Program-made: the position numbers and the translations under genes | In this document: positions 1 to 64,000 of the stretch, one piece after another | How the letters are laid out: each line of letters starts with the position of its first letter | Numbering within the stretch: the first letter of the stretch is position 1 | Assembly (NCBI GenBank): GCA_963817685.1 | Contig: CAWFPN010000022.1 | Location: 40,197 to 104,196, forward strand | Origin: an uncultured Verrucomicrobiae bacterium | GTDB taxonomy: Bacteria > Verrucomicrobiota > Verrucomicrobiia > Palsa-1439 | Direction: 5' to 3' | DNA length: 64,000 nt | The notes under the pieces: generated by a model | Seen by the model: only the letters and a program-made list of their open reading frames with translations | Told to the model about the DNA's origin: nothing | Database searches by the model: none

Positions 1-2484
1 CGGGCTGCAGGCACTTCCGGAGGCGACCGCGCTGAATGCGCCGCCATTGATCGACACCTGGATTGTCGCCGTGCTGTCCGCGCTGGCCGGGGTGACGGTG
101 ACATTGGTGCTGATGTTGCCCAGGCTGGCGCTGTAGCCGGTGGTGCCGGGATCGAAGGCCGGCGCAATCGGTCCGGCGCTCAGCGTCAATCCGGCCAGCG
201 CGGCGTTGGTCTTCGACGTCGTAAACACGGCGTCGCCGCCGTCGACGATGCCCGCGCTGTTGGTGGCGATGGCCTGGTAATGGTAAAGGGTGCCGGGCGC
301 CAGGTTGCTGATGACGGCGCTGACGGCGACCGCGTTGATGCCGGTGCCGACGTTGGTGACCGGCGTGGTGTTGCCGTAACCGGTGGTCGTGCCCCATTGG
401 AAATAGACGCTGCTGGCCGCGCCGTTGGGATTGACGGTCGCGTTGAGCGTGGCGTTGCCGGCGGTGATGCCGCTGGCCGGCTGAGTGGTGACCGACAGCG
501 GCGTCACGAACTCCAGCACGAGATCGGTCCCGACAACGGCCAGCGAAAAGACGCCCGGGCCAAGTGGGTTGGAGAACCCGCCGGCACCGTTGGCGGGCGC
601 GGTGTTGATGTGGAACTTGGAGGCATTGAACCTGATCACGCCGTCGGTCGTGTGCACCAGTGTCCACGAACGCGACTGCGCGTTGTTGAAGTTGATGGCG
701 TTGCCGCTGGTCAGCGGCGAAGCCGAGGAGAGCGACCAGAGATTGAGATTGATCGTGGTCGCCCCGGTCAGGTCGAGCACGCCGTTGACGTTGAGCACGT
801 CGTAGCCGGTGCCGGGCGCGCCGGCGGCGTCGTAGATTTTCCAGTTGTAATTGCCCGTGCCGTTCCAGGTCACGTCGCCCGCGCCGAGCGCGGCCAGGCT
901 GGGACCGGGAGCAACGGTGGCGCCGGAATTGATGAGTGTTTCACCGACATTGCCGCTGCCGGTCAACGTCGTGCCGGCGGCGACCGTCAGATTGCTGCTG
1001 GAAGAAATGTCGCCGTCGATTTCCAACACACCCGCCGCGAGCGTGGTCGGCCCGGTGTAACTGTTGGTGCCAGCCAGCACCAGCGTGCCCGCGCCGGACT
1101 TGACCAGGCCGCCGCTGGCGTTGGCGTCGTTGCCGCCGCCGATGTTGTCGGAGAGAACGACGACGTTGGTGCCGCTGACGGAGTTGGTGATGCCGGCGCC
1201 GAGGAACATCGCCTGGCCGATCGCCGCGCCCGCGCCGCCCTGTGTCGCGCCGTCGCTGCCGCCGCTGCCGCCGGTCACGGTGTTGCCGGAGAAATTGCAG
1301 TCGAGGACCGTAAGCCAGGCGCCCTGGCGGACGAAGATCGCGCCGCCCGCGCCCAGGCCGCCGCCGCCGGCGCTGGGGCCATTGGCCTGACTGGCCGCGC
1401 TGCCGCCGCCGAACCCGGCGCTGCCCGGCCACGCGCCGCTGCCTGCGCCGCCGCCGAAACCGCCGTTGCCGCCGTAGTTAAACTGCTGTCCACCACCGCC
1501 GCCGCCGCCGAAGCCGCCGTTGCCGCCGTCGGAGTTGCCGGTGAATTGATAACCGCCGCCGCCACCACCGCCGCCGCCGAACCCGCCATTGCCACCCGCG
1601 CCATGAAAAACGGCGGGACTGGCCGAATAATCGAAGTACCCCTGCCCCGCGCCGCCGGCCACGCCGCCGCCGCCGCCACCGCCGCCGTTGGCCGCCAGAG
1701 GAGGACCGAACCCGCCGCCGCCATTGATTCCGCCCGGCGTGCCGTAGTTGCCGCCGGCGCCGCCGTTCGCGCCGCCGGAGAACGTTCCGCTGCCCACGTT
1801 GCCAGCCAGGCTGCTGCCGCCGGCCCCATACCCAAATCCGCCGCCGCCGCCGCCGGCGCTGCCGTTGGTGGTGCTGCCGCCGTTGGCGCCGTTGCCGCCG
1901 AGGCCGCCGCCGCCGCCGCCGGTGGTCGTGAGCGTGCCGGCGGTGCTGATGCCCGCGCCGCCCGCGCCGCCGACAGCGGAGTTGGCGGTGAACACCATGT
2001 TACTGATCACCACGTTGCCGGCGTTGACAAAGAGGGCGCCGCCCAAACCGGCGCCGCCGCCGGCGTTGACGCCGGCGTTCCCACCCTGCACCAGCGCATG
2101 GGCCACGGTCAGACCGCTGATGCTGATCTGGCTGTTGGTCGTCTCATAGACGTACCCCTGCGCGGCGTCCACACTCACCCCGATGAAAAATGTCTGGTAC
2201 TTGCCGGCCCCGTCAATCGTCAGGTTCCCCGGACCGGGCCCAATCAGGGTCATTCCCTGCGCCGTCACCACCGGCAGTGAGCTCGCCAACGTGATCGTGC
2301 CCGTCACGCTGGTGGCGTCGATGATCTGCGGGCCAGGGGACGAGCCGTTCACGGCCTGGATCGCGTCGCGCAGCGAACCAGGACCGCTGTCCTGAAGGTT
2401 GGTGACCAGTTGCGTGCCGGCCAATACTCCGGAGGCGGCCAGCGTCAATGAAGACAGAACGATTGAGAGAATGGATTTATTCAC
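1..2484 (-). CDS. Secreted Gly-rich adhesin/autotransporter-passenger-like protein with cadherin-like beta-sandwich; 3' end runs off the window
   Basis: Manual translation from GTG 2484 (not in the ORF track because there is no stop in the window). Signal peptide MNKSILSIVLSSLTLAASGVLA, then VTNLQDSGPGSLRDAI, poly-Gly blocks with GGGAGLGGALF/GGAIF, an autotransporter beta-strand repeat (GGLVKSGAGTLVLAGTNSYTGPTT), and NAALAGLTLSAGPIAPAFDPGTTGY..TVTP. Confidence 0.8.
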   Translation of the reverse strand, partial: MNKSILSIVLSSLTLAASGVLAGTQLVTNLQDSGPGSLRDAIQAVNGSSPGPQIIDATSVTGTITLASSLPVVTAQGMTLIGPGPGNLTIDGAGKYQTFFIGVSVDAAQGYVYETTNSQISISGLTVAHALVQGGNAGVNAGGGAGLGGALFVNAGNVVISNMVFTANSAVGGAGGAGISTAGTLTTTGGGGGGLGGNGANGGSTTNGSAGGGGGGFGYGAGGSSLAGNVGSGTFSGGANGGAGGNYGTPGGINGGGGFGPPLAANGGGGGGGGVAGGAGQGYFDYSASPAVFHGAGGNGGFGGGGGGGGGYQFTGNSDGGNGGFGGGGGGGQQFNYGGNGGFGGGAGSGAWPGSAGFGGGSAASQANGPSAGGGGLGAGGAIFVRQGAWLTVLDCNFSGNTVTGGSGGSDGATQGGAGAAIGQAMFLGAGITNSVSGTNVVVLSDNIGGGNDANASGGLVKSGAGTLVLAGTNSYTGPTTLAAGVLEIDGDISSSSNLTVAAGTTLTGSGNVGETLINSGATVAPGPSLAALGAGDVTWNGTGNYNWKIYDAAGAPGTGYDVLNVNGVLDLTGATTINLNLWSLSSASPLTSGNAINFNNAQSRSWTLVHTTDGVIRFNASKFHINTAPANGAGGFSNPLGPGVFSLAVVGTDLVLEFVTPLSVTTQPASGITAGNATLNATVNPNGAASSVYFQWGTTTGYGNTTPVTNVGTGINAVAVSAVISNLAPGTLYHYQAIATNSAGIVDGGDAVFTTSKTNAALAGLTLSAGPIAPAFDPGTTGYSASLGNISTNVTVTPASADSTATIQVSINGGAFSAVASGSACSP

Positions 2485-2850
2485 AGCGAAAGTGACCTTG
2501 ACTGCGTTGAGGAACGTCGATTACGTGACAATCAGCCGCGGCGCAAACAGCCACCGGCTGGTCCTGCTGGAGGAACGACTGGAAACCGACGACACTGTTC
2601 CGTATACACGCACCCTGTTCATGCCCTTACCCCTCATGAAACTTCTCCAATGTTTTCGACACACTCCCTGCGTTACGACCCCTACCAAAACGACGACGTA
2701 TAACTAATAGCACGGATCAAGCTGCCTTGCAAGCCTTATTTTATATGGCTTTCAAGGCTGCTTGTTTTGGCCCGTTTGGGCCGCTGAAAGGGGCGGCGGA
2801 CATTTGGCTGTTCAGTGTATTCTCACCCGCTATAATCACGGCCCAAAACA

Positions 2851-4266
2851 ATGAGAGTCATCCAAACCGCCCTGCGCGCCACCCCGGCCACCGAAAAAGC
2901 CAACCGTCCCGCGTTGACCCCCGAACTGCTGGCAGCCACCGGCGCGCGTTATTCGCGCAGTAATGAAGGGCTCGAAGCGATCCTGGCCAAGATCGATCCC
3001 AAAGACCTGGACAAATCGGTCGATTCCATTTTCCGCATGATCGATTATGGCCATCAGTCCATCGCCGACATGGCGCCGGTGGCCCTGTTCATCGACGGCG
3101 TGTCCATCTGGCTGGCTTACTATATATGGACGCTCTGCCCGACGGCCGGCGGCCAGGAATCCTCCACCCGTTACATCAAACTCTCCCTGGACGGACTGGT
3201 CCCCACCGCGGACCTGGGATTGCCCGAAGCCGATCGTGCCGAGTGGTCGAAGGGCATGGCGGAATGTTTCCAGGCCTACCAGCGGACGTTGGAGTTTTGG
3301 GAGGCGCTGGCGGTCGAGGACCCCGCCTTGACGGGCATTCCCAAGTCCCTGTTGGATGATCCATCCGACAAAGCCCAGAAAAAGGTGGCGCGGATGCGGC
3401 GCAATTTCAGTTTTGATCGCGCCCGTTATTTCCTTCCGTCGGCGGTGGCCACCAACGTCATGCTCATCATGTCCGCCCGTGCCTGGGTCACTCTTTGCCA
3501 GCATCTCCTGTCGCATCCGCTGCATGAATCCAGGCTGCTCGGCGCGGCCATTCGCGCGGAACTGGAACTGTGCGTTCCGCGCATGGTCAAACACGCCTGC
3601 GTCAAGGAGTCGGTCGCCGCCGGGATGAAACAGGAATTCGACATGCTCCAGTCCCTGGCCGGCGCCATTGGCGGACGGCATCTTGACGCGGGCTCAACGG
3701 TCCTCGATCATCCGCCTGTGCCGGCCATTCAGGTCATGGTCCCGCCCGGCATCACCGGCAGCGACCTGGGCCGGGACCTCGCCTTTCATGACAATCGCTA
3801 CGCCGGGACCGGTCCGCATCTGCGCCGGACAGCCGTCCGTTTCGGATGGGAAGCGGTGGCCTTTGCCGAAGTGCGCGATTTGAACCGGCACCGGACCGGG
3901 ACGAAGTACTGTCCGCTGGCGCCGGTGGGATTCTACTGCGCCACTGACCAGCTCCCCGCGCATTCCGAGGCGGGGACGGGGGTATTGATGGAGGCGGCCG
4001 AGGTTGGTCGGCGCGCTTCGGCCAAGGCATTGTCGCTGCTGCGGCGGGGTGATCCGGCGTATGTCTATTGGATGGTGTTGGGCACGCAGGTTTCGTTCGA
4101 ACACGTGACGACCGCCGACAAGTTCATCTACGAAGCCGAACTGCGCACCGGTGTGGGCGCGCATTACCGCTACGCCAAACATCTCCGGGACGTCCTGGCC
4201 CTCTGGTACAAATCCTATCCGGAAACCAAAGGCCTGATCCTCGAGGGCAGCGCGGAACCAGAGTGA
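2851..4266 (+). CDS. thyX: FAD-dependent thymidylate synthase, long tandem-domain type
   Basis: YGHQSIAD, GQESSTRY, FDRARYFLP, EVRDLNRHR and ELRTG...HYRY motifs; 471 aa. Confidence 0.8.
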   Translation: MRVIQTALRATPATEKANRPALTPELLAATGARYSRSNEGLEAILAKIDPKDLDKSVDSIFRMIDYGHQSIADMAPVALFIDGVSIWLAYYIWTLCPTAGGQESSTRYIKLSLDGLVPTADLGLPEADRAEWSKGMAECFQAYQRTLEFWEALAVEDPALTGIPKSLLDDPSDKAQKKVARMRRNFSFDRARYFLPSAVATNVMLIMSARAWVTLCQHLLSHPLHESRLLGAAIRAELELCVPRMVKHACVKESVAAGMKQEFDMLQSLAGAIGGRHLDAGSTVLDHPPVPAIQVMVPPGITGSDLGRDLAFHDNRYAGTGPHLRRTAVRFGWEAVAFAEVRDLNRHRTGTKYCPLAPVGFYCATDQLPAHSEAGTGVLMEAAEVGRRASAKALSLLRRGDPAYVYWMVLGTQVSFEHVTTADKFIYEAELRTGVGAHYRYAKHLRDVLALWYKSYPETKGLILEGSAEPE

Positions 4267-4273
4267 AGTTTCC

Positions 4274-5890
<1,617 letters not shown>

Positions 5891-6005
5891 GACAATTCAG
5901 CCGCATTCTACCACAAGAGCCTCCTCCGAATCACCTCCCGATTGGATTGTCCGGGGATGCACATTCGTCTTGCGTCTTGGCATGGCGTTTCGCATCTTGA
6001 ACGGC

Positions 6006-7019
6006 ATGGCTGAGCGGTTCGTCACTGAAACGATCCATGACAAGACGCTGGATGTGTCGCTGCGTCCGGGGTTGTTTGCGGATTTTCAGGGACAGGCCAA
6101 ATCCAAGGAACGGCTGGAACTGGCCGTCGAAGCGGCGCGGCAGCGCAAGGAGCCGCTCGATCACATTTTGCTGAGCGGTCCGCCTGGCCTGGGCAAAACG
6201 ACGCTGGCGTACATTCTGGCCAAGGCGATGGGGGTCAACATCGTCGTCACCAGCGGGCCGGCGCTGGAGAAGGCGGCCAACCTGGCCGGCTTGCTCACCA
6301 AACTCGACAAGGGCGACGTGCTCTTCATCGACGAGATCCATCGTCTCCAGAAGGTCGTCGAGGAATATCTGTACCCGGCCATGGAAGACTTCAAGCTCGA
6401 CATCGTGATCGACCAGGGCCCGAACGCCCACAGCGTCCATCTGCCCCTGCCGCGGTTCACGCTCATCGGCGCGACGACCCGCAGCGGGCTGCTGACCGCG
6501 CCGTTGCGTTCCCGGTTCCCGGTGACGGAACGACTGGCGTACTACGACGCCGGCGACCTGGCGACGATCATCCAGCGCTCCGCCCGTATCCTGAATGTGG
6601 ACATCGATGACGGCGGCGCGGACGAGATCGCCCATCGCGCGCGCGGCACGCCCCGCATCGCCAACAATTTGCTTAAACGCGTCCGCGATTACGCCCAGGT
6701 CAAGGCGCAGTCGGCCAAAATCACCGCGGCCATTGCCGACAAGGCGCTGGCGATGCTCGAGATCGACGAACACGGCCTGGACGAGATGGACAAACGCATC
6801 CTGGAGACGCTGGTGCACAAGTTCGGCGGCCGCCCCGTCGGGATCGGTTCGCTCGCCGTGGCCGTGGGGGAGGAACCTGACACGCTTGAGGAAGTCTACG
6901 AACCGTTTCTTATTCAGGAAGGTTTTCTCAAACGCACCCCGCAGGGGCGCGTGCCGACCGAGCTGGCGTACAAGAAACTCGGGGTGAAAGCGGAGGGGAA
7001 GCAGAACGAATTATTTTAG
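6006..7019 (+). CDS. ruvB: Holliday junction branch migration helicase
   Basis: [45 protein letters not shown]; start taken at ATG 6006. Confidence 0.97.
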
Positions 7020-7036
7020 TGAGATTCCCGCTTGAC

Positions 7037-7121
7037 TGTCATTCTGAGCGAAGCGAAGAATCTCTGTTGTTCCGGTAGCGCCAACAAACGACAGAGACCC
7101 TTCGCTACACTCAGGGTGACA
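7037..7121. repeat. TGTC/CGTC-type REP-like palindromic repeat
   Basis: TGTCATTCTGAGCGAAGCGAAGAATCTCTG...CAGAGACCCTTCGCTACACTCAGGGTGACA inverted repeat; related arms at 21859 and 50223-50363. Confidence 0.8.
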
Positions 7122-7146
7122 AAGAACAACTAGAACAATAACGACA

Positions 7147-8616
<1,470 letters not shown>

Positions 8617-8619
8617 CGC

Positions 8620-9078
8620 GTGAAGATTTACCTGGAAACGACGGTCCCGAATTTCCTCTTCGCCGATGATGCCCCGGAGAAACAAGAAGCAACACAGGCG
8701 TTTTGGCAATGGCTGAAATTGAGCCACGCTGATGTCTTCATTTCACAAATCGTGCTCGATGAGATCGTGGCGGCTCCGCCAGCCAAGCGCGAGCAATTGT
8801 TGGCAGCACTGGAGGAAATCGACTGCCGCGTGCTTGAGCTCAACCCACAAGTTGTCGGACTGGCCGATTACTTGGTACGCAGTGGGATCGTACCGGCCAA
8901 ACACGCAGACGATGCCCGGCATATAGCGGTGGCGCTTGTCCACGAAATGGATTTGTTGGCAAGTTGGAATTTACAGCATATAGTAAAGCTGAAAACCATG
9001 GCGGCGGTGAGTGAATTGGCGGCAGCTTATGGGTACAGGCCCCCACGCATCCTCACCCCGCAAGAGATTTTGCCATGA
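8620..9078 (+). CDS. PIN-domain protein (VapC-like toxin)
   Basis: IYLETTV, VFISQIVLDE, DDARHIAVA, LASWNLQHIV; lower GC than its neighbours. Confidence 0.85.
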   Translation: MKIYLETTVPNFLFADDAPEKQEATQAFWQWLKLSHADVFISQIVLDEIVAAPPAKREQLLAALEEIDCRVLELNPQVVGLADYLVRSGIVPAKHADDARHIAVALVHEMDLLASWNLQHIVKLKTMAAVSELAAAYGYRPPRILTPQEILP

Positions 9079-9263
9079 AAAAGAAGAAGTTGGACAAGTG
9101 GAATTCCGCGCAGGGCATCCTCGATGAGTTGCATCGTATCCGGGAGGCGAACGAACGCCTGCGGCGGCGCATCGGTGACGAAGCGTGGATGAAGAAGGTC
9201 AATTCCGCCAGCGAACGCCTCGGCTTTCCCAAGCGCGGCAAGAAATCCCGCACACGCGCGTGA
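9075..9263 (+). CDS. Small basic protein, probable antitoxin partner of the PIN gene
   Basis: 62 aa; ATGA overlap with the PIN gene; ILDELHRIRE helix typical of small genes found next to this PIN type. Confidence 0.55.
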   Translation: MKKKKLDKWNSAQGILDELHRIREANERLRRRIGDEAWMKKVNSASERLGFPKRGKKSRTRA

Positions 9264-9402
9264 TCCAATCCGCCGCCTCACCCGCCTCAAAGAGATTGTG
9301 GTGGCGGGGGAGTTTAGCGAAGCTGGTCTGCTGATACACAAAGACATGAGCGCTCCGGAGTGAATGGACCAACTCGAATACCATGGGGCGGGAATTAATT
9401 TT

Positions 9403-9786
9403 ATGCCAAATCCAGAAATTGAAGAATTCGCAAGAGCGCTTGTCCTGCAAGTAAGGGACGCCGCTATCAGAAGCTGCGACGCAACGATGCGACCGAATGC
9501 TGCGTACCCTGCCGCTAAGCGATGGAAGGAAACCGCTCGCGATGGAAGCCTGGAGTCCATTGCAAGTGTATTAATACCTGACACCGTGGACGAAGCTGTC
9601 TTTCACCTCCTTCGAGCGATTGACCAAGGGGTTCTAAAACTCTCATTTGTCGCTTCAAATGGGAAAAAGGTCGATTTATCTGCGGATGGACTTGGTGAAT
9701 TGTCTGGCTGGTACATGGGGAGTGGTGGTTGGCGTGCGCTATATTCGAAAGAACGATTCATCGACGATTTCTCAGACCTTAAATGA
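9403..9786 (+). CDS. Hypothetical protein (orphan, possibly immunity-like)
   Basis: Low-GC ORF MPNPEIEEFARALVLQVRDAAI...GWRALYSKER; alternative start at 9364. Confidence 0.6.
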   Translation: MPNPEIEEFARALVLQVRDAAIRSCDATMRPNAAYPAAKRWKETARDGSLESIASVLIPDTVDEAVFHLLRAIDQGVLKLSFVASNGKKVDLSADGLGELSGWYMGSGGWRALYSKERFIDDFSDLK

Positions 9787-9878
9787 GTGCAAGTACGCGC
9801 GAACCCACAAGCGCGCTTTCCGATTCACAATGTTCTTGAAAGAAGAGGCAGTAGACCCGAGTCGTTAAGGCGGCTTTT

Positions 9879-10613
9879 TTACCGATGAGGATCGTTGAGG
9901 GCCGAATCGATTTTCAATATTCCTTGCAGTCCGCCGCCGTCCTCAACAATCAAGTGCGGGCATTGCAATTGTCCCTCGAATGACCCGCCGGCGTGGATGG
10001 TCACGACTCCAGTCGCGCTCAAATTCGCCCGGAGCGCGCCGAAAATCTCCACGTCGCGGAATTCGGCGGGGTCGATGAAGGCGATGGTGGCTTCGGGGGC
10101 GATGACGAGTTCGGGGGCCTGGATGTTTTGCTCGGAGAAACGGGCGCCGGGGCGGATTTCGAGTTTGCGCAGGGCGCGGACGGTGCCGGCTTCGATGGTG
10201 CCTTCCAGCACGAAATCGTTGGCGACCAGGTCGCCGGATTGCAGGACGCCGGTGGCGGTGAGGTGGATGATGCCGGCGGTCTTGAACGGGGCGGCCCAGC
10301 GGCCGTCAATGACGTGGTCGGTCAGGTCAAGCATGGCGCGGCATTTGGAACAGTTGGTGGCGGCGGCCTTGCCGTGGAGCTGGAATTTGTAGCCGCACTC
10401 GTAGCACTCGATCACGCGTTTGGCGGGCATGACCGTGCGGCCGACAAACGAGCCGAGCTTTGGCGCTTCGCCCGGCGGCTGTTGGCCGCCGCCTTCGGGG
10501 GACGCCGGGGCTGCCGGGGCTGCCTCGGCTTGGTCAGGCGGTTTGACGGCGTGGGCCGCCGCTTTCACCGCGGAATAGCCGTCGACAACGCTGACCTTTC
10601 GCGATTTGGACAC
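9879..10613 (-). CDS. Zn-ribbon plus bactofilin-like (polymer-forming cytoskeletal) protein
   Basis: CYECG...CSKC followed by beta-helix repeats (LEGTIEAG, IHAGGSFEGQL, LIVEDGGGLQG). Confidence 0.75.
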   Translation of the reverse strand: MSKSRKVSVVDGYSAVKAAAHAVKPPDQAEAAPAAPASPEGGGQQPPGEAPKLGSFVGRTVMPAKRVIECYECGYKFQLHGKAAATNCSKCRAMLDLTDHVIDGRWAAPFKTAGIIHLTATGVLQSGDLVANDFVLEGTIEAGTVRALRKLEIRPGARFSEQNIQAPELVIAPEATIAFIDPAEFRDVEIFGALRANLSATGVVTIHAGGSFEGQLQCPHLIVEDGGGLQGILKIDSALNDPHR

Positions 10614-10630
10614 GAGCTAATCCCAACTTT

Positions 10631-10690
10631 GTAGCCGCACCTTTCAAGGTGCGCGGCACAGGGCAAACGCAGGCTAAAGCCTGCGGCTAC
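10631..10690. repeat. GTAG-type REP doublet
   Basis: GTAGCCGCACCTTTCAAGGTGCG...CGCAGGCTAAAGCCTGCGGCTAC; near-identical inverted copy at 21221-21280. Confidence 0.85.
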
Positions 10691-10701
10691 GGGTTTTCTG
10701 A

Positions 10702-11136
10702 CTATCGTCTGGCGAACGCGCGGGCGGTGGCGCCGGCGTCGGTCTTGTCTTCGGCGTTGGTCTCGGACGCGGGCGACATGATCGGGGCCTGCGCGATGGG
10801 CGAACCCGACGGATTGACTTCCGAGCGGCCGATGAAGGTCACGCCGTCCTCGACGCTCAATCGTTTGGCTTTGATGTCGCCGGTGACGCGGGCGGTGGCT
10901 TTCATCTCGATCCGGTCCTTGGCGACGACGTTGCCGCTGATGGTGCCTTCGATGATGGCGGAATTGACGGCCAGGTTGCCCTTGATGTTGGCCGATTTGC
11001 CGATGACCGCGTCGCCGCCGCAATGTAGTTCGCCGTCCAGTTTGCCGTCGATCTGGACGGAACCGGAACTGCGGATGGTGCCGGTGATCTCCACTTCGTT
11101 GGAAATGACAGACTGGGGGGTTTTGTTATTTTCCAT
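10702..11136 (-). CDS. Bactofilin (CcmA family)
   Basis: SVISNEVEITGTI..IDGKLDGEL..VTGDIKAKRLSVEDGVTFIG. Confidence 0.92.
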   Translation of the reverse strand: MENNKTPQSVISNEVEITGTIRSSGSVQIDGKLDGELHCGGDAVIGKSANIKGNLAVNSAIIEGTISGNVVAKDRIEMKATARVTGDIKAKRLSVEDGVTFIGRSEVNPSGSPIAQAPIMSPASETNAEDKTDAGATARAFARR

Positions 11137-11250
11137 GGATGACTGCCTCCTTTTGGCCCTTGAGCCCTTTTACGTTCTACGCCCGCCCGGGAGAATTGCA
11201 AAAATTTCACGCCGAGACAAGGCGAAATCAATTGTCGCGGGTCAATTTGT

Positions 11251-11382
11251 TGTAGTGGCGTCCGTCCCGGACGCTTCTGCCAGCCCGCCGCCGGGACGGC
11301 GGCCGCTACAACCCGACGGGCGCATCTTGATGCTGTCACCCGGAGGCGGGCATTGTAGCCGCGAGCCTGCTCGCGGCTACAA
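11251..11382. repeat. Two GTAG-type REP hairpins
   Basis: TGTAGTGGCGTCCGTCCCGGACGC...CCGGGACGGCGGCCGCTACA (11251-11310) and the perfect hairpin TTGTAGCCGCGAG-CCTG-CTCGCGGCTACAA (11353-11382). Confidence 0.8.
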
Positions 11383-11431
11383 CGTGGGCAGTGTCAAGTT
11401 GCGCCGTTTCGAAACTGGCGCTACCCGCCGC

Positions 11432-11460
11432 TTGTAAAAATTCCCCGGCTTCGCTAAGGT
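11432..11460 (+). promoter_or_regulatory. Putative sigma70 promoter of the C-terminal carB gene
   Basis: TTGTAA-17 bp-TAAGGT, ending 8 nt before ATG 11469. Confidence 0.55.
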
Positions 11461-11468
11461 TCGCGTCG

Positions 11469-13289
11469 ATGGCGAGTCATTCCAAACAGTCGCTCCTGCA
11501 AAAGGCCAAGTCGATGGGGTTCTCCGACCGGCAGATCGCGTCGCTGGTCGGCTCGACCGAGGACGAGGTGCGGGCGTTGCGCAAGAAGCTGGGCATCGTG
11601 CCCAGTTACCGGCTGGTGGACACCTGCGCGGCGGAATTCGAGGCCTACACGCCGTACTATTACTCGACCTACGACACGATGGACGATGAGGTCCGCCAGA
11701 CCGACACGCGCAAGGTGATGATCCTCGGCGGCGGGCCGAACCGCATCGGGCAGGGGATCGAATTCGATTATTGCTGCGTCCACGCCGCGTTCGCGTTGAA
11801 GGAACTCGGGTTCGAGACCATCATGGTCAACTCCAATCCCGAGACCGTGTCGACCGATTACGACACGAGCGACAAACTGTTTTTCGAGCCGTTGACGCTG
11901 GAGGACGTGCTGCACATTTACGAGCGCGAGAAATGCTGGGGCGCGATTGTGCAGTTCGGCGGCCAGACGCCGCTGAACCTGGCGCTCGGCCTCGAGAAGA
12001 ACCACGTCAACATCATCGGCACGTCGCCCAAGAGCATCGAGATCGCGGAGGACAGGAAACTGTTTTCGTCGATGCTCGACAAGCTCGGCATCCCGCAACC
12101 GCCCAACGGCATCGCCGTCAACGAAGAGCAGGCGCTCGTCGCGGCGAACCGGCTGGGTTACCCCGTGCTGGTGCGGCCATCGTTTGTGCTCGGCGGCCGG
12201 GCAATGCAGATCGTTTACAGCGACGAGGAAATCCGCCATTACATGCGCTTCGCGGTCGAGGCGTCGCCGGAACGGCCGGTATTGGTGGATAAATTTCTCG
12301 AGGAAGCGTTCGAGGTGGACGTGGATTGCCTGGCTGATATCGGCGTCGGCGGCGATACGGTTGTCATCGGCGGGTTTCTCGAGCACATCGAGTTCGCCGG
12401 CTGCCACAGCGGTGACGCGGCGATGGTGTTGCCGCCGCATTCACTCGGCCCGGAAAACATCGAGACGATGCGCCGGTACACGCACGCCATGGCGCGGGAA
12501 TTGAAGGTGGCCGGCCTGATGAACGTGCAATTCGCCGTCAAAGGCCACCAGGTCTGGGTGCTCGAAGTCAATCCGCGCGCCTCGCGCACCGTGCCGTTCG
12601 TCAGCAAGGCGATTGGCCGGCCCCTGGCCAAGATCGCGGCAAAGGTGATGACGGGCAAGAAGCTGCCCGAGCTTGGGTTCACAAAGGAAATCTGGCCGCC
12701 TTATTTTTCGGCGAAGGAATCCGTGTTCCCCTTCAGCAAATTCCCCGGCGTGGACATCCTGCTCGGGCCGGAAATGCGTTCCACCGGCGAAGTGATGGGC
12801 ATCGGCGCCGACTGGGGTGAAGCCTACGCCAAATCGCAGATGGCCGCCGCGCCGGCCTTGCCGCAGGGAGGCAAGGTCTTCATCAGCGTGCGCGATTCGG
12901 ACAAGACGCTGGTGGTGCCGATTGCCAGGGAATTTGCCGGGCTTGGGTTTGAGGTTTGCGCCACCAGCGGGACGGCGAAAGTGTTGCAGGAAGCGGGCGT
13001 GGCGGTGCGCTCATTGTACAAACTTTCCGAGGGCCGCCCGAACGTGCTGGACATGATCAAGAACGGCGAGATCGCCCTGGTGATCAACACGCCGGCCGGC
13101 AAAACGCCCCGGGCCGATGAAGTGCGCATCCGCACCGCCGCCGTGGCCTACAAGATTTCGATCATGACCACCCTGGCCGGCGCCCGGGCGGCGGCCTTGG
13201 GCATCGCCGCCATCCGCAAAAAGGGCTTGGCGGTGCGCACCGTCCAGGAATATCACGCCCAGCTCAACGGCGCGGGCGGCAAGCCCTGA
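11469..13289 (+). CDS. carB: Carbamoyl-phosphate synthase large subunit, C-terminal half (606 aa)
   Basis: LLQKAKSMGFSDRQIA, VDTCAAEFEA, GPNRIGQGIEFDYCC, EVNPRASRTVPFVSKA, C-terminal MGS-like domain. Confidence 0.95.
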   Translation: MASHSKQSLLQKAKSMGFSDRQIASLVGSTEDEVRALRKKLGIVPSYRLVDTCAAEFEAYTPYYYSTYDTMDDEVRQTDTRKVMILGGGPNRIGQGIEFDYCCVHAAFALKELGFETIMVNSNPETVSTDYDTSDKLFFEPLTLEDVLHIYEREKCWGAIVQFGGQTPLNLALGLEKNHVNIIGTSPKSIEIAEDRKLFSSMLDKLGIPQPPNGIAVNEEQALVAANRLGYPVLVRPSFVLGGRAMQIVYSDEEIRHYMRFAVEASPERPVLVDKFLEEAFEVDVDCLADIGVGGDTVVIGGFLEHIEFAGCHSGDAAMVLPPHSLGPENIETMRRYTHAMARELKVAGLMNVQFAVKGHQVWVLEVNPRASRTVPFVSKAIGRPLAKIAAKVMTGKKLPELGFTKEIWPPYFSAKESVFPFSKFPGVDILLGPEMRSTGEVMGIGADWGEAYAKSQMAAAPALPQGGKVFISVRDSDKTLVVPIAREFAGLGFEVCATSGTAKVLQEAGVAVRSLYKLSEGRPNVLDMIKNGEIALVINTPAGKTPRADEVRIRTAAVAYKISIMTTLAGARAAALGIAAIRKKGLAVRTVQEYHAQLNGAGGKP

Positions 13290-13295
13290 GGCGGC

Positions 13296-14138
13296 ATGGC
13301 GGAACAATTCGATTTCGTCCGCTCGCACGGTCTGGGCAACGATTATCTTGTCATTGATGCCGCGCGGCTCGGCTTCGAACTCACGCCGGGCCGTGTCCGC
13401 CAAATCTGCCATCGCAATACCGGCGTCGGCTCCGACGGCATCCTGGCGCTCGTGCCGCCCCCCGCCGGCGCCGATTTCGCGGTCCGCATCCTGAATCCCG
13501 ACGGGTCGGAAGCGGAAAAAAGCGGCAACGGCCTGCGCATCTTCGCCAAATTTCTCCACGACCACGGTTACACGAAGAAGACAGAGTTCACCATCCACAC
13601 GCTCGGAGGCGTTGTCAGCGCGAAACTCATCCTGGACGGGACGCATTGCGGCGCGGTGCGGGTCGAGATGGGCCGGGCGGTCATTGACCGCGCGCTGACG
13701 AAACTTGAAGTGGGCGGGCGGACATTAAACGTCACTTCATTGTCCGTGGGCAATCCGCACTGCGTGATGATGGTGGACGATCTGTCCAAAGCAGACCTGT
13801 TGAAACTCGGTCCGCTGATCGAGAACCACCCTGCGTTTCCGAACCGCACCAACGTGCAGTTTGCCAGGGTGCTCTCGCGCCACGACGTGCGGGCGTTGAT
13901 TTGGGAGCGCGGTGCGGGCCACACGCTGGCCTCCGGGTCCAGCTCCTGCGCCATCGCCACGGCCTGTTTCGACAAAAAACTCGCGGACAGCCCCGTCACC
14001 GTCCACATGGAAGGCGGCGACCTGACCATCGAGATCAGCCGGGACCTCGACCTGGTAATGACCGGTCCTGTGGAGGAAGTCCATCGCGGGATATTCAGCG
14101 AGGAATTTCGCCGCCGGTTACTGCTTGTTGTCGACTAG
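13296..14138 (+). CDS. dapF: Diaminopimelate epimerase
   Basis: HGLGNDY, NPDGSEAEKSGNGLR, VGNPH, WERGAGHTLASGSS. Confidence 0.9.
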   Translation: MAEQFDFVRSHGLGNDYLVIDAARLGFELTPGRVRQICHRNTGVGSDGILALVPPPAGADFAVRILNPDGSEAEKSGNGLRIFAKFLHDHGYTKKTEFTIHTLGGVVSAKLILDGTHCGAVRVEMGRAVIDRALTKLEVGGRTLNVTSLSVGNPHCVMMVDDLSKADLLKLGPLIENHPAFPNRTNVQFARVLSRHDVRALIWERGAGHTLASGSSSCAIATACFDKKLADSPVTVHMEGGDLTIEISRDLDLVMTGPVEEVHRGIFSEEFRRRLLLVVD

Positions 14139-14621
14139 TTGCTGGAACTCCGGCAGCGACCGCAGCGAAGCGAAGTCCTGTTCCGCTTCGGCCAGCTCCT
14201 TCAATTTCGGGTCGAGGGCCAGCGCGGCGCGCAACAGCCCCAGCGCTTCCTCGGGCCGTTGCTGGACGGCGCGGTAGCAGGCCATGTTGAAATGCGCCAG
14301 CGCATCGCTGGGGTTGGCGGTGAAAGCATGCTGCAGCGTGTCCACCGCCGCGTCCAGCGACTGGGTGCGCCGGCGGATGTAGGCGAGGTTGATCCAGATC
14401 GCCGGGTCACGCGGGTTCAATTCCGCCAGCCGGGCGACAAACGGTTCGGCTTCCTTGAGCCGGTCGGTGTGCCAGAGGATGGCGGACTTGATGGCGATGG
14501 CCTGCGCCTGGTCCGGCTCCAGGGCGAGCACGGCGTCGGCCTCGCGCAGTGCGTCGGTGTACATCTTCAAATCCAGGTAACCGGAAGCGAATTCGAGATG
14601 GCGTTGCACGTCCTCGTTCAT
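14118..14621 (-). CDS. TPR-repeat protein
   Basis: GYLDLKM, WINLAYIRRR, AHFNMACY...ALALDP..AEAEQDF. Confidence 0.85.
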   Translation of the reverse strand: MNEDVQRHLEFASGYLDLKMYTDALREADAVLALEPDQAQAIAIKSAILWHTDRLKEAEPFVARLAELNPRDPAIWINLAYIRRRTQSLDAAVDTLQHAFTANPSDALAHFNMACYRAVQQRPEEALGLLRAALALDPKLKELAEAEQDFASLRSLPEFQQLVDNKQ

Positions 14622-14683
14622 GTGCTGTCACAACGGTTGCAAAAAATATAGCAAGCTTGCCGCCAATTTGCCATCCTACCGCC

Positions 14684-15715
14684 ATGCTTTACAAGATGCT
14701 CGTCCGCCCCGCGCTGCTGCAGCTTGATCCGGAAGAAGCGCATGAGCGCGCGCTGTGGATGACCGCCTGGCTGGGGCGTAGCGGGATTGCGCGGGACGCG
14801 CTGCGGGCATTGTTCGCGGTGGAAGACGGGCGGCTGCGGCAAACGGTCTGCGGCATCGACTTCCCCAATCCCGTCGGCCTGGGGGCCGGTTACGACAAGA
14901 ACGCCGTCGGCATCGATCTCTGGCCGTCGCTGGGATTCGGGTTTGTGGAGATCGGCAGCGTCACCGCGCGCGCGCAGCCGGGCAATCCGCCGCCGCGCCT
15001 GTTTCGGCTGGTGGAAGAGCGGGCATTGATCAACCGGATGGGCTTCAATAATGACGGAGCGACGGCGATTGCCGCGCGCGTCCCGCCGCCGCCGCACGCG
15101 ATTCCCCTGGGCGTGAACATCGGCAAGAACCGCGACGTCGAACTCGCGCAGGCCGCCGCCAATTACGCGGCGACGCTGGAACAATTCCAGGGCCGCGCCG
15201 ATTTCTTCGTGCTCAACGTCAGTTCCCCGAACACGCCCGGCCTGCGCAAGCTGCAGGACCGCGATCACTTGAACGATCTTCTCGCGGGCGTGCCCACAAA
15301 GACGCCCCTGTTTCTCAAGCTCGCGCCCGATTTGACGTTTGACCAGATCGACGACGCGCTGGAACTGATTCAGCAACACCGGCTTGCTGGCGTGGTGGCG
15401 ACAAACACGACGATTGATCATCTGACGCCGCCCGAAGGGGGCCTGAGCGGCGCGCCGTTGCGGGCGCGCGCCACCGAATGCGTGCGGCACATTTGGCGTC
15501 AAACGCATGGCCGGCTGCCGATCATCGGCGTGGGCGGGATTTTCAGCGCGGCCGAGGCCTACGAAAAGATCCGCGCCGGGGCCAGCCTGGTGGAAGTGTG
15601 GACGGGCCTGATTTACGAAGGGCCGGCCCTGGTGCGCGACATCAACCGCGGTTTGCTGGAGCTGCTGGACCGGGACGGTTTTTACAGCATCGCCGACGCG
15701 GTGGGCGCGGAGTAG
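14684..15715 (+). CDS. pyrD: Quinone-dependent dihydroorotate dehydrogenase (class 2)
   Basis: LDPEEAH, NPVGLGAGYDKN, INRMGFNN, NVSSPNTPGLR, GGLSGAPL. Confidence 0.95.
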   Translation: MLYKMLVRPALLQLDPEEAHERALWMTAWLGRSGIARDALRALFAVEDGRLRQTVCGIDFPNPVGLGAGYDKNAVGIDLWPSLGFGFVEIGSVTARAQPGNPPPRLFRLVEERALINRMGFNNDGATAIAARVPPPPHAIPLGVNIGKNRDVELAQAAANYAATLEQFQGRADFFVLNVSSPNTPGLRKLQDRDHLNDLLAGVPTKTPLFLKLAPDLTFDQIDDALELIQQHRLAGVVATNTTIDHLTPPEGGLSGAPLRARATECVRHIWRQTHGRLPIIGVGGIFSAAEAYEKIRAGASLVEVWTGLIYEGPALVRDINRGLLELLDRDGFYSIADAVGAE

Positions 15716-15748
15716 AATGCCGCGAGCAGTCAATGTAGCGGAGCATCG

Positions 15749-17557
15749 ATGAGCGAACCGAAAGCAACATCACCGGTCTGGCCCCAGGCCCGGACGTTGA
15801 TCCTGGCGCAGCGCAAGGACGCGCTGGCGGGGCTGGCGTTGACGTTGCTGAGCATCGGCGCGAGCCTGTTGCAGCCGTGGCTGTCGATGAAGGTCATTGT
15901 CGACAGCATCCTGGTGGGCACCTCCTCGATCCCGCGCTGGGCCGGGGCTTTTGGCGGCGGCAAACCCGGCGCGCTGCTGGTGGTCTGTCTGGCGTTGCTG
16001 CTGCTGTTTGTGGCGCGCGGCGGGCTGAGCGCGTGGGGCACGATGTACCTGGTGCGGGCGGGCGTGCGGATGACGCAGGAATTACGCTGCCGGGTCTACG
16101 AGCACTTGCAGAAGCTCGGGCTGGTCTTCCACGACACCCGCGCGGTCGGCGATTCGATTTACCGGGTCACCTGGGACACCTATTCGATCCAGACGCTGTT
16201 CAACGGCGGCCTGATCCCGCTGGTGTCGTCGGTGGTCACGCTGATGGGGATGCTGATCATCATGCTGCGCTTCGACGTGGTGCTGACACTGCTGGCGCTG
16301 GCGGTGGCGCCCGCGCTGGCGTTGACGATCAAGTTTTACAATCGCCGGCTGGCGGCTGTTTCCACCGAATATCACACCCGCGAAAGCAAGGTCAGCTCGG
16401 TCATCCAGGAATCGCTGGCGGCGATCCGCACCATCCAGGCGTTCGCGCGCGAGGAGGACGAGATCCGGCGGTTTGGCGACAACACGGCGCAAAGCGTGGA
16501 CGCCAATGTGCGGATGACGCAGGTGCAGGTGATGTCCTCGTTCGTCGTCGGATTGATCACGGCGGCGGGCACGGCGGCGATGATCTGGATCGGCGGCCGG
16601 CGCGTGCTGGAGGGACGGTTGAGCATCGGCGAACTGCTGGTGTTCATCAGTTACGTCGGCATGCTCTACGGTCCAATGAGCACCATCAGCGGCCTGGCCG
16701 CGGCGATCCAGGGAGCGCTCACCCCGTTTCGCCGCGTGGCGGAAATCCTGGAAACCAAACCCACCATCCGCGACGCGCCGAATGCGCGGCCGCTGGAGCG
16801 GTGCGGCGGCGTGGTGAAGTTCGACGACGTCTGGTTCGGCTACAATGCGGACCGGCCCGTGCTCAAGGGCATTGATTTCGAAGGTCGTCCCGGCCAACTG
16901 ATCGCGCTGGTTGGGCCGAGCGGCGTGGGCAAATCGACGCTGCTGAGCCTGTTGCTGCGCTTCTATGATCCCCAAAAAGGGCGCGTGCTGGTGGACGGGC
17001 AGGATGTGCGCGAATTCCAATACCGGTCCTTGCGCCGCCAGATCAGCATTGTGCCGCAGGAGCCCGTGTTGTTTTCCACGACCGTGGCCGAGAACATCGC
17101 CTACGGCCGACCCGATGCCGCGCGGGACCTGATTGTCGAGGCCGCCAAACAGGCGGAAGCGCACGAGTTCATCACAGCGATGCCGCAGGGATATGACACG
17201 CCGATTGGCGAGCGCGGCGTGCTGTTGTCGGGCGGACAACGCCAGCGGCTGGCGCTGGCCCGGGCGTTTTTGAAGAACGCACCGATCCTGATCCTGGACG
17301 AACCGACCGCCGCGCTGGACTCCGAGACCGAAGCGGCTGTGTTGCGCGCGCTGGAACGGTTGCGCCGGGAACGAACGGTGTTCGTTGTGGCGCACCGGCT
17401 TTCGACCGTGCGGGAAGCGACGCTGTTGCTGGTGATGCACGACGGCCGGATCGTCGAACGCGGCACGCACGCCGCGTTGCTGGCGCAAGGCGGCCATTAC
17501 ACGCGCGTGTGCGAATTGCAATTTGGCGAGCCGTTGAACGCCGCGGCGAAGTCCTGA
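15749..17557 (+). CDS. ABC exporter, fused permease/ATPase (MsbA-like)
   Basis: N-terminal TM helices; GPSGVGKST, LSGGQRQR, LILDEPT, VAHRLST. Confidence 0.93.
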   Translation: MSEPKATSPVWPQARTLILAQRKDALAGLALTLLSIGASLLQPWLSMKVIVDSILVGTSSIPRWAGAFGGGKPGALLVVCLALLLLFVARGGLSAWGTMYLVRAGVRMTQELRCRVYEHLQKLGLVFHDTRAVGDSIYRVTWDTYSIQTLFNGGLIPLVSSVVTLMGMLIIMLRFDVVLTLLALAVAPALALTIKFYNRRLAAVSTEYHTRESKVSSVIQESLAAIRTIQAFAREEDEIRRFGDNTAQSVDANVRMTQVQVMSSFVVGLITAAGTAAMIWIGGRRVLEGRLSIGELLVFISYVGMLYGPMSTISGLAAAIQGALTPFRRVAEILETKPTIRDAPNARPLERCGGVVKFDDVWFGYNADRPVLKGIDFEGRPGQLIALVGPSGVGKSTLLSLLLRFYDPQKGRVLVDGQDVREFQYRSLRRQISIVPQEPVLFSTTVAENIAYGRPDAARDLIVEAAKQAEAHEFITAMPQGYDTPIGERGVLLSGGQRQRLALARAFLKNAPILILDEPTAALDSETEAAVLRALERLRRERTVFVVAHRLSTVREATLLLVMHDGRIVERGTHAALLAQGGHYTRVCELQFGEPLNAAAKS

Positions 17558-17560
17558 GCG

Positions 17561-18691
17561 ATGAAGAAAGTCATCGTCACCAGTGGCTGGGGGGCCGGTT
17601 ATCCTGCCGGCGGCGGAATGCAGTGGTTGAACCTGCATTACCTGGCCGGGCTGCGCGCGCTGGGCGTGGAACCGTTCTGGCTGGACGTGCTCGGGCCGCC
17701 CAAAGATGGCGCACCGCAAACGACCTCGGCCATGATTGATGGTTTTCGCGCCCAGTGCGAGCGGTTCGGGTTCGGCGGGAACTGGGCGGTGCTCTACGAC
17801 GGCAAAAAGGTGTTCGGGATGGCGGAGCAATCGCTGGCCGCGTTGTGCAACGATTGCGATTTGCTCATCAACCTCTGCGGCGCGCTCAAGCAGGACGAAT
17901 GGCTGCGCCGGATCAGGCGGCGGGCCTACTTCGACCTCGATCCCGGGTTCACCCAAATCTGGGCGCAACGCTGGGACATGGATCTTTCGAAGCATAACCT
18001 GTTCTTCACCGTCGGCCTGAACGTGGGCGGGCCCGGATTCTCCATCCCTTTGCGCGGCCTGGAGTGGCAGACGTTCCTGCCGCCGGTGGCGCTGGAATTT
18101 TGGCCGGCGCAGACCGCCGCGCCCGCGCGTCCCTTCACCACGGTGGCGCAATGGCGCGGGCAGGAAGCGGTCTGGCAGGAGGAATATTACGGCCCGAAGC
18201 GCGAGGAATTCCTGAAGTTCGCCGAATTGCCGCGCAAGGTTTCCCAGCCGCTGGAACTGGCGCTGCTGATCCACGAATCGGAAGCGGAAGACATCGCGGT
18301 ATTGCGCGGCAACGGCTGGGAGCTGACCAACCCGCACGAAGTGGCCGGCGGACTGGACGGGTTTCGTTCCTACATCCAGCAGTCGCGCGGCGAGTGGAGC
18401 GTGGCCAAGGGAGGCTATGTGAAATCGCGCAGCGGCTGGTTCAGCGATCGCACCGCCTGTTATCTCGCCTCCGGTCGCCCCGTACTGGTGCAGGAAACGG
18501 GGATCGCGGGACATCTGCCAACCGGACAGGGCCTGCTGACGTTCTCGACGCTGGAGGAAGTCGCGCGCGGCATCGACCAGATCAACGCCGACTACGCCGC
18601 CCACTGCGCCGCAGCGCGCCACCTGGCTGAAACGCGGTTCGCCGCCCCGGAAGTCTTGCAGTCGATCTTGAAGCGGACGCGGGTGCTGTAG
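17561..18691 (+). CDS. Putative glycosyltransferase (GT-B-like)
   Basis: DLDPGFTQIW, SGWFSDRTACYLASGRPVLVQETG; coupled to the ABC gene. Confidence 0.7.
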   Translation: MKKVIVTSGWGAGYPAGGGMQWLNLHYLAGLRALGVEPFWLDVLGPPKDGAPQTTSAMIDGFRAQCERFGFGGNWAVLYDGKKVFGMAEQSLAALCNDCDLLINLCGALKQDEWLRRIRRRAYFDLDPGFTQIWAQRWDMDLSKHNLFFTVGLNVGGPGFSIPLRGLEWQTFLPPVALEFWPAQTAAPARPFTTVAQWRGQEAVWQEEYYGPKREEFLKFAELPRKVSQPLELALLIHESEAEDIAVLRGNGWELTNPHEVAGGLDGFRSYIQQSRGEWSVAKGGYVKSRSGWFSDRTACYLASGRPVLVQETGIAGHLPTGQGLLTFSTLEEVARGIDQINADYAAHCAAARHLAETRFAAPEVLQSILKRTRVL

Positions 18692-18718
18692 GTGGCCGCG
18701 AAAGTGTTTCGCGGCTAC
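18692..18718. repeat. REP-like hairpin
   Basis: GTGGCCGCGAAA-GTG-TTTCGCGGCTAC. Confidence 0.7.
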
Positions 18719-18747
18719 AAGAAGTGCGTACCGCCTTAAACGAATAG

Positions 18748-19071
18748 TCAGGCGTTACTGGATTTCTCAGCGGTCACTTTCTGCCATGGCCGGGCAATCA
18801 GAATACAGAGCAGAAGCCCGACACAAATACCTCCGAGCAGCCCCTTGATATGATTAAGCCTGAAGAAAGCGTGATCTGACATCGAGGAACGGCGATATAA
18901 CAACACGAGGCCAAGAACACCCCATGAGATCCCTAAAATGCACACGAGGATCGAAACAATCTTGGCCCAAGTCGTATAGACATGCCGTCGATCCAAGAAG
19001 ATCAGAGCAACAAAAACAACGGAGAGAACCATGCCAACAGACACCAATATGATGTGAGATTGATGGGTCAT
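18748..19071 (-). CDS. Small low-GC membrane protein (3 TM)
   Basis: MTHQSHIILVSVG...; three hydrophobic stretches; AT-richer than its flanks. Confidence 0.65.
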   Translation of the reverse strand: MTHQSHIILVSVGMVLSVVFVALIFLDRRHVYTTWAKIVSILVCILGISWGVLGLVLLYRRSSMSDHAFFRLNHIKGLLGGICVGLLLCILIARPWQKVTAEKSSNA

Positions 19072-19120
19072 GCTGGCTTCTTGCAAGAAATTGATGGGTC
19101 ATGCTGGCTTCTTGCAAGAA
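19059..19120. repeat. Perfect 31-bp tandem duplication
   Basis: ATTGATGGGTCATGCTGGCTTCTTGCAAGAA twice (19059-19089 and 19090-19120). Confidence 0.95.
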
Positions 19121-19151
19121 TAAGTACGTTGAACTGGGATGTCCACCTTTT

Positions 19152-19177
19152 TAGCCGCGAATCCTATTCGCGGCAAC
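19152..19177. repeat. REP-like hairpin
   Basis: TAGCCGCGAAT-CCT-ATTCGCGGCAAC, same family as 11353 and 18692. Confidence 0.65.
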
Positions 19178-19232
19178 AAGAAGAGCCGCGCTTTTCATTG
19201 CCACGACCTCTGCTGAGAAGCTACCATCGCGC

Positions 19233-19958
19233 GTGCACATGGTCACAGTCAGCAGCCCCCAGGCGGTGTTTGAAGATGATGACGTGCTGGTGGTGGACAA
19301 GCCGGCGCCGCTGGTTTGTCATTCGGCGAGTCATCCGGAGCATCCCACATTGGTGGCCTGGTTGCGGGAGCGCGGACTGGCGACGCCGCATTTGGTCAAT
19401 CGTCTCGACCGCGAGACGAGCGGTCTGGTGCTTGTGGCCAAACATGAGCGCGCGGCCACCCTCCTCGGCAAACAAGTCCAACGCCGTGAGATCCGCAAGG
19501 AATATGTGGCGATTGGCTGGGGCATGTTAGAACAGGAGCGCGGCACGATCGATCAACCGATTGGCATGGCGAAGAATTCCGCCGTGTACACCCGCCGCGC
19601 TGTGGATCAGGCGGCTGGCAAACCGTGCGTGACGGAGTTTGTTGTCGAAAAGCGGTTGCGGGGGTTCACCGTCGCGCGACTGCATCCGCTCACGGGCCGT
19701 GCCCACCAGTTGCGGGTGCATCTGGCGTGGCTGGGCCATCCGATTGTGGGCGACAAGGTGTATGGGCCGGACGAGAGGCTGTATTTGCAGTTCATCCGGG
19801 AAGGCGTGACGGACGAGATGCTGGGGCGGCTGTTGCTGCCGCGCCACGCGCTTCATGCCCACCGGGTCGCGTTCCGTCATCCGGTCACGCAACGCCTGTG
19901 CGAAGTGGAAGCGGCCTTGCCGGAGGACATGCACCGGTTCATCGCGGAGCACGCCTGA
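19233..19958 (+). CDS. RluA-family pseudouridine synthase
   Basis: VVDKP, NRLDRETSG, TGRAHQLRVH, HPIVGDKVYG. Confidence 0.92.
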   Translation: MHMVTVSSPQAVFEDDDVLVVDKPAPLVCHSASHPEHPTLVAWLRERGLATPHLVNRLDRETSGLVLVAKHERAATLLGKQVQRREIRKEYVAIGWGMLEQERGTIDQPIGMAKNSAVYTRRAVDQAAGKPCVTEFVVEKRLRGFTVARLHPLTGRAHQLRVHLAWLGHPIVGDKVYGPDERLYLQFIREGVTDEMLGRLLLPRHALHAHRVAFRHPVTQRLCEVEAALPEDMHRFIAEHA

Positions 19959-21200
19959 ATGCGCACGCTGTTCGTCAACGAAGGATTTCGCCGGTTGTGG
20001 ATTTCGCAGATCGTGCTGGCGCTGGGCGACGCGGTGATGCAGATGGGGTTGCTGGAATTGTTTCACCGGTGCGGCTACAACATCCAGACCGAGATCGCCA
20101 AGATGCTCTTTGCCGCGTCGTTGCCGGCGCTCGTGTTCGGCCCGCTGGCGATTGCCTATTTGGACCGCTGGCAGCGGCGCAACGTGTTGATGATCGTCGA
20201 TGCGTTGCGGGCGGTGATGATCGTGGTGATCGCCGTCTGGCTGCTGCCGATGCTCACGGGGCATGTGGAAGGGCGCAGTTTATTTTTCGTTTACGTGATG
20301 ATCTTCGCCATCGGCACGGTGACGACGTTTTATTATCCCGCGCGGTACGCCCTGCTGCCGAACCTGGTGGACACGGCCAACCTGATTCCCGCCAACACGC
20401 TGTTCACCACGAGCCTGGCGGTGGCCGGCGTCGCGGGCCGGCCGCTGGGCGGGTTTGTGGCTGAACGCATGGGCGTGGAATGGGCGGTGCTGGCCAACGC
20501 GGTGGCCTACCTGGCGGGCGTCGCGCTGATCTGGCGTATCACCATGCAGCCGCACGCGACGTCGCAGACCGGGACGCCGCATCCGCAGGGCGGCTGGGGC
20601 GAATTGAAGGTCGGCCTGGTGTATTTGTGGCGGCATCCGATCGCGCTGCGTCTGACGGTGGTGACGGGCGTGTTTGCCTTTCTGGGCGGAGTGTTCGTGG
20701 TGACGTTCACCGGCTACTCGTATGACACCTTGAAACTCGGCACGGCCGGGCTGGGTTATTTGCTGGCTTCGGCTGCCCCTGGTGCCGCGGCGGGGGTGTT
20801 CCTGATGGGCCGGGCCGGGCCGTGGACGCGGTCGGCCTGGCTGCCGTTCGTCCAATTGAGCCTGGCGGGCGGGCTGGTGCTGTTGCTCGGCGCGACGACG
20901 AACCCGTGGCTGGCCGCGCCGTTGCTCACGGTGCTCGGCGCGGTGGTGGCCACGGCGATGATCCCCATCGACGCCAAACTGCAGGAGCACGTCGAAGACG
21001 AACGGCGCGGCGCGGTGTTTGCGGCGCGCGGGATGGTGACTTCGGCGACGATGATCATCGCCTTCTGGCTGCAATTTGGCTGTGATGTCTTCCGGCGCAC
21101 GGCCGCGCCGAGGGTGCTGTTGTGGCTGGGCCTCGGTACGCTGGCGGCGGCGTTGCTGACCTTCCTGGCCATCCGCTCCGACGAACGCCGGGATGCCTAG
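19959..21200 (+). CDS. MFS transporter
   Basis: About 12 TM helices; LDRWQRRNVLMIVD MFS motif A. Confidence 0.88.
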   Translation: MRTLFVNEGFRRLWISQIVLALGDAVMQMGLLELFHRCGYNIQTEIAKMLFAASLPALVFGPLAIAYLDRWQRRNVLMIVDALRAVMIVVIAVWLLPMLTGHVEGRSLFFVYVMIFAIGTVTTFYYPARYALLPNLVDTANLIPANTLFTTSLAVAGVAGRPLGGFVAERMGVEWAVLANAVAYLAGVALIWRITMQPHATSQTGTPHPQGGWGELKVGLVYLWRHPIALRLTVVTGVFAFLGGVFVVTFTGYSYDTLKLGTAGLGYLLASAAPGAAAGVFLMGRAGPWTRSAWLPFVQLSLAGGLVLLLGATTNPWLAAPLLTVLGAVVATAMIPIDAKLQEHVEDERRGAVFAARGMVTSATMIIAFWLQFGCDVFRRTAAPRVLLWLGLGTLAAALLTFLAIRSDERRDA

Positions 21201-21220
21201 AGCACCCTGACGAAACCTCC

Positions 21221-21280
21221 GTAGCCGCAGGCTTTAGCCTGCGCTGGCGCGTCATTAACGCCCCCTAAAGGGTGCGGCTA
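21221..21280. repeat. GTAG-type REP doublet
   Basis: GTAGCCGCAGGCTTTAGCCTGCG...CGCCCCCTAAAGGGTGCGGCTAC. Confidence 0.85.
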
Positions 21281-21310
21281 CAGGAACGTGTCGGGTTATG
21301 CAATGCGTCC

Positions 21311-21595
21311 CTAGGCCGATTTCTTGCGGTAGGGCGAACTCAGGTTGAAATAGATCCCGCACAACGGCCGCGCGTTCTCGTGTTCGCTGAGCATGATCGT
21401 CACGTGCCGGTCCAGCGCGATGCCGTGGCGCAACCCCGGCGCGCGCGTCTCAAAGGCGTTGATCGCCTTGGTCATCAGCGACTGCAGGCTCTTCTGGAAA
21501 TCCTCCGGCGTCTTCTCGATGCAGACGATGAACTTCTCATAAGCCCGCGCCGCCGCCGCGATTTCCTCTTCGAATTCTTCCACCTGTAAAATCAT
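21311..21595 (-). CDS. Hypothetical protein
   Basis: MILQVEEFEEEI...RPLCGIYFNLSSPY; preceded by TTGCAG-17-CATAAT. Confidence 0.7.
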   Translation of the reverse strand: MILQVEEFEEEIAAAARAYEKFIVCIEKTPEDFQKSLQSLMTKAINAFETRAPGLRHGIALDRHVTIMLSEHENARPLCGIYFNLSSPYRKKSA

Positions 21596-21858
21596 AGCCC
21601 GCCCATTATGAAGCAACCCGCCGCAACCTGCAAGCAGATGGCCTTCAGCTTGAGCACGGAGGACAGGAAGTGATTTTTCACGGATGGCGTGGAAGCCATC
21701 GGTTTATCCAATTCGTCTCCCGCACTGGCGGAGTGGGTGGAAATGTGCGATGGTACCGGCCAGCAGGATATATGCTGCGGGCATAAGTTTGGGGGCCGGT
21801 AGAGATGACGTGCGGCCCTTGAAATGTTCTTTGACAGAGCGAGGGCGCACGGCACGAC

Positions 21859-21953
21859 AGAGATCCCTCGACAGGCTCGGGATGACAGCGTCGAAGGCGG
21901 CGGGCGCAACGTCGCACAATCCGGGTCAATACGACCTAATACGGCCTTAAATT
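21859..21953 (+). repeat. Half TGTC-type REP arm followed by a partial copy of the 10-bp-period element
   Basis: AGAGATCCCTCGACAGGCTCGGGATGACAG; AATCCGGGTC AATACGACCT AATACGGCCT TAAATT (21918-21953). Confidence 0.75.
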
Positions 21954-22066
21954 GTGTTTGAAGGGCTGGAAGTGGTCAAAAATAGCCAGTCGAGGCGGAT
22001 CCGGAGGCCCGTCAGGTGGCCGGGTCTATATATGATGGCACTGTCGGCGTCGGTGTGGAGCGCGGT

Positions 22067-22450
22067 TTACCAGGGCGCGATGGTGTCGTCGGGGGCGAAG
22101 ACCTGGGGGAACATGCGTTTGAGTTGGGCGTTGTTGAACCGGTCGAAACCGAGGCAGCCTTCGTGGTCGAGGGCCTTGGCGTCGCAGGTGGTGGTGACGT
22201 GGTTGACGAGCTGGCGCGCGCCGTCCCAGGCGGTGATCAGCTTGAGAAATTCCTCGCGGGGAGTGTCCTGGGGCATTTTTTTGGCCAGCCAGGGGTAGAG
22301 ATTGCGCAATTGGTCCATTGTCCAGCGGTCGTAGCCGTGGCAAAAGACACCAAGGCGGGCGGCGGCCTGGCAGGTCGTCTCATCTTCGTGCGTGTTGGCC
22401 ACAAGATATTCGCGGATGCGTTGGAGCGCTTCAGTGCGGCTGTAGTTCAT
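22067..22450 (-). CDS. Hypothetical Cys/His-containing protein, last gene of the hyp-PFOR operon
   Basis: MNYSRTEAL..TTCQAAARLGVFCHGY..TTCD..HEGCLGFD; GAGG RBS; 5 bp from the upstream gene. Confidence 0.75.
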   Translation of the reverse strand: MNYSRTEALQRIREYLVANTHEDETTCQAAARLGVFCHGYDRWTMDQLRNLYPWLAKKMPQDTPREEFLKLITAWDGARQLVNHVTTTCDAKALDHEGCLGFDRFNNAQLKRMFPQVFAPDDTIAPW

Positions 22451-22455
22451 GGCGG

Positions 22456-23466
22456 TCACCTCGTTTCCTGGGAGGGTTTGTAACTGATGAGGGCGCGCAT
22501 GTATTGGGCGCGCTCGAACGCGGTGGGATTGGGGCAGAGATACTGGCACATGCTGCCCTGCATCTGGCGCACCGATTCGTATTCGTGTTCTTCCATCCAG
22601 CGAATGAGTTCCTGTTCCACCGTGCGCAGATGGGGGATGCCGCGTCGCAACAGGACCGAGCAGAGCATGGTGGCGCTGGCGCCGACCATGAGCATTTTCA
22701 CCACGTCTTCCCCGGTGTGAATGCCGCTGGTCGCCGCGAGATCGGCCTTGATCCGGCCGCAGAGAATGGCGATCCAGCGCAGCGGAATGCGGATTGCCTG
22801 CGGCGTGCTGAGCAGGACCTGGGGTCTGATCTCCAGGTTTTCCAGATCGATGTCGGGTTGATAGAACCGGTTGCAGAGCACCAGGCCGTCGGCGCCCGCG
22901 TTGTCGAGGCGCATGGCCATGTTGGCCAGGTTGCTGAAGAACGGGCTGAGTTTCATGGCGACCGGGATGGAGACGGCCGCCTTGACGGCCTGGAGGATGT
23001 CGATGTAGCGCTGCTCGACTTCCGCGCCGGTGAGGTTCATGTCCGTCGGGATGAAATAGACGTTCAGCTCCAGCGCGTCGGCTCCGGCCTGCTGCATCTG
23101 TTTGGCGAAATCGATCCAGCCGCCGGGCGACGAGCCGTTGAGACTGGCCACCACGGGGATGCCGACGGCGGCTTTCGCCTTGCGGATATGCTCGAGGTAC
23201 TCCTCCGGTCCCAGCGTAAACTCGCGCGGCTCGGGAAAGTAGGAAAGCGATTCCGGGAAACTGTCCGTGCCGGCGGTGAGATGGTGGTCCAACTCGTAGC
23301 GTTCGAGGCTCAACTGTTCTTCGAACAACGAGTACAGCACCACCGCGCCGGCGCCCGCGTCTTCCATCGCCCGGATCTTGTCGAGTTCGTCGGACAACGG
23401 CTGGCAGGCCGAGACCACCAGGGGCGTCTTGAGTTTCAAACCCATGTATTCAGTTTTCAGGTCCAT
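22456..23466 (-). CDS. Dihydroorotate dehydrogenase-like FMN protein (PFOR-associated)
   Basis: DLKTEYMGLKLKTP, GAVVLYSLFEEQ, ASLNG, KLSPFF, NRFYQPDID. Confidence 0.9.
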   Translation of the reverse strand: MDLKTEYMGLKLKTPLVVSACQPLSDELDKIRAMEDAGAGAVVLYSLFEEQLSLERYELDHHLTAGTDSFPESLSYFPEPREFTLGPEEYLEHIRKAKAAVGIPVVASLNGSSPGGWIDFAKQMQQAGADALELNVYFIPTDMNLTGAEVEQRYIDILQAVKAAVSIPVAMKLSPFFSNLANMAMRLDNAGADGLVLCNRFYQPDIDLENLEIRPQVLLSTPQAIRIPLRWIAILCGRIKADLAATSGIHTGEDVVKMLMVGASATMLCSVLLRRGIPHLRTVEQELIRWMEEHEYESVRQMQGSMCQYLCPNPTAFERAQYMRALISYKPSQETR

Positions 23467-23486
23467 AATTGGTGTCTCCTTGCTGC

Positions 23487-27082
<3,596 letters not shown>

Positions 27083-28093
27083 CTAACAAATCCGCGGCAG
27101 GTCTTCCCCCGTGGGCACGTCGATGATGCGTTCACCGCCGATGGTCGTGCGCAACAGGGCCATGCCCTTCGGTCCGGCCAATACCTGGCCGATGATGCGC
27201 GCGTTGGTCCCCAGCGGATGAGTTTTCATGGCGGCCAGGACCGTTTCAGCGTCCTCCGCCCGGCAGAACGCGATGCACTTGCCTTCGTTGGCAATCGTCA
27301 AGGGGTCGAGCCCCAGCAAATCACACGCCCCGCGCACTTCGCGGCCCACCGGCAGGGCGATTTCGTCGAGACGGATCCCGGCGCCGGCGGCTTCGGCGAT
27401 GTCGCAGACAGCGCCCGCCAGGCCGCCCCGGGTCAAATCACGCATGGCATGGATCTCGGCGCCCGTGTCCAGAATGGTTTTCACCAGCGGCCACAACGGC
27501 GCGCAATCGCTGACCACGCTGCACGAAAACGCGATGCCTTCGCGCCGGCTCATCACGGCCACGCCGTGTTCCCCGAGAAATCCGTTCAGCAGCACCGCAT
27601 CGCCAGGTCTCACCGCGGCCGCGCCCCACCGGTCCGGCGCCAGGATGCGGCCGATGCCGGCGGTGTTGATGTACAGTCCTTCGCACTTGCCGCGTTCGAC
27701 GACTTTGGTGTCGCCGGTGACGATCTCCACACCCGCCGCGCGGGCGGCCTGGCCGATGGAAGCGACGATGGTTTTCAGGTCCTCCAGCGGCAGGCCTTCT
27801 TCGAGGATGAACCCCAGGCTCAACCAGCACGGTTGCGCGCCTTGCATGGCCAGGTCGTTGATCGTGCCGCAGACGGCCAGTTTGCCGATGTCGCCGCCGG
27901 GGAAGAAATAGGGGTGCACCACGTAGCTGTCGGTGGTGAACGCGCAGTTGTTACCGTTGATCGCCAGCACCGCGCTGTCCTCGAGCGGTTTCAACTCGGG
28001 ATTGTCCAGCGCGGGCAGGAACAGCGAGGTGATCAGCTCGCGGGTCAGCGAACCGCCGCCGCCGTGGGCCAGCAAAATGCGGTCGCGCCTCAT
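27083..28093 (-). CDS. hypE: Hydrogenase maturation protein HypE
   Basis: LAHGGGG, TTDSYVV, GDTKVVE, C-terminal LPRIC. Confidence 0.97.
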   Translation of the reverse strand: MRRDRILLAHGGGGSLTRELITSLFLPALDNPELKPLEDSAVLAINGNNCAFTTDSYVVHPYFFPGGDIGKLAVCGTINDLAMQGAQPCWLSLGFILEEGLPLEDLKTIVASIGQAARAAGVEIVTGDTKVVERGKCEGLYINTAGIGRILAPDRWGAAAVRPGDAVLLNGFLGEHGVAVMSRREGIAFSCSVVSDCAPLWPLVKTILDTGAEIHAMRDLTRGGLAGAVCDIAEAAGAGIRLDEIALPVGREVRGACDLLGLDPLTIANEGKCIAFCRAEDAETVLAAMKTHPLGTNARIIGQVLAGPKGMALLRTTIGGERIIDVPTGEDLPRIC

Positions 28094-29157
28094 GCCGCGG
28101 CCCTCTTTTCATATTTGTACCAGGCGGCGCAGACGCCTTCGCTGGACACCATGCACGGCCCGACCGGATGGGCCGGTGAACAGGCGCGTCCGAACAAGCG
28201 GCATTCCAGCGGCGTCAACACCCCTCGCAACACATCGCCGCACCGGCACCCGGCGGGGACATGCGCTTCACTGAACGGCACACCCAGTCTCCGCGCGGCG
28301 TCGAAGCGCGCGTATTTCGGGCGAATGCTCAGCCCGCTTTGCGCGATGGCGCCCATGCCGCGCCAGCTCGTGTCGCACGGCTCGAACACATCGCGCAACA
28401 GCCGTTGCGCGGCGGGATTGCCCTGTTCGGTGACGGACCGGCTGTATTCCACCTCCACCACGGCGCGGCCATCCAGCCGCTGCTGGAGCAATAGCGAAAT
28501 CGCCTTCAGGATGTCCCAGGCCTCAAACCCGGTGACCACACAGGGAATCTGATAGCGCTCGCAGATGAACCGGTACATCGCCGCGCCCGTGATCACGCTG
28601 ACATGGCCGGGACAGATGAATCCATCGATCCGGGTGGTCTGGTCCTTGAGCAACGCCTCCATCGCCTGCGGCATCGTCTTGTGCGCGCAGAGCACTGAGA
28701 AATTATTGAGGCCGTCCCGCGCCGCGCTGACGATGCTCCAGGCCACGGCCGGCGCGGTGGTTTCGAAGCCGATCCCGAGAAAAACGACCGTCTTGCCGGG
28801 GCATTCCCGCGCCAGCACCAGCGCATCGGTGGGCGAGTACACGATGCGCACATTGGCGCCCGCCGCCCGTTCCTGTTCCAGCGAGGATTCGCTGCCCGGC
28901 ACCCGCAACAGGTCGCCGAACGTGGCGACGATCACGTCCGGCCGGCGGCAGAGCCCGATCGCCGCGTCGATGTAGTTGGTGTCGGTGACGCAGACGGGAC
29001 AACCGGGGCCGGAGATCAATTTCACGTTGGCCGGCAGCAACTGGCGCAGCCCCGTGCGAAAGGCCACCATCGTGTGCGTGCCGCAGACTTCCATGAACCG
29101 TACTTCGCGATGGAGGCGGCCCGCCAGTTCGTCGATGGTTTGGACAAGGGTCTTCAT
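28090..29157 (-). CDS. hypD: Hydrogenase maturation protein HypD
   Basis: MEVCGTHT, GPGCPVCVT, GFETTAP, PGHVS, GPCMVSSEGVC. Confidence 0.97.
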   Translation of the reverse strand: MKTLVQTIDELAGRLHREVRFMEVCGTHTMVAFRTGLRQLLPANVKLISGPGCPVCVTDTNYIDAAIGLCRRPDVIVATFGDLLRVPGSESSLEQERAAGANVRIVYSPTDALVLARECPGKTVVFLGIGFETTAPAVAWSIVSAARDGLNNFSVLCAHKTMPQAMEALLKDQTTRIDGFICPGHVSVITGAAMYRFICERYQIPCVVTGFEAWDILKAISLLLQQRLDGRAVVEVEYSRSVTEQGNPAAQRLLRDVFEPCDTSWRGMGAIAQSGLSIRPKYARFDAARRLGVPFSEAHVPAGCRCGDVLRGVLTPLECRLFGRACSPAHPVGPCMVSSEGVCAAWYKYEKRAAA

Positions 29158-29381
29158 GCCAGCGCCTCGCGCAGGTCTGTTGCCGCCCGGATTGCTTCCA
29201 GTTCGTCGACTTCGCTCTGGTCCCATTTGTGGATGGCGAACCCGGCGTGCACCAGCACGTGGTCGCCCAGACGCGGCTCGTCAACGAGCGACACGTCCAC
29301 GTCGCGCAACGCGCCGTCGACGGAGATCGTCGCCTTCGTCCCGTTCAGCTCCACGATCTTTGCTGGCACGGCTAGGCACAT
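29154..29381 (-). CDS. hypC: Hydrogenase chaperone HypC
   Basis: MCLAVPAKIV...VLVHAGFAI. Confidence 0.95.
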   Translation of the reverse strand: MCLAVPAKIVELNGTKATISVDGALRDVDVSLVDEPRLGDHVLVHAGFAIHKWDQSEVDELEAIRAATDLREALA

Positions 29382-31672
29382 GCTTCGACCTCGTTGGTTG
29401 AGCAACCGGTTTTCTCCCGATTGAGTCTGGCCGCCGCCACCGCTGCCTGGCCCAGGGCCAGCCCGCCGTCGTTGGGCGGGACGAGATTGTTGGTGTAGAC
29501 GGTGAAATAGTGCGTCTGTAACGCCTCGATCGTGCGGCGCAACAGCAGGGCGTTCTGGAACACGCCGCCCGATAACGCCACGGAATTCAGGTCGTGCCGG
29601 CCGCGCAACAGGCGGCAGGTTTGCACCACCGCCGCCACGATGGTGTTGTGAAATCTCGCGGAAATGACACTCAGGCCGATGCCTTGTTCGCGCTCCTCGA
29701 TCAGGGCGCGGACCGTCAGGCCGAAATCCAGCGTCCACGGCGCCGCCTGCGTTTTGACCTCGAACGGATACCGCCCGGTCTCGCGGGGATCGGCGATGGA
29801 TTCCAGCCGGATGGCGGGCTGGGCTTCGTAGGTGGCCGTGCGGCACAGGCCGAGCAGGACGGCGACGGCGTCGAACAATCGTCCTGCGCCCGAGGTGAGC
29901 GGCGCGTTGAATTGGGCCGTGATCATTTTCTGGATTTCGCCGAGGGCTTCCGGGGCGAACTGTTCTTCGGTGGACAGGTCGATCCCTTCTGTTAACAGGA
30001 TGCCGGCGGCCATGCGCCAGGGCTGCGCGACCGCCTGGTCGCCGCCGGGTTGCGGATAGGCCTTGAAATGCGCCGCGCGCTTGAACCCGAGGCGGTCGGC
30101 GATGAGGAATTCGCCGCCCCAGATCGTGCCGTCGCCGCCGTACCCCGTGCCGTCCAGCGCGACGCCGATGAGCGGCTCGTGCAAATCGTGTTCGGCCATC
30201 ACGCTGGCGATGTGGGCGTGATGGTGTTGGACGCCGATCTTGCGCGGGATGGAAAGTTTTTGGGCGAATTTGGTTGAGAGATACGCGGGATGCAGGTCGC
30301 AGGCCACGGCTTCGGGTCCGATCCGCATCAGGGCTTCCCAGGTGGCGATTTCGCGCGTGAAGAAATCATACGTCTTGAAACTCCTCAGATCGCCGATGTG
30401 CTGGGAGAGAAACGCGCTGCCGTCGCGCACGAGGCAGAACGTGTTTTTCAATTCGCCGCCCACGGCCAGGATCGGCGGTGAATGCGCGGCGATGCGGACG
30501 GGATGAGGCGCGAACCCGCGCGCCCGGCGCATGAATTGGCGCTGGCCGTTGACCACGCGCAGGACGGAGTCATCACACTTGTGCGCGATGGGACGATTGT
30601 GGGTGAGGGCCGCATCGGCGACGCCGCCGAGAATGGCCGGCAATTCCTGTTCGTCGCTGATGATTGGTTCGTCGGCGAAATTGCCGCTGGTCATCACCAG
30701 CGCGTCGAACCCCTGCAGCAACAGGTGATGCAGGGGAGTGTACGGCAGGAAAGCGCCCACGGCGCCGGTGTCGGGCGAGAGCGATGCCGCCAGTTCGGTC
30801 CGTTCGCTCACGAATGCGCGCTGGAGCAACACGATGGGCCGCGCGGCGGACTGCAATTCGGCTTCCTCGACTTCATTGGCTTTGCAAAAGTTTTTCAACG
30901 CCGCCAGATTGCGAAACATCACCGCCAGCGGTTTGTGGGGGCGATGTTTGCGCCGGCGCAGCAGCGCGACGGCCGCGTCGTTGGTCGCGTCGCAGGCGAG
31001 TTGATAACCGCCCAGGCCCTTGATCGCCACGATCTTGCCCCGGTGCAGCAGGTCCTGCGCTTTGACGATCGGGTCGGCCACCGCGAGGACCCCAGCCGGC
31101 GTGCGCAGTTCCACGCGCGGGCCGCAGTCGGGGCAGGCGTTGGGTTGCGCGTGAAACCGGCGGTCGCCGGGATCGCGGTATTCGCGGTCGCACGGCTCGC
31201 AGAGGGTGAATTCGGCCATCGAGGTCTTGTCGCGGTCGTAGGGCAGGGCGCGGACGATGGTGAACCGCGGGCCGCAGTTGGTGCAGTTGATAAAGGGATA
31301 ACCGAACCGATGGTCACGCGGATCGGCCAGCTCGCGCAGACAATCGTCGCAGGTCGCCAGGTCAGGGGAAATCAGCGTGGCCGCCTCGCCGTCGTTTTCC
31401 GAGCCGACGACGTCGAACTGCTGGCAGCCCGTTGCTTCCAGCACCTCGGTCTGGATGTCGACGATGATCGCGTGCCGGGGCGGTTCGTTGGTGAGATGAT
31501 TGAAAAACGCCCCGATCTTCAACTCGTCGCCCTCGACTTCGAGCGTGACGCCCTGGGGGTCGTTGCGGACGAACCCGCCCAGCCCGAACGCCGTGGCGTA
31601 CCGATAGACGGTCGGACGAAAGCCGACGCCCTGCACGCGGCCGGTGATCCTGGCTCTCCAGCGGGTTTTCAT
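29372..31672 (-). CDS. hypF: Carbamoyltransferase HypF
   Basis: GRVQGVGFRP, CDDC, CTNCGPR, RRFHAQPNACPDCGP, QHHHAH, PPNDGGLALGQ. Confidence 0.97.
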   Translation of the reverse strand: MKTRWRARITGRVQGVGFRPTVYRYATAFGLGGFVRNDPQGVTLEVEGDELKIGAFFNHLTNEPPRHAIIVDIQTEVLEATGCQQFDVVGSENDGEAATLISPDLATCDDCLRELADPRDHRFGYPFINCTNCGPRFTIVRALPYDRDKTSMAEFTLCEPCDREYRDPGDRRFHAQPNACPDCGPRVELRTPAGVLAVADPIVKAQDLLHRGKIVAIKGLGGYQLACDATNDAAVALLRRRKHRPHKPLAVMFRNLAALKNFCKANEVEEAELQSAARPIVLLQRAFVSERTELAASLSPDTGAVGAFLPYTPLHHLLLQGFDALVMTSGNFADEPIISDEQELPAILGGVADAALTHNRPIAHKCDDSVLRVVNGQRQFMRRARGFAPHPVRIAAHSPPILAVGGELKNTFCLVRDGSAFLSQHIGDLRSFKTYDFFTREIATWEALMRIGPEAVACDLHPAYLSTKFAQKLSIPRKIGVQHHHAHIASVMAEHDLHEPLIGVALDGTGYGGDGTIWGGEFLIADRLGFKRAAHFKAYPQPGGDQAVAQPWRMAAGILLTEGIDLSTEEQFAPEALGEIQKMITAQFNAPLTSGAGRLFDAVAVLLGLCRTATYEAQPAIRLESIADPRETGRYPFEVKTQAAPWTLDFGLTVRALIEEREQGIGLSVISARFHNTIVAAVVQTCRLLRGRHDLNSVALSGGVFQNALLLRRTIEALQTHYFTVYTNNLVPPNDGGLALGQAAVAAARLNREKTGCSTNEVEACA

Positions 31673-32421
31673 CCGAGGGTCACCTCGTTGTGATGATGGC
31701 GATGGGGATGTTGGTGGGGCTGGATGATGGCGCTGAGGCCGGAGGCATCGTGCGTGTGCGGCTCGAAATGCGTCTCGCCGCGGACCACGTGCTCCAGCCA
31801 GTGCGTCCATTGCCCGAGGCCGGCGCCGGACTTGCAGGAGACTTGCAACACGGGCGCGCTGGCGTTGAGTTGGCGGAAATCGCGGAGGAACAGATCAAAG
31901 TCGAAATCGGTATACGGCAGCAGATCGATTTTGTTGAGCACGAGGGCGCTGATTTCGTGAAAGAGCAGCGGATATTTGGCCGGCTTGTCGTGTCCTTCCG
32001 TGACACTGAGGACGCCGACCTTGGCCGTCTCACCCAGATCGAACTCGGCGGGGCAGGCGATGTTGCCAACGTTCTCGATGAACAGCAGGTCGAGCGCGTC
32101 CAGATCGAGTTCACCGATCCCGCGCTGCACCAGCGGCGCTTCCAGATGACATGCGCCGCCCGTGAGCAGTTGGACGACGGGGACGCCGAGTTTCTCGATG
32201 CGTTCGCCATCGCGGGTGGTGGCGATGTCGCCTTCCAGCACCGCGATCCGGAACTGTTCGCGCAACGCCGGGATCGTCTGTTCCAGCAGAGAGGTTTTGC
32301 CGGCGCCGGGGGCGCTGATCACGTTGATGGCGGTCACGTGTTTGGCCAAAAGCTGTTGCCGGATACGCGAGGCAAGCTGATCGTTTGCCTCCATGACATT
32401 ACGCAGGATTTTGATGTTCAT
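31669..32421 (-). CDS. hypB: Nickel-insertion GTPase HypB with C-terminal His-rich tail
   Basis: PGAGKTSLLE, GGACHL, ENVGNIACPAEFDLGE, KPAKYP, NKIDL. Confidence 0.96.
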   Translation of the reverse strand: MNIKILRNVMEANDQLASRIRQQLLAKHVTAINVISAPGAGKTSLLEQTIPALREQFRIAVLEGDIATTRDGERIEKLGVPVVQLLTGGACHLEAPLVQRGIGELDLDALDLLFIENVGNIACPAEFDLGETAKVGVLSVTEGHDKPAKYPLLFHEISALVLNKIDLLPYTDFDFDLFLRDFRQLNASAPVLQVSCKSGAGLGQWTHWLEHVVRGETHFEPHTHDASGLSAIIQPHQHPHRHHHNEVTLG

Positions 32422-32441
32422 ACAACCTCGCCCCTAGACTT

Positions 32442-32457
32442 AGCACTGCCGATGCCA
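32442..32457 (-). promoter_or_regulatory. sigma54 (-24/-12) promoter of the hypB-F-C-D-E-nifJ operon
   Basis: Minus strand reads TGGCATC-GGCA-GTGCT (GG-N10-GC), ending 20 bp upstream of hypB. Confidence 0.75.
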
Positions 32458-32537
32458 CGGCGGTTGACACATTTACAAGTCATTGTGGCTGTGGTTGTTA
32501 CTCGTTTGACTGGTAGGAAGTCGATTGTCTGAGACAA

Positions 32538-32580
32538 CGACATCATGTCACAGCACAATGGGTCACTGGACAAGTTGTCA
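32538..32580. promoter_or_regulatory. Tandem palindromic enhancer (UAS) pair
   Basis: CGACATCATGTCA (32538-50) and GGACAAGTTGTCA (32568-80), 30 bp apart, about 80-125 bp upstream of the sigma54 site. Confidence 0.75.
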
Positions 32581-32637
32581 ATCGGCCTGTTCGGCGGGTT
32601 ATGACGACGTTTTCGCCTCACTTGAGGCGGGGGGAGA

Positions 32638-34050
32638 TTATTTGCGTTTGGCGGCGCCGCTGGCGTAGGCGGCGGCCTCGACGGCGCGGGCGACGCGGCG
32701 GGCGACCTGTTTGTTGAACACGCTGGGAATGATGTATTCCTCGCTCAACTCGTCCGGTGCGATGCAACCGGCGATGGCTTTGGCGGCCGCGAGTTTCATC
32801 GATTCGTTGATGTCGGTCGCGTGCGCATCGAGCGCGCCGCGGAAAATGCCGGGGAAGGCGAGGACGTTGTTGATCTGGTTGGGGTAATCGCTTCGTCCGG
32901 TGGCGATGATCCGCGCATAGGGCTCGGCGTCTTCCGGGGCGATCTCCGGCGTCGGGTTGGCCAGGGCGAACACGATGGGGTCCTTCGCCATTTTTTTCAA
33001 TGCCGCGACGGGAAACACGTCGGGACCGCTGACACCGATAAACAGGTTTGCCCCGCGCGCGGCGTCCAGGATCGACCCGGAACGGTTTTGGGGGTTGGTA
33101 TGTTCGGCCAGCCAGGCTTTGCTGAAATCGAGGTCGGGCAGCCGTTTCCGGCAGACAATCCCTTTGCGGTCGCAACAAATGATGTGGCGGGCGCCGGCGG
33201 ACTGCAGCATTTTCGTGATGGCGACGCCCGCGGCGCCGGCGCCGACGATGAGGATTTTGACGGTGCTGAGTTTCTTTTTGAGGATCTTGAGCGCGTTCAA
33301 TGCGGCGGCCAGCACGACAACGGCGGTGCCGTGCTGGTCGTCGTGGAACACGGGGATGTCCAGTTCCTTTTTCAGCCGTTGTTCGACCTCGAAACAGCGC
33401 GGGGCGCTGATGTCTTCGAGATTGATCCCGCCGAAGCCGGTGGAAATCCATTTTACCGCGGAGATGATCTCCTCGACGTTCTGGGTCTGGAGGCAAATCG
33501 GGTAGGCGTCGATGCCACCGAACTCCTTGAAGAGCATGGCTTTGCCTTCCATGACGGGCATGGCGGCTTCCGGGCCGATATTGCCCAGGCCGAGCACGGC
33601 GGACCCGTCGCTGACGACGGCGACGGAGTTGTGCTTGATGGTCAGGGAGCCGGCTTTGCGTTTGTCTTCGGCGATGGCCAGGCAGACCCGGGCGACACCC
33701 GGCGTGTAGGCCATCGACAGCGTGTCGCGCGTGGTCAGGGGCACTTTGTTTTGGATGCTGATCTTGCCGCCGAGGTGCATCAGGAACACGCGGTCGGAGA
33801 CGTTGAGCACGGTGACGCCGTTGAGGCGTTTCACGGCGTTGACAATCGATTTGGCGTGCGCGTCGTCGCGGGCGCTGACCGTCAGGTCGCGCACTTTGAA
33901 CTCGCGGTCGGCGCGCACCACGTCCACCGCGCCCGGATCGCCTTGCTGGCGCGCGATGACGTGCAGGAGCCGGGCGAACATGCCCGACACATTCTTGATG
34001 CGCAAGCGCATCGTAAAACTATAACTGACGCTCGGCGATTTCTGGCTCAT
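32638..34050 (-). CDS. NAD(P)-dependent malic enzyme with N-terminal ACT domain
   Basis: ACT-like N-terminus; [62 protein letters not shown]. Confidence 0.93.
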
Positions 34051-34084
34051 GATGCGACCCACCTTGGGGATTCCCCCCGTTCCG

Positions 34085-34459
34085 TCAGCCCGCGCAGGCG
34101 GCTGCCGGCACAGTTGGCGCGGCCAATTCAACAGTCGTCAACTGCAGTTCATCCCCGGAGAGTAGCGCGGCTTTCAGCGAATGGCAACGGGGACATTCAA
34201 ACCAGTTCTGTTCCACGGGAAACACCAGGCGGCAGACGTCGCAGCGGGCGGAGGCGTCGCATTTCTCGATGGCCAGCGTGGAATGTTCCAGCGGCGTTCC
34301 GTTGACCGCCGCGTCATAACAAAACCGCAGCATCTCCGGTTCGATCTGGCGCAGCCGGCCGACGCGCACGCCGACGGTCCGCACTCGCGCGCCGGGATGA
34401 GCGCGCAACTGCTCGTCGACCAACTCGATCAACGCTTCGACGATGGACATCTCATGCAT
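34085..34459 (-). CDS. hypA: Nickel chaperone HypA
   Basis: MHEMSI, CDVC, CPRC. Confidence 0.95.
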   Translation of the reverse strand: MHEMSIVEALIELVDEQLRAHPGARVRTVGVRVGRLRQIEPEMLRFCYDAAVNGTPLEHSTLAIEKCDASARCDVCRLVFPVEQNWFECPRCHSLKAALLSGDELQLTTVELAAPTVPAAACAG

Positions 34460-34931
34460 GGCCGGCCCCGCTGGGGATGTTGCTCCGTGCCTGCAGGGAC
34501 AGAACCAATCGCGTGACTTGCCTGACCACGTCAATGGCCGCCAGTTCCGTGGCGGGCGATAAGGCGGTCCCGAAATTGAAATTCTCCCCGCGAATGCTGA
34601 ACAACGCCGCCCGGGGCAGGCGGTGATACAACGTCTGGCTCAACGCCAGCAGATCGCCGGGCGTGAAATAATGCGTCACCGCATGGCTTTGCAGCGACGG
34701 CGTGACTTCCCGGCGGGTGACGGGTTGCGGACTCTGCGCGGTTGCGGCGTCCACGAACACAATCAGGTCGTAGTGGCTGATGGACTCGGCGAGTTCGACT
34801 TCGAGCTGCTGGGTGATCAGGAACTCGGTGTTGGCCAGGCCTGCCTTCTCCAATTGTTCGACGACAAACCAGCCCGCGCCGTCGTCGGAGCGGCTGCGGT
34901 TCCCATAGCCGATGACGAGCACCTGCTTCAC
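34452..34931 (-). CDS. Hydrogenase maturation protease (HoxW-like)
   Basis: LVIGYGNRSRSDDGAG, VFVDA, conserved His (VTHYF). Confidence 0.9.
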   Translation of the reverse strand: MKQVLVIGYGNRSRSDDGAGWFVVEQLEKAGLANTEFLITQQLEVELAESISHYDLIVFVDAATAQSPQPVTRREVTPSLQSHAVTHYFTPGDLLALSQTLYHRLPRAALFSIRGENFNFGTALSPATELAAIDVVRQVTRLVLSLQARSNIPSGAGHA

Positions 34932-36377
34932 TTAAGCGCCTCCGTCGCGCTGCAACGTCTGCAGCAGGTTGCCTTGTGCGTCGAGCAGGTCCACCAGCAG
35001 CGGCATCTGGCCGACCGCGTGCGTCGAGCAGGACAAGCAGGGATCATAGCAGCGAATCGCCGCCTCGACGCGGTTTAACATTCCCTCCTGCAACTGATGG
35101 GACTTCACGTATTTTTCAGCGACGGCCTTGACGGCGCGGTTCATGGCGAGGTTGTTGTGGCCGGTGGCGACGATCAGGTTCACCTTCTCAACGCGCCCGT
35201 GCTCGTCCACCCAATAATGATGGAACAAGGTGCCGCGCGGCGCCTCGATCACGCCCACACCCTGCTCGTTGGCCGGGGTGGCGTTGACCACAATCTCCGT
35301 GCCGCAAATAGCGGGGTCTTCCAGCAATTGCTGGATGCGCTCCAGCGCGCACACGATCTCGATCAACCGCGCCCAGTGATAGTAAAACGAGCTGTGCCGC
35401 GGCGGGATGCGCGGTGTGCGCCACTCCTGCAACTCCGCGTCCGCCAGCGGAGTGGAAATCCGGTCCACTACGTTCAACCGCGCCAGCGGGCCGACGCGAT
35501 ACAGGCCGTCGGGATAGCCGAGTGACTTGATGAACGGGAATTTCAGGTACGACCAGTCCTCCGTCGTCTCGGCAATCACGTCAAGGTAGTCGGCCGGTTT
35601 GACCTGGTCGGCGATGACGTTGCCTGTTGTATCGCAGAAGCGCAACTGGCCGTCGTAATGTTCCAGCGAGCCGTCGGCCCGCACCAGCCCCATGAAGCTG
35701 GAGTCGAACGACGCGAATTCCTCGACCTCCCGCAAATTGTCCCGTTGATATTTCTTCAACAATTCGAGCGCGAACTGCGCATGCTGCATCGCTTCCGGCA
35801 GGCCCGCCAGCATCGCTTCGCGGTCGGCGGCGGCCAGCGCCTTGTTAACGCCGCCGGGCACGGGGAAGTCCGCGTGGATCTTGCGGCCGCCCGTGCGCTT
35901 GATGACTTCCTGGCCGAACTGGCGCAGCCGGATTCCGCGCCGGGCAATGTCGGGATGTTGCTGGATCAGGCCCATCACGTTGCGCAACGCCGGGTTGCTG
36001 TCGAAGCCAAGCAGCAAATCCGGGGCGCTGAGATGGAAGAAACTCAAGGCATGCGACTGGGTGATCTGTCCCATGTGCAGCAACTCGCGCAACAGTTTCG
36101 CCGTGCGCGGAATATCGACGCCGAGAATCGCATCGCAGGCCTTCGCGCTGGCCAGCAGATGGCTCACGGGGCAGATGCCGCAGATGCGCGCGGTGATTTG
36201 CGGCATCTCGGCGAAAAACCTGCCTTCGCAGAATTTTTCAAACCCGCGGAATTCGACCACGTGGAACCGCGTGTCCGCCACGTTGCCCGCGTCGTCGAGG
36301 TGGATGGTGATTTTCGCGTGCCCCTCGATGCGGGTCACGGGATTGATCGTAATCGTCTTATTGTTGGTCTCAGTCAT
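34932..36377 (-). CDS. hoxH: Group 3 [NiFe]-hydrogenase large subunit (HoxH/HydL-like)
   Basis: PVTRIEGH, L1 [16 protein letters not shown]2 [10 protein letters not shown] plus a cleavable C-terminal extension. Confidence 0.95.
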
Positions 36378-36916
36378 AACGCATGTTGGTTGTATCCCAT
36401 TGCGGCGCGCGGCCCGCCAGCAACTCGGTCAGCGCGTACCAGATCGCGTCGGCATCCGGCGGACAGCCGGGAATATGGGCGTCCACCTTCACAAATTCCT
36501 GGATCGGCCGCACCTTGGCCAGCAGCTTCGGCACTTCGGGTGCGTGCGGCACTTCGCCCACCTGGGTGCTTTCCGTTTCGACATAACCCGCGCTCGAGCA
36601 CGTCCTGCAGCTTCTGGCAATTGCGCAGGGCCGGGATGTTGCCCGAGATCGCGCAATCCCCGAGCGCGATGAGCACTTTGCATTGCGCCCGCATTGTGCG
36701 CAACACGTGTTCGTTCTCCTCGTTGCAGACGGCGCCCTCAACGATGCCCACGTCCACCGGCGGGATTTCCTTCACGTCGGTGATCGGGCTGGCGGTGAAC
36801 TCGACCAGCTTCGCCAGGTCGATCAGACGCTCGTCCAGGTCCAGAAACGACATGTGGCAGCCCGAACAACCGCCCAGCCACGCCGTCGCCACTTTGATTT
36901 TCGGTTTGTCGCTCAT
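36370..36916 (-). CDS. hoxY: [NiFe]-hydrogenase small subunit (HoxY/HydS-like, single FeS cluster; frameshift near 36588)
   Basis: [20 protein letters not shown] in one frame; IPGCPP in the next frame. Confidence 0.9.
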
Positions 36917-38736
36917 GTAAAAATGGTCTCCAGAATGGCCGCGTCCTCGCGCGCCTGGCCGTGCGGGGGCAGGGCCGCGCGCAACGGCAGGACCCGTCCT
37001 TCGAAGTTCGTGGTGGAACCGTTTTTCTCCGACCAGACCGTCGATGGCAGCACCACCCGGGCAACGTCTGTCAGGGCCGATTGGTAGGCGGCCTGCACGA
37101 CGACGCAATCGATCTGCTCCAGCATCGCGCGCACGTGCCGTTCTTTCAGGATCTGCGCACCGCCGGCAGACTCGTCACCGGCGACGATCTGCAGGAAATT
37201 CAGCGGCTGCACGCCCAGCCACGTCGAGATGTCCTCGACGGCTTCGATCCCGGCGGCCGCCAGGGCGAGACTGTTGGTGCCCGTGGGCAACTGGATCGGC
37301 GCCAGCATCGCGCCTCCGTTGCCGCCGGCGGCGAGCGTCTCGATGAGCCGGTCGAGAATTGTGATCCCGACCGGCGTCATCGCGGTCGGCCCATAGATCA
37401 ATACGGGCCGCTTCGTCTGGGACAGCACCTCACCCAGGTGGTTCCAGAATTTTCGTTCCAGGCTGACGACTGGCGCGGAAATATCGGCGTAGGTGTCGAG
37501 GTCGCCCCGGCGCGATTCGAGGACCACGAGCTTGGCGCCGCGTTTGCGCACCGCCGTGCGGATCTTCGCCGCCACCACCCCGTGCGTGCGGCTTGGATCG
37601 GCGCCGATCAGGATGATCGCGTCGGCGTCCTCCAGCCGCCGCAAACTGTCGGGCGAAAACTCCGGTGTGCCGCACAACGCCGCCTCCTTGTCCGCCACGA
37701 ACATGCCGATGCGGTCGAAGTGGACGCCGATTGTCTGCAGCGTGCCGATCGTCTGATTCGTCACCCGCGGTGAAATCAACAGCGCTGTTTCCCAATCAAT
37801 CGCCTCGCGGATCGCCTGGCGCACGACGCCCAGCGCTTCGTCCCAGGTGGCCGGTTTCAGTTTGCCGCCCTGGCGCACCAGCGGCCCCAAAATGCGCCGG
37901 CGCGGTTCGGCCCAGGTGCCGTAACGGCCTTTGACGCAAAGATGGCCGCGATTCACGTCCGACGCGGGGTCGCCAAACACGTCGACGACGCGGTTGTCTT
38001 TCGTGTACACGACCAGTCCGCACCCGACCGGGCACTCGATGCACGTGGTCCGGGTCTGCTGGCATTTGGCGAGCGGGCCGTGAAACGCCGCCGCCTTGTC
38101 GAACAACGCCCCGGTCGGACAGGCCGCGACGCACGCGCCGCAGAGCGTGCAGGAGGTGGACGCGCCGAAGGTGCTGTTCAAATCGATGATGATCTGGTTC
38201 TTCACGCCGCGGTAACCGATGTCGAGGGTGTGGACGCCTTCGATCTCGTCGCAGGTGCGGACGCAGCGCGTGCAGAGAATGCAGCGGTTGTGGTCCAGCC
38301 CGAAATACTTGCCCGAGACGTCCTGCGGCAGCACCGGGTAGAGATAGGGATACCGGATCGCGTCGATGCCGGCCTTGTAGCCCTGTTGTTGCAGGTCGCA
38401 ATCGCCCTTGTTCATCGGGCAGATCGGGCAGAAATGGTTGCGTTCGCTGAAGAGCAACTCCAGCGTCAGCCGGCGCAACTGTTGCAGGCGCGGGCTGTTG
38501 GTGGTGATCGTGTTGCCGTCCACGGCGGGTGTCGCGCACGAAGGAACGACCTTGGGACTGCCCTTGATTTCCACGATGCACATGCGGCAGCCGCCCCATG
38601 GCGTGAGGTGTTTCATGTAGCACAGCGTGGGGATTTCGATGCCGTTGGCTTGGGCGATTTGCAAAATGGTCTGGCCCTGCGCGCCCTTGCACGGTTTGTC
38701 ATCAATCGTCAGGGTGATTTCCTTGGGAGCGATCAT
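36913..38736 (-). CDS. HoxU-like FeS subunit fused to a cofactor-less FdhF/NuoG-like domain (HydA of HydABCSL type), 607 aa
   Basis: PTLC..GGCRMC..PSC [2Fe-2S]; NHFCPIC..DC; CILCTRCVRTC; CTLCGACVAACP; CIECPVGC..LCVKGR; degenerate molybdopterin-oxidoreductase-like C-terminus (VVLPSTVWSEKNGSTTNFEGR); no H-cluster motifs. Confidence 0.85.
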   Translation of the reverse strand: MIAPKEITLTIDDKPCKGAQGQTILQIAQANGIEIPTLCYMKHLTPWGGCRMCIVEIKGSPKVVPSCATPAVDGNTITTNSPRLQQLRRLTLELLFSERNHFCPICPMNKGDCDLQQQGYKAGIDAIRYPYLYPVLPQDVSGKYFGLDHNRCILCTRCVRTCDEIEGVHTLDIGYRGVKNQIIIDLNSTFGASTSCTLCGACVAACPTGALFDKAAAFHGPLAKCQQTRTTCIECPVGCGLVVYTKDNRVVDVFGDPASDVNRGHLCVKGRYGTWAEPRRRILGPLVRQGGKLKPATWDEALGVVRQAIREAIDWETALLISPRVTNQTIGTLQTIGVHFDRIGMFVADKEAALCGTPEFSPDSLRRLEDADAIILIGADPSRTHGVVAAKIRTAVRKRGAKLVVLESRRGDLDTYADISAPVVSLERKFWNHLGEVLSQTKRPVLIYGPTAMTPVGITILDRLIETLAAGGNGGAMLAPIQLPTGTNSLALAAAGIEAVEDISTWLGVQPLNFLQIVAGDESAGGAQILKERHVRAMLEQIDCVVVQAAYQSALTDVARVVLPSTVWSEKNGSTTNFEGRVLPLRAALPPHGQAREDAAILETIFT

Positions 38737-40586
38737 GCCGGCACCCCTCCTGCCATGGGTTCTTCCTGCGGTTCCTGTGTGTGCACCCGGCCGGGCGACG
38801 TCTTCTTGACCGCGCCGAACAGGCAGGCGTCGAAGCAGGCCCCGCACTGGATGCATTTCGAGGGATCCAGGTGGAATTTCTTCTGGCCTTCGACCTTGTG
38901 AATGGTCTGCGCCGCGCAGGCGCGCGCACACAGCGAACAACCTTTGCAAAGCGGCTGGTCGATCTCAAAATGCAGCAGGGACCGGCAGACGCGCGCGGGG
39001 CAACGCCGGTCGAGAATGTGCGCCTCGTACTCGTCGCGGAAATAGCGCAACGTGGTCAGCACCGGATTCGGCGCCGTCTGGCCAAGCCCGCACAGGCTGG
39101 TGTCCTTGACCATCGCCGCGAGATCTTCGAGCTTCCGAATGTCATCCATCTCGCCCTGGCCCGAGCAGATGCGGTCAAGGATGTTCAACATCTGGCGGGT
39201 CCCGACGCGGCAGGGAGGGCATTTGCCGCACGATTCATCGCAGCAGAATTCCATGAAGAACCGCGCCACGTCCACCATGCACGAATCCTCGTCCATCACC
39301 ACCAGGCCGCCCGACCCCATGATCGAGCCCAGCTGTTGCAGCGTCTCGTACTCGATCGGCGTATCGAGGTGCTGTTCGGGGATCACGCCGCCCGATGGGC
39401 CGCCGGTCTGCACCGCCTTGAATTTCTTGCCGTTGGGAATGCCGCCGCCGACGCTGAAAATCATCTCGCGCAACGTGGTGCCGTAGGGCATCTCCGCCAC
39501 GCCGGTGTTGTTGATCTTGCCGGCCAGGCAGAAGACCTTTGTCCCCTTGGTCCGTTCCGTGCCAATGGCGGCGAACCACTTCGCGCCTTTGAGGATGATC
39601 GGCCGGATCGTGGCCCAGGTCTCCACATTATTGATATTGGTCGGCTTGCCCCACAGCCCGCGTTGGGCCGGGAAGGGCGGACGCGGTTGCGGCTGGCCGC
39701 GGCGGCCTTCGACGCTGCGCATCAGCGCCGTTTCTTCGCCACAGACGAATGCGCCCGCGCCGATGCGGACCTCCACGTCGAAATCAAATCCGCTCTCGAA
39801 CAAATTTTTGCCGAGCAACCCGTACTTGTAGGCCTGTTCGATGGCGATGTGCAGGCGTTTAACGGCCAGGCCGTACTCGGCCCGGATATAAATGAACCCG
39901 CGGCTGGCCCCCATCGCGCGCGCGCCGATGGCCATGCCCTCGAGCACGCTGTGCGGGTCGCCTTCGAGCACCGAACGGTTCATAAACGCGCCGGGATCGC
40001 CCTCGTCGGCGTTGCAGACGACGTATTTGGGAAATTCGGGCGCCTGGCGCATGATCTCCCACTTCTTGCCCGTCGGGAACCCCGCGCCGCCGCGGCCACG
40101 CAAGCCGCTGGCCTTGATCTCTGCGATGATCTGCTCGGGTGTCATCGACGTCAGCACCTTGCCCAGCGCGGTGTACCCGTCCCGCGCGATGTACTCCTCG
40201 ATGTTCTCGGGATTGATAATGCCGCAGTTGTCGCGCACGATGCGCATCTGGCGGTTGAAAAAGGTGAAATCGGCCTGTGTCAGCACCGCGTTCTGCGTCT
40301 GCGGGTCCAGCGGCAGCAGTTTCGCGTACGGCCGGCCCTTCAGGAAATGCTCCTCCACCAGCTTCGGCACCTCGGCAGCCAGCACGTTCCTGTAAAACGT
40401 GCCGTCGGGATGCACCAACGATACCGGACCGAGGTCGCACCGGCCCATGCAGCCGGTCTCGACGATTTCGATTTCGTCTTCGAGCCCGCGCTTCTTCAAT
40501 TCCGCCCGCAACGCGTCACGCGTGGCGAGACTGCCGCAGCTGGTGCAGCCCGTGCCCGTGCAAACCAGGAAATGCGTGCGAATCAT
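38733..40586 (-). CDS. NADH/FMN-binding subunit, HydB/HndC/NuoF-type with C-terminal 2x[4Fe-4S]
   Basis: N-terminal CTGTGC..CMGRC; GLRGRGGAGFPTG; NADEGDPGAFM; GGPSGG; ESCGKCPPCR; HILDRRCPARVC; CKGCSLCARAC; CIQCGACFDAC. Confidence 0.93.
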   Translation of the reverse strand: MIRTHFLVCTGTGCTSCGSLATRDALRAELKKRGLEDEIEIVETGCMGRCDLGPVSLVHPDGTFYRNVLAAEVPKLVEEHFLKGRPYAKLLPLDPQTQNAVLTQADFTFFNRQMRIVRDNCGIINPENIEEYIARDGYTALGKVLTSMTPEQIIAEIKASGLRGRGGAGFPTGKKWEIMRQAPEFPKYVVCNADEGDPGAFMNRSVLEGDPHSVLEGMAIGARAMGASRGFIYIRAEYGLAVKRLHIAIEQAYKYGLLGKNLFESGFDFDVEVRIGAGAFVCGEETALMRSVEGRRGQPQPRPPFPAQRGLWGKPTNINNVETWATIRPIILKGAKWFAAIGTERTKGTKVFCLAGKINNTGVAEMPYGTTLREMIFSVGGGIPNGKKFKAVQTGGPSGGVIPEQHLDTPIEYETLQQLGSIMGSGGLVVMDEDSCMVDVARFFMEFCCDESCGKCPPCRVGTRQMLNILDRICSGQGEMDDIRKLEDLAAMVKDTSLCGLGQTAPNPVLTTLRYFRDEYEAHILDRRCPARVCRSLLHFEIDQPLCKGCSLCARACAAQTIHKVEGQKKFHLDPSKCIQCGACFDACLFGAVKKTSPGRVHTQEPQEEPMAGGVPA

Positions 40587-40964
40587 TTATTTCTGCTCCG
40601 GTTCCTTGATCTTGCCGACGGCCAGGCCGTCGACGACCTTGCCCTTTTCCAGGTGCTCCGAGACGATCTGGCGCGCGGCGGCGGCATTGACCTTCGCGTA
40701 GGTGACCTTTTCCCCCGACGCGTCCTCCACCCGGATCACCGGCTCGGCATCGACCAGCCCGATCTCGCCCGTGACGGCGACTTCCACGTTCTCGATGCCG
40801 CGTTTGTCGAGTTCATCGAGCATGGAGGTCATCACGTCCCGCGCTCCGGCGGCGATGCCGCTGGTGCCCATGCTGAACACCACGCGGTACTTCTTGTTGC
40901 CTTCACGCAGCGCGACGTGACGTTGCGCCTTTTCTTTGAGTTTTTTGAGTTCGTCGAGGTTCAT
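40587..40964 (-). CDS. Thioredoxin-like ferredoxin homolog (HydD/HndB-like) lacking all cysteines
   Basis: MGTSGIAAGARDV..TGEIGLVDAEP..VTYAKV..IVSEHL matches the family pattern MxTCGIAAGA..TGCIGxC..EP, with Cys replaced. Confidence 0.8.
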   Translation of the reverse strand: MNLDELKKLKEKAQRHVALREGNKKYRVVFSMGTSGIAAGARDVMTSMLDELDKRGIENVEVAVTGEIGLVDAEPVIRVEDASGEKVTYAKVNAAAARQIVSEHLEKGKVVDGLAVGKIKEPEQK

Positions 40965-41424
40965 CGTGTCTCCCTTCCTGTGAGCTGAAATGAAACGTCT
41001 GGCCGTTGGAACGGTAGTGCAGTTGCACGTCCACATCCTGGCGGGCGCACAACGTGAGAATGGTGGCATTGAGGTCGCCCAGCGGCGGCCGGTCGATGTG
41101 CGAATAGCGCATCGAGGCCGTCACCGACGTGCCCCGGCCCGGCGCGGAGCGGACGTGGAACGTTCCGCCGCACATTTCGGAAGTCTGCCGCAAAAACGCC
41201 AGCCCCAGGCCGATGGCTTTCAATCGGCTTTTCTTGCTGGTCCGATTAAAGTTGAGCACCTCGCGCAATGTCCGGGCGTCCATGCCCTTGCCGTCGTCGC
41301 GGATGCGGATGATCAGCCAGTCGCGCCGGATGTCTTCGATCACCACGACCTGCAGCGTCTTCGCCCCGGCGGCCAGTGAATTCATGCCGATGTCCAGGAT
41401 GTGCAGCGAGAGTTCTTCAAGCAT
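40903..41424 (-). CDS. Stand-alone histidine-kinase-like ATPase (HATPase_c); 3' end uncertain
   Basis: ELSLHILDIGMNS, IRDDGKGMD, IGLGL, SHIDRPPLGD, as in hyd/hnd operon accessory genes. Confidence 0.85.
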   Translation of the reverse strand: MLEELSLHILDIGMNSLAAGAKTLQVVVIEDIRRDWLIIRIRDDGKGMDARTLREVLNFNRTSKKSRLKAIGLGLAFLRQTSEMCGGTFHVRSAPGRGTSVTASMRYSHIDRPPLGDLNATILTLCARQDVDVQLHYRSNGQTFHFSSQEGRHDEPRRTQKTQRKGATSRRAA

Positions 41425-41995
41425 ACTTCTTCAACTCCTTCTGGCAAAAACGCGGGATCTTGTCGGGCGTGAGCTTGCCGTACACGTCGTCGCCGACGGT
41501 GATGGCCGGCGCCAGCGCGCAGGCGCCGATGCAGCGGGCCGTTTGCAGGCTGAACAACCCGTCCTTGGTCGTTTCGCCGTGGGCGATGCCGAGTTGCTGG
41601 CCGAGCCGTTCGACGACCGTGGCGGCCCCGCGCACGTGGCAGGTCGTGCCCGTGCAGACCATGATCTGGTATTTGCCGCGCGGCACGACAGAGAAGAAAT
41701 TGTAGAATGTAGTTACTCCATAGACGTGGGCCAGCGGCAGCTTCATGGCCGTGGCGACGTAACGCAGCACGTCGGGCGCTAGATAACCGAACGTGTGCTG
41801 CGCGGCGTGCAACACCTGGATCAGCGCCGTCGGTTCGTAGTTGTAATGCTGCAGCGTCTGGTCGAGCGACGCGAAGCGTTGGTCGCCGCTCGGATGGTGC
41901 GGCAGCATCGGCGCGGTGGACGGGTTCGCGGTGAGCGTGCCCGGCTGCGGCGTGATCGATGCCGTGGCGCTGGCGGGTGTCGTGGTCTCACTCAT
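41417..41995 (-). CDS. [2Fe-2S] subunit HydC/HndA/HoxE/NuoE-type
   Basis: LIQVLHAAQ..FGYL, VYGVTTFY, CTGTTCHVRG, RCIGACALAP. Confidence 0.92.
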   Translation of the reverse strand: MSETTTPASATASITPQPGTLTANPSTAPMLPHHPSGDQRFASLDQTLQHYNYEPTALIQVLHAAQHTFGYLAPDVLRYVATAMKLPLAHVYGVTTFYNFFSVVPRGKYQIMVCTGTTCHVRGAATVVERLGQQLGIAHGETTKDGLFSLQTARCIGACALAPAITVGDDVYGKLTPDKIPRFCQKELKKYA

Positions 41996-42353
41996 GGTCG
42001 TTCTCCCCTCGCAGTCCGGCCTCCCAGAGTTTGCCCGCCGCTTCGTAAGTGGTCAGCGGTGTGGTCAGCAGCGCGATTCCTTCCTGCTCCGCCTCCGCGA
42101 CGATCTCCGCCTCCGGTTTTCGTCCGCAGGTGAAGAGCACCGCCGTGATGTCCTTCGTGGCCGCGACGGAGACGACGTTGCGGTGCGTCTGGATGGTGAC
42201 CCAGAGCATGCCCGGCCCCGCGTGCGCCAGCACGTCGCTGAGCAGGTCCGAGATGTAGCAGCCCGTCAGCAACTCCGGCACGGCATCGGTCAGCGGTTCG
42301 GCCTGCAGCATCGCGATCAGCGTCCTGGACTTGACCGGCAATTGTATTTTCAT
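41988..42353 (-). CDS. DRTGG-domain protein
   Basis: GCYISDLLSDVLA, LWVTIQTHRNVVSVA, TTYEAAGKL. Confidence 0.85.
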   Translation of the reverse strand: MKIQLPVKSRTLIAMLQAEPLTDAVPELLTGCYISDLLSDVLAHAGPGMLWVTIQTHRNVVSVAATKDITAVLFTCGRKPEAEIVAEAEQEGIALLTTPLTTYEAAGKLWEAGLRGENDHE

Positions 42354-43275
42354 GAGGGTGCTCCCGCTTGGCGCAGGTAAATTTCCGAGCGCAACCGCGT
42401 TCCGCGTTTGCCGTCCGAGGTAATGGTCAGCTTGTCCGAGCAGCGCTTGATGTTGGGCAATCCCATGCCCGCGCCGAAGCCGAGTTCACGCGGCAGGCGG
42501 CCCGCGGTGGACCAGCCTTCCTGCATGGCCTGGTCGATGTTCTCGATGCCCGGCCCGGTGTCGATCGCCTCGATCACCACCTTGTCGGGACCGATGGTGG
42601 CGATGATCTCGCCGCCGAGCGAATGGATGATGATGTTCGTCTCCGCTTCGTAGGCGACGACGGCGGCCCGGCGGCGGATTTCCGGGTCGATGCCGCGGTC
42701 GCGCAGACCTGGCGCATGCGCTGCGAGACTTTGCCCGCGCTGTCGTAATCGCCCGTGCGCACGTGCGCGCGGACGACCACGCGTTGGGCGGCTTCGTCAT
42801 CGGCCCGGGAGGCGCGCAGCACGGCTTCGTGGGCCAGCGCTTCCTCGGCGCGCCGTTCGAGGTGATGCATCAGGCAGCCGGTGATGTCGCCGCGGGTAAT
42901 GACGCCGACCAGCCGGTCGTTGCCGTCGAGCACGGGAAAACGGCCGAACTCATGCCGGTCGAATTCCGCCACGGCGCGCACCAGCGAAAAATGGTCGCGG
43001 AGCGCGACACGACGTTGCGGGCCATGCGTTGTTCGGCGGGCTCATCGATATAGCCCTTGTCAAGCGCGCGGATGATGTCTTCGATGCTGACGATGCCGAG
43101 CAAGTGTTTCGCCGTCGATCATGGGCACCCCGGAGAACGCGGCGCGCTTTCATCAGCATGCTGGATCGTGCGCAGCGAATCGGACGGAGCTGGCGGTGAT
43201 CGGCGGACTTGCTCATGGCGTCGCGCACGCGCAATTCATAGACGAGGATCTGGGCGACCGAGATTTTTCGCGCAT
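42350..43275 (-). CDS. CBS-domain plus RsbT/RsbW-like Ser/Thr kinase (several frameshifts)
   Basis: Fragments: LRVRDAM, GIVSIEDII, GRFPVLD..LVGVITRGDI; DTGPGIENIDQAMQEGWST..GFGAGMGLPNIKRCSD. Confidence 0.8.
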
Positions 43276-43295
43276 CGCCCGCGCCGGCGGATTGC

Positions 43296-45541
43296 TCAGA
43301 TGGCGGGCGCGGTGGTGCATCGCGGGTCTCCTAGGGTCGGCGGCGCCTCCGCGGCGAGCGCCATGCGGACGTCGGCCACGTGTGCGCCTTTGCCCTGCGC
43401 ATGGACGATGAGCGGGTTGATGTCCAGTTCGGCGATCTCGGGAAAATCGATGACGAGTTGCGAAAGACGCTCCAGACAATCGGCAATGGCATCGATATCG
43501 GCCGGCGGCTGACCGCGGAACCTCTCGAACACTTTGGCCGCGCGGATCGAGTTGATCATGTTGCGGGCGCCGAGTTCGCGGATCGGCGCCAGGCGGAAAC
43601 TGACGTCCTTGAGCACTTCGACGTACGTGCCGCCCATGCCGAACATGATGATGTGGCCGAAGGCGGGGTCCTTGCTGATGCCCGAGGATCACCTCGACGC
43701 CGCGTGCCGGCCATGGCTTCGACTTCCACGCCGAGGAGCCGCGCACTGGGTAGTTTTTGTTTCACCCCGTTTGTGATTTTTTCATAACCCAGCACGGGCT
43801 TCCTCGGCGTGGAAATATTCAGCAGCACGCCGCCGACATCGACCTTGTGGACGACGTCGGGCGAAGCAATTTTCATGGCGACGGGTCCGCCGATCTTTTC
43901 GAACAACGCGGCGGCCTCGTCTTCGCTCTTGGCCAAAGCGTGTTGGAGCACGCGGGAAACCATAGGCCTTCAACACGGCCAGCGCTTCGGCTTCGGGCAG
44001 GAACGTGCGGCCTTCGCCGCGGACCTTGGCGAAAATCTCGCGCACGGCGTTCTTGATCGACCTCGAAATGGCGCTCCTGGGTGCGCGGGCGCGTGCAGCC
44101 ATTGCGTGTAGCGGCACATGGCGCCCGAGCGAGCGGGACGCGTTCTCGGGAAACTCGTAGTTGGGGACGCCGTATTGCTCGAGGATGCGAACGCCGGCGG
44201 ACACGTCCACGTGGCCGAGGAACGAGGCGAGCACCGGTTTCTTGCTGGGCGGCGCAATCTCGCCGATCGTGCCGCGCGATGGCCTCGATTTCGGTCATGG
44301 ACTGCGGCGTGAGCAGAACCACCAGCCCGTCGACGTTCGGGTCGCCGAGCACGGCTTCGAGAGCGGCCGTCGTAGCGATCGCAGCGTGGCGTCGCCGATG
44401 ACGTCGACGGGATTAGAAAAGTTCGCGGTCGGAGGCAGCTTCGCCTTGAGGGACTCGAGTGTCTCGGGTCGCAGTTTGGCGAGCTCGAGTCCATAACGGA
44501 TGGCGGCATCGGTGGCCATGATGCCGGGTCCACCCGCGTTGGTGACGATGGCGAAGCGGTTGCCTTTGGGCAACGGCTGGCGTGAGAACCCGACCGCGAA
44601 GTCGAAGAGTTCTTCCACAGTGTCAACGCGCAGGATGCCGGCCTGCGCGAAAATGGCGTCGTAGACGGCGTCGCTGCCGGCCAGCGCGCCGGTGTGGGAA
44701 CGGGCGGCGGCGGCGCCTTGCTGGGTCCGGCCGGATTTGATGGCCAGGATCGGTTTGCGATGGGCGAGTTCGCCCGGTGATCTCGCGAGCCAGATCAATG
44801 AAGGCCCGGCCGTCGGCCAGCGTTTCCAGGTACATCAAGATCACGTCGGTGCGTCGTCGGTCGGCCAGATAACGCAGCAAGTCCATGTTCGGTCGACGTC
44901 GGCCTTGTTGCCGACGCTGATGAATTTCGAAAAACCGATGTCGCGGCCCCGGGCGTAGTCCAGGATGCCCGCGCAGAGCGCGCCGCTTTGGGACACGAAA
45001 GCGATGTTGCCGTGTTTGGGCATGCGCGCGGGCGAAACTGGCGTTGAGCATGATGTCGGCGATCGGTGTTGATCACGCCCAGGCAGTTCGGGCCGACCAG
45101 CGGCATGTGATAACGCTGGCCAATGGCGATGATGCGTTGTTCCAGTGCGGCGCCTTCCGGGCCGATTTCCTTGAATCCCGCGGTCACGATCACCGCTCCG
45201 CGCACGCCTTTCTGGCCGCATTCCTCCAGCACTTCCGGCACAACGTTGGCGGGGACGATGATCAGGGCCAGGTCGATTTCCTGCGGGATGGCGGAGATGC
45301 TGGTGTAGGAGTGCACGCCGCAAATGGACGGGGCCTTCGGATTGACGGGATAGAGTGTGCCGCAGTAACCGCCCATCAGGATGTTCTTGAAAATGGCGTT
45401 GCCGACGCTGCCTTCGCGGTTCGAGGCGCCGATGACGGCGATGGATTTCGGCGAGAAGATTGGCGCGAGCCGATCCAACTCAGCGGCAGGCGCGGCTGCT
45501 TGCTTAGATGTCTTTTCCACTGGTATTGCGCATGTAGTCAT
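43296..45541 (-). CDS. Acetate-CoA ligase (ADP-forming), fused alpha/beta (many frameshifts)
   Basis: PKSIAVIGAS, YPVNP, GPNCLG, SQSGAL, ARSHTGALAGSD, TNAGGPG, NPVDV, KIASPDVVHKVDVGGV, FGMGG, ELDINPL across frames. Confidence 0.88.
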
Positions 45542-45558
45542 GGCCTGCCATGGGCTTT

Positions 45559-45574
45559 AGCAGCGGCCTTGCCA
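45559..45574 (-). promoter_or_regulatory. sigma54 promoter of the acd-kinase-hydrogenase-malic enzyme operon
   Basis: Minus strand reads TGGCAAG-GCCG-CTGCT (GG-N10-GC), ending 17 bp upstream of ATG 45541. Confidence 0.7.
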
Positions 45575-45645
45575 TCTGTGGGGCGATTCAGAGACGCACA
45601 CGCAACCGGCTGCCACGCTATCGGATGCGGGGCTGTTGATTTCGG

Positions 45646-45718
45646 ACAGATGTTGTCCTCTTCGACGGGAAAGCAGGACAAAGTGTCACCAGTGCTGGAA
45701 AATCCGGACAGTTTGTCA
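45646..45718. promoter_or_regulatory. Tandem palindromic UAS pair plus an in-phase half site
   Basis: GGACAAAGTGTCA (45676-88) and GGACAGTTTGTCA (45706-18), 30 bp apart; TGTCC half-site at 45654-58, a further 30 bp away. Confidence 0.75.
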
Positions 45719-46276
45719 TGCGGCGCGCCGGGGAAATTTGCGTTCAGCAACGGTCACGGTCATCGGCAACGATTGACCGAAGAGGACGCATCGGTCCTCT
45801 TTGCAGTGCTCGCAGTGCGACAGGCGCACCATTTCCAGCTCCCACTGCAAACCATTGACGGCCCCGCAGGGACGAAATCCGACACTCTCGAACAGGTGCA
45901 CCGCGCGCGGGTTTGAGCCTTGCACACTCAGCACCACGCGGTCGAGTTGAAGGACCTTGCAGCCATAGTACAGCGAGCCCAGCAGCAATTTCCTGCCGAG
46001 GCCGAGGCCGCGATAATCCTGATGCACGAAGATGGCCAGTTCCGCTTCCGTCTTGCCGGCGTCCAGGCAAAGCAGGCAGTGGCCGACGATGCGTTTGTTG
46101 ACCTCGATCACGCATTCGCCGTCGCCCGCCTCGCGCAACGCCGCCAGCCAGCGTTCGATCATCTCCCGGCTGCGCGGCGGCAGCCCCTGGAACTCGCCTT
46201 TCGGCTCAAATTCCTCATACATGGCCAGCAGACCGGCCTGGTCGCCAGGCTCGATCTTCCGCAAGGTCGCTTTCAT
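45716..46276 (-). CDS. GNAT-family acetyltransferase
   Basis: AELAIFVHQDYRGLGLGRKLL, NPRAVHLFESVGF; Cys-rich tail CEHCKEDRC. Confidence 0.88.
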   Translation of the reverse strand: MKATLRKIEPGDQAGLLAMYEEFEPKGEFQGLPPRSREMIERWLAALREAGDGECVIEVNKRIVGHCLLCLDAGKTEAELAIFVHQDYRGLGLGRKLLLGSLYYGCKVLQLDRVVLSVQGSNPRAVHLFESVGFRPCGAVNGLQWELEMVRLSHCEHCKEDRCVLFGQSLPMTVTVAERKFPRRAA

Positions 46277-46311
46277 CACGCTTTCCCAGCGGAGCATCGC
46301 GAGTACCAAAT

Positions 46312-46329
46312 AAGTGAAATGTTTCACAA
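46312..46329. promoter_or_regulatory. Rex-like (or CRP-like) operator in the GNAT/cydA divergent region
   Basis: AAGTGAA-ATGT-TTCACAA versus the Rex consensus TTGTGAA-N4-TTCACAA. Confidence 0.6.
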
Positions 46330-46398
46330 ACTCGAATTGCTTTTTTTCCGCCGCATGCTACATATGGCTTCAGCACCCCGTAAGAGAGGAATGGCATC

Positions 46399-47853
46399 AT
46401 GGACGTAAATGTCCTGGCGTTGTCGCGCTTTCAGTTCGCGCTGACGATCATGTTTCATTATCTGTTTCCGCCGCTGACCATCGGCCTGGGCGGCCTGCTG
46501 GTTTCGCTGGAATGGAGCTATCTGCGCACCGGCGACCGCCAGTACGAGGAGGCCGCCAAATTTTGGACGAAGATTTTCGCCATCAATTTCGCCGTCGGCG
46601 TGGCCACGGGTATCGTGATGGAATTCCAGTTCGGCACGAACTGGGCGACCTATTCGCGTTTCGTGGGTGACGTGTTCGGCTCGGCGCTGGCCGCGGAGGG
46701 CATTTTCGCCTTCTTCCTCGAATCCGGATTTCTCGCCGTACTGGTGTTTGGCTGGGACAGGGTCTCGAAGCGGCTGCATTTCTTTGCGACCTGCATGGTG
46801 GCGCTCGGGGCCTTGTTTTCCTCCGTCTGGATCGTGGTGGCCAACTCCTGGCAGCAAACTCCGGCGGGGTATCACCTCGTCAGCCAGAACGGCGGCACGC
46901 GGGCGGAGATCACGGATTTTTGGGCGATGGTCTTCAGCCCGTCCAGCGTGCCCCGGCTGTTGCACGTCTGGATCGGCGCGTACATCCTCGGCGCGTTCTT
47001 TGTGATGAGCATCTCGGCCTATTACCTGTTGCGCGGCCGGCACGCCGAATTCGCCAAAAAAAGTTTCAAGTCCGGCCTGAGCCTGGCCACCGTGATGTCG
47101 CTGGCGGCCCTTGTTCAAGGCGATCTGCAGGCAAAAAAGGTCGCCGAAACGCAACCGCCCAAACTTGCCGCGATGGAGGCCCATTTTCAGACGGGCACGG
47201 GGCCCACACCGCTGTACGTGTTCGGCTTGCCCGACGAAAACGGGCAGACGATCAATCACGGCCTGGCGATCCCGGGCTTGCTAAGCCGGCTGGTGCATGG
47301 CAACGGCGATCCCGTGGCGGGCCTGGACCAGGTCCCGCGCAAGGACTGGCCGCCGGTGGCGGCGACGTTCCAGTCGTTTCACCTCATGGTCGCGTTGGGG
47401 ATGCTGTTCATCGTGATGACCCTGTTCGCCAGCGTCCTGCGCTGGCGCGGCACGCTCTTCGAGAAACGCTGGCTGCTCTGGCTGTTCGTCTGGGCCGTGC
47501 CGTTGCCCTACCTGGCCAATCAACTGGGCTGGGTCACGGCGGAAGTCGGCCGCCAGCCCTGGGTCGTGTACGGCCTGTTGCGCACCAGTGACGCGCTGTC
47601 CAAATCTGTCGTCGCCAGCCAGGTGCTCAGTTCGATCATCATCTTCACGCTGATTTACGGCCTGCTGTTTGCCGTCTGGGTGTTCGTGCTGGACAGTAAA
47701 ATCAAACACGGTCCGGAAGAACCCGCCGTTGCCGCTGCCGCTCCGGGCGCCGATGGTTTTCTCGGCCTGGCTGGACTGCGCGCGGGCACGGGCGGGCCGT
47801 CCTTGTCCGCTGCCGAAGAGGACACGCCGCCGCCGACGAAAGGGAAGGGTTGA
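46399..47853 (+). CDS. cydA: Cytochrome bd oxidase subunit I
   Basis: [52 protein letters not shown]. Confidence 0.97.
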
Positions 47854-47858
47854 CCGCC

Positions 47859-48876
47859 ATGGACCTGCATCTTGTCTGGTTTGTGTTGCTGGGTGTGTTG
47901 CTGGCGGGCTATGCCATCCTCGACGGCTTCGACCTCGGCGTCGGCATCCTGCACCTGGCCGTGAAAAAGGACGACGAACGCCGGATCCTGATGAACTCCA
48001 TCGGGCCGCTCTGGGACGGCAACGAAGTCTGGCTGGTCACCTTCGGCGGCGCGCTGTTTGCCGCGTTCCCCGAACGCCTACGCCACAGCCTTCTCCGGAT
48101 TTTACATGGCGTTCATGGTCCTGCTGTTCGCGCTGATCTTCCGCGCGGTCTCGATGGAATTTCGCAGCAAACACGAGAACGCCGCCTGGCGGAAATTCTG
48201 GGACGTGTCATTTTGCCTGGCCAGCACGGTGGCGACGCTGTTGTTCGGGGTCGCCGTCGGCAACGCGATGCGCGGCATGCCGATTGGCGCCGACCACGAA
48301 TTCCAGGGGACGTTCTTTTCCCTGCTGCATCCCTACGCGCTGCTGGTCGGTTTGTTCGCCGTGGCCACCTTTGCCATGCACGGCTCGATTTATCTCTACC
48401 TGAAAACGGAAGGCGACCTGCAGAAACGCATTCACGGCTGGATGTGGCGCACCTTCGGGGTGTTCCTGGTGCTCTACATGTTGACGACCATCTACACGCT
48501 GGTGGACGTGCCGCTGGCCACGGCCAATTTCCGCCTGCACCCGTGGTGCTGGCTCGTCGTCGTGCTCAACGTCCTGGCCATCGCCAACATCCCCCGCGCC
48601 ATCCATCTCGGACGGCCCGGCTACGCCTTCGCGTCCTCGTGCGCCACGATCGCCGCGCAAACGTTCCTCTTCGGCGTCGCGCTGTTCCCCGAACTGATCC
48701 ACTCGTCGCTCGACCCCGCCTGGAGCCTGACGATCTACAACGCCGCTTCCTCGGAGAAAACCCTGGGAATCATGGGCATCATCGCCCTGCTCGGCATGCC
48801 CTTCGTGCTGGCCTACACCGCCGTCGTCTACTGGGTCTTCCGCGGCAAAGTCCAGATCGGGAAGTTCAGTTATTAA
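47859..48876 (+). CDS. cydB: Cytochrome bd oxidase subunit II (frameshift near 48072)
   Basis: [47 protein letters not shown]. Confidence 0.93.
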
Positions 48877-48898
48877 GAACGCCTAACAAAACCGTGCT

Positions 48899-48970
48899 TG
48901 GAGGGTCGCGCTCCAGCGCGACCGCGTCGTTTTGCCCAAGCAGCGGCCACGCGGGAGCGTGGCCCTCCAG
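48899..48970. repeat. GGAG-variant REP doublet between convergent genes
   Basis: TGGAGGGTCGCGCTCCAGCGCGACC...GGCCACGCGGGAGCGTGGCCCTCCA. Confidence 0.7.
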
Positions 48971-49004
48971 AACCTCCCCGGTTTTGTTGGGGGGCTCTTA
49001 AGCA

Positions 49005-49892
49005 TCAGGCCAGCGCCGCCAGCAAGGAGTCGCGCATTTTCTGCAAGACGCCGGGATCGGTCAGTTTTTGGCCGTTGGTGTCGGTCAGATAAAAAACATC
49101 GGCGGCTTCGCCCTGGTCCGTCACGATGATCGCGTGGGCGATATCCACCTCCGACGTCGTCAGCGCCTGCAGAATGTCGTAGAGCAACCCCAACCGGTCG
49201 GGCGCTTCCACTTGCAACACCGTGTACGTCGCCGACCGCTCGTTATCAAACGTCACCACCGGCGGGCGGTCCGGCGATTCGTCCTCCGGACGCCGGATAT
49301 TGAATCCCAGCCCGCTGTCGGGACTCAGCGAAGCGGTCAACAGCCGCGTCACGTGCGCCAGCGACAATTCATCCTCGACGTGGCCAAAGTCCTCCGTGCA
49401 GACCTCAAACAAGTCGAGCACCACGTTGTCGGCCCGGGTATACACGTCAGCGCGGATGATGTTCAGGCCGACCGACGCCAGCGAACCGGCCACCTTGGCC
49501 AGCAGCCCGAGCCGGTCCCACGTGCAGACCGCCACTTCGGTCATCCCCCGGTCCGGGAAATGCCGCCAGCGGACGATGGGATTGGTGGTCAGCGAATCCG
49601 TATGGGCCAGGCTGGCGAAAAATTCGTGGACCATTTCCATGTGCCAGCGCAGGGTCAGCCCGTCCACGCGCGCCCAATAGCGCACCGGCATGCTCGTCAA
49701 ATGCATGTCGAGCTCCTCCGGGCTGATGTCCCAATCTGAAATCTCTGCCATGGCCCTGTACAACCGCAGCCGCTGCGCCTCAAACACCTTTTGGGCCGAC
49801 TTGGTGCTGCGGTTCAATTGTGGTCCGAGCGCCCTGGGCAATCCCCCCGGCACCCCGACTTTGCCTTCCGATGAACTGGTTGTAGTACGCAT
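49005..49892 (-). CDS. GlnD C-terminal-like protein (two ACT domains, no transferase/HD domain)
   Basis: VCTWDRLGLLAKVAG..GLNIIRADVYTRADNVVLDLF; FDNE..TVLQVEAPDRLGLLY..AADVFYLTD. Confidence 0.8.
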   Translation of the reverse strand: MRTTTSSSEGKVGVPGGLPRALGPQLNRSTKSAQKVFEAQRLRLYRAMAEISDWDISPEELDMHLTSMPVRYWARVDGLTLRWHMEMVHEFFASLAHTDSLTTNPIVRWRHFPDRGMTEVAVCTWDRLGLLAKVAGSLASVGLNIIRADVYTRADNVVLDLFEVCTEDFGHVEDELSLAHVTRLLTASLSPDSGLGFNIRRPEDESPDRPPVVTFDNERSATYTVLQVEAPDRLGLLYDILQALTTSEVDIAHAIIVTDQGEAADVFYLTDTNGQKLTDPGVLQKMRDSLLAALA

Positions 49893-50171
49893 GCCAACGT
49901 TTAAGCAGCCGCTGTGCTGGACATGCCAGCCTCCCGCCGCCTCGCGCGTTCCCCCCGCGCCCCACACGCAGCAAACCCCTGCTACCATTGCCTGATCTCA
50001 CTGTTCTGTCCCCGCCAGCGTCCCCGAAGAAAATTCCACCCCGGCCCGACCGCCCCCCCGCTCCTGTCACGATTTATCCACCGTGGCCAAAGAACCACGG
50101 CCCGTGGGCCGGATTAGGCCGGAGGGGAACGATTGGCCACAGATGCACACAGATGGGGCACGGATTTCCGT

Positions 50172-50475
50172 TGTAGGCCGGGTCACCTGACCCGGCGCGC
50201 CTTGCTCTGTCCCTCCCCACGCTGTCACCCCGAGTTTCGCCCGAAACAACACAGTCGCGTCTCGCGGACTCGGTTTGTCGAGGGGTCTCTTCCGTGCCCT
50301 ACAGAACAACAGAGACTTGCCCCGAAAGCTTTCGGGGTGAACCTCGACAAGCTCGGCATGACAAAACGGCCCAAACGCTTGCAGGATGGCGGGAATGTGC
50401 TACCGTACCGGGCAGTATGACATATGCAGCGAGAATAGGCCGGGCGTCCGCCTACGCCGAGGCTACGGCGGACAG
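50172..50475. repeat. Cluster of REP-like hairpins
   Basis: GTAGGCCGGGTCACCTGACCCGGC (50172); TGTCACCCCGAG...CTCGACAAGCTCGGCATGACA (50223-50363); GTCCGCCTACGCCGAGGCTACGGCGGAC (about 50446-50473). Confidence 0.7.
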
Positions 50476-50642
50476 GGTGTCCGGAGCTGCCGGGGCAAAA
50501 GGGCGGGGACCGTTCCCGGCAGGCGCGGCTTGCCGGGAGGCTCGCCCTCCAGACGGCCCGGCAAGGTGTGCCAATTTGGCGCAGTTTCCGTACGCGGGAG
50601 GCTTCCAGCGTGGTCAAACCTTCAGCCGCCGAAATGGCCCAA

Positions 50643-50828
50643 AAGTCCAGGCTAGTCAAACCTTGTCAAACCTAGTCAAACCAAGTCCGACCTTAAATTT
50701 TCGGGCCGGATCCGCCTTCGCCAAGGCTACGGCGGGCACGACGGCGGACAAGGTGACCGTCCGTGCAGTCCGTGTCCGTCCTGATCCGACCCAATACGGC
50801 CTAATACGACCTAATACGGCCTTAAATT
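50643..50828 (+). repeat. Composite 10-bp-period repeat element with a nested 42-bp hairpin insert
   Basis: 5 x TAGTCAAACC-like + TTAAATT; insert 50708-50749; GTCCGT linker; 4 x AATACGGCCT-like + TAAATT; inverted copy at 62207-62352. Confidence 0.9.
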
Positions 50829-50857
50829 GTCCAAGGAGGGGGGTGGGGGCTGGGGGA

Positions 50858-50886
50858 TTGACAATTTGTCAGGGGGTACATAGGCT
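50858..50886 (+). promoter_or_regulatory. sigma70 promoter overlapped by a perfect TGACA-N3-TGTCA operator
   Basis: TTGACA(50858)-17 bp-TAGGCT(50881); TGACAATTTGTCA at 50859-50871. Confidence 0.75.
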
Positions 50887-50896
50887 GGGGGTGGCA

Positions 50897-52441
50897 ATGG
50901 CACCTTCCGAGCGTGAGACGCGGTTGCGGTTTTTGAGCCTGACGGAGCATGACCAGGCTTTGCTCAAGGCTTTAAGGCCCTTGCTGGAGCAGCACGTCAC
51001 GGCCATCGAGGACGCGTTTTACGAGCATCTGCTGCAGTTCCCAGAAGCAGCGCAATTGCTGCGCGACCGCACCACGGTCGAGCGGCTGAAACACTTGCAG
51101 CGCGAATACCTGCTGCGGCTTACGGACGGCGTGTACGACGACAAGTATTTCGCCGACCGGTTGCGCATCGGCCAGGCCCACGAACGCGTCGGGTTGTCGC
51201 CCCGCTGGTATCTGCTGGCCTACAGCCATTACTTCAAACTGATCACCCCGCTGATCCGCGCCCATTACGCCAACGATCCCGCCCGCGCCGACGATTCGGT
51301 GCTGGCCCTGGAAAAGGTGTTCATGCTCGACGCCTCGCTGGCGATGGACGCCTACATCGAGAGCGACCGTTACCGCCGCCTGCGGCAATTGGAAAGCATC
51401 GTCAACGATTCCGCCGACGTCATCTTCGCCCTGGACAACGAACTGCGGTTCCGCTCCTGGAACCGCGCGGCGGAACGCATCTTCGGCTGGCGCGAAGCGG
51501 ATGTCCTCGGCAACTCATTCACCATGCTGATGCCGCCGGAGCTGGTCCAGGCCGGCGAGATGGAACGCATCGATCGCCACGTGGACAAGGAAGGCTATTA
51601 CCATTTCGAGACCGTGCGGCTGGCCAAGGACGGCCGCCGCGTGCCGGTCGAGGTGACGGTGTCGCTGCTGCGCGATCCGCAGGGCAACATGATCGGGCGG
51701 TCGGCCATCCTGCGCGACGTCACCGAACGCAAGGCCCTGGAAGAGGAAAAACTGCGGGCGGAACGGCTGGCGGTGATCGGCACAATGTCGGCCCGGCTGG
51801 CCCACGAGATCCGCAATCCGCTCAGCTCGATCACGCTGAACATCGACCTGGTCGGCGACGAGATTGGCACGTTGGCGAAGGACAAACAGAGCGACGCCGA
51901 GGAAGCGCGATCGCTGCTGCGGTCCATCGACTCCGAAGTGCGCCGCATCCAGCGGGTGACGGAGGATTATCTGCAATTCGCGCGCCTGCCCAAACTGCAC
52001 CACGACATGGTCTCGCTCAACGAGATCCTCAGCCAGGGCGTTGCCTTCATGCAATCGTTGTTCGAAGCCACCGGCGTGACCGTGGAGACGGGCCTCGACC
52101 CGTCCGTGCCGTCGATCCACGCCGACGAAGGCCAACTCTGGCAGGCGATCCTGAACCTGATCCGCAACGCGCTGGAAGCCATGCCCAAGGGCGGCGCGCT
52201 CACGATCCGCACGTCGTTCGAGAAATCGACCATCGTCCTCACCGTCGCCGACACGGGCAAGGGGATGACCGAGCACGAGCGCGAACAGATTTTCAAACCG
52301 TTTTTCAGCACCAAGGTCGGCGGCACGGGCCTGGGATTGCCGCTCACCCAACAAATCATCACCGAACACGGCGGCCGCGTCCAATGCGAAAGCGTGCAAG
52401 ACCGCGGCACCACGTTTGTGATAGAATTGCCGGTGAAATAG
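50897..52441 (+). CDS. Globin-coupled (protoglobin/HemAT-type) PAS histidine kinase
   Basis: Globin: AFYEHL (B10 Tyr), RIGQAHERVGL (proximal His); PAS: WNRAAERIFG..KDG; H-box LAHEIRNPL; NLIRNALEA, DTGKGM, GTGLGL. Confidence 0.92.
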   Translation: MAPSERETRLRFLSLTEHDQALLKALRPLLEQHVTAIEDAFYEHLLQFPEAAQLLRDRTTVERLKHLQREYLLRLTDGVYDDKYFADRLRIGQAHERVGLSPRWYLLAYSHYFKLITPLIRAHYANDPARADDSVLALEKVFMLDASLAMDAYIESDRYRRLRQLESIVNDSADVIFALDNELRFRSWNRAAERIFGWREADVLGNSFTMLMPPELVQAGEMERIDRHVDKEGYYHFETVRLAKDGRRVPVEVTVSLLRDPQGNMIGRSAILRDVTERKALEEEKLRAERLAVIGTMSARLAHEIRNPLSSITLNIDLVGDEIGTLAKDKQSDAEEARSLLRSIDSEVRRIQRVTEDYLQFARLPKLHHDMVSLNEILSQGVAFMQSLFEATGVTVETGLDPSVPSIHADEGQLWQAILNLIRNALEAMPKGGALTIRTSFEKSTIVLTVADTGKGMTEHEREQIFKPFFSTKVGGTGLGLPLTQQIITEHGGRVQCESVQDRGTTFVIELPVK

Positions 52442-52451
52442 GGAGCAGAGA

Positions 52452-53816
52452 ATGGCCAGACGCGCGGACATATTGTTGGTCGACGACGAGGAGGCGCTGT
52501 GCACCGCCGCGGAGAAGATCCTCGTCAAGGAAGGCTACCGCGTCACCACGGTCAACACCGCCCAGGACGGCCTGGCGAGGTTTGAAACCGAAGGCGCCGA
52601 CCTGTTGATCACCGATTTGATGTTGCCGGACATGGACGGCATTTCACTGTTGAAGCGCGCCAAGGAACTGCGGCCGACCGTCGAGGTGATTGTCATCACC
52701 GGCCACGGCACGGTCGAGAAAGCCGTCGAAGCGATGCGGCTGGGCGCCTATGATTTCATCGAGAAACCGCTCGACCGGGCCGCGTTGATGAAGGCCGTGA
52801 GCAAGGCGGTGGAGAAACAACGCCTGGCGGCGGAAAACCGGGAACTGCGCGAACAACTCCAGCAGCAGCGCGGCGAAGACGCCTTGATCGGCGCCAGCGC
52901 CCCGATGGTCGCGCTGAAGAAATTGGTCCGCCAGATCGCGACCACCGATGTCACCATTCTCATCCAGGGCGAAAGCGGTTCGGGCAAGGAAGTCGTCGCC
53001 GACGTGATCCACAGCCTCAGCCCGCGCGCCGACAAGGCGATTGTGAAGATCAGTTGCGCGGCCATTCCGGAAACGCTGCTGGAAAGCGAACTGTTCGGCT
53101 ACGAGCGCGGCGCGTTCACCGGCGCGGGAAACACCAAGCAGGGAAAATTCGAGCTGGCCGACGGCGGCACGCTGTTCCTGGACGAGATCGCCGAGATGAG
53201 CACGCAGTTGCAGGCCAAACTGCTGCGGGTCCTGCAGGACGGACGGTTCCAGCGGCTCGGCAGCACGCGGGACATCCAGGTCGACGTGCGCGTCATCAGC
53301 GCCACGCACGTGAACATCCCGCAGGCCATCGCGGAAAACAAATTCCGCGAAGACCTCTATTACCGGCTCAACGTCGTCCACGTCGGACTGCCGGCCTTGC
53401 GCGAGCATCCGGAGGATATCCCGTTGCTGGCCGATCATTTCCTGAAGAAATACGCGGCCCGGATGCAGAAGGACGTGCGCGGCATCGAGCCGGCCGCCAT
53501 CGAGCAGTTGCTGGCCCATTCCTGGCCAGGCAACGTGCGGGAATTGGAGAACTCCATGCAACGCGCCCTGGCGGTGTGCACGGACGACACGATCCGCAGT
53601 TTTCATCTCATCGCGCCCATCGCCAAAGGCCAGGCAGGCGGCGGGCCGACCGGCCCGACGGTGACGATCCCGATTGGACTGCCCTTGGGCGAGGCGGAAG
53701 AGCGCATCATCTCCGAGACATTGAACCAATGCGGCGGCGACAAGGAGAAGGCGGCCCGCCTGCTGGGGATCTCCTCGCGGACCCTCTACCGACGCTACTC
53801 GAAGGACGAACCCTGA
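52452..53816 (+). CDS. sigma54-dependent response regulator (NtrC/AtoC family)
   Basis: REC (LVDDE, ITDL), [33 protein letters not shown], Fis-type [14 protein letters not shown]. Confidence 0.96.
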
Positions 53817-53828
53817 CGGCGAGTCGAG

Positions 53829-53871
53829 TGCCAAATTGTCGGTTTCGCCCCGGTTCGCTGACATTGTGACT
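53829..53871. promoter_or_regulatory. Tandem degenerate UAS pair
   Basis: TGCCAAATTGTCG (53829-41) and TGACATTGTGACT (53859-71), 30 bp apart. Confidence 0.65.
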
Positions 53872-53952
53872 GGCCTGCGCCGCGGCAGGCGGTCGGCGAT
53901 GTTCTTTCCAATCATCCGCCTTTTCAACGCGTTATGACTTTGGCGATTGTCG

Positions 53953-53968
53953 TGGCATCCGTGGTGCT
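53953..53968 (+). promoter_or_regulatory. sigma54 promoter of the stand-alone receiver gene
   Basis: TGGCATC-CGTG-GTGCT (GG-N10-GC), almost identical to the hypB promoter. Confidence 0.75.
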
Positions 53969-53980
53969 AGCGCATAAGCC

Positions 53981-54412
53981 ATGGCCACCAATCTGCCAGC
54001 CGCCAAGGGCAAGATCATCCTGCTCGTCGACGATGATACGGAACTGCTCAAGGCGTTGACGAAGGTCCTGGAGAAGGAGAACTACGAGGTGGTCGCGCAA
54101 CCCGACGCAGTCAGCGCGATCAAGCTCGTGAATTCGTCACAGCAGAAGTTCGACCTCGTCATCACCGACGTGTCCATGCCCGGCATGAAGGGGACGACCT
54201 TCCTGGCGGCCGTGAAGACGGCGTTTCCCGCCGTGCCCGTGATCGTGATCACCGGCTTCGGCGATTGGGGCCAGTACATGGAGGCCCTGCGCGAAGGCGC
54301 TTTTGAGTACCTGAGCAAACCCCTCGACAAGTCCGCCTTGTTGTCCACCGTGCAGCGCGCGCTCATCAACGGGACGAAGCCCAACAATCACAAAACGGCC
54401 GCTCCCAAGTAG
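53981..54412 (+). CDS. Single-domain response regulator
   Basis: LLVDDD, VITDVSMPG, VITGFG, YLSKP; no output domain. Confidence 0.92.
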   Translation: MATNLPAAKGKIILLVDDDTELLKALTKVLEKENYEVVAQPDAVSAIKLVNSSQQKFDLVITDVSMPGMKGTTFLAAVKTAFPAVPVIVITGFGDWGQYMEALREGAFEYLSKPLDKSALLSTVQRALINGTKPNNHKTAAPK

Positions 54413-54430
54413 CCCGTCCGTCCCGCCCGT

Positions 54431-55231
54431 TCACCCTGCCGGGGCCGTGTTCAGCAGCCACAACATCTCGGCCTCGAAATCCTTCAAGCTCTGATAACCC
54501 GCCAGGGAGAGGGATTGGTTGCCCAGCACGCAACGCGCCCCGAGATTGGTCCGCGCAGAGCTCAACCGGGCAAACTCAGACACCAACAGGCGGAAGTTCA
54601 GCGAGGCGTTCACCAGCTTCTGTGCGCCCAGGCCGGAGAAGTCGAAGTGCTCCGGATCGAAACAGAGGAACTCGCCCCCGGCCGTGACCAGTTGCCCGAA
54701 GGTGATGGTGCGGTTGGTCTTGACCTGTTTCTCCTCCTTCGATGGTTTGCTGCCGCCAAACAGCCCCCGTGTCGCCATGCCCGTCATCAGGAACAAACCG
54801 ACCCCGACCAATTGCGCGCCGGCGCCCGGTTCGCGGCCCGCCGTGTCGCGGCGCACCACTTCCTCGGTGAACGCCCCCGCCGCCACGATCGCGATCTCGT
54901 TCCAGGCGAGGGAACGCGGAGGCGCCGTCAGCGAGGGCAGTTGCGGAACAAAGCCCGCGTCGGTTGGTTCGAACCCGGCCATGGCCTGGGGCGCGGACGG
55001 CTTGCGCAAACTGTCATTGGGCACGACGGCGGCGACGACACCTTCTTCGGCCAGCGCGTTGCAGACGTGTTGGGCCTCCGCGGCGGAAACATCGCGCTCG
55101 AGGAATCCCCAGCCCCGCCGCACTTTGGAGCGGGCGTCGAACGGCGGAATCCTGTAGACGCGGCTGACCGCGGCGCTCACCACCTCGAGATGGTCGACGG
55201 GAAACTCCTGAAACAGGACTGAGCAGCTCAC
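54431..55231 (-). CDS. Hypothetical protein
   Basis: Long ORF with coding-like composition and one hydrophobic segment; GTG start inferred. Confidence 0.65.
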   Translation of the reverse strand: MSCSVLFQEFPVDHLEVVSAAVSRVYRIPPFDARSKVRRGWGFLERDVSAAEAQHVCNALAEEGVVAAVVPNDSLRKPSAPQAMAGFEPTDAGFVPQLPSLTAPPRSLAWNEIAIVAAGAFTEEVVRRDTAGREPGAGAQLVGVGLFLMTGMATRGLFGGSKPSKEEKQVKTNRTITFGQLVTAGGEFLCFDPEHFDFSGLGAQKLVNASLNFRLLVSEFARLSSARTNLGARCVLGNQSLSLAGYQSLKDFEAEMLWLLNTAPAG

Positions 55232-55317
55232 ACCCTCTACGATAAACCAACGGCGCCGCTCTGGCAAACCTCCGCTTCTCTTGCCCTGGCGTTGCCGGCG
55301 GACTACAATCGGCGGCG

Positions 55318-56397
55318 GTGACGGACATGGACATCAAACAGGCGACCGCCGGATACGAAGCGTGGCTGGCCGCGCGCTTGTCCCTGCTGCCGGCCGACCT
55401 GCGGGCGAAGCACCGCCACATGGCCGAAGCGGTCTTCCCGTTCCTGCGGGCCACGTTCTACCGCTGGGCGCAACTCTGGCCGGCCGTCTGCCCCGCTCTC
55501 GCCGCCGCTCCCCGCGTGCTGGCCGTCGGCGACCTGCACATCGAAAACTTCGGCACTTGGCGTGACAGCGAGGGTCGCCTGGTCTGGGGCGTGAACGATT
55601 TCGACGAAGTCTATCCGATGGCCTACACCAACGATCTCGTCCGCCTGGCCACCAGCGCCCTGCTGGCCATTGAGGAAGAAGTCCTGTCACTCTCCGCCCG
55701 CGACGCCTGCGCCGCGATCCTCGACGGTTACACCGAAGCCATCGCCGGGGGCGGCTGCCCGTTCGTGCTTTCCGATCTGCATCCCGCACTGCATACGATG
55801 GCCGTCCATCGCTTGCGCGACCCGGTCTCTTTTTGGGGGAAACTGGATGGCCTGCCCGCGTTACGGCGCGGTGTTCCCGCGCGCGTTTCGGCGCTGTTGC
55901 ATAGCGCCTTGCCTGAGAAAGGGCTGTCCTGCCGAATCGTCCACCGAGTGGCCGGCCTCGGCAGCCTCGGCCGACAACGCTTCGTTGCCATCGCCGACTG
56001 GCGCGGGGGAAAAGTCGCTCGGGAAGCCAAGGCGCTCACCACCTCCGCCTGTCTCTGGCAGGGAAAGCGTAATGGCTTGGTTCTGTATCCTGCGATTCTG
56101 GAACGTGCCGTCCGCGTCCCCGATCCGCTCCTGTATGTTCGCCACGGCTGGCTCGTCCGCCGGCTCGCGCCCGATTGCAGCCGCATCGAGCTTGCGTCCC
56201 TGCCCGACGAACGCGACGAGATCATGCTCCTCCACGCCATGGGATTCGAGACTGCCAACATCCATCTCGGCAGTCCCGGCGCCGTGGCCGCCGTCCGCCG
56301 CGACCTGAAAGGCCGCGCGCCCAAATGGCTCCGCAAATCCGCCAAAGCCATGGCCGAAGCGACCCTGGCCGACTGGCGCGCTTGGAGAAAGCGCTAG
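55318..56397 (+). CDS. DUF2252-family (kinase-like) protein
   Basis: FPFLRATFYRW, VGDLHIENFG, VNDFDE, RVAGLGSLG. Confidence 0.85.
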   Translation: MTDMDIKQATAGYEAWLAARLSLLPADLRAKHRHMAEAVFPFLRATFYRWAQLWPAVCPALAAAPRVLAVGDLHIENFGTWRDSEGRLVWGVNDFDEVYPMAYTNDLVRLATSALLAIEEEVLSLSARDACAAILDGYTEAIAGGGCPFVLSDLHPALHTMAVHRLRDPVSFWGKLDGLPALRRGVPARVSALLHSALPEKGLSCRIVHRVAGLGSLGRQRFVAIADWRGGKVAREAKALTTSACLWQGKRNGLVLYPAILERAVRVPDPLLYVRHGWLVRRLAPDCSRIELASLPDERDEIMLLHAMGFETANIHLGSPGAVAAVRRDLKGRAPKWLRKSAKAMAEATLADWRAWRKR

Positions 56398-57191
56398 CCG
56401 CCCCAGCCGCTTCCCCGCAAAAGCGCGATCAAGCTCACCGCGAACACGAGCGAGTACGCCACTTCGGTCCACCCCAGCCGTTTGATGCGCAGCGCCGGCG
56501 TCAAGCGGCCCACGCCCGCCACCGCGCGCGCCATGACGGGAGCAAACGCGATCAGGGCGACCGCCGGAACGGCATTCACCGCCGCCAGGACACCCAGGCA
56601 AACCAGCGCACCGCCATAATAGAGCAGCGTGTTCGCGCCCAGTACCAGTTTCTCCCGCAAACTCTCCAACGGCTTCCGGCGGATCGCGGCGGCGATGTGC
56701 ATCTTCACGTAGAACACGCCGCCGCAGAAATAGAGGACGTTGAGAAGCCACAGCCACGCCGCTTTCGCGTCCATCCGGCCGGTCGCCGCATACCACGCGG
56801 CCGGCGCGGTCAACGTCAACCCCGCCACGGCAATCAGTTGCGCGGCGACACTGCGCTCTGTTTTGCGAAACGCCAGCGGTGTGGCCGCCGCGCCGAACGC
56901 CGTCAGCCACCACAGCCGCCACTGAAGAAGCAACACGGCCGTGCACGCCGCACTTCCCGCGAGCAACGCCACGGTCCACATCCTGTTCTGCTTCAGATAA
57001 CTGGTGCGCGCCACGTAGAAGCACAACACACTGACCAGCAACAGCGCGACCTTCAGATCGAATACGCCGCTCACGCCCACGGCAATCGCAAACGGAACGA
57101 GCAGGATCCCCCACGCGCCGTGCTCGCGCGGCAGCGGCGGTTTGCCCAACTCCACCCGTTCAGCAACCGGACTTTCCTGCACCGCCATCAT
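56394..57191 (-). CDS. YwiC-like membrane protein
   Basis: LPREHGAWGILLVP, VFYVK, IKRLGWTEV. Confidence 0.85.
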   Translation of the reverse strand: MMAVQESPVAERVELGKPPLPREHGAWGILLVPFAIAVGVSGVFDLKVALLLVSVLCFYVARTSYLKQNRMWTVALLAGSAACTAVLLLQWRLWWLTAFGAAATPLAFRKTERSVAAQLIAVAGLTLTAPAAWYAATGRMDAKAAWLWLLNVLYFCGGVFYVKMHIAAAIRRKPLESLREKLVLGANTLLYYGGALVCLGVLAAVNAVPAVALIAFAPVMARAVAGVGRLTPALRIKRLGWTEVAYSLVFAVSLIALLRGSGWGG

Positions 57192-57469
57192 TGGATAGCC
57201 CGGTTGAGGTCCGCCACGAGCGCGTCGATGTCCGGGCATCCGCGCGCCTGCGCGGTCTGTTCGATCGAGTGCGCGCCGCCGCAGCAGAAATCGACCTTGT
57301 GATTGCCGAAGACGCTGACGGTCTGCGGATACTTCGCGACCACGTCGCGCACGATCATGTCCCGGGTGATGGCTGCGTGGTCTTTGTCCGCGCCTTTTTG
57401 TGCGCCGCAACCGCACGGGTGCGCCTTGTGCCCGCTGAACCTGTTCCTGATTGATTGCATGAGACTCAT
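57188..57469 (-). CDS. DUF542/ScdA N-terminal-domain protein (stand-alone)
   Basis: VRDVVAKYP..VF..VDFCCGG. Confidence 0.8.
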   Translation of the reverse strand: MSLMQSIRNRFSGHKAHPCGCGAQKGADKDHAAITRDMIVRDVVAKYPQTVSVFGNHKVDFCCGGAHSIEQTAQARGCPDIDALVADLNRAIQ

Positions 57470-59193
57470 GGTGTCCTTCTCCTGTGGATTTCCTCGTTCA
57501 ACGCCCGGATCAACGGCTGCGGATCGATGGCGTGCCGCCGCGCGGCGAACTCGATGGTGACAAAGCGCGGCGGATCATGGCGCATCGTTGCCAGGCCGGA
57601 CAGGCCGTTGTGAATCAGCACGGGCCGCAGGCCGGGGTGGACCTCCAGCAATTCCGTCACGCGCGTCGTCAGCTTCACCGTCGAGTCGCGCGTAAAGGTC
57701 TCCGCCCTGGAGCGCAACGTCATCGCGATGTTCAGCGCGAACATCACCAGCGCCGCGAACACGAGCAGGCCCGCGATACCCGACCAGGCGTAGCTCCACG
57801 TCGTCTCAAACACCCGGTTGATCGCCATCGCGAACGCCAGCGTGCCGCCCGCCGCCAGGTGCCAGAATGACACGCGCATCAGCCGGTTGCTCCACAGGTT
57901 GACCCCGTTGAAGACCGGCAGGACGCGATAGGCCACGCCGAAGATGATCGGCGTGACAAACCCGATCGCCATCGTGTGCCGGGACGACGCGCTGAGCCGA
58001 AACACATCGGCATGGAACGGAATCACCGCCGCGACCAGCAGCCACGCGTACCCCAGCTGGATGAACCACGCAAACGTGCGGTCCACTCCCTTGATGTCGA
58101 TCTGCACGCGACGCCGGGCGAAAATGCCGAGCGCCCAGACAAAGAGAACAATGGCGACGGCTTCCAGCACCGAAGCGACCCAGGCCAATTGTTCCACCGG
58201 ATAGCGCAGCAGGATCGCCGCGTTCCAAAGCGCAAACGCCGCGTTCGCGGGAAGAATCTTCGATTCACGCAATCCGAGGAAATGCGGCAGCACCCGCAGC
58301 GAGAAACCGAAGATCATGTTGGCGATGAACCCGAAGAACGCCGCGTGGATCCAGAGCGCGTCCTGCAGCGCCGGCACGCCCGTCGAACGGTGCAGGAACA
58401 TCTGCCACACGATCCAGGCATTCCAAACACCCAGCACGCCGAACCAGCCGATGCCGGCCCAGATGAACTTTTCATAGGGCTCGCGCTTTTGCTCCGAACG
58501 CGCGACCGCGCCGCCCAGCAGCCAGACGAACAACCCGATCGCCGCCAACTCAAGCGCAGCCGATCCCAGCAACGCAACGGCCCACACCGGGTCCCTGGCG
58601 AACGGTTGGGCGATCACGCGCAGCAGCACGCCCGAGAACATCAGCGCAAAGCACGCCTGCGCCGCGCGCGCCGGGCGCAACGGGACCATCTTCATGCGCG
58701 GCACGGCGTGAAACGCCACGCCCATCACGAACAGTCCCACCCATCCGAAGATCTGCGCGTGACCGTGGATCTGTTTCAACACCCCGCTGATCTCGTAGTA
58801 CGACTGCGCGAAGGCAATCCGCGTCAGATTGACCAGGCCCAACCCGAAGCCGGCGGTCAACGCCACAAACAGCGCGCCGAACACGAAACGTTTATAGAGG
58901 TTCTCGCTGGCGAATTGCTCCCGCGCCGCCGCGACCGCGTCGCTCTCACGGACCTTCGGCGGCTCGGGCTTCCATTCCCCGCTCACGGCGCGGTTCAGTT
59001 GATCGATCAGTTCATTGAGCGGCACCCGATGCGCCACCGCGAAAAGGAACAAGGGTTCCGGTGGCCCAAACTCCCCGCCGCATCCCGCGATGCCGTACTG
59101 TTCGAACACCGGCCGGCACTGGGCGAACCGCCGGTTGATCTCCGATACCAGCATCGAGTGATTGATCGAAGCGTCGGTGGATTGCGTTGTCAT
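57466..59193 (-). CDS. NnrS-like membrane protein flanked by DUF1858/DUF542-like domains
   Basis: QIHGHAQIFGWVGLFVMG, HAAFFGF, HTMAIGF TM His motifs; soluble ends FEQYGIAGCGG and VTELLEVHP. Confidence 0.75.
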   Translation of the reverse strand: MTTQSTDASINHSMLVSEINRRFAQCRPVFEQYGIAGCGGEFGPPEPLFLFAVAHRVPLNELIDQLNRAVSGEWKPEPPKVRESDAVAAAREQFASENLYKRFVFGALFVALTAGFGLGLVNLTRIAFAQSYYEISGVLKQIHGHAQIFGWVGLFVMGVAFHAVPRMKMVPLRPARAAQACFALMFSGVLLRVIAQPFARDPVWAVALLGSAALELAAIGLFVWLLGGAVARSEQKREPYEKFIWAGIGWFGVLGVWNAWIVWQMFLHRSTGVPALQDALWIHAAFFGFIANMIFGFSLRVLPHFLGLRESKILPANAAFALWNAAILLRYPVEQLAWVASVLEAVAIVLFVWALGIFARRRVQIDIKGVDRTFAWFIQLGYAWLLVAAVIPFHADVFRLSASSRHTMAIGFVTPIIFGVAYRVLPVFNGVNLWSNRLMRVSFWHLAAGGTLAFAMAINRVFETTWSYAWSGIAGLLVFAALVMFALNIAMTLRSRAETFTRDSTVKLTTRVTELLEVHPGLRPVLIHNGLSGLATMRHDPPRFVTIEFAARRHAIDPQPLIRALNEEIHRRRTP

Positions 59194-59202
59194 GATGAGT
59201 TC

Positions 59203-60228
59203 CTAGGGATGGACCAGGCAGCCTTTGCAGCGGACCGGGTCCTTGTCCGAGCGGTAGATCTCACATTGCGGATGGCCGGCGACCTCGAGGTAACCGACCG
59301 CGCCTTGTTGGACGCGGAAAATGGCGTGATCGACCAGCGTGTACGTGCCGGGCACCTGCGCGGTCAACTCGACCACCGTCGCGCCGCCGGCCGGCACCAG
59401 CGTTGTCTGAATGCCGTGGGACGGCGGATCGATGAGATCGCCTTCGCGATACACTTTGTCGAAGATCGTGCCGATGATGTGGAACGACGAGATGAAGTTC
59501 GGGCCGGCGTCGCCGAAATAGATGCGCACGCTTTCGCCGACGTTGGCGCGCAGGACGTTCTTGCCGGTCAACGCGCCCACCCGGCCGTTGAAGACGAAGA
59601 ACGTCGGCCGTTCCTGCAGTCCCTTTTCATGGGAGTATTCCAGGAACTCCGCGTCGTCCGGCGCGTCTTTCGTGTAGAACTCGCTTTGCATGACGTAGTA
59701 CTCGCGATCGACCTTTGGCAGGCCGTGTGTGGGTTCGACGAGGATCAGCCCGTACATGCCGTTGGCGATATGGTCCATCACCGGCGGCGCGGCGCAGTGG
59801 TAAAGGTACAGGCCCGGCACCAGCAGCTTGAACCACGAGACGCGTTCCTCGCCTTTGACGACGGTGGTCACGGGCGCGCCGCCGCCGGGACCGGTGACGG
59901 CGTGCAGGTCGCAATTGTGCGGCATGCCGCTGCCGTCGGTGTTGGCGGTGTGCAGTTCGAGCGTGTCGCCTTCGCGGGCGCGGATGAACGGGCCGGGGGT
60001 GTGTTCATTGAAACACCAGAACGCGTATTGCACGCCCGCGTTCAACACGTTGGTCACCACGCCGCCGGTGAGATGCACTTCCACGATGGCGGACCGGCGC
60101 CGCGTGATCGGCGGAGGCACTTCGGGCGCGAACGTCAGGCGGGCCTGCTCGCGCGGTTCCCCGGCGGCGGCCAGTTGCGCGGCGAGCGCGAGCGCCGCGG
60201 CGAGGATGAAAGGTTTGATCGGTTTCAT
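59203..60228 (-). CDS. nirK: Copper-containing nitrite reductase
   Basis: Signal peptide; PGPFIRAREGD, HNCDLH, YHCAAPPVMDHIANGMYG, SSFHIIG, LVDH. Confidence 0.93.
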   Translation of the reverse strand: MKPIKPFILAAALALAAQLAAAGEPREQARLTFAPEVPPPITRRRSAIVEVHLTGGVVTNVLNAGVQYAFWCFNEHTPGPFIRAREGDTLELHTANTDGSGMPHNCDLHAVTGPGGGAPVTTVVKGEERVSWFKLLVPGLYLYHCAAPPVMDHIANGMYGLILVEPTHGLPKVDREYYVMQSEFYTKDAPDDAEFLEYSHEKGLQERPTFFVFNGRVGALTGKNVLRANVGESVRIYFGDAGPNFISSFHIIGTIFDKVYREGDLIDPPSHGIQTTLVPAGGATVVELTAQVPGTYTLVDHAIFRVQQGAVGYLEVAGHPQCEIYRSDKDPVRCKGCLVHP

Positions 60229-60281
60229 GGCTGTTTCCTTTGTTGCGCGAAACAGCCTACGCCAACCGCGCCACGGAAGGA

Positions 60282-60295
60282 TTGACGCAGGTCAA
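60282..60295. promoter_or_regulatory. FNR/DNR-type box upstream of nirK
   Basis: Perfect palindrome TTGAC-GCAG-GTCAA centred about 60 bp upstream of the nirK ATG. Confidence 0.8.
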
Positions 60296-60316
60296 CAACG
60301 GCCCATATTGGCGAAA

Positions 60317-61375
60317 TCAGCTTTTTGAGGGGGCCTCCGGTGCGTGGGCGCGTTCCCAGGCTTCTTCTTCGGGGGTGAAGTAGCGGACGCGGACCTTTTT
60401 GTATTCCTTGGTGCTGTAGAGCGCGGAGTATTCCGTGATACCGCTCTTTTCGGAAATGGCGCGCAGGGCCTGTTCGCAGTCGGCGGCGCTCTTGCCGTGG
60501 ACCATGGTGAAGATGTTGTAAGGCCAGTCGGGATAGGACGGACGCCGGTAACAATGGCTGACGGCGCGCAGTCCCCCGATCATTTCCCCGATGCGGTCCA
60601 CGGCGGCGTCATCGCCGGAAACGCGCCAGACGCCCATGGCGTTGGCGCTGAAACCCACGTTCCGATGGTGCAACACGGCGGCGATGCGGCGTAGTTTGCC
60701 TTCCTCGGTGAACCGGCGGGCCAGGTCGTGGAGGTGTTCGAGCGACACGCCCAGGTCGCGCGCGTACCCGGCAAACGGAGCGGGGGTGACGGGCAAATCG
60801 CGTTGCAGCATCCGCACAAACTCAATCCCGGCGGGGGTGAGCGTGGTGCTGACGGCGCGTTTGCTTTCCGTGTACGACGGCGCCACCGCGTCGTCGGGCC
60901 GGGAATCGCCGCCCAGGTCGAATTGCACGCCGATCTTGTAGAGTTTCAGCGTCGGCAACAGCCGCATGGCCTCGGCGCCCGCTTCGCGCTGGAGGACCGC
61001 GATGGTCCGTTCCAGCCCGAGCTTGCTGGTGGGCGCGATGGCAATGGTGAACCAGAGATTGAAGGCGTGGTTGCGCAGATAATTGTGGCTGACGCCCGGA
61101 TGACAATTGATCACCGCCGCCGCTTCATCCACGCGGGCCGGGTCGACGCGGGCGGCGACCAGGCTGGAGGCGTACCCGAGGCTGCGAGTATCGAAGATCG
61201 CGCTGATCTGGCGGATCACCTTCGCCTCCTTGAGCCGCCGGACACGGCCGAGCGCGTCCTCCTCGGTCACGCCGATCCGGCGCGCGAGTTCGGCAAAGGG
61301 CCGTTCGCAGACGGGCACGGCGGCCTGCATGAGTTCGAGCAGCTTGATGTCGATTGGATCGGTGACGGCGCTCAT
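60317..61375 (-). CDS. Fused Lrp/AsnC-like siroheme decarboxylase (AhbAB/NirDL-GH type)
   Basis: RPFAELA, GVSHNYLR..FNLWFT, GFSANAMGVW, VSHCYRRP..WPYNIFTMVH, LYSTKEYKK. Confidence 0.88.
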   Translation of the reverse strand: MSAVTDPIDIKLLELMQAAVPVCERPFAELARRIGVTEEDALGRVRRLKEAKVIRQISAIFDTRSLGYASSLVAARVDPARVDEAAAVINCHPGVSHNYLRNHAFNLWFTIAIAPTSKLGLERTIAVLQREAGAEAMRLLPTLKLYKIGVQFDLGGDSRPDDAVAPSYTESKRAVSTTLTPAGIEFVRMLQRDLPVTPAPFAGYARDLGVSLEHLHDLARRFTEEGKLRRIAAVLHHRNVGFSANAMGVWRVSGDDAAVDRIGEMIGGLRAVSHCYRRPSYPDWPYNIFTMVHGKSAADCEQALRAISEKSGITEYSALYSTKEYKKVRVRYFTPEEEAWERAHAPEAPSKS

Positions 61376-61382
61376 GGTGCGA

Positions 61383-62057
61383 TCAAATTTTTTCCCCGCC
61401 CGAGGCGATTTTTTCCAGGCGCGCGCGATTGAGGACGCGGATCTGGCTGCCACGATAGGTGAGAATGCGGTGCTGCGCAAGCCGGTGCAGGAGGCGGGAA
61501 AAGGTCTCCTTGGTGGTGCCCAACATTTGCGCGACGGTGGTCTTGCTGATGTTGACCTTGATCGGCTGGCCGGGTGCGGCGGGCAGGCTCAGCACGTAAC
61601 TGGCGAACCGGCCGGGGACTTCCTTCAGCGTCAGATCGGTCAGCGCGTCGCGCATGCGGCGCAGCGCGTTGACCAGCGACGCGATGATTTTAAAGCTCAG
61701 CTTCGGGTCGCGCGCCAGCAGTTGTTTGAAGCCGTTCTTCTCGAGCAGGACCACCGTGGTGGAGGCCAGCGCCTCGGCAACGGCCGGGTAGGCCTCCATG
61801 AACATGGCCGCCTCCGCGAACGATTCGCCCGCTTCGACGACGTGGATCACGCGTTCCCGGCCGTCGGGCCCCAGGCGGAAGATCTTCACCGCGCCGGCCA
61901 CGACCAGGAAGAACCCGCGCGACGGTTCGCCTTCATTGAAAATGACCTGGCCCTTGCGGTATTCCCCGGAAAAAGCGATCTGTCGCACCGCTTCCAGGTC
62001 CCGGCGGTCGAGATCGGAAAACAGTTTGCAACTCTTCAGCAGAAGGGTCAGATCCAT
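61383..62057 (-). CDS. Crp/Fnr-family regulator, DNR/HcpR-like (no FNR Cys cluster)
   Basis: IFNEGE, GESFAEAAMF, HTH GTTKETFSRLL (E--SR). Confidence 0.92.
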   Translation of the reverse strand: MDLTLLLKSCKLFSDLDRRDLEAVRQIAFSGEYRKGQVIFNEGEPSRGFFLVVAGAVKIFRLGPDGRERVIHVVEAGESFAEAAMFMEAYPAVAEALASTTVVLLEKNGFKQLLARDPKLSFKIIASLVNALRRMRDALTDLTLKEVPGRFASYVLSLPAAPGQPIKVNISKTTVAQMLGTTKETFSRLLHRLAQHRILTYRGSQIRVLNRARLEKIASGGEKI

Positions 62058-62206
62058 GGCCACCGCTCCACGTCTAGCATGCTCCGACGGCCATTGTCGA
62101 GTCGGAGACCATTTTGACAGGGTGAAAATTTGTAATATTCTAAACGGAAATGACTTACGATATAAATTCATGCCATTTGCTGGGACAGATTGGCGCACTT
62201 CGGAAA

Positions 62207-62352
62207 AATTTAAGGCCGTATTAGGTCGTATTAGGCCGTATTTACCCGGATCAGGAGGGACACGGACTGCACGGACGGTCACCCTGGCCGTGAAATTTAA
62301 GGTTGGACTAGGTGCGACTAGGTTTGACCAGGTTTGCCTAGGTTGGACTTTT
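62207..62352 (-). repeat. Composite 10-bp-period repeat element (copy without insert)
   Basis: Reverse complement: AAGTCCAACC TAGGCAAACC TGGTCAAACC TAGTCGCACC TAGTCCAACC TTAAATTT...GATCCGGGTA AATACGGCCT AATACGACCT AATACGGCCT TAAATT. Confidence 0.9.
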
Positions 62353-62722
62353 AGGCCGCAGCCCAGCCGAAAGAGGGCTGGATCAATTAGGCAATTAACG
62401 GCGGCCCGGCTGGAGTTGCCCCGAAAACTACATCGGGTCGTTTGCCGCAAACAGCAGCGGCGTCTCGCAGACTCGGCTCCGAAGACTCGTCTTCGCCCTC
62501 CCCGCAAGCGTAGTTCAGTCGTTTGGGAGGGAGAGCCTCGCCGTCCGGACCCAGGTACGGCTGCCAGGCGCGGCCCTTGCGCTGCCAAGGCCGCCTCGTC
62601 CACCGCCCGGTCTATGCTATCTGCATATATCATTTCTCCCGTACACTAGCACAGTTTCGCCGTCCCGCAACTTCAGGGAGGGATTGATTGGCAGCGCGTT
62701 TCTCCTTTGGCCGGGTGGGGAA

Positions 62723-63127
62723 TCAGGGGGTTCGCCACGGCACCAGGGTCTGGAGCCGCCGGTCCCGCAACCACAGGCTGCCCCAAATCAGGACGCCGAA
62801 CAACACGGGAAACATGATCTCAAACCACCCGGAGCCAACGCGCAGGGTGCTGGCGACCGCGCCGCCCAGGTAGCCCGTCAGCAACATCGCGCCGAGGACG
62901 GAGGTGCGAGGGATGGCGTAAAGCACCGTGCAGGCAATCAGGACCAGGCCGATGCCGGCCAGGGTGGATTCAGGGTAGCCCAGCCGGGCAGTCGCTTGCA
63001 GGACGGGAGCGGGCTTGACGAGCTTCATCACGCCGTCCATCAGCATGAACAACGCAGCCAGGACAGTCAGGAGACGTCCTGTGACAAGCATCTTCTTCGG
63101 AATTTCAACGGTTTCCGTGGATTGCAT
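62723..63127 (-). CDS. DoxX-like membrane protein
   Basis: LFMLMDGVMKL, LYAIPRTSVLGAMLLTGYLGGAV, WLRD. Confidence 0.88.
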   Translation of the reverse strand: MQSTETVEIPKKMLVTGRLLTVLAALFMLMDGVMKLVKPAPVLQATARLGYPESTLAGIGLVLIACTVLYAIPRTSVLGAMLLTGYLGGAVASTLRVGSGWFEIMFPVLFGVLIWGSLWLRDRRLQTLVPWRTP

Positions 63128-63204
63128 AGTTTGCCGTTTCCTTTCTGTGAAGTCATGACTCGATCACGCCGCCCGCCTTCAGCCGTTGCCCGCGCTCCAA
63201 CACT

Positions 63205-63395
63205 TCACCTTCGCCCGCTCGCACCCGCTCGCACCCGCTCCGCCAGCGCCGCAAACGGACGTTCCACCACGGGCGCCTCGGCCTGCAGCAGTCCGAGCAA
63301 CTTGATTTCCAAAGGATCGGTGACGGCACTTATGGTGTCCTGATGCTCAAATCGTTTAACATGCGCGCGCGGCCGTTGTCGAGTCGGCGCACCGC
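63205..63395 (-). pseudogene. Degenerate duplicate of the ahb-like gene 5' end and of the region upstream of the Crp/Fnr gene
   Basis: ISAVTDPLEIKLLGLLQAEAPVVERPFAALA versus MSAVTDPIDIKLLELMQAAVPVCERPFAELA, ATG changed to ATA; CGGCCGTTGTCGAGTCGG versus CGGCCATTGTCGAGTCGG at 62088. Confidence 0.8.
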
Positions 63396-63471
63396 CATCC
63401 CGCAAGTGTTGGTTGTAAATTGGTTCTGATTCAAATTGACGGGGCATTTGGGCAAACCTACATTTCAGACG

Positions 63472-64000
63472 ATGAAGTATGCGGTGATCATTGCCCTTTG
63501 CCTGCTGGTTGGATTTCCGGCGCGATCATTGGCGGCCCCTCCGATCGAGAAGGTTCTCGCGTGGCTTGAGCAGACAAACGAACGAATCCGTGTGGTGAAG
63601 ACCGCGGGTTACACGCATGAATACCTTTGGGATGACTCGACGTCGTCCTGGAAAGTCACCCCGGAGACATCCACATTTGATTGCGTCATGGAGAACAAAC
63701 CGAAGGGCCGGTATGTCCTGAATCAAACCCCTTTGATTAACCGCTGGATCGCAGGAACGGCGCCTTACCTGGCAACGTGGGCAACCGAGTTTCGAGATGG
63801 CGGGGGGTTCATCACGTACTGGAGCCGGGCTACGCAGTCTTACGATGGCAGGCAATTTCTGGGGGTGCCGCAGTCGCGGTGCATGGGCGATCTGGCTGAT
63901 CGAAGGAAGGATTCGGCAGACACGGTCGGCCACGAGATGTTTCTCTCAGGGTTGCGGTTTACTGGATTTGAGGCTGTCAACCATACTCCGGTTGCTGCTC
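63472..64000 (+). CDS. Secreted hypothetical protein, truncated by the window end
   Basis: Open frame from ATG 63472 to the end; signal peptide MKYAVIIALCLLVGFPARSLA; TTGACG-17-TACATT just upstream. Confidence 0.7.
   Translation, partial: MKYAVIIALCLLVGFPARSLAAPPIEKVLAWLEQTNERIRVVKTAGYTHEYLWDDSTSSWKVTPETSTFDCVMENKPKGRYVLNQTPLINRWIAGTAPYLATWATEFRDGGGFITYWSRATQSYDGRQFLGVPQSRCMGDLADRRKDSADTVGHEMFLSGLRFTGFEAVNHTPVAA

Follow-up and report, generated by a model that had tools for sequence, protein, structure and literature searches.

A verrucomicrobial gene cluster that probably links pyruvate fermentation to acetate and ATP with H2 formation by a confurcating-type NiFe hydrogenase

In the hydrogenosome of Trichomonas, malic enzyme, pyruvate:ferredoxin oxidoreductase (PFOR), an FeFe hydrogenase, NuoE/F and ASCT with succinyl-CoA synthetase (SCS) together give rise to acetate, CO2, H2 and ATP by substrate-level phosphorylation. 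Bacteria with FeFe-HydABC enzymes (Thermotoga, Thermoanaerobacter and Acetobacterium; PDB 7Q4V, 7P5H and 8A6T) make H2 from NADH and reduced ferredoxin during the fermentation of sugar to acetate. The five-subunit NiFe-HydABCSL enzyme of Acetomicrobium mobile (A. mobile; 7T2R and 7T30; Feng et al. 2022, PMC8880783) is described as reversibly coupling H2 with NAD and ferredoxin, whereas the cyanobacterial HoxEFUYH enzyme, a group 3 NiFe hydrogenase, is reported to need NADH and PFOR-reduced ferredoxin together in order to produce H2 (bioRxiv 10.64898/2026.06.25.734504). The metabolic logic that we propose below has already been published for bacteria, in these accounts of A. mobile and of cyanobacterial Hox with PFOR. 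Within the Verrucomicrobiota, cultured Limisphaera convert sugars to acetate, ethanol, H2 and CO2, as well as to lactate in one of two strains, and Por, Acd and group 3/4 NiFe hydrogenases are listed for them (PMC13608581).

The window analysed here, a 64,000-nt stretch of DNA from an uncultured Verrucomicrobium of peat or soil, contains on its minus strand (22067–46327) a cluster whose parts are all known enzymes. A first block runs from a GNAT gene through an ADP-forming ligase (ACD), small regulators, a five-subunit NiFe hydrogenase, a protease and hypA to malic enzyme; the rest of the cluster comprises hypBFCDE, a single-chain PFOR, a dihydroorotate-dehydrogenase-like (DHOD-like) gene and a small ORF. 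In the order of transcription the features are:

45716–46327, minus strand: GNAT acetyltransferase gene (PF00583 and further GNAT families), separated from the downstream ACD gene by 174 nt
43296–45541, minus strand: ADP-forming acyl-CoA (putatively acetate-CoA) ligase, ACD, of the fused alpha-beta type; Pfam pieces in several frames
42350–43234, minus strand: regulator gene with CBS pair and HATPase_c (SpoIIAB-like), the two matches in different frames
41988–42353, minus strand: DRTGG-domain protein (PF07085)
41417–41995, minus strand: HydC, NuoE/HoxE-like [2Fe-2S] subunit (PF01257, 172.9 bits; HoxE and NuoE models)
40903–41424, minus strand: small histidine-kinase-like ATPase (PF02518)
40587–40883, minus strand: small [2Fe-2S] ferredoxin-like protein (weak NF041612 match; start inferred at 40883, 40880 or 40871)
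38733–40586, minus strand: HydB, NuoF-like FMN/NADH subunit (domains and PDB matches)
36913–38736, minus strand: HydA, NuoG-like Fe-S subunit (start inferred at 38736, with an ATGA overlap)
36374–36916, minus strand: HydS, small subunit (PF01058 positions 1–90 in one frame and 76–128 in the next)
34932–36377, minus strand: HydL, group 3 NiFe large subunit (588 bits to 7T2R_D)
34452–34931, minus strand: hydrogenase maturation endopeptidase (TIGR00072, 72.4 bits; cut-off 47.45)
34085–34459, minus strand: HypA (PF01155)
about 32638–34062, minus strand: malic enzyme (PF00390 and PF03949)
31669–32421, minus strand: HypB, opening the second block, 216 nt from the malic enzyme gene (TIGR00073, 240.9 bits)
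29372–31672, minus strand: HypF (six HypF domains)
29154–29381, minus strand: HypC (PF01455, 78.5 bits)
28090–29157, minus strand: HypD (PF01924, 500 bits)
27083–28093, minus strand: HypE (AIRS and AIRS_C)
23487–27067, minus strand: single-chain PFOR of the NifJ type (POR_N, PFOR_II, POR, EKR, Fer4 and TPP_enzyme_C)
22456–23466, minus strand: DHOD-like flavoprotein (NF005741, 498.8 bits; cut-off 303)
about 22067–22459, minus strand: conserved Cys-containing ORF of 130 residues, no family

An earlier note, made from the sequence alone, had described two co-oriented operons with ATGA-type couplings at 22067–45541. Each of the genes that it named is present at its stated place on the minus strand, but the GNAT gene belongs upstream, beyond that range. 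The description as two tight, co-oriented blocks is a fair one, since the gap between the malic enzyme gene and hypB is the only internal gap of more than 80 nt and since, when we chose as the start of each gene the start codon closest to the upstream stop, 4-nt overlaps were found at eight junctions (seven ATGA and one GTGA) and 8-nt overlaps at three. Promoter-like and terminator-like sites were no more frequent than in shuffled sequence, and we therefore based the operon structure on spacing, which suggests that the genes of the cluster are co-transcribed.

The hydrogenase genes (34932–41995) specify the same five subunits as those of A. mobile NiFe-HydABCSL, which among solved structures is the top match of HydL and HydA and close to the top for HydB. 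In particular, HydB carries additional N-terminal [2Fe-2S] (2Fe-2S_thioredx) and C-terminal 2x[4Fe-4S] (Fer4) domains, an architecture that it shares with A. mobile HydB, as it does the AFM, Phe and GGPSG motifs seen in the alignment, which section 10 of PMC8880783 gives as distinct for bifurcating enzymes. HydB is equally similar to its counterpart in the FeFe-HydABC enzymes (878 bits to 7Q4V_B and 859 bits to 7T2R_B); unlike in those enzymes, however, the catalytic subunit here is of the NiFe type (HydSL) and not an H-cluster HydA. Indeed, HydA (347 bits to 7T2R_A, with the C-terminal third unaligned in the best stretch) has a molybdopterin-type domain and is without an H-cluster domain. HydL retains both Cys pairs; a motif of 10 residues (letters not shown) and DPCLSCSTH are readable in its translation. 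The A. mobile matches, the HydB domains and the three HydB motifs support the earlier note's proposal of a confurcating hydrogenase, and we predict an enzyme of the confurcating/bifurcating type, closest to A. mobile NiFe-HydABCSL. The two cases differ in that the present organism belongs to the Verrucomicrobiota and not the Synergistota, and is represented by a mesophilic peat or soil MAG, and in that the hydrogenase genes are embedded here between ACD and hyp-PFOR. Cyanobacterial Hox differs more, having a short HoxU in place of the long HydA and a HoxF without the layout of the cluster's HydB. PFOR and a DHOD-like gene do adjoin the hox genes in L071, L092, L100 and L101 (records labelled Elainella, Pseudanabaena, Leptolyngbyaceae and Rhizobium sp.), but in these loci PFOR and hox are divergently oriented, and ACD is not adjacent.

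HydL is the sole PF00374 match in the genome (88% complete), and a search of it for FeFe hydrogenase domains returned none. With no second hydrogenase found, the hyp genes would serve the hydrogenase of the cluster; the set is complete, as had been claimed, with HypA to HypF and the TIGR00072 protease all present, and HypE is 76% identical to its orthologue in the related locus L024. The CBS-ATPase, DRTGG, kinase-like and ferredoxin-like genes are probably regulators, by analogy with other Hyd operons. The A. mobile operon likewise has small kinase-like and HydD-like genes, hisK and hydD, neither of which belongs to the enzyme itself (legend to Fig. 1 of PMC9304861), and the small ATPase and the ferredoxin-like protein of the cluster are the probable equivalents of hisK and HydD, respectively. 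The DRTGG-domain gene adjoins the HydC gene in relatives too, and the ferredoxin-like gene is retained in them.

The assignment of PFOR to the single-chain type is borne out by TIGR02176 (1393.8 bits; cut-off 911), but the gene is not one open frame in the assembly. In the ACD gene, the CoA_binding_2, Succ_CoA_lig, Ligase_CoA_2 and ATP-grasp_5 domains are spread over several frames, in whose translations SHTG and HKVD can be read. The two catalytic histidines of an intact orthologue (L024:846–3053) align with phospho-histidines H256 and H535 of PDB 8WZU, so that both phospho-His motifs reported earlier are present. The fused five-subdomain layout with both phospho-histidines is that of the ACD superfamily (Ca. 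Korarchaeum ACD1, 4XYL; Nitrosopumilus, 8WZU and 9Y43), although the nearest solved relatives use hydroxy-acids. The best of these is a 4-hydroxybutyrate-CoA ligase (8WZU, 658 bits), and acetate is therefore a putative acyl substrate, suggested by the PFOR neighbour and by one NCBIfam model, the acetate-CoA ligase alpha model TIGR02717 (586 bits for the orthologue; cut-off 567). The genome contains, in addition, four acetate-kinase-family matches, so ACD is not the sole possible route to acetate.

The order ACD, regulators, HydCBASL, protease, hypA, hypBFCDE, PFOR and DHOD-like gene, with a variable slot after hypA, is collinear in L024 and in G055, G043, G040, G047 and G052, the last five being among the 10 family genomes that we examined for gene order. 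In those 10 related verrucomicrobial genomes the hydrogenase is flanked by ACD in six and by both ACD and PFOR in five. In G009 (97% complete), no HydL match was found at E<=1e-100, and the order GNAT-ACD-PFOR-DHOD-like-x160 is directly adjacent, suggesting that ACD and PFOR form a linked core, with the hyd/hyp block lying between the two where it is present. The synteny looked for between malic enzyme, PFOR, ACD and hydrogenase is thus conserved for the last three; malic enzyme lies within the cluster in only 2 of the 10 genomes and on other contigs in four close relatives, and its slot in relatives holds adenylate kinase or is empty. The malic enzyme of the cluster, the sole PF00390 match in the genome, has an ACT-like N-terminal extension of ~100 residues (ACT_4 scored under its cut-off), and among solved structures it is closest to the small NAD malic enzymes 2A9F and 5CEE. 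Possibly it is a housekeeping gene that lies here by chance, which weakens the proposed entry of malate. Glycolysis yields the same 1:1 ratio of NADH to ferredoxin without malate.

Taken together, the cluster probably encodes one module for fermentative electron disposal and ATP gain. PFOR would convert pyruvate to acetyl-CoA, CO2 and reduced ferredoxin, and the ligase would convert acetyl-CoA to acetate with formation of ATP; the cytoplasmic NiFe hydrogenase (HydABCSL, Bfu type), matured by the cluster's own hyp genes and protease, would then co-oxidise reduced ferredoxin and NADH (confurcation) to form H2. The NADH could come from glycolysis and possibly also from malic enzyme, if NADH is its product, in which case malate could enter. 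The earlier note's arithmetic, by which NADH and ferredoxin arise 1:1, is correct chemistry. Its likening of the cluster to a hydrogenosome holds as an analogy: malic enzyme, PFOR, NuoE/NuoF-like modules and a hydrogenase occur together in both and follow similar logic, but the hydrogenase here is of the NiFe type, non-homologous to the FeFe enzyme, ATP would come from ACD and not from ASCT and succinyl-CoA synthetase, the setting is bacterial cytoplasm without an organelle, and the link to malic enzyme is not conserved among relatives.

Since all of the enzymes are reversible, the sequence does not fix the direction of flux, and the fermentative direction is the one that we infer. PFOR, ACD and malic enzyme can in principle run backwards, and in H2-rich peat the cluster might instead serve H2-driven assimilation of acetate and CO2, with electrons from H2 bifurcated to NAD+ and ferredoxin, ACD activating acetate, PFOR converting acetyl-CoA to pyruvate and malic enzyme pyruvate to malate (both carboxylations). 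Such a role would accord with the nearest solved relatives of the ligase, 8WZU and 9Y43, which form CoA esters as part of a carbon-fixation cycle, and with the reversible A. mobile enzyme, which reduces ferredoxin and NAD with H2 (PMC8880783). We consider it unlikely, however, because no other gene of the cluster suggests carbon fixation and the placement of malic enzyme is not conserved. Where ACD has been studied, moreover, it serves ATP gain. Cultured relatives in the phylum make H2 and acetate fermentatively (PMC13608581). It is also quite unlikely that the genes lie together as a result of their history or regulation and form no single pathway, with the GNAT and ACD-like proteins acting not as an ATP-forming ligase but as a regulator or as a Pat-type protein acetyltransferase in two pieces, and with malic enzyme being a housekeeping enzyme. 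The GNAT gene precedes ACD in the window and in seven relatives (L021, L022, L023, L024, G055, G040 and G052), the Pat protein acetyltransferases 9IT0 and 9ISQ align along the entire ACD orthologue at ~350 bits, and malic enzyme is a single-copy gene found elsewhere in the four close relatives. Against this, the orthologue retains both catalytic histidines, scores 658 bits against true ligases and 352 against Pat, and exceeds the cut-off of the acetate-CoA ligase alpha model, and the association of ACD with PFOR in G009 and with the hydrogenase in other genomes goes beyond chance neighbourhood.

A fermentative module presupposes intact genes, and four genes of the cluster carry 25 frameshifting indels relative to every orthologue examined: 15 in ACD (13 of +1, one of +2 and one of -1, mapped against four intact orthologues), seven in the CBS-ATPase gene (uninterrupted in L024, at 398 codons), one in HydS, a +1 insertion at position 36589 (mapped against L024, L026 and L029), and two in PFOR, also +1 insertions, at positions 26351 and 26309. 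Were these true pseudogenes in a decaying cluster, no H2 or acetate would be formed by this route. We find this highly unlikely, given that all but two of the 25 indels are insertions, that the frame-restored ACD has no stop in 716 codons, that its dN/dS against L024 (0.151) falls within the range of the intact orthologues among themselves (0.094–0.188), and that its private residue changes number 9, compared with 10–22 in the other five sequences. In addition, the unrelated cydB is split in like manner, and the long neighbours HydB, HydA, HydL and HypF are intact. Peat metagenome contigs lack the extra base at 26312, 26353, 43683, 44127 and 44776, although these contigs, ~90–93% identical over ACD, come from relatives and not from the source. 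A heuristic count of frame switches across the genome returned 17.2 candidates per 100 kb, compared with 9.6 in other MAG loci; this contrast is too slight to establish that the assembly is rich in errors overall. The breaks in ACD, the CBS-ATPase gene, HydS, PFOR and cydB thus most likely reflect assembly or sequencing errors, and we take the genes to be intact in the organism; the ligase does not resemble a true pseudogene, which the earlier note had named as grounds for abandoning its proposal.

At the low end of the cluster, the 130-residue ORF had no Pfam, NCBIfam or Atlas match. It follows the DHOD-like gene in L022 and in 5 of the 10 family genomes, and the DHOD-like gene itself comes after PFOR in all 12 loci with sequence downstream of PFOR.

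The supercluster on the minus strand of the window places a five-subunit NiFe hydrogenase (HydABCSL) between an ADP-forming acyl-CoA ligase (ACD) and a single-chain pyruvate:ferredoxin oxidoreductase (PFOR), in a host draft genome of 3.99 Mb (29 contigs, 88% complete). Similar-sequence contigs are present in metagenome runs from peat, bog and wetland, and the nearest named relatives of the hydrogenase are metagenome-assembled genomes (MAGs) labelled Verrucomicrobiia or Verrucomicrobiota.

Genes of the cluster, ordered from high to low coordinates
45716–46327, minus strand: GNAT acetyltransferase
43296–45541, minus strand: ACD (ADP-forming acyl-CoA ligase)
42350–43234, minus strand: CBS-pair/HATPase_c protein (CBS-ATPase)
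following the CBS-ATPase in this order, minus strand: DRTGG protein, HydC (NuoE-like), small kinase-like ATPase, small [2Fe-2S] protein
next in this order, minus strand: HydB (NuoF-like), HydA (NuoG-like), HydS, HydL, maturation protease, HypA
32638–34062, minus strand: malic enzyme, between HypA and HypB
following the malic enzyme in this order, minus strand: HypB, HypF, HypC, HypD, HypE
23487–27067, minus strand: PFOR, single-chain
directly after PFOR, minus strand: dihydroorotate-dehydrogenase-like flavoprotein (DHODl)
22067–22459, minus strand: 130-residue ORF without a family

The five hyd genes are all adjacent, at 34932–41995. With each gene begun, by our choice, at the start codon lying closest to the stop upstream of it, eight junctions overlap by 4 nt and three by 8 nt, and the remainder are 0–79 nt wide except for two, of 174 nt (GNAT/ACD) and 216 nt (malic enzyme/hypB). 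The depiction of this region in an earlier note as two co-oriented operons with ATGA-type couplings therefore agrees with the spacing, the 216-nt gap being internal, and the cluster is probably co-transcribed. Promoter-like and terminator-like sites within the cluster are as numerous as in shuffled sequence; the one promoter-like site (32551–32524) and one hairpin (32610–33633 region; stem 32610–32633) in the malic enzyme/hypB gap carry no evidential weight.

The best or near-best solved relative of HydL, HydB and HydA is the NiFe-HydABCSL of Acetomicrobium mobile (7T2R/7T30), at 588, 859 and 347 bits, respectively. HydB aligns with 7T2R_B from end to end and carries the extra domains, namely an N-terminal [2Fe-2S] domain (2Fe-2S_thioredx, residues 4–79) and a C-terminal 2x[4Fe-4S] domain (Fer4_7, 547–592). 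Features described as distinct for bifurcating hydrogenases in a passage of Feng et al. (PMC8880783) are the AFM motif, the Phe in loop 278–287 and the motif GGPSG; by residue-level alignment the window HydB has all three ('dpgafm', 'gagafvcgeetal' and 'tggpsgg') on the same residues as 7T2R_B. In HydL the two Cys pairs that are the standard NiFe ligand motifs are both retained (as [10 protein letters not shown] and DPCLSCSTH), followed by a 26-residue C-terminal tail, and a protease gene is adjacent. As far as can be judged from sequence, then, the hydrogenase shows every feature of the Bfu-type NiFe-HydABCSL that was examinable, and strict coupling of H2 to both NAD(H) and ferredoxin is predicted. 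The A. mobile operon is described in PMC9304861 as also containing "hisK" and "hydD", to which the small kinase-like and ferredoxin-like genes of the window are probably equivalent. An apparent internal TGA in the HydL of relatives was considered as a selenocysteine codon and rejected, being the ordinary gene-end stop in the two genomes of the family in which it could be mapped (G055 and G003); the first stop in a third (G040) falls at the same residue.

One NiFe large subunit, and no FeFe hydrogenase domain (PF02906), was found in the 88% complete genome, so that the cluster encodes the sole hydrogenase found in this peat/soil Verrucomicrobium, genomically wired to ferredoxin-making and ATP-harvesting enzymes. 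To our knowledge, one thermophile is the sole source of a characterised bifurcating NiFe hydrogenase. In PMC9304861, NiFe-HydABCSL enzymes were counted in 2022 as a 6-member clade.

Ligase, PFOR and malic enzyme are each typical of the family to which they belong. ACD is present in the window as pieces of its CoA-binding, CoA-ligase and ATP-grasp subdomains, which form one chain in an intact orthologue (L024:846–3053, from a relative's locus), which scores 586 bits against TIGR02717 (cut-off 567). The two catalytic His motifs, read as SHTG and HKVD in the window, align as SHTG with H256 and as HK(L/V)D with H535 of the solved Nitrosopumilus 4-hydroxybutyrate-CoA ligase (8WZU), whose histidines act in the swinging loop and the ATP-grasp domain (PMC11494057). 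The closest solved relative of ACD uses 4-hydroxybutyrate, and the PFOR neighbour points to acetate as the probable substrate here; four acetate-kinase-family genes are also present in the genome. The C-terminal 920 residues of PFOR score 1393.8 bits against TIGR02176 (equivalog cut-off 911), the N-terminal piece matches POR_N at 283.8 bits, and the pieces are parted solely by two +1 insertions, all PFOR domains otherwise lying in one polypeptide.

Disrupted frames are most severe in the ligase, which in the window is split into at least eight ORF pieces and in four relatives is intact, with open frames of 724–754 codons. Had these breaks marked a true pseudogene, the proposal of the earlier note would, on its own terms, have been undone. 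Nucleotide alignment to the four orthologues resolves 15 frameshifting events in ACD between 45062 and 43683 (thirteen +1, one +2 and one −1); the CBS-ATPase gene contains seven (five +1, one +2 and one −1), HydS one (+1 at 36589) and PFOR two (+1 at 26351 and 26309). Insertions account for 23 of the 25 events, and 22 of the 25 fall within 2.4 kb. Though it has no relation to the cluster, cydB is likewise split near 48.06 kb, with Pfam positions 1–71 in one frame and 70–302 in another. Genuine decay with 15 indels would be expected to leave nonsense and excess missense changes as well, and neither is seen. When the window ACD was aligned to the codon alignment of its orthologues and its private insertions were dropped, the restored frame contained no stops in 716 complete codon columns and had a dN/dS of 0.151 against the nearest orthologue, compared with 0.094–0.188 in ten orthologue–orthologue pairs. 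Furthermore, where the other five sequences all agree, it had nine private residue changes, the fewest of the six (the others had 10–22). Metagenome contigs of related populations from peat, bog and wetland lack one base at 26312, 26353, 43683, 44127 and 44776; over ACD these contigs, from four runs, are ~90–93% identical to the window and so represent relatives rather than the source strain. We therefore ascribe the breaks, with high confidence, to a stretch of the assembly with consensus errors of the insertion type, and the evidence points away from a pseudogene.

A genome-wide frame-switch heuristic returned 686 candidates (17.2 per 100 kb). Applied to 40 high-GC loci from other MAGs it still gave 9.6 per 100 kb, so its false-positive rate is too high for the error rate to be quantified. 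It grouped candidates into 39 clusters of at least three, the ACD/CBS stretch being the densest. Other such clusters lie at C28:6810–8772, C3:607635–608804, C15:3344–4577 and 35 further places, subject to the same false-positive rate; a second dense cluster (C28:6300–9300), tried as a control and set aside, belongs to a multi-copy family without a close orthologue against which to map indels. Should the heuristic clusters reflect true errors, the assembly's gene calls need care. The practical hazard is that what appears to be a heavily decayed pseudogene in a MAG can instead be insertion errors concentrated in one place, and a frame-restored test of stop codons and dN/dS separates decay from assembly error.

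Conservation of the arrangement was assessed at two scales, which may share loci, so that their counts are not independent. Among the best 80 HydL loci drawn from 185,579 species genomes, many of them cut by contig ends, ACD was present in two (L024 and L026), malic enzyme in three (L026, L027 and L029) and PFOR in six, co-oriented in L024 and on the other strand in L044, L071, L092, L100 and L101; every ACD- or malic-enzyme-bearing locus among these 80 has a Verrucomicrobial label. Within the family of the window, HydL is matched at E ≤ 1e-100 in 39 of 45 genomes, a count that includes the host genome of the window. Across ~27 kb around HydL in ten family genomes picked for long contigs, ACD lies upstream of the hydrogenase in six and the hyp genes followed by PFOR lie downstream in seven, both ACD and PFOR flanking it in five, which belong to a single genus. 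Two of the ten carry an in-cluster malic enzyme, and the full gene order of the window, malic enzyme included, recurs in one (G055). The synteny of malic enzyme, PFOR, ACD and hydrogenase that the earlier note proposed to look for thus holds for the flanking of the hydrogenase by ACD and PFOR but not for the malic enzyme. One family genome (G009, 97% complete) has no HydL match at E ≤ 1e-100 and carries GNAT, ACD, PFOR, DHODl and the small ORF directly adjacent; ACD and PFOR therefore constitute a linked core, with the hyd/hyp block between them where present.

The malic enzyme occupies a variable slot between hypA and hypB. Malic enzyme fills this slot in the window, in G055 and in L027; the slot is empty in two other family genomes (G043 and G047) and is taken by adenylate kinase in L024 (12304–13101) and L117 (13311–14108), the latter with an additional Rce1-like gene. 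With an ADP-dependent ligase in the cluster, adenylate kinase is a striking gene to find nearby. Four close relatives lack malic enzyme in the cluster and have a single orthologue (84–86% identical) on another contig; the window copy is the sole one found in its genome. In a tree of the enzymes, the in-cluster enzyme of G055 sits on a long branch, and key forks are weakly supported (62/40), so that the tree fits either one entry of malic enzyme into the slot or several. The window enzyme has both Malic N-terminal and NAD-binding domains (426.8 bits against 2A9F), and NAD-type and NADP-type malic enzymes both score highly against it; NADH, which the redox balance of the earlier note requires, is its predicted product.

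Taken together, the gene set has as its most likely route one in which PFOR would oxidise pyruvate, yielding acetyl-CoA, CO2 and reduced ferredoxin, ACD would use acetyl-CoA with ADP and phosphate to form acetate and ATP, and HydABCSL would oxidise NADH and reduced ferredoxin together to form H2, flux presumably running toward H2 and acetate. The 1:1 supply of NADH and ferredoxin that the earlier note had derived from malate would be given by glycolysis with PFOR; the route through malic enzyme and PFOR is a further possibility in this genome. The same logic of H2 formation from NADH and ferredoxin has already been shown for A. mobile and for fermenters with FeFe-HydABC. Defining parts of the hydrogenosomal pathway are an FeFe hydrogenase and the production of acetate through ASCT together with succinyl-CoA synthetase (SCS). 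The window instead has a NiFe enzyme, in an 88% complete genome where no PF02906 match was found, and ATP formation is assigned to ACD; the label "hydrogenosome-like" accordingly fails on its defining parts, and what is left is an analogy of overall chemistry. A 2026 preprint (bioRxiv 10.64898/2026.06.25.734504) shows this logic of joint NADH and ferredoxin use for Hox and PFOR of cyanobacteria as well. Within the Verrucomicrobiota, cultured Limisphaera is described in PMC13608581 as fermenting sugars, with acetate, ethanol, H2 and CO2 as products and lactate in addition in one strain, and Por, Acd and group 3/4 NiFe hydrogenases are listed there.

The advance is a modest one: an uncultured Verrucomicrobial family has a conserved supercluster with a rarely documented type of hydrogenase between the two enzymes it serves and a variable slot for malic enzyme or adenylate kinase. 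Our literature search found no description of it, the supplementary tables of Bfu clades in PMC9304861 may already include such genomes, and, by title and start of abstract, none of the nine papers found to name HydABCSL is about Verrucomicrobia. The arrangement offers a concrete route by which an abundant uncultured peatland group could feed H2 and acetate to methanogens, and a compact set of genes with which confurcating H2 production could be studied in a heterologous host. A more speculative reading, to which we give limited credence, is that the ~24-kb supercluster of this peat/soil Verrucomicrobiia family is a single energy-charge-sensing fermentation regulon, in which an ancestral ACD–PFOR pair was split when a confurcating NiFe hydrogenase was inserted along with the genes for its maturation, the CBS-ATPase, DRTGG and kinase-like sensors act as a gate, and the hypA–hypB slot recruits either malic enzyme, as a feeder of NADH from malate, or adenylate kinase, as a supply of ADP for the ligase. 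Were this regulon reading true, the abundant family would be a major overlooked producer of H2 and acetate for peat methanogens, and NiFe-HydABCSL would be a common soil enzyme.

Several neighbouring genes recur or are suggestive in their placement. DHODl (NF005741) follows PFOR in all 12 loci with downstream sequence, from a set comprising the window, L022, L044, L071, L092, L100, L101, G055, G043, G040, G047, G052 and G014; in four of the PFOR–DHODl loci, from records labelled Elainella, Pseudanabaena, Leptolyngbyaceae and Rhizobium sp., PFOR is divergent from hox-type genes. The literature search found no description of this pairing, and DHODl may be an undescribed partner of PFOR. In Verrucomicrobial loci the next gene is usually the 130-residue Cys-containing ORF, which has no family match and gave no usable match in an Atlas search. 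A stand-alone GNAT gene is kept just upstream of ACD in the window (45716–46327), L021–L024, G055, G040 and G052; the pairing recalls Pat, a fusion of an ACD-like with a GNAT domain, and the GNAT protein may acetylate or regulate the ligase. Divergent from the cluster and upstream of it are cydA and cydB (46399–48998, plus strand), encoding a cytochrome bd oxidase that may have a role in oxygen protection beside the genes for the oxygen-sensitive PFOR and hydrogenase. Just past cydB lies a gene for an ACT-domain protein (PF01842, ACT_ACR9_3rd; 49008–49988, minus strand), and the malic enzyme likewise has an ACT-like N-terminal extension.

Follow-up and report, generated by a model that had tools for sequence, protein, structure and literature searches.

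We found that a 64,000-nt stretch of one contig from an uncultured Verrucomicrobiae bacterium, a soil Verrucomicrobiota (hereafter the window), features a locus coding for a haem-globin sensor kinase and a sigma-54 activator, both conserved in this bacterium and its relatives. We consider it rather likely that the window contains the control region of a sigma-54 regulon conserved in a single order of Verrucomicrobiota, with the entire circuit proposed here, a well-supported variation on the oxygen-sensing circuits of Myxococcus. In this circuit, a cytoplasmic haem-globin/PAS histidine kinase would signal to the adjoining NtrC-type activator (52452-53816), which would bind two 11-13 bp palindromes of the consensus (T/C)G(A/C)CA-N3-TGTC(A), placed 30 bp centre to centre, with the proximal site beginning some 92 nt before a TGGCA-N7-TGC sigma-54 promoter. 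The bound NtrC would activate an oxygen-sensitive, anoxic energy module. The observations behind it are the architecture of the motif, its non-random distribution within and across genomes, its linkage to the kinase/NtrC locus and the conservation of domains and haem ligands; the role of the lone receiver and the sign of the response are what we infer from these. As the assembly is frameshift-rich, individual bases within the sites may be inaccurate.

Tandem palindromes and sigma-54 promoters in the window

Two operons in the window are predicted targets, with the following elements:

22456-32421, minus strand: hyp/PFOR operon with hypB, hypF, hypD, hypE, PFOR (pyruvate:ferredoxin oxidoreductase, split into two ORFs in this assembly) and a dihydroorotate-dehydrogenase-like gene
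32443-32457, minus strand: hypB sigma-54 promoter, TGGCATCGGCAGTGC(T)
32539-32579, minus strand: hyp UAS, exact sites GACATCATGTC and GACAAGTTGTC, 30 bp apart
32638-45541, minus strand: acd-hox operon with acd (ADP-forming acetyl-CoA synthetase, fragmented across several frames here), CBS, HATPase_c, DRTGG, HoxE, HoxF, HoxU-like, HoxY, HoxH, HypA and malic enzyme
45560-45574, minus strand: acd sigma-54 promoter, TGGCAAGGCCGCTGC(T)
45647-45717, minus strand: acd-hox UAS with exact sites at 45677 and 45707 and a weaker in-phase site at 45647, overlapping the 3′ end of a GNAT gene

The initial annotation had placed sigma-54 promoters before hypB, acd and the lone receiver gene, and TGG-N9-TGC matches of the TGGCA...TGCT type are found at all three places (32443-32457 and 45560-45574 on the minus strand and 53953-53967 on the plus strand); the loose TGG-N9-TGC pattern alone is uninformative, with 69 matches in the window against 47.9 expected. 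Exact GACA-N3-TGTC sequences occur at 32539, 32569, 45677, 45707 and 50860, with singletons at 33716 and 50471, i.e., seven in the window versus a mean of 0.89 in 100 shuffles, none of which reaches seven. The 30-bp spacing described for the paired palindromes holds at all three promoters and is exact for both exact pairs (hypB and acd); the receiver sites at 53830 and 53860 have one mismatch each in the 8 core positions, for which the word palindrome is slightly generous. The gap from the proximal core to the TGG, given earlier as 81-82 bp, measures 81 nt at hypB (32539 to 32457) and 82 nt at the receiver (53870 to 53953), and 102 nt at acd, which has the weaker third site. The gene calls are borne out by domain content (kinase, NtrC-type regulator, lone Response_reg, HypB and the CoA-binding acd N-terminus).

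Genome-wide regulon

In the source genome, which contains rpoN, a pair lies within 200 nt upstream of 10 of the 117 TGGCA-N7-TGC[ATG] promoters, against 0-2 in six controls (downstream region and reversed motif, 0 each; spacings of 19-21, 24-26, 35-37 and 40-42 bp, 0, 2, 1 and 1, respectively), and the genome-wide search suggested in the initial annotation thus puts the pairs above background. In seven of these ten promoters, 91-94 nt separate the start of the proximal site from the TGG. With up to one mismatch per site, the pair spacing peaks at 30 bp (7 pairs) and 31 bp (4), other spacings between 15 and 60 bp yielding at most two pairs, save 15 bp (4) and 41 bp (3). The members of the regulon are:

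hydrogenase maturation (hyp) genes and PFOR
acd with Hox hydrogenase, HypA and malic enzyme
2-oxoacid:ferredoxin oxidoreductase
AhbD, a radical-SAM haem b synthase
c554-like cytochrome, ResB, HemA and CcsA
NapC/NirT-like multihaem cytochrome
an operon of porin, FeS-flavoprotein, cytochrome b and cytochrome c
two operons of unknown small proteins
the lone receiver gene

The regulon described earlier as one for fermentative H2 metabolism is a real and conserved sigma-54 regulon, but its specificity for that metabolism is not upheld: its further members serve oxygen-independent haem synthesis and the biogenesis of cytochrome c, or code for multihaem cytochromes, a cytochrome b/c module and another oxidoreductase. 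One could read the palindromes as chance matches or pieces of dispersed repeats with no regulatory function, given that the genome has 21 palindromes of the TGACAAWTTGTCA type, several of them judged to be in repeated sequence contexts, and that dispersed repeats fill the 900 bp upstream of the kinase. We give next to no credence to this reading, against which the controls (shuffles, spacing, orientation and reversed pattern) are in practice decisive; it is further contradicted by the fixed distance to sigma-54 promoters, the retention of the sites upstream of orthologous operons in other genera while their spacer letters vary, and the kinase promoter segment (50849-50896), which is without a match elsewhere in the genome.

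The kinase/NtrC/receiver locus

The regulatory locus displays the following features:

50859-50871, plus strand: single perfect palindrome TGACAATTTGTCA, overlapping the TTGACA -35 of the kinase/ntrC operon
50897-52441, plus strand: globin-coupled sensor histidine kinase (protoglobin 7-157, PAS 164-279, HisKA 296-364, HATPase_c 410-513)
52452-53816, plus strand: NtrC-family sigma-54 activator (REC, AAA+ with GAFTGA, Fis-type HTH of the HTH_8 type), candidate binder of the palindromes
53830-53870, plus strand: receiver UAS, tandem sites GCCAAATTGTC and GACATTGTGAC, 30 bp apart, the first 14 nt past the ntrC stop
53953-53967, plus strand: receiver sigma-54 promoter, TGGCATCCGTGGTGC(T)
53981-54412, plus strand: stand-alone receiver (Response_reg) of 143 aa with intact acceptor residues

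The kinase/ntrC promoter is sigma-70-like (TTGACA-N17-TAGGCT), and the perfect palindrome reported over its -35 is present, with 26 nt between its last base (50871) and the kinase ATG (50897). TGACA-N3-TGTCA is exact at the same place in 23 of 30 orthologous loci, with a variable 3-nt spacer; one further locus has one mismatch and six have no palindrome. The right half is missing in six of the 30 kinase promoters, which we count against the main reading. We posit that this single site is a candidate autoregulatory operator, at which binding over the -35 would result in autorepression. The 900 bp upstream of the kinase are a patchwork of dispersed repeats whose copy numbers reach about 90.

The HTH core of the activator is kept in eight of the nine NtrC orthologues listed, the remaining one reading GVSSRTLQRR. 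Of 16 long loci, 13 have a pair with a sigma-54 promoter in the gap from ntrC to the receiver, the other three being also without REC, and a pair is conserved at the receiver UAS position in 17 of 26 short loci. The closest paralogue of the receiver in the genome is the receiver domain of NtrC itself (41% identity, E 9e-21; next best 3e-16), which fits its suggested role as a possible phosphate sink: under sigma-54 control, the lone receiver would compete for the kinase's phosphate and constitute a second feedback. Because the motif occurs both in the kinase promoter and between ntrC and the receiver, with operator and receiver UAS/sigma-54 promoter each conserved, it is tied to the globin-linked NtrC and to its locus, in line with the initial annotation. 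Judging from these linkages, the palindromes are quite probably bound by this NtrC.

Conservation across the order and candidate activators

Across 47 genomes, the paired pattern gives 290 strand matches against four for the backwards pattern, and pairs are found upstream of hypB, acd, hoxE, ahbD, c554-resB-hemA, hemA and NapC-like orthologues in three other genera, i.e., the motif is conserved upstream of orthologous operons in relatives, as had been anticipated. Pairs with sigma-54 promoters precede hypB orthologues in G009, G021 and G025, and near-identical promoters with exact pairs precede acd orthologues in six of 16 long loci. A full-length globin kinase is found in 40 of the 47 genomes, all 40 of which have at least one paired-pattern match; kinase-positive genomes of genus g2 and of family f2 have only 1-2 matches each, which counts against the main reading. 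That G033 and G044 have no sites lends no independent support, as both genomes also lack the targets AhbD and HypB. Two genomes of one genus (G022 and G023, 94% complete) keep pairs at both ahbD and c554-resB-hemA, the former with a perfect sigma-54 promoter. Searches of both for an NtrC orthologue (best 41-42% identity), a globin domain and a matching HTH (best 43-44%) found none, and all three results count against the main reading. In these two genomes, either another activator reads the sites or the regulator locus is unassembled.

It is conceivable, albeit improbable in our estimate, that the tandem palindromes are a real sigma-54 enhancer read by a different activator, e.g., one universal in the order, with the globin kinase and NtrC merely located near the targets. 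Such an activator would explain how G022 and G023 keep the pairs and the ahbD promoter with neither a globin kinase nor an NtrC orthologue detectable, and the source genome has 10 activators to choose from. Among these, the C27:10957 type comes closest in its HTH (48% identical across that region), and the universal C10:684666 type shares its contig with both sites in G022; both types are present in every genome, which also counts against the main reading. Yet the motif is found in the kinase operon's own promoter (23/30 loci) and directly behind ntrC (13/16 long loci), whereas a search of the C10, C27 and C20 activator loci found no exact palindrome. When up to one mismatch per site is allowed, C20 is the only one of these loci with two sites spaced by about 30 bp, which fall within a cytochrome ORF, and the C20 activator lacks an orthologue in 17 of the 47 genomes, including G021, G027, G030 and G037 (90-91% complete), which have 7-10 pattern matches. 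The universal types are also present in G007 and G033, both with 0 pairs, G033 being also without two of the targets. Finally, in our reading of the alignment, the residues corresponding to the base contacts of enteric NtrC would be 'SR' here and 'MA' in the C27 type. We accordingly retain the globin-linked NtrC as the favoured reader of the sites.

The globin kinase and its signal

Tyr42 and His95 of the kinase align with the O2-binding Tyr45 and the proximal His99 of AfGcHK and are invariant in 34 of 34 loci; the H-box AHEIRNPL is likewise conserved across the kinase loci. In sequence, the globin matches the Geobacter sensor globin and HemAT better (E about 1e-16) than it does AfGcHK (1.4e-8). 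By these ligands, the signal is probably O2 or another haem ligand. The content of the regulon argues for expression under anoxia, which needs either a deoxy-active kinase (FixL-like) or an oxy-active kinase (AfGcHK-like) with an activator that is active when unphosphorylated. HoxA and HupR, in which the unphosphorylated form is reportedly the active one, are precedents for the latter. In the available text of PMC8697598, AfGcHK is kinase-active with O2 bound; such a kinase acting on a phospho-activated NtrC would switch the anaerobic regulon on in air, which counts against the main reading.

A variant of this circuit, which we regard as unlikely, retains all its components but has a physiological signal other than O2, namely NO, CO or haem redox acting via the globin, or a ligand or redox cue sensed by PAS. 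Globin-coupled sensors bind several diatomic gases, and the regulon contains NapC/NirT-like and c554-like cytochromes, types that take part in nitrogen-oxide metabolism elsewhere. A PAS domain with no assigned ligand lies between the globin and the kinase, and the Fe(III) and Fe(II)-CO forms of AfGcHK are described as also active (PMC8697598). Nevertheless, the invariant distal Tyr and proximal His are typical of O2-binding sensor globins, the regulon consists mostly of oxygen-sensitive enzymes together with oxygen-independent haem synthesis, as expected of an O2 switch, and the Myxococcus analogue is described as responding to hypoxia (PMC11841059). We hence favour O2 sensing by the haem globin.

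Relationship to known systems

The initial annotation knew of no described globin-kinase-sigma54 control, which is wrong as a general statement: a protoglobin kinase acting through an NtrC-like activator on a sigma-54 oxygen regulon is already known from Myxococcus xanthus NmpRSTU, which, in the available portions of PMC6211767 and PMC11841059, comprises the protoglobin kinase NmpU, the hybrid kinase NmpS, the dual receiver NmpT and the NtrC-like NmpR. Both pathways are headed by a haem-protoglobin histidine kinase and end in an NtrC-like sigma-54 activator that binds two dyad sites preceding the sigma-54 promoters (predicted binding here) and autoregulates its own signalling genes (proposed here). 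They also share an oxygen-related regulon with oxygen-independent haem synthesis (HemN there, AhbD here) and a CBS-domain gene, and an extra receiver protein proposed as a phosphate sink. Unlike in NmpRSTU as described, the kinase here adjoins NtrC, with no NmpS-like inverter in the locus, and has an extra PAS domain; the sites are GNCA-N3-TGTC at 30 bp start to start rather than GCGCA-N5-TGCGC separated by 14-15 bp; the proposed sink is one receiver whose gene has a sigma-54 promoter; and the regulon is anaerobic (hydrogenase, PFOR/OFOR, multihaem cytochromes) rather than one of high-affinity oxidase and motility. The two systems are from different phyla.

NtrC-family control of hydrogenase structural and maturation genes is reportedly shared with HoxA/HoxJ/HoxBC of Cupriavidus, HupR/HupT/HupUV of Rhodobacter and FhlA of E. 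coli, whose signals are said to be H2 via a regulatory hydrogenase, or formate, rather than a haem globin, and whose regulons are said to be confined to hydrogenase genes. In rhizobial FixL/FixJ, the haem reportedly resides in a PAS domain instead of a globin, and FixJ is said to be a LuxR-type sigma-70 rather than a sigma-54 activator; the partner of AfGcHK, from Anaeromyxobacter sp. Fw109-5, is reportedly a non-NtrC response regulator. FixL (mentioned in PMC11841059) resembles the kinase as proposed here in being a haem-based O2 sensor kinase that switches on genes for microoxic/anoxic respiration and related functions, and provides the model of a 'deoxy-on' polarity; sigma-54 control of hydrogenase genes is noted for Proteobacteria (PMC12316311). 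AfGcHK similarly has a globin with proximal His and distal Tyr fused to a HisKA/HATPase kinase, as described in PMC8697598, and its regulon is unknown according to PMC11841059; unlike the kinase here, to which its sequence similarity is weak, it is without a PAS domain.

Paired palindromes and sigma-54 promoters in the window

Pfam and NCBIfam searches identify a protoglobin-PAS-HisKA-HATPase kinase, an NtrC-type activator (henceforth NtrC) and a stand-alone 143-aa receiver, together with two minus-strand operons, namely the acd-hox operon (acd, CBS/HATPase/DRTGG genes, HoxEFUYH, HypA and malic enzyme) and the hyp/PFOR operon (hypB, hypF, hypD, hypE, PFOR and a DHOD-like gene). As the initial annotation had claimed, hypB, acd and the receiver gene are each preceded by a sigma-54 promoter, with -24 GG and -12 GC elements at canonical spacing (TGGCAC-N5-TTGCW-like: TGGCATCGGCAGTGCT, TGGCAAGGCCGCTGCT and TGGCATCCGTGGTGCT), and a perfect palindrome overlaps the TTGACA -35 element of the kinase promoter. 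The elements are:

Sigma-54 promoters and GACA-N3-TGTC-type sites in the window
32443-32457, minus strand: sigma-54 promoter of hypB, TGGCA...TGCT type
45560-45574, minus strand: sigma-54 promoter of acd, TGGCA...TGCT type
53953-53967, plus strand: sigma-54 promoter of the receiver gene, TGGCA...TGCT type
32539/32569: exact pair, 30 bp apart, upstream activating sites (UAS) of hypB
45677/45707: exact pair, 30 bp apart, UAS of acd
53830/53860: pair of the receiver gene, 30 bp apart, one core mismatch per site
50859-50871: perfect palindrome TGACAATTTGTCA, kinase promoter
33716 and 50471: lone GACA-N3-TGTC sites, singletons

The loose pattern TGG-N9-TGC is uninformative alone, since the window holds 69 matches against 47.9 expected; GACA-N3-TGTC occurs seven times against 0.89 expected, a count reached in none of 100 shuffles. 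The proposed 30-bp spacing holds for all three pairs, with the reservation that each receiver site departs from the core at one position. The distance to the -24 element is 81-82 nt for hypB and the receiver, exactly as first described, and 102 nt for acd, where a weaker third site at 45647 lies in phase with the pair. From the last base of the -12 TGC to the first ATG there are 21 nt for hypB (32421-32443), 18 nt for acd (45541-45560) and 13 nt for the receiver (53967-53981); a start about 11-12 nt past the GC would leave leaders of about 2-10 nt, pointing to near-leaderless translation or to wrongly assigned start codons. The interval from the acd UAS to the kinase operon contains cydAB together with a GNAT and an ACT-domain gene. 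The 72-bp divergent promoter region of cydAB (cytochrome bd oxidase, 46399-49001) lacks the palindrome, and this high-affinity oxidase thus seems to stand outside the palindrome regulon.

A genome-wide regulon for anoxic energy metabolism

The window is 40197-104196 of contig C22 in a genome of 3.99 Mb and 29 contigs (88% complete), whose closest named relatives are Verrucomicrobiota MAGs. This genome encodes rpoN on contig C13 (DNA-binding domain, E 3e-49). Across it, site pairs with at most one mismatch per site form a sharp peak at spacings of 30 bp (seven pairs) and 31 bp (four); the other spacings from 15 to 60 bp yield four pairs at 15 bp, three at 41 bp and at most two anywhere else. 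Allowing at most two mismatches in total at 29-31 bp recovers 15 pair rows, and downstream of ten of these (nine promoters) lies a TGGC-N8-TGC in the right orientation. Counted from the promoter side, 10 of the 117 TGGCA-N7-TGC[ATG] sites genome-wide have a pair, 29-31 bp apart, within 200 nt upstream, the proximal site starting 91-116 nt from the TGG (91-94 nt in seven of the ten). The corresponding controls gave 0 for the downstream region, 0, 2, 1 and 1 for other spacings and 0 for the reversed motif, and the pairs thus do not occur at background frequency. The regulon is almost certainly real. Outside the window, its promoters precede the following genes:

Genes behind regulon promoters outside the window
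NapC/NirT-like multihaem cytochrome
c554-like cytochrome, ResB, HemA, cytochrome c assembly protein and multihaem cytochrome
porin-like protein, GltD-like FeS flavoprotein, cytochrome b and multihaem cytochrome c
radical-SAM protein, best match haem b synthase AhbD, truncated by the contig end
2-oxoacid:ferredoxin oxidoreductase
small unknown proteins, in two operons

Because of this gene content, the theme of the regulon is a whole anoxic energy module and not H2 fermentation alone. The fermentative-H2 regulon originally claimed does cover the hyp/PFOR and acd-hox operons, but it was drawn too narrowly, as haem synthesis, multihaem cytochromes, cytochrome c assembly and 2-oxoacid oxidoreductase also belong to it.

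Within the 900 bp upstream of the kinase (50129-50830) lies a mosaic of short dispersed repeats, among them 'gtcaaacc...' units with up to about 90 other matches and 'cctaatacggccttaaa' with about 57. Palindromes of the TGACAAWTTGTCA type are present at 21 places genome-wide and recur beside these repeat units at other loci. The kinase-promoter palindrome might accordingly have been a piece of a dispersed repeat, TGACAAWTTGTCA being found in repeated contexts; we reject this reading, as the palindrome is kept in relatives that lack the repeats and the kinase promoter segment is unique within the genome.

Conservation in the order

Among 47 genomes of the order, a little-studied group of uncultured Verrucomicrobiota from soil and wetland metagenomes, 40 encode the full-length globin kinase (59-73% identity), and the paired pattern GACANNNTGNC-N18-20-GACANNNTGNC gives 290 strand matches against four for the backwards pattern. 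We inspected the neighborhoods of 20 pattern-match regions from five genomes and found a pair with a sigma-54 promoter before the orthologs of hypB (G009, G021, G025), acd (G025), hoxE (G021), ahbD (G009, G021, G025, G022, G023), c554-resB-hemA (G025), hemA (G009) and the NapC-like gene (G009), so that the arrangement extends to orthologous operons. The remaining regions comprise three pairs without a recognized neighbor and a second G009 region, at a distant AhbD paralog, without a promoter match. The globin domain turned up in none of 300 Verrucomicrobiota genomes sampled from beyond the order, all 15 matching genomes aligning with the PAS part only.

The co-occurrence of sites and regulators is uneven. 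A kinase-positive genus (g2) and family (f2) have only 1-2 pattern matches, and G035, a genome that is 59% complete, has eight matches and no kinase. G033 and G044, with zero and one match, say little about the link between motif and regulator, because AhbD and HypB are missing from them as well as the regulators. The two genomes of genus g11, G022 and G023 (94% complete), contradict a simple presence/absence expectation: in both, ahbD retains a pair with a perfect sigma-54 promoter, and c554-resB-hemA retains a pair (orphan enhancer pairs, loci L065-L068, at G022:C4:16970 and 34706, G023:C1:8094 and C12:22105), and searches of both detected no NtrC ortholog (best 41-42%), no globin and no similar HTH. 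Their hypB lies behind a hydrogenase gene and has no sites.

The activator that probably reads the sites

The genome encodes ten true sigma-54 activators. NtrC displays the architecture of its subfamily, with a receiver (Response_reg, 7-116), an AAA+ domain (Sigma54_activat, 145-311, E 1.5e-70) with GAFTGA visible in the alignment, and a C-terminal Fis-type HTH (HTH_8, 412-448). NtrC-type enhancers are tandem dyads, typically about 80-150 bp upstream; ten promoters have such an arrangement, and we infer that NtrC would occupy these sites.

At 30 orthologous kinase loci located by tblastn, an exact TGACA-N3-TGTCA with a varying 3-nt spacer overlaps the kinase TTGACA -35 in 23; of the other seven promoters, one has a single mismatch and six have TTGACA alone. 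Of 26 short loci, 17 have a pair that starts no more than about 15 nt from the ntrC stop codon, and 13 of 16 long loci have kinase, ntrC, pair with sigma-54 promoter and receiver in this order; the three long loci without the pair also lack the receiver. The HTH core of NtrC is kept in eight of the nine orthologs displayed (the ninth reads GVSSRTLQRR), which fits the conserved motif.

One competitor is a sigma-54 activator on contig C20, encoded near two of the targets (at 7 kb and 16 kb) and the only one of three rivals (C10, C27 and C20) whose locus has two sites of at most one mismatch about 30 bp apart, these being inside a cytochrome ORF. We discount it as the binder since 17 of the 47 genomes have no ortholog, including G021, G027, G030 and G037 (completeness 90-91%, with 7-10 pattern matches each), and since the exact palindrome is absent from its locus, as it is from those of the C10 and C27 activators. 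The site at its own promoter, the pair at the receiver promoter and the failure of these rivals connect the motif with the globin-linked NtrC, the likely binder of the pairs.

The C20 activator is 42% identical to NtrC and forms, with a membrane sensor kinase, a second two-component system (G000:C20:2000-9700, L001 1-7700) next to an NrfD-like gene and multihaem cytochromes of the MtrC-like and doubled-CXXCH kinds. This system probably represents a respiratory regulon of its own beside two palindrome-regulon targets. Its sensor kinase (L001 887-2408) is broken into two pieces in the assembly. Similarly, acd (43353-45541) has at least five stops or frame changes relative to an intact 740-aa ortholog, PFOR (23487-27067) is split at about residue 240-268 and rpoN (G000:C13:44260-44739) contains one in-frame TGA; all four look like assembly indel errors and not decay.

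The globin sensor and its probable signal

The kinase N-terminus is a protoglobin (Pfam E 1.5e-42), closer to the Geobacter sensor globin and HemAT (E about 1e-16) than to AfGcHK (1.4e-8). Its Tyr42 and His95 align with AfGcHK Tyr45 (O2 recognition) and His99 (proximal ligand) and, counted in the alignment, with HemAT positions 70 and 123; all of the 34 loci compared have both residues. The protein thus has the features of a globin-coupled sensor, an N-terminal globin that carries the distal Tyr (B10) and the proximal His (F8) and is joined to a transmitter domain. The signal is probably O2 or another haem ligand.

The polarity of the response can be framed by known systems: FixL is a deoxy-active kinase, and HoxA and HupR are activators that work unphosphorylated. 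AfGcHK is kinase-active with O2 bound (PMC8697598). By that precedent, an anaerobic regulon implies either a deoxy-active, FixL-like kinase or an activator that is active when unphosphorylated, in the manner of HoxA/HupR.

The receiver and a possible circuit

The receiver has intact acceptor residues, and its nearest paralog in the genome is the receiver domain of NtrC (41% identity, E 9e-21; the next is at 3e-16), which fits a predicted role in drawing phosphate from the same kinase, as a competitor or a sink. With NtrC-P as the active form its feedback would be negative, and with unphosphorylated NtrC in that role it would be positive. Tentatively, and with more doubt than confidence, we put forward the one-step haem-globin kinase to NtrC/sigma-54 system as an order-wide master oxic/anoxic switch. 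The kinase would be oxy-active like AfGcHK and the activator would work unphosphorylated, inducing H2 metabolism, PFOR/OFOR, the Ahb haem route, cytochrome c biogenesis and multihaem respiration; the sigma-54-driven receiver would drain phosphate, and the resulting positive feedback could make the switch bistable.

Comparison with known systems

To our knowledge, a physiological output has been established for few globin-coupled histidine kinases. In the present system, conserved cis-elements show it directly, as about ten operons that form an anoxic energy metabolism under a defined operator (GNCA-N3-TGTC twice, 30 bp apart). The compact three-gene circuit would have two feedbacks and poses a testable question of signal polarity, and its targets provide a marker set for predicting the conditions of fermentation, of H2 production or use and of multihaem-cytochrome respiration in these bacteria.

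The observation behind the initial annotation is confirmed and its interpretation partly supported. Its statement that no globin-kinase-sigma-54 control had been described does not stand for the general concept, which is published for NmpRSTU of Myxococcus xanthus: the protoglobin kinase NmpU signals through the hybrid kinase NmpS to the NtrC-like NmpR, which autoregulates the nmp genes and targets a CBS protein, a cbb3 oxidase module and HemN, the dual receiver NmpT being a proposed sink (PMC6211767, PMC11841059). What differs here, in another phylum, is a direct kinase-NtrC pair whose kinase has a PAS domain, a single receiver under sigma-54 control in place of NmpT, and an anaerobic regulon (hydrogenase, PFOR/OFOR, multihaem cytochromes). 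The operator also differs, with GNCA-N3-TGTC sites 30 bp apart from start to start, whereas NmpR is described as binding GCGCA-N5-TGCGC pairs 14-15 bp apart upstream of sigma-54 promoters (PMC11841059). The locus, consisting of kinase, NtrC and single receiver as in 13 of 16 long loci, contains no NmpS-like hybrid receiver-kinase and no dual-receiver NmpT.

Literature searches brought up no publication on hydrogenase or PFOR control by a globin kinase, and none on a globin kinase/sigma-54 system in Verrucomicrobia; the supplement of PMC11841059 may list further NmpR targets. The AfGcHK regulon in Anaeromyxobacter is described as still unknown (PMC11841059). In Proteobacteria, sigma-54 is known to control hydrogenases (PMC12316311). 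The H2-sensing HoxA/HoxJ and HupR/HupT systems partner the kinase with a regulatory [NiFe] hydrogenase (HoxBC or HupUV); none was seen among the annotated genes of the window.

One likeness to the NmpR regulon is the CBS gene among its targets, a CBS gene being part of the acd-hox operon here. Small HATPase_c, DRTGG and CBS genes (40903-41424 and 41988-42981, minus strand) are interspersed in that operon, and its HoxU-like subunit (36913-38949, minus strand, 678 aa) has a NuoG-like molybdopterin-type C-terminal domain.

Follow-up and report, generated by a model that had tools for sequence, protein, structure and literature searches.

A candidate globin kinase/NtrC circuit with paired upstream sites before low-oxygen energy-metabolism operons in Verrucomicrobiota

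The kinase/NtrC locus and neighbouring promoters

The window analysed here, a single stretch of 64,000 nucleotides from an uncultured Verrucomicrobiae bacterium, contains a predicted two-gene operon encoding a globin-PAS sensor kinase and an NtrC-family regulator, a gene for a single-domain receiver just downstream and two predicted target operons. The gene names given in the original prediction, made from the DNA letters and translations, were all confirmed by Pfam. The features are as follows:

22456-32421, minus strand: first target operon, hypB-hypF-(small gene)-hypD-hypE-PFOR-dihydroorotate-dehydrogenase-like (Pfam, NCBIfam)
32443-32457, minus strand: sigma54 promoter of hypB, TGGCATCGGCAGTGC, GG-N10-GC, 36 nt before the hypB ATG
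32464-32487: a third box, conserved and hypB-promoter-specific (GCAAT-nn-GTTGTCAA-nn-TGTCA as consensus), immediately 5' of the -24 element
32538-32550: hypB proximal predicted enhancer site, CGACATCATGTCA, exact core, 81 nt to TGG
32568-32580: hypB distal predicted enhancer site, GGACAAGTTGTCA, exact core, 30 bp from the proximal site
32638-45541, minus strand: second target operon, acd to malic enzyme (Pfam, NCBIfam)
45560-45574, minus strand: sigma54 promoter of acd, TGGCAAGGCCGCTGC, GG-N10-GC
45676-45688: acd proximal predicted enhancer site, GGACAAAGTGTCA, exact core, 102 nt to TGG
45706-45718: acd distal predicted enhancer site, GGACAGTTTGTCA, exact core
50858-50886, plus strand: putative sigma70-type promoter of the kinase operon, TTGACA-N17-TAGGCT, hexamers conserved
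50897-52441, plus strand: globin (protoglobin)-PAS-HisKA-HATPase sensor kinase, 514 aa (Pfam)
52452-53816, plus strand: NtrC-family enhancer-binding response regulator, 454 aa (Pfam: REC, AAA+ with GAFTGA, HTH_8)
53829-53841: receiver-gene distal predicted enhancer site, TGCCAAATTGTCG, degenerate outer half
53859-53871: receiver-gene proximal predicted enhancer site, TGACATTGTGACT, 82 nt to TGG
53953-53967, plus strand: sigma54 promoter of the receiver gene, TGGCATCCGTGGTGC, GG-N10-GC
53981-54412, plus strand: single-domain receiver, 143 aa (Pfam)

The kinase and NtrC genes are 10 bp apart, without an intervening hybrid kinase, and NtrC adjoins the kinase in 14/14 relatives' loci. The globin domain, the sole protoglobin in the genome, aligns to HemAT (E 8e-17), GsGCS and AfGcHK; counted on the printed alignment, Tyr42 and His95 of the kinase correspond to the distal Tyr70 and the proximal His123 of HemAT, respectively. 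Globin and kinase core are separated by a complete PAS domain. Compared with its paralogues in the genome, the single-domain receiver matches the receiver of the neighbouring NtrC best (41% identity, 84 bits; others ≤72 bits). The second target operon starts with acd (ADP-forming acetyl-CoA synthetase), CBS, DRTGG, HoxE-like, HATPase and NuoF-like genes, and continues with HoxU/NuoG-like, [NiFe] small and large subunit, maturation protease, hypA and malic enzyme genes. In this assembly, PFOR is split (26303-27067 and 23487-26249) and the acd frame is broken by short out-of-frame stretches.

GG-N10-GC promoters had been claimed before hypB, acd and the receiver gene, each with two palindromes 30 bp apart, and all three promoters and all three pairs were found where they had been placed. 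The spacing is exactly 30 bp in each pair, the receiver-gene sites carrying one mismatch each in the 8-base core; the degenerate form of the distal one is kept in 9/9 relatives with the receiver gene. The distance of 81-82 reported for the nearer hypB and receiver sites corresponds to the gap between proximal core and TGG (81 and 82 nt, respectively). At the hypB promoter, TGGCA and TGC are invariant in 10/10 aligned upstream regions and, within the third box, the invariant alignment columns are C115, A116 and T122-G124. The acd-type promoter also precedes acd or CBS-HATPase genes of relatives. The distal acd site GGACAGTTTGTCA overlaps the stop codon of a GNAT gene.

As originally described, a further palindrome, TGACAATTTGTCA (50859-50871), overlaps the TTGACA of the kinase operon (50858-50863), covering the -35 element and spacer. 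Both promoter hexamers are kept in 15/15 loci and the full palindrome in 9/15. The consensus scanner made no call at this promoter because the -10 element, weak in comparison with the E. coli consensus, matches TATAAT at 3/6 positions only.

Paired sites across the genome and the order

Exact GACA-N3-TGTC cores occur 7 times in the window against 0.89 expected, and 0/100 shuffles reach 7. Genome-wide there are 68, among which only two pairs of neighbours lie within 200 bp of each other, those of hypB and acd, both at 30 bp. When ≤1 mismatch per site was allowed at spacings of 15-59 bp, 7 pairs were found at 30 bp, 4 at 31 bp and 0-4 at other spacings. At spacings of 29-31 bp there are 12 pairs. 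Nine of them have TGG[CT]A-N7-TGC on the correct side, a string with 239 occurrences on both strands of the 3.99-Mb genome, and these nine stand 80-105 bp 5' of a TGGCA-N7-TGC promoter (gaps to TGG of 80, 80, 81, 81, 82, 83, 89, 102 and 105 nt). Starting from 915 looser promoter strings, an upstream pair with ≤2 mismatches was observed in 9 and with 3 mismatches in 2 more; the downstream control for the same strings gave no pair with fewer than 4 mismatches. The gaps are phased: among 29 site pairs at 26 loci of the source and related genomes, 13 lie at 78-83 nt and 12 at 101-104 nt, with outliers at 34-36 nt (3 pairs) and 90 nt (1 pair). The genome-wide scan suggested as a check in the original prediction recovers the pairs above background, with a peak at 30-31 bp and near promoters.

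Across the order, a pair with ≤1 mismatch is present in 40/47 genomes, and the reversed-pattern control gives no pair at all in 46 genomes; in G000 it gives one on each strand. Searching upstream of orthologous operons, the other computational check suggested, shows pairs conserved order-wide. Nine relatives have a pair before hypB and three before acd; in five, one stands before the CBS-HATPase gene that opens the hydrogenase cluster, and every relative with the receiver gene (9/9) has one in front of it. The hypB upstream regions (n = 10, 9 genera) do not vary in either palindrome or in the promoter, mean column identity over the whole alignment being 63%. G026, from a more distant family and with an NtrC 66% identical, has GACA-N3-TGTC sites too, both adjacent to the NtrC gene and in front of sigma54 promoters; there the two sites abut, at 12 bp spacing.

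The paired sites with their promoters are thus far beyond chance, and comparative evidence supports the view that the tandem palindromes function as true activating sites upstream of sigma54 promoters. Of the 12 pairs with 29-31 bp spacing, three (C18:272403, C20:6763 and C22:52037) lie in or beside coding sequence without a nearby promoter, and dispersed short repeats are abundant in the genome, but an origin of the pairs by chance or from repeats, with no regulatory role, is contradicted by the spacing peak, promoter association, phasing, reversed-pattern controls and conservation before orthologous genes in 14 genera, and can be set aside almost entirely.

Which regulator uses the sites

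A kinase or NtrC orthologue is present in 41/47 genomes of the order. The pair is found in 39/41 genomes with the kinase/NtrC operon versus 1/6 without it, counts that come from related, not independent, genomes and reflect about 3-4 loss events (genera g5 and g10, plus G008 and G058 within g8). The 30-bp pair was not found in two operon-carrying genomes, G002 (75% complete) and G026. G005, which is without the kinase and NtrC (best match 41-42% identity), retains one acd-type pair and promoter, with one site degenerate (GATA); this pair is either a relic or a sign of another protein able to use the site.

The same distribution test, which covered enhancer-binding proteins only, was applied to the other nine of them in the genome. 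Four have orthologues in all 3 motif-less genomes tested and two further ones in one of the 3; two more are present in just 6/31 and 4/31 genomes. For the last, the activator at C20:4286-5791, no orthologue was found in 7 motif-positive genomes. Thus, the distribution of the sites matches that of the globin-PAS kinase/NtrC operon and, on this genomic evidence, none of the nine others fits. The claim that kinase and NtrC control both operons and the receiver gene is accordingly upheld as to phyletic co-occurrence; that the NtrC protein binds the sites is what we infer.

It is improbable, in our estimation, that the enhancers are real and are bound by a different protein, be it another sigma54 activator such as that on C20 or a protein outside the enhancer-binding class, the globin kinase/NtrC pair being only a chance neighbour. 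The C20 activator stands among cytochrome genes, shares its 22-kb contig with two regulon promoters and is also absent from the five motif-less genomes tested, and the G005 pair persists without globin kinase or NtrC. However, the motif-positive genomes without a C20 orthologue include G011 (6 pairs, 91% complete), G014 and G024, and the remaining enhancer-binding proteins all fail the distribution test. Moreover, a pair lies directly 3' of NtrC in 10/10 loci with the receiver gene, the palindrome is on the NtrC operon's own promoter in 9/15 loci, and G026 retains the motif beside its NtrC orthologue. These observations favour NtrC as the protein using the sites.

Regulon, proposed circuit and signal

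The regulon comprises at least 9 promoters. Beyond the hyp-PFOR and acd-[NiFe] hydrogenase operons and the receiver gene, it includes multihaem cytochromes, an AhbD-like haem synthase, a cytochrome b/c operon and, together with HemA, cytochrome c biogenesis. NrfH/NapC-like and c554-like cytochromes are among its members. The functions of the target genes are O2-sensitive or O2-independent. The fermentative H2 regulon first proposed was therefore right in including the hydrogenase and fermentation operons and too narrow in leaving out cytochrome and haem genes; the whole looks like a general anaerobic/hypoxic energy regulon, not one of H2 metabolism alone.

We consider it fairly likely that a globin kinase/NtrC circuit driving a low-O2 energy regulon through paired sites is the best explanation. 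The cytoplasmic globin-PAS histidine kinase would act on the NtrC-type sigma54 activator encoded with it, which would bind pairs of 13-bp palindromes (consensus TGACA-N3-TGTCG) with centres 30 bp, or about three helical turns, apart, at phased positions ~80 or ~101 nt 5' of TGGCA-N7-TGCTAA promoters. Once phosphorylated, the activator would switch on at least nine low-oxygen energy-metabolism operons: hyp maturation with PFOR; acd with the NAD(P)-linked [NiFe] hydrogenase and malic enzyme; the multihaem cytochrome, cytochrome c biogenesis/HemA and cytochrome b/c operons; the AhbD-like O2-independent haem synthase; and probably a 2-oxoacid:ferredoxin oxidoreductase. It would also induce the receiver gene just downstream. 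Being more closely related to the activator's own receiver than any other paralogue, the product of that gene is probably a competitor for phosphoryl groups and thereby a source of negative feedback. At the kinase promoter, the lone palindrome that covers the -35 element and the spacer is probably a site of autorepression.

Several known systems share parts of this design. FhlA, which activates formate hydrogenlyase in E. coli, responds to formate by way of its GAF domains and is not known to carry a receiver domain; for HoxA, the hydrogenase activator of Cupriavidus, control comes from an H2-sensing regulatory hydrogenase together with the kinase HoxJ. Like these, the proposed circuit combines a sigma54 activator and upstream sites with hydrogenase structural and hyp maturation genes, but its input is a predicted haem globin kinase; the NtrC protein scores 289.9 bits against the NCBIfam FhlA model (labelled FlhA there), for a cut-off of 830. 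In FixL-FixJ and DevS/DosT-DosR, a haem sensor kinase directly phosphorylates a regulator of microoxic/anoxic respiration genes, the haem being in a PAS or GAF domain and the regulators sigma70-type (FixJ/NarL family). A direct path from haem kinase to response regulator is also proposed here, with a globin sensor and a sigma54 activator instead; against the FixL model, the kinase scores 130.7 bits (cut-off 850).

The closest known system is NmpRSTU of Myxococcus xanthus, where a globin kinase acts through a sigma54 activator and tandem palindromes on a hypoxia regulon (PMC11841059). NmpU phosphorylates the hybrid kinase NmpS, turning it off, and NmpS phosphorylates NmpR, whose 15-bp sites are separated by 14-15 bp (PMC11841059). 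Both systems have a protoglobin histidine kinase at the top and an NtrC-like sigma54 activator at the bottom, two palindromic sites per promoter (NmpR centres are also ~29-30 bp apart), control of the activator's own operons (here presumably autorepression), and a low-O2 regulon with a CBS-domain protein and O2-independent haem synthesis (HemN in the Nmp regulon; AhbD-like and HemA here). In contrast to the indirect wiring of the four-protein Nmp relay, kinase and activator genes are adjacent here, in a lineage of Verrucomicrobiota, and the kinase has its PAS between globin and kinase core. The motif is GACA-N3-TGTC versus GCGCA-N5-TGCGC for NmpR, and hydrogenase, PFOR, acd and multihaem cytochromes take the place of the targets given for Nmp (cbb3 oxidase, a universal stress protein and hemerythrin); neither hydrogenase nor PFOR is reported as an Nmp target. 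The novelty first claimed was thus overstated, globin kinase-sigma54 control of a hypoxia regulon being known already from Nmp. As far as these sources go, gas-sensing circuits of this type have so far been described in myxobacteria only.

In the circuit we propose, O2, rather than NO or CO, would be the haem ligand, and the kinase would be active without O2. Globin-coupled sensors bind O2, NO and CO, and the same wiring and regulon could in principle answer to NO or CO at the haem, or, through the PAS domain, to a redox or metabolite signal, a reading that we regard as rather unlikely. Neighbouring NnrS, Cu-oxidase (multicopper-oxidase-type) and NirD/L-like genes, 3-7 kb downstream, make NO a possible signal, and the NrfH/NapC-like and c554-like cytochromes of the regulon and the full PAS domain of the kinase are further points in favour of this alternative. 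Against this, none of the paired sites found stands before the NnrS/Cu-oxidase genes, and NmpU and AfGcHK, the latter the Anaeromyxobacter homologue of the Nmp globin kinase, are treated as O2 sensors (PMC8697598; PMC11841059). These two characterised globin kinases are active when O2-bound (PMC8697598; PMC11841059), so the polarity of an O2 response here would have to be inverted: with direct wiring, AfGcHK/NmpU-like behaviour would induce O2-sensitive enzymes in air. O2 as the signal is favoured further by the regulon itself, which is mostly generic anaerobic (hydrogenase, PFOR, acd and O2-independent haem synthesis) and not one of NO detoxification.

Paired sites and sigma54 promoters in the genome

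The genome that holds the window comprises 3.99 Mb in 29 contigs, with 61% G+C; the window itself is C22:40197-104196. Annotation with Pfam and NCBIfam placed the genes of interest in four transcription units, kinase and activator sharing one, as follows:

32421 down to 22456, minus strand: hypB-hypF-hypD-hypE-PFOR and a dihydroorotate-dehydrogenase-like gene
45541 down to 32638, minus strand: acd (ADP-forming acetyl-CoA synthetase), CBS, DRTGG, HoxE-like, HATPase, NuoF-like, HoxU/NuoG-like, [NiFe] small and large subunits, maturation protease, hypA and malic enzyme
50897-52441, plus strand: protoglobin-PAS-HisKA-HATPase kinase
52452-53816, plus strand, 10 bases past the kinase: NtrC-type activator, REC and AAA+ with GAFTGA and HTH_8
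53981-54412, plus strand: single-domain receiver, 143 aa

The acd promoter and the kinase are separated by cydAB, a GNAT gene and an ACT-domain gene. A search of the whole window against Rfam at the gathering threshold gave no family match.

The original prediction had placed sigma54 promoters, each with two palindromes 30 bp apart, before hypB, acd and the receiver gene, and every element was found at its position to within one base. The window holds seven exact GACA-N3-TGTC cores against 0.89 expected (seven or more in 0 of 100 shuffles), and the genome holds 68. The only neighbouring exact cores lying within 200 bp of each other genome-wide are the hypB and acd pairs, both spaced by exactly 30 bp. 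When up to one mismatch per site was allowed, the histogram of spacings from 15 to 59 bp showed 7 pairs at 30 bp, 4 at 31 bp and 0-4 elsewhere. The string TGG[CT]A-N7-TGC, of which the two genome strands together have only 239 copies, lies on the correct side for 9 of the 12 pairs spaced 29-31 bp; the other three (C18:272403, C20:6763 and C22:52037, C numbers being contigs of this genome) have no promoter. Conversely, a search starting from 915 looser promoter strings returned an upstream pair with at most two mismatches at nine of them and with three mismatches at two more, and the downstream control for the same strings gave no pair with fewer than four mismatches. Together, the spacing peak, the association with promoters and the controls agree that the pairs stand above background, as the genome-wide scan proposed with the prediction was meant to establish.

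In the whole genome, nine paired-site promoters of the form GG-N10-GC (TGGCA-N7-TGC) were found, each ahead of a gene that has the same orientation. A count matrix built from 29 promoters reads TGGCA-N6-(G)TGCTAA, the motif of the sites is TGACA-N3-TGTCG, and sigma54 itself is encoded by one rpoN (C13:43264-44742). The predicted regulon of hypB, acd and receiver was too small: six further paired-site sigma54 promoters precede the following genes:

C22:104836, just beyond the window end: NrfH/NapC-like hexahaem cytochrome
C22:106639: operon of c554-like cytochrome, ResB, HemA, CcsA, 11-haem cytochrome and cytochrome b561
C20:11897: operon of two unknown proteins, GltD-like flavoprotein, cytochrome b and hexahaem cytochrome c
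C20:21184: AhbD-like radical-SAM haem synthase
C10:617168: small unknown protein
C18:249141: small unknown protein

Another candidate, with three mismatches, lies at C22:4764, and the next gene resembles by eye, rather than by family search, a 2-oxoacid:ferredoxin oxidoreductase. The targets look like a low-oxygen energy-metabolism regulon.

Start codons follow the TGG of the -24 element by 28-36 nt (32421-32457, 45541-45574 and 53953-53983), and that of the kinase lies about 10 nt past the -10 element of its own promoter (50881-50899). Transcription is predicted to begin near 32431, 45548, 53979 and, for the kinase operon, 50893. The predicted leaders of 0-10 nt imply that the hypB, acd, receiver and kinase mRNAs would have almost no leader.

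The assembly breaks up several conserved genes: acd (43200-45541), carB (7147-8616 and 11391-13289), PFOR (23487-27067), cydB (47850-49001) and rpoN. In acd and rpoN, short stretches of about 40-50 codons run out of frame and then return to it, while carB, PFOR and cydB are each split into pieces. We rejected the notion that acd is a pseudogene or recoded, given the brevity of its out-of-frame stretches, the regained frame and a protein that is 74-100% identical to that of a relative around the breaks; rpoN behaves alike. Since rpoN, carB, PFOR and cydB are broken too, assembly indel errors are the likelier explanation for all five genes.

Conservation in related genomes

With at most one mismatch, the paired pattern was found in 26 of 31 sampled genomes of the family and 40 of 47 of the order, and the reversed-pattern control gave none anywhere, save one match per strand in a single genome (G000). 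The best locus was inspected for each of the 26 genomes with a match, the window's own hypB locus being among them as L015. In all 26, a GG-N10-GC promoter lies downstream of the pair, 24 by the strict pattern and two by eye as CGGCA or GGGCA variants. The gap between the proximal site and the promoter is quantised: among 29 pairs it measures 78-83 nt in 13, 101-104 nt in 12, 34-36 nt in three and 90 nt in one, and the 21-nt step between classes equals two helical turns.

The pairs are kept upstream of orthologous operons, a check that had been proposed with the prediction: they precede the hypB, acd, hydrogenase-cluster and receiver genes of relatives. Downstream of the best-locus pairs lie hypB (nine relatives), acd (three), the CBS-HATPase gene that opens the hydrogenase cluster (five), GNAT (two), an HMA-domain protein (one) and genes with no family match (five); in G005, the pair precedes a short ATP-grasp (acd-like) fragment. 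When ten hypB upstream regions were aligned, both palindromes and the promoter were invariant against a mean column identity of 63% overall.

A third conserved box, GCAAT-nn-GTTGTCAA-nn-TGTCA at 32464-32487, is seen in the hypB promoters of the ten genomes, downstream of the enhancer sites and just upstream of the -24 element. It is not conserved by eye before the receiver gene. It could be bound by a second regulator or give the activator one more half-site. In two relatives (L010, G042:C6, and L018, G009:C195), the GNAT gene adjoining acd has a pair of its own, 34-36 nt from a TGGTA-N7-TGC promoter; the promoter scan of the window's genome flagged no such pair for its GNAT gene.

Sensor, activator and receiver

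The sensor domain of the kinase has a globin fold (PF11563, E 2.8e-42, Pfam) and matches HemAT (1or4, 8e-17), GsGCS of Geobacter (2w31, 9e-17) and AfGcHK (5ohe, 1.4e-8). Counting along the alignment, His95 falls on HemAT His123 and Tyr42 on HemAT Tyr70, which we take to be the proximal His (F8) and the distal Tyr (B10), respectively. By its fold and these two residues, the kinase is a candidate globin-coupled sensor, for which haem binding and a gas response are predicted. Its globin is the sole protoglobin in the genome. The domain architecture of the kinase is shared by over 120 protein clusters at 61% identity or above; where these have names, the names go no further than "PAS domain S-box" or "protoglobin domain-containing protein".

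The activator carries the domains of the NtrC subfamily (Pfam: Response_reg 7-116; Sigma54_activat 145-311, E 1.5e-70; HTH_8 412-448), and GAFTGA is visible in its translation. Tandem palindromes of enhancer geometry, expected about 80-150 bp upstream of the promoter, are present, and their distribution tracks the kinase/NtrC operon, the two genes of which are conserved together in 14 of 14 loci of relatives. A kinase or NtrC orthologue occurs in 41 of the 47 order genomes, and 39 of these 41 have the pair; the other two are G002 (75% complete) and G026. Six genomes lack the operon (G005, G008, G010, G017, G020 and G058), and five of them also lack the pair. G005, without the operon, yet retains one acd-type pair with one degenerate site, which argues against a perfect correlation.

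In G026, which belongs to another family, the NtrC is 66% identical, and GACA-N3-TGTC sites lie beside its gene and before two sigma54 promoters. There (L075, G026:C1, 10030-10200 and 14110-14280) two cores abut, their centres separated by 12 bp, some 44 nt ahead of the promoters, and a receiver gene lies downstream of one of them. The kinase of this genome is part of a 751-aa open frame and seems to contain a second PAS-like stretch.

The window's genome encodes ten enhancer-binding proteins, and their distribution across genomes rules out the nine others as binders of the sites. Three motif-less genomes were examined: four of the proteins have orthologues (at least 68% identity) in every one of them, and another two in a single one; two further proteins are confined to 6 of 31 and 4 of 31 genomes. 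The remaining one, encoded at C20:4286-5791, was rejected because no orthologue of it was found in seven motif-positive genomes.

Nine relatives have a paralogous NtrC of 60-65% identity (G006:C21, G019:C4, G026:C7, G042:C4, G046:C34, G050:C38, G051:C35, G054:C47 and G060:C18), of which the window's genome has none. In the two of these that could be checked (G019:C4 and G006:C21), it adjoins a kinase whose match to the query is confined to the C-terminal half, which lacks the globin.

The hexamers TTGACA-N17-TAG(G/T)CT upstream of the kinase are kept in 15 of 15 loci, and this conservation is our sole basis for assigning a sigma70-type promoter, which a consensus sigma70 scan did not call. A full palindrome lies over the -35 hexamer and spacer in nine of the 15 loci; it is absent from four receiver-less loci, from L045 and from the truncated L044.

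The receiver gene is next after NtrC in 9 of 13 readable loci of relatives, and paired sites with a sigma54 promoter precede it in all nine. These sites always take the same half-degenerate form, GCCA...TGTC followed by GACA...TGAC or TGGC, with a spacing of 19 bp in one locus and 31 bp in another. Within the genome, the receiver has its best paralogue in the receiver domain of the neighbouring NtrC (41% identity, 84 bits; other matches at most 72 bits), which would fit, short of proof, with both being served by the same kinase.

Known systems, functional reading and genomic surroundings

In the control of hydrogenase, FhlA and HoxA act as functional analogues that respond to other inputs. All scores against NCBIfam equivalogs (AtoS/AtoC, ZraS/ZraR, NtrB/NtrC, FixL, FhlA) fell below their cut-offs, the best being AtoS (264 bits, cut-off 646) and AtoC (427.8 bits, cut-off 714). 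A search of the accessible literature found no paper describing the present system. Sigma54 control of hydrogenase genes is reported in Proteobacteria (PMC12316311); in the accessible portion of that paper, these genes are not linked to Verrucomicrobiota and the word "globin" is absent.

The original prediction had claimed novelty for control of a hydrogenase/PFOR pathway by a globin kinase and sigma54. This must be narrowed, as the NmpRSTU system of Myxococcus (PMC11841059) already links a globin kinase, NmpU (an AfGcHK homologue), to an NtrC-like activator, NmpR. NmpR binds a pair of GCGCA-N5-TGCGC sites that leave 14-15 bp between them and controls a hypoxia regulon and its own operons; the globin kinase reaches it by way of the hybrid kinase NmpS and a further regulator, NmpT (PMC11841059). 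The present system differs in four respects: the wiring looks direct, the kinase gene lying beside the NtrC gene in the window as at the loci of relatives and no hybrid kinase intervening; the kinase has an added PAS domain; the motif is TGACA-N3-TGTCG; and the targets are different.

The observation behind the prediction was borne out; its interpretation finds support in part. We suggest tentatively, and at rather less than even confidence, that the kinase/NtrC pair would be the order's direct master oxic-anoxic switch, in the role played elsewhere by FNR, ArcAB or FixLJ; that it would be active when deoxygenated, the opposite polarity to characterised globin kinases; that an inducible phosphate-draining receiver and autorepression would tune it; and that operons would be induced in an order set by affinity-graded sites, perfect at hyp/acd and conserved but half-degenerate at the receiver. 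We do not propose that FNR is absent, as matches to Crp/Fnr-type HTH domains are present in the genome.

The circuit proposed for this widespread uncultured lineage is testable and fully specified, with a defined sensor, activator, 13-bp motif, 30-bp pairing, phased promoter distance and at least nine target operons. With it, a globin sensor would for the first time be coupled directly to sigma54 through a two-component system, and a regulon of hydrogenase, PFOR and multihaem cytochromes would for the first time be under globin control, extending the lessons of Myxococcus NmpRSTU. The motif could be used to predict when the lineage ferments, makes or uses H2, or respires with cytochromes in sediments and soils, and the kinase offers a possible model for asking how a globin signal might be inverted by a PAS domain.

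A cluster on the minus strand at 57466-61480, made up of NnrS-like, multicopper-oxidase-type and NirD/L-like (sirohaem decarboxylase) genes, suggests nitrogen-oxide metabolism and an alternative haem pathway beside the regulon; the pair and promoter scans of the genome gave no paired site before it. Ahead of the kinase promoter, an 870-bp non-coding stretch (49989-50857) is a mosaic of short dispersed repeats, of a kind not seen by eye upstream of the kinase promoter in relatives. Its portion from 50040 to 50850 has 118 matches genome-wide, grouped at about 30 places, and includes 10-bp tandem units at 50652-50687 and 50793-50822.

Follow-up and report, generated by a model that had tools for sequence, protein, structure and literature searches.

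The operon described here probably specifies a [NiFe]-hydrogenase that is cytoplasmic and of the HydABCSL kind (NiFe-Bfu, type 3); taken as a whole, including a role in venting H2 and an artefactual frameshift in the small-subunit gene, this is the best explanation and is given a probability of about 0.7. It lies in a window of 64,000 nucleotides, the whole stretch of DNA analysed, which belongs to a Verrucomicrobiia metagenome-assembled genome (MAG) from peat soil, 88% complete. Enzymes of this type have a known structure and mechanism, and the Verrucomicrobiia operon adds a member from a phylum in which they were unreported; it extends a described kind rather than founding a new one. The genes occupy the minus strand from 41995 to 34085, where the first-pass annotation had placed the hydrogenase (34932-41995), in the following order:

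41417-41995, minus strand: hydC, a BfuC/NuoE-like subunit of 192 aa with predicted [2Fe-2S] cluster C1 (PF01257 2Fe-2S_thioredx, 4.6e-51, 172.9 bits).
40903-41424, minus strand: hisK-like gene, 173 aa, with a HATPase_c domain only (Pfam, 3.4e-14).
40587-40964, minus strand: hydD, 125 aa, a protein of thioredoxin-like ferredoxin fold that lacks cysteines.
38733-40586, minus strand: hydB (BfuB), 617 aa, with an FMN/NAD(H) site as well as clusters B1-B5 predicted from Pfam, PDB matches and conserved ligands.
36913-38736, minus strand: hydA (BfuA), 607 aa, with five FeS motifs plus a C-terminal domain resembling NuoG/FdhF (translation, Pfam, PDB).
36370-36916, minus strand: hydS, the NiFe small subunit, which would measure about 181 aa with the frame restored (Pfam Oxidored_q6 over two frames).
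34932-36377, minus strand: hydL, NiFe large subunit, 481 aa, with the motifs [10 protein letters not shown] and DPCLSCSTH.
34452-34931, minus strand: hydrogenase maturation endopeptidase, 159 aa (NCBIfam TIGR00072, 72.4 bits, cut-off 47.45).
34085-34459, minus strand: hypA (Pfam HypA, 5.1e-31).

Genes for the five structural subunits proposed at first pass are all present, hydS in frameshifted form, but the actual layout comprises seven genes, the two non-structural ones being hisK and hydD, together with maturation genes. The same five structural subunits make up the NiFe-HydABCSL enzyme of Acetomicrobium mobile (PDB 7T2R/7T30; Feng et al., 2022, PMC8880783), whose operon also contains hisK and hydD, both outside the holoenzyme according to the legend of Fig. 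1 in PMC9304861. In a PDB search, the best or near-best matches of all five subunits are chains of the A. mobile enzyme (7t2r/7t30) or of other bifurcating Bfu-type complexes; A. mobile chains rank first for HydA, HydS and HydL and second for HydB. Identity to A. mobile, as estimated from printed alignments, is about 58-65%. The hosts differ, A. mobile being a strictly anaerobic thermophilic Synergistete, whereas the Verrucomicrobiia organism possesses oxidases.

The flavin subunit HydB contains the Pfam domains 2Fe-2S_thioredx (residues 4-79), Complex1_51K, SLBB, NADH_4Fe-4S and two Fer4 (541-592). Pfam and the translation thereby bear out a previously annotated 617-aa protein with an N-terminal [2Fe-2S] domain, GAFM, TKVF, GGPSG and a C-terminal 2x[4Fe-4S] domain. 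The motifs GAFM (A200-F201-M202), GAGAF (F280), GGPSG and TKVF are present, and 22-23 of the 23 sequences from the family keep AFM, F280 and GGPSG. Residues C453, C456, C459 and C499 of the B1 [4Fe-4S] cluster are conserved, C9, C14, C46 and C50 of B5 are present, and the B3/B4 domain displays two CxxCxxCxxxC motifs beyond residue 520. The B2 [2Fe-2S] ligands of A. mobile are C438, C476, H525, C531 and C536 (PMC9304861), and alignment places C436 (DEDSC), C474 (DRIC), H523, C529 and C534 at these positions. HydB shares the five-cluster layout, the B2 ligands and the flavin-site motifs of its A. mobile counterpart. The C/H/C/C site noticed at first pass was in part wrongly assigned: its 'FCCDE' cysteines align to Thr-Gln in A. 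mobile, which are not ligands there. Among the family HydBs, the His is retained in 22 of 23 and C474 in 18 of 23, the exceptions including two frameshifted rows. The nine best PDB matches of HydB are B subunits of Bfu-type complexes, led by 7q4v_B (878 bits) and 7t2r_B (859 bits), and scores then drop to about 407 bits, the level of the best chains named complex I or formate dehydrogenase subunits. A grouping with NuoF or non-bifurcating HoxF, which the first-pass annotation had named as the outcome that would speak against bifurcation, is thus not seen, as far as PDB scores show.

HydA, the start codon (ATG) of which overlaps the hydB stop, combines Fer2_4, NADH-G_4Fe-4S_3, Fer4_Nqo3, Molybdop_Fe4S4 and Molybdopterin domains (Pfam). 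The Molybdop_Fe4S4 domain contains C232-x2-C235-x3-C239...C267, the fifth FeS motif by which this 607-aa subunit had been recognised as standing in place of a short HoxU, an observation that both translation and Pfam confirm. Neither Molydop_binding nor the H-cluster domain Fe_hyd_lg_C was found in HydA by Pfam, and the C-terminal domain is predicted to be devoid of pterin. All five FeS motifs align to 7t2r_A, the best PDB match (348 bits), and A. mobile HydA likewise has five such motifs and no H-cluster; the C-terminal half aligns weakly to that protein (24.7 bits), and HydA is 85 aa shorter (607 vs 692 aa). The comparison of predicted structures suggested at first pass was run on HydA and returned 7t30_A and 7t2r_A as top Foldseek matches, albeit from a low-confidence AF2 model (mean pLDDT 58.7). 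With 286.7, the HoxU profile NF005745 stays under its equivalog cut-off (333), and of the 607 residues it matches 8-218 only; a short HoxU of about 240 aa was rejected on the basis of this score and of length.

HydC is encoded as a separate subunit, and each of its eight best PDB matches is the C subunit of a Bfu-type enzyme, among them 8a6t_C (the best) and 7t2r_C. The HoxE profile NF005747 scores 191.8 against HydC, below its equivalog cut-off of 224, and an assignment as HoxE was not retained. The position of the hisK-like gene is kept in 19 of the 20 named relatives' loci having enough flank. No Pfam match was found for HydD, which gives a weak NCBIfam 2Fe-2S ferredoxin match and is 30% identical to residues 3-85 of HydB (E 6e-10) but has other residues at the four cluster-cysteine positions; this lack of cluster cysteines sets it apart from A. 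mobile HydD.

The hydrogenase module is less discriminating. HydL matches 7t2r_D best (588 bits, vs 455 for 5xf9_D), yet its similarity to a large subunit of Hox type from the same class (G028, 57%) is about equal to that with A. mobile HydL, so that this module alone cannot separate the two types. In [FeFe]-HydABC enzymes (7q4v, 8a6t, 7p5h), the HydB and HydC core is held in common, as the top matches 7q4v_B and 8a6t_C illustrate; here, however, the NiFe site resides on separate HydS and HydL, and HydA is without the H-cluster domain. The non-bifurcating HoxFUYH of Hydrogenophilus thermoluteolus (5XF9) has modules homologous to HydL and HydS (455 and 108 bits), but its HoxU is short (242 aa, against 607 aa for HydA) and its HoxF corresponds to fused HydC and HydB equivalents, described in PMC8880783 as lacking clusters B2-B5 and C1. 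Synechocystis HoxEFUYH (group 3d) is also a NiFe hydrogenase with a NuoEFG-like diaphorase; it has HoxU where the Verrucomicrobiia operon has the 607-aa HydA, and only here does HydB additionally possess N-terminal [2Fe-2S] and C-terminal 2x[4Fe-4S] domains.

An alternative is that the operon specifies an ordinary NAD(H)-linked bidirectional hydrogenase of group 3d with no need for ferredoxin, in which the additional domains of HydB and HydA would serve only electron storage or structure. HoxE and HoxU are indeed the best named NCBIfam matches of HydC and of the HydA N-terminus, both under cut-off, and papers on peat and on Limisphaera, in the portions available, place genes of this sort in group 3 or 3d. 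Against this, the restricted span of the HoxU model adds to the evidence of the flavin site. Three motifs, AFM, Phe (A. mobile F282) and GGPSG, are given as marks of the bifurcating type in section 10 of PMC8880783 and section 17 of PMC7311640, and the latter (Losey et al., 2020) describes non-bifurcating NADH-dependent beta subunits with Thr/Ser and Lys/Ser/Ala replacing Ala..Met, Tyr replacing Phe, and no GGPSG. Every residue used there to discriminate between the two is of the bifurcating kind in HydB; A..M, F and GGPSG speak against a non-bifurcating NADH-dependent HydAB(C)-type beta subunit. Clusters B2-B5, described in PMC8880783 as unique to bifurcating hydrogenases and listed there as missing from the non-bifurcating Hox enzyme, are all encoded. 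A group 3d enzyme independent of ferredoxin is therefore highly improbable. The first-pass annotation had set the A. mobile architecture against that of cyanobacterial HoxEFUYH. Architecture and cofactor-binding residues do fit A. mobile and not a Hox enzyme with a short HoxU, but the contrast is weaker than claimed: a 2026 bioRxiv preprint (10.64898/2026.06.25.734504), as far as its available text goes, reports that Synechocystis HoxEFUYH bifurcates, using NAD(H) and ferredoxin in both directions, that it also takes up H2 slowly with NAD+ alone, a point in favour of the group 3d alternative, and that its HoxF carries AFM, Phe and GGPSG. These motifs are thus not exclusive, and bifurcating HydABCSL is told apart from HoxEFUYH by architecture, not by motifs. 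Bifurcating activity of the Verrucomicrobiia enzyme is a prediction from sequence.

The wider neighbourhood contains the following genes:

32638-34053, minus strand: malic enzyme with an ACT domain (Pfam malic, Malic_M).
31669-32421, minus strand: hypB (Pfam).
29372-31810, minus strand: hypF (Pfam).
About 29196-29381, minus strand: hypC (PF01455 in its own genome).
28090-29226, minus strand: hypD (Pfam).
27083-28093, minus strand: hypE (Pfam).
23487-27067, minus strand: nifJ-type pyruvate:ferredoxin oxidoreductase (PFOR; two ORFs with POR_N, PFOR_II, POR, EKR, Fer4 and TPP_enzyme_C).
42359-43555, minus strand: CBS-CBS-HATPase_c_2 protein (Pfam on the intact G024 orthologue).
43344-45547, minus strand: ADP-forming acetyl-CoA synthetase (ACD; Pfam on the intact G024 orthologue).
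46399-49001, plus strand: cydA and cydB, cytochrome bd oxidase (Cyt_bd_oxida_I, 2.1e-170; Cyt_bd_oxida_II).

The hydrogenase genes are thus adjoined by hypA, B, C, D, E and F and the endopeptidase gene, and PFOR, malic enzyme and ACD share their strand and cluster with them. A protoglobin-PAS kinase and a sigma-54 regulator are encoded beside this island of about 24 kb. A motif scan found no ferredoxin gene in the window.

Several of these genes are interrupted, as is hydS. A 1-nt insertion at 36584-36587, absent from relatives, shifts the hydS frame ahead of the PGCPP cysteine, Oxidored_q6 positions 1-90 falling in one frame and 81-128 in another, a split overlooked at first pass. The N-terminal part matches 7t2r_E best (111 bits), and the small subunit is short in both organisms (about 180 aa here, 179 in A. 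mobile). As assembled, hydS cannot yield a full small subunit because the fourth cluster cysteine falls after the shift. Were the frameshift real, the operon would lack a functional small subunit and be decaying or inactive, with ACD, the CBS protein and PFOR as true pseudogenes. The frameshift does stand in the assembled sequence, breaks are dense just upstream (by tblastn, ACD shows several frames with at least five stops inside HSPs, and the CBS gene shows three frames), and no HydL match was found in the one same-genus genome searched (83% complete). PFOR is split by a single frame change near 26250-26345, relatives having one ORF of about 1216 aa. However, the assembly, with contigs of up to 925 kb, is rich in indels: 9 of 96 compared ortholog loci change frame, including PFOR, ACD and the CBS protein of the window, so the hydS insertion is probably an artefact. 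Frame changes spread across three contigs and affect both NuoF paralogues as well as PFOR, a pattern that consensus indel error fits better than selective decay. At the insertion site, both bridging contigs (2/2) are one base shorter, and hydS is unbroken in 20 of 21 named relatives' loci and 68 of 69 metagenome loci. From hydC to hypA all other genes are open, five of them being 74-91% identical to relatives, and other long-contig MAGs of the group (L036, L037, L021) are broken elsewhere in the same operon. Decay is accordingly quite unlikely, and consensus error in the assembly, not the living gene, most likely accounts for the hydS frameshift.

Conservation extends well beyond this genome. 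Of 24 genomes from the same family, 16 have the operon, as do at least 446 metagenome stretches, and its order is kept in metagenome loci and, where flank allows, in 24 named Verrucomicrobiota loci. The hisK-like, endopeptidase and hypA genes are only 44-80% identical in the closest loci. The NiFe-Bfu hydrogenases of a survey made without metagenomic data amount, in the available part of PMC9304861, to six Synergistetes sequences and Halorhabdus.

By homology with A. mobile, two electron branches would join at the FMN of the HydABCSL-type enzyme. The mid-potential branch would run from the NiFe site (HydL) through S1 (HydS) and A3, A2 and A1 (HydA) to B1 and FMN (HydB), with NAD(H) binding at the FMN end; the low-potential branch would lead from FMN through C1 (HydC), B2 and B3/B4 (HydB C-terminal domain) to ferredoxin. 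The predicted reversible reaction is NADH + 2 reduced ferredoxin + 3 H+ <-> NAD+ + 2 oxidised ferredoxin + 2 H2. Its main role, to judge from the gene neighbourhood, may be the release, as H2, of reducing power from fermentation: PFOR would supply reduced ferredoxin, malic enzyme reduced nicotinamide nucleotide, and ACD would yield ATP. The organism may also respire O2, and the 'microaerophile-capable' lineage of the first-pass annotation finds support in cydAB, 4.4 kb from hydC, and in a heme-copper oxidase elsewhere in the genome. These oxidases would also suit a bifurcating enzyme working mainly in uptake, which would oxidize environmental H2 to NADH and reduced ferredoxin in a facultative aerobe or microaerophile. 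The A. mobile reaction is described as reversible in the abstract of PMC8880783, and the enzyme is the sole hydrogenase found: neither a second NiFe large subunit nor an [FeFe] hydrogenase was detected in the 88% complete genome, with no Fe_hyd_lg_C match anywhere. Nevertheless, the clustered PFOR, ACD and malic enzyme form a fermentative pyruvate-to-acetate route making both donors, and NiFe-HydABCSL is described as O2-sensitive. Uptake as the main function is therefore considered unlikely, and H2 venting is preferred.

A broader proposal is put forward tentatively. If NiFe-Bfu is the sole hydrogenase of this abundant peat and wetland family, set in a ~24-kb island with PFOR, malic enzyme, ACD and all hyp genes, by cytochrome bd and the protoglobin-PAS kinase/sigma-54 regulator, it might act in facultative aerobes as a valve for fermentative H2 that is switched by O2, and these bacteria might be a major source of H2 in peat that has gone unrecognised under the label 'group 3d'. 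In the same proposal, a sister form whose HydB carries an NfnB/GltD-like FAD-NADPH module in place of the ferredoxin-binding end could represent a new Bfu subtype that couples H2 with both NAD(H) and NADP(H).

A bifurcating-type NiFe architecture is conserved across a Verrucomicrobiia family common in peat, bog and wetland metagenomes. Its genes fall into a naming gap, since annotation models give them generic NuoE/F/G-like names and the ecological papers, in their available portions, use group 3 or 3d. If the enzyme is bifurcating, H2 production would need both NADH and reduced ferredoxin, and peat fermentation would be subject to other thermodynamic limits than assumed.

The hydrogenase genes occupy the minus strand of the window from 41995 to 34085, in a tightly packed run of nine genes with ATGA overlaps at both the hydB/hydA and the hydA/hydS junctions. 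Read in the direction of the strand, they are:

minus strand, hydC: 192 aa, thioredoxin-like [2Fe-2S] protein
minus strand, hisK-like gene: 173 aa, a HATPase_c domain and nothing else
40587-40964, minus strand, hydD: 125 aa, without Pfam match
minus strand, hydB: 617 aa
minus strand, hydA: 607 aa
36916-36370, minus strand, hydS: in two frames as assembled
minus strand, hydL: 481 aa
minus strand, maturation endopeptidase gene: TIGR00072, over the cut-off
up to 34085, minus strand, hypA: last of the nine

Open reading frames, Pfam matches and translation bore out the coordinates, lengths and motifs that the first-pass annotation had given for the operon. The hisK-like and hydD genes are also present in the operon of Acetomicrobium mobile, whose NiFe-HydABCSL enzyme (PDB 7t2r and 7t30) serves as the reference, and according to one figure legend their products are not part of the holoenzyme (PMC9304861, Fig. 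1). HydD, a protein without cysteines, is paralogous to the HydB N-terminal domain (30% identity, E 6e-10). When it is aligned to this [2Fe-2S] domain all four cluster cysteines are found replaced, and the protein is 68-91% conserved over the named loci that cover hydD in full.

HydB is composed of 2Fe-2S_thioredx, Complex1_51K, SLBB, NADH_4Fe-4S and two Fer4 domains, in that order (Pfam). Its top nine PDB matches are B subunits of the Bfu type, the bifurcating enzyme family with a BfuBC core (878 bits for 7q4v_B and 859 bits for A. mobile 7t2r_B), after which scores fall to about 407 bits for formate dehydrogenase beta and Nqo1; these bit scores stand in for a tree in judging closeness to Bfu against other types. 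The B2 ligands described in A. mobile, C438, C476, H525, C531 and C536 (PMC9304861), have their counterparts by pairwise alignment in C436, C474, H523, C529 and C534. The cysteines of FCCDE, previously assigned to a C/H/C/C site, pair with Thr-Gln in A. mobile and are therefore not B2 ligands. Three flavin-site marks of bifurcating enzymes are given in single sections of two papers, namely Ala..Met, Phe replacing Tyr, and GGPSG (PMC8880783, section 10; PMC7311640, section 17), and HydB carries all three (A200-F201-M202, F280 and GGPSG). TKVF was not found named as a marker in the accessible parts of these sources; A. mobile has TKIF at the aligned place. In an alignment of HydB proteins from the same family, the B2-ligand and flavin-site positions are kept in 21-23 of 23 rows, except C474, which is kept in 18 of 23, the departing rows including two that are broken by frameshifts. 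The position equivalent to C474 is reported to be Thr in most BfuBs (PMC9304861).

HydL has A. mobile 7t2r_D as its top PDB match (588 bits, as opposed to 455 bits for the HoxH chain of H. thermoluteolus). For HydS, searched with its N-terminal part, the top match is 7t2r_E, and those of HydC are C subunits of the Bfu type. HydA contains five FeS motifs, among them C232-x2-C235-x3-C239...C267, and a Molybdopterin-family domain, with neither a Molydop_binding nor an H-cluster domain detected by Pfam. The closest solved structure is A. mobile HydA (348 bits), from which it differs in being 85 aa shorter and in aligning weakly over its C-terminal half. Comparison of a predicted structure with A. 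mobile, as had been proposed, was carried out for HydA alone: Foldseek ranked 7t30_A and 7t2r_A at the top, but the AlphaFold2 model, for which the alignment had 15 rows, was of low quality (pLDDT 58.7, below 50 for residues 93-279), and this ranking is given little weight. A Protein Atlas search with HydA returned clusters of about 600-700 aa with an identical Pfam set from several phyla; these come without gene context and are therefore uninformative on NiFe association.

All sequence features that could be tested for the Bfu core and the type 3 (NiFe-Bfu) layout are found here, except in hydS, broken as assembled, and the proposed likeness to the A. mobile layout stands with that reservation. 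Features of the short-HoxU Hox enzyme, as well as those of NADH-only beta subunits, are not found. The contrast drawn earlier with cyanobacterial HoxEFUYH holds for architecture but not for flavin motifs, since the Synechocystis enzyme is reported in a 2026 preprint to bifurcate and to carry all three (10.64898/2026.06.25.734504); the distinction must therefore rest on architecture. The operon is a real and well-conserved one of the NiFe-HydABCSL type, and its residues and gene context lead us to infer that the Verrucomicrobiia enzyme would bifurcate electrons.

As assembled, hydS changes frame: a first reading frame covers 36916 to about 36587 and a second 36585 to 36370, so that Pfam positions 1-90 and 81-128 sit in separate frames; because the shift precedes the PGCPP cysteine, a complete small subunit is impossible from this sequence. 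In the hydS of relatives ...VLERGFVE... is read in a single frame, and 20 of 21 named loci and 68 of 69 metagenome loci have both parts in a shared frame. Programmed frameshifting is rejected on the ground of this single-frame coding in relatives. Two public contigs from two studies, 92-93% identical, bridge the site, each with one base fewer at 36584 or 36587; the evidence from public contigs consists of these two, sequencing run X1 having no contig across the site. A search of sequencing runs gave no run sharing more than 0.13 of the sampled words, and the habitat labels of runs with such small shares carry no weight here.

How frequent such breaks are in this genome was estimated with the help of two relatives, whose contigs (290 kb) supplied 702 stop-to-stop ORFs with a minimum length of 150 aa for a search against the whole host genome (29 contigs, the longest of 925 kb). 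Nine of 96 distinct ortholog-like loci, hydS among them, matched over more than one frame, several with multiple changes; adding stops inside matches brings the affected loci to 24, a count inflated because stop-to-stop queries extend into upstream DNA. Within the window, the pyruvate:ferredoxin oxidoreductase (PFOR) gene has one break, the CBS-HATPase (CBS-kinase) gene lies in three frames, and the ADP-forming acetyl-CoA synthetase gene lies in several and has five in-match stops; elsewhere in the genome, two NuoF paralogues are both split over frames. The frame-change sites are:

window, 42359-45547 and 26250-26345 (the latter near the PFOR break)
host genome contig C3 (G000:C3), about 341-342 kb, 396 kb, 711-713 kb, 788-792 kb and 801 kb
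host genome contigs C10, about 40.4 kb, and C28, about 15.6-16.8 kb

Long-contig MAGs of the same group have the same operon broken at different places (L021, L036 and L037). As frame changes are common across the assembly and hydS is intact in relatives, the shift is read as a consensus error, with a probability of about 0.8, and the smaller share falls to a real mutation in the population. Gene calls from the host genome should be read with this richness in frame changes in mind.

Searched with HydA, species-representative genomes yielded 24 loci, every one in a Verrucomicrobiota MAG, mostly labelled Verrucomicrobiia; in a sample of 300 other genomes spread evenly over the phylum, none of the 20 places listed had a HydA match extending past residue 422. 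HydL orthologues are encoded in 16 of 24 same-family genomes (68-84% identity) and in one genome from another family of the class (73%), and the sole same-genus genome searched (83% complete) gave no HydL match. A more distant HydL relative (57-58%) occurs in two genomes from another family of the class, and the flanks, seen for one of them, hold a Hox-like set in place of HydABCSL (L018, G028:C10:95000-113000): HydC, a HydB matching residues 8-535 only and hence without the C-terminal domain, a short HoxU-like protein corresponding to residues 9-218 of HydA, and HydS and HydL 51-57% identical to those of the window. JGI metagenomes contain at least 446 related stretches, the best 80 being 58-77% identical over full length. 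Among these metagenome loci, hydL comes after hydS, no more than 900 bases from the hydA end, in 54 of 56, and hydC, hisK, hydD and hydB are all upstream in 39 of 42; in two loci (L071 and L116) hydS and hydL are separated by about 0.7 kb of additional DNA. Contigs of a metatranscriptome (run X4) are 85-99% like portions of the window; they were dropped as a sign of expression, because such libraries may hold DNA and the contigs derive from relatives.

A published Bfu survey, from which metagenomic data were excluded, reports NiFe-Bfu from Synergistetes and Halorhabdus only, and the string 'Verrucomicrobi' is absent from its main text (PMC9304861). No report of the NiFe-HydABCSL type in Verrucomicrobiota was found in the accessible literature, and the supplementary trees and tables of Schut et al. 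may hold entries. The phylum is new for this enzyme; its kind is already known.

Some relatives carry a sister form of the operon in which HydB reaches about 1020 aa (L038:3919-6981, in genome G019; also L026, L030 and L036). Past the B2 ligands, Fer4_20 and Pyr_redox_2 replace the 2x[4Fe-4S] ferredoxin-type domain, an end that by its domain matches is an FAD/NAD(P)H module of the NfnB/GltD-like kind. There is no change in hydA, hydS and hydL. This form accounts for 4 of 24 named loci, and among 56 evaluable metagenome loci 26 have the GltD-type end and 28 the ferredoxin-type end, so that the two types have similar frequencies. In two further metagenome loci (L106 and L139) the HydB core stops directly before hydA and has neither end. 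No description of the sister HydB was found in the accessible literature, and the main text of PMC9304861 has no mention of GltD, NfnB or glutamate synthase.

The gene neighbourhood bears on the role of the enzyme. Upstream (5') of hydC are genes for the CBS-HATPase protein and ADP-forming acetyl-CoA synthetase, and 3' of hypA, on the same strand, are those for malic enzyme, hypB, hypF, hypC, hypD, hypE and a nifJ-type PFOR. This minus-strand cluster (22456-34053 and 42359-45547) also includes a DHODH-like protein, and two relatives' genomes (G019 and G024) carry matching neighbours: malic enzyme, hypBFCDE, PFOR, DHODH-like, CBS-HATPase and ADP-forming acetyl-CoA synthetase genes. The plus strand carries, at 46399-53816, cydA, cydB, a protoglobin-PAS-HisKA-HATPase kinase and a sigma-54-dependent response regulator, in this order; an ACT-domain protein is opposite in strand to this set. 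Together, cydAB, the kinase and the regulator may form an O2-responsive control unit adjoining the hydrogenase. A heme-copper oxidase is encoded elsewhere in the genome, and with cydAB in the window the suggestion of a microaerophile-capable lineage is reasonable. The host genome (88% complete) yielded neither an [FeFe] hydrogenase nor a second NiFe large subunit, and a motif scan of the window detected no gene for a small 2x[4Fe-4S] ferredoxin. The clustered genes would supply both electron donors of the confurcating reaction together with substrate-level ATP, and since the neighbours would give two donors and ATP, H2 evolution during fermentation is the role favoured for this hydrogenase.
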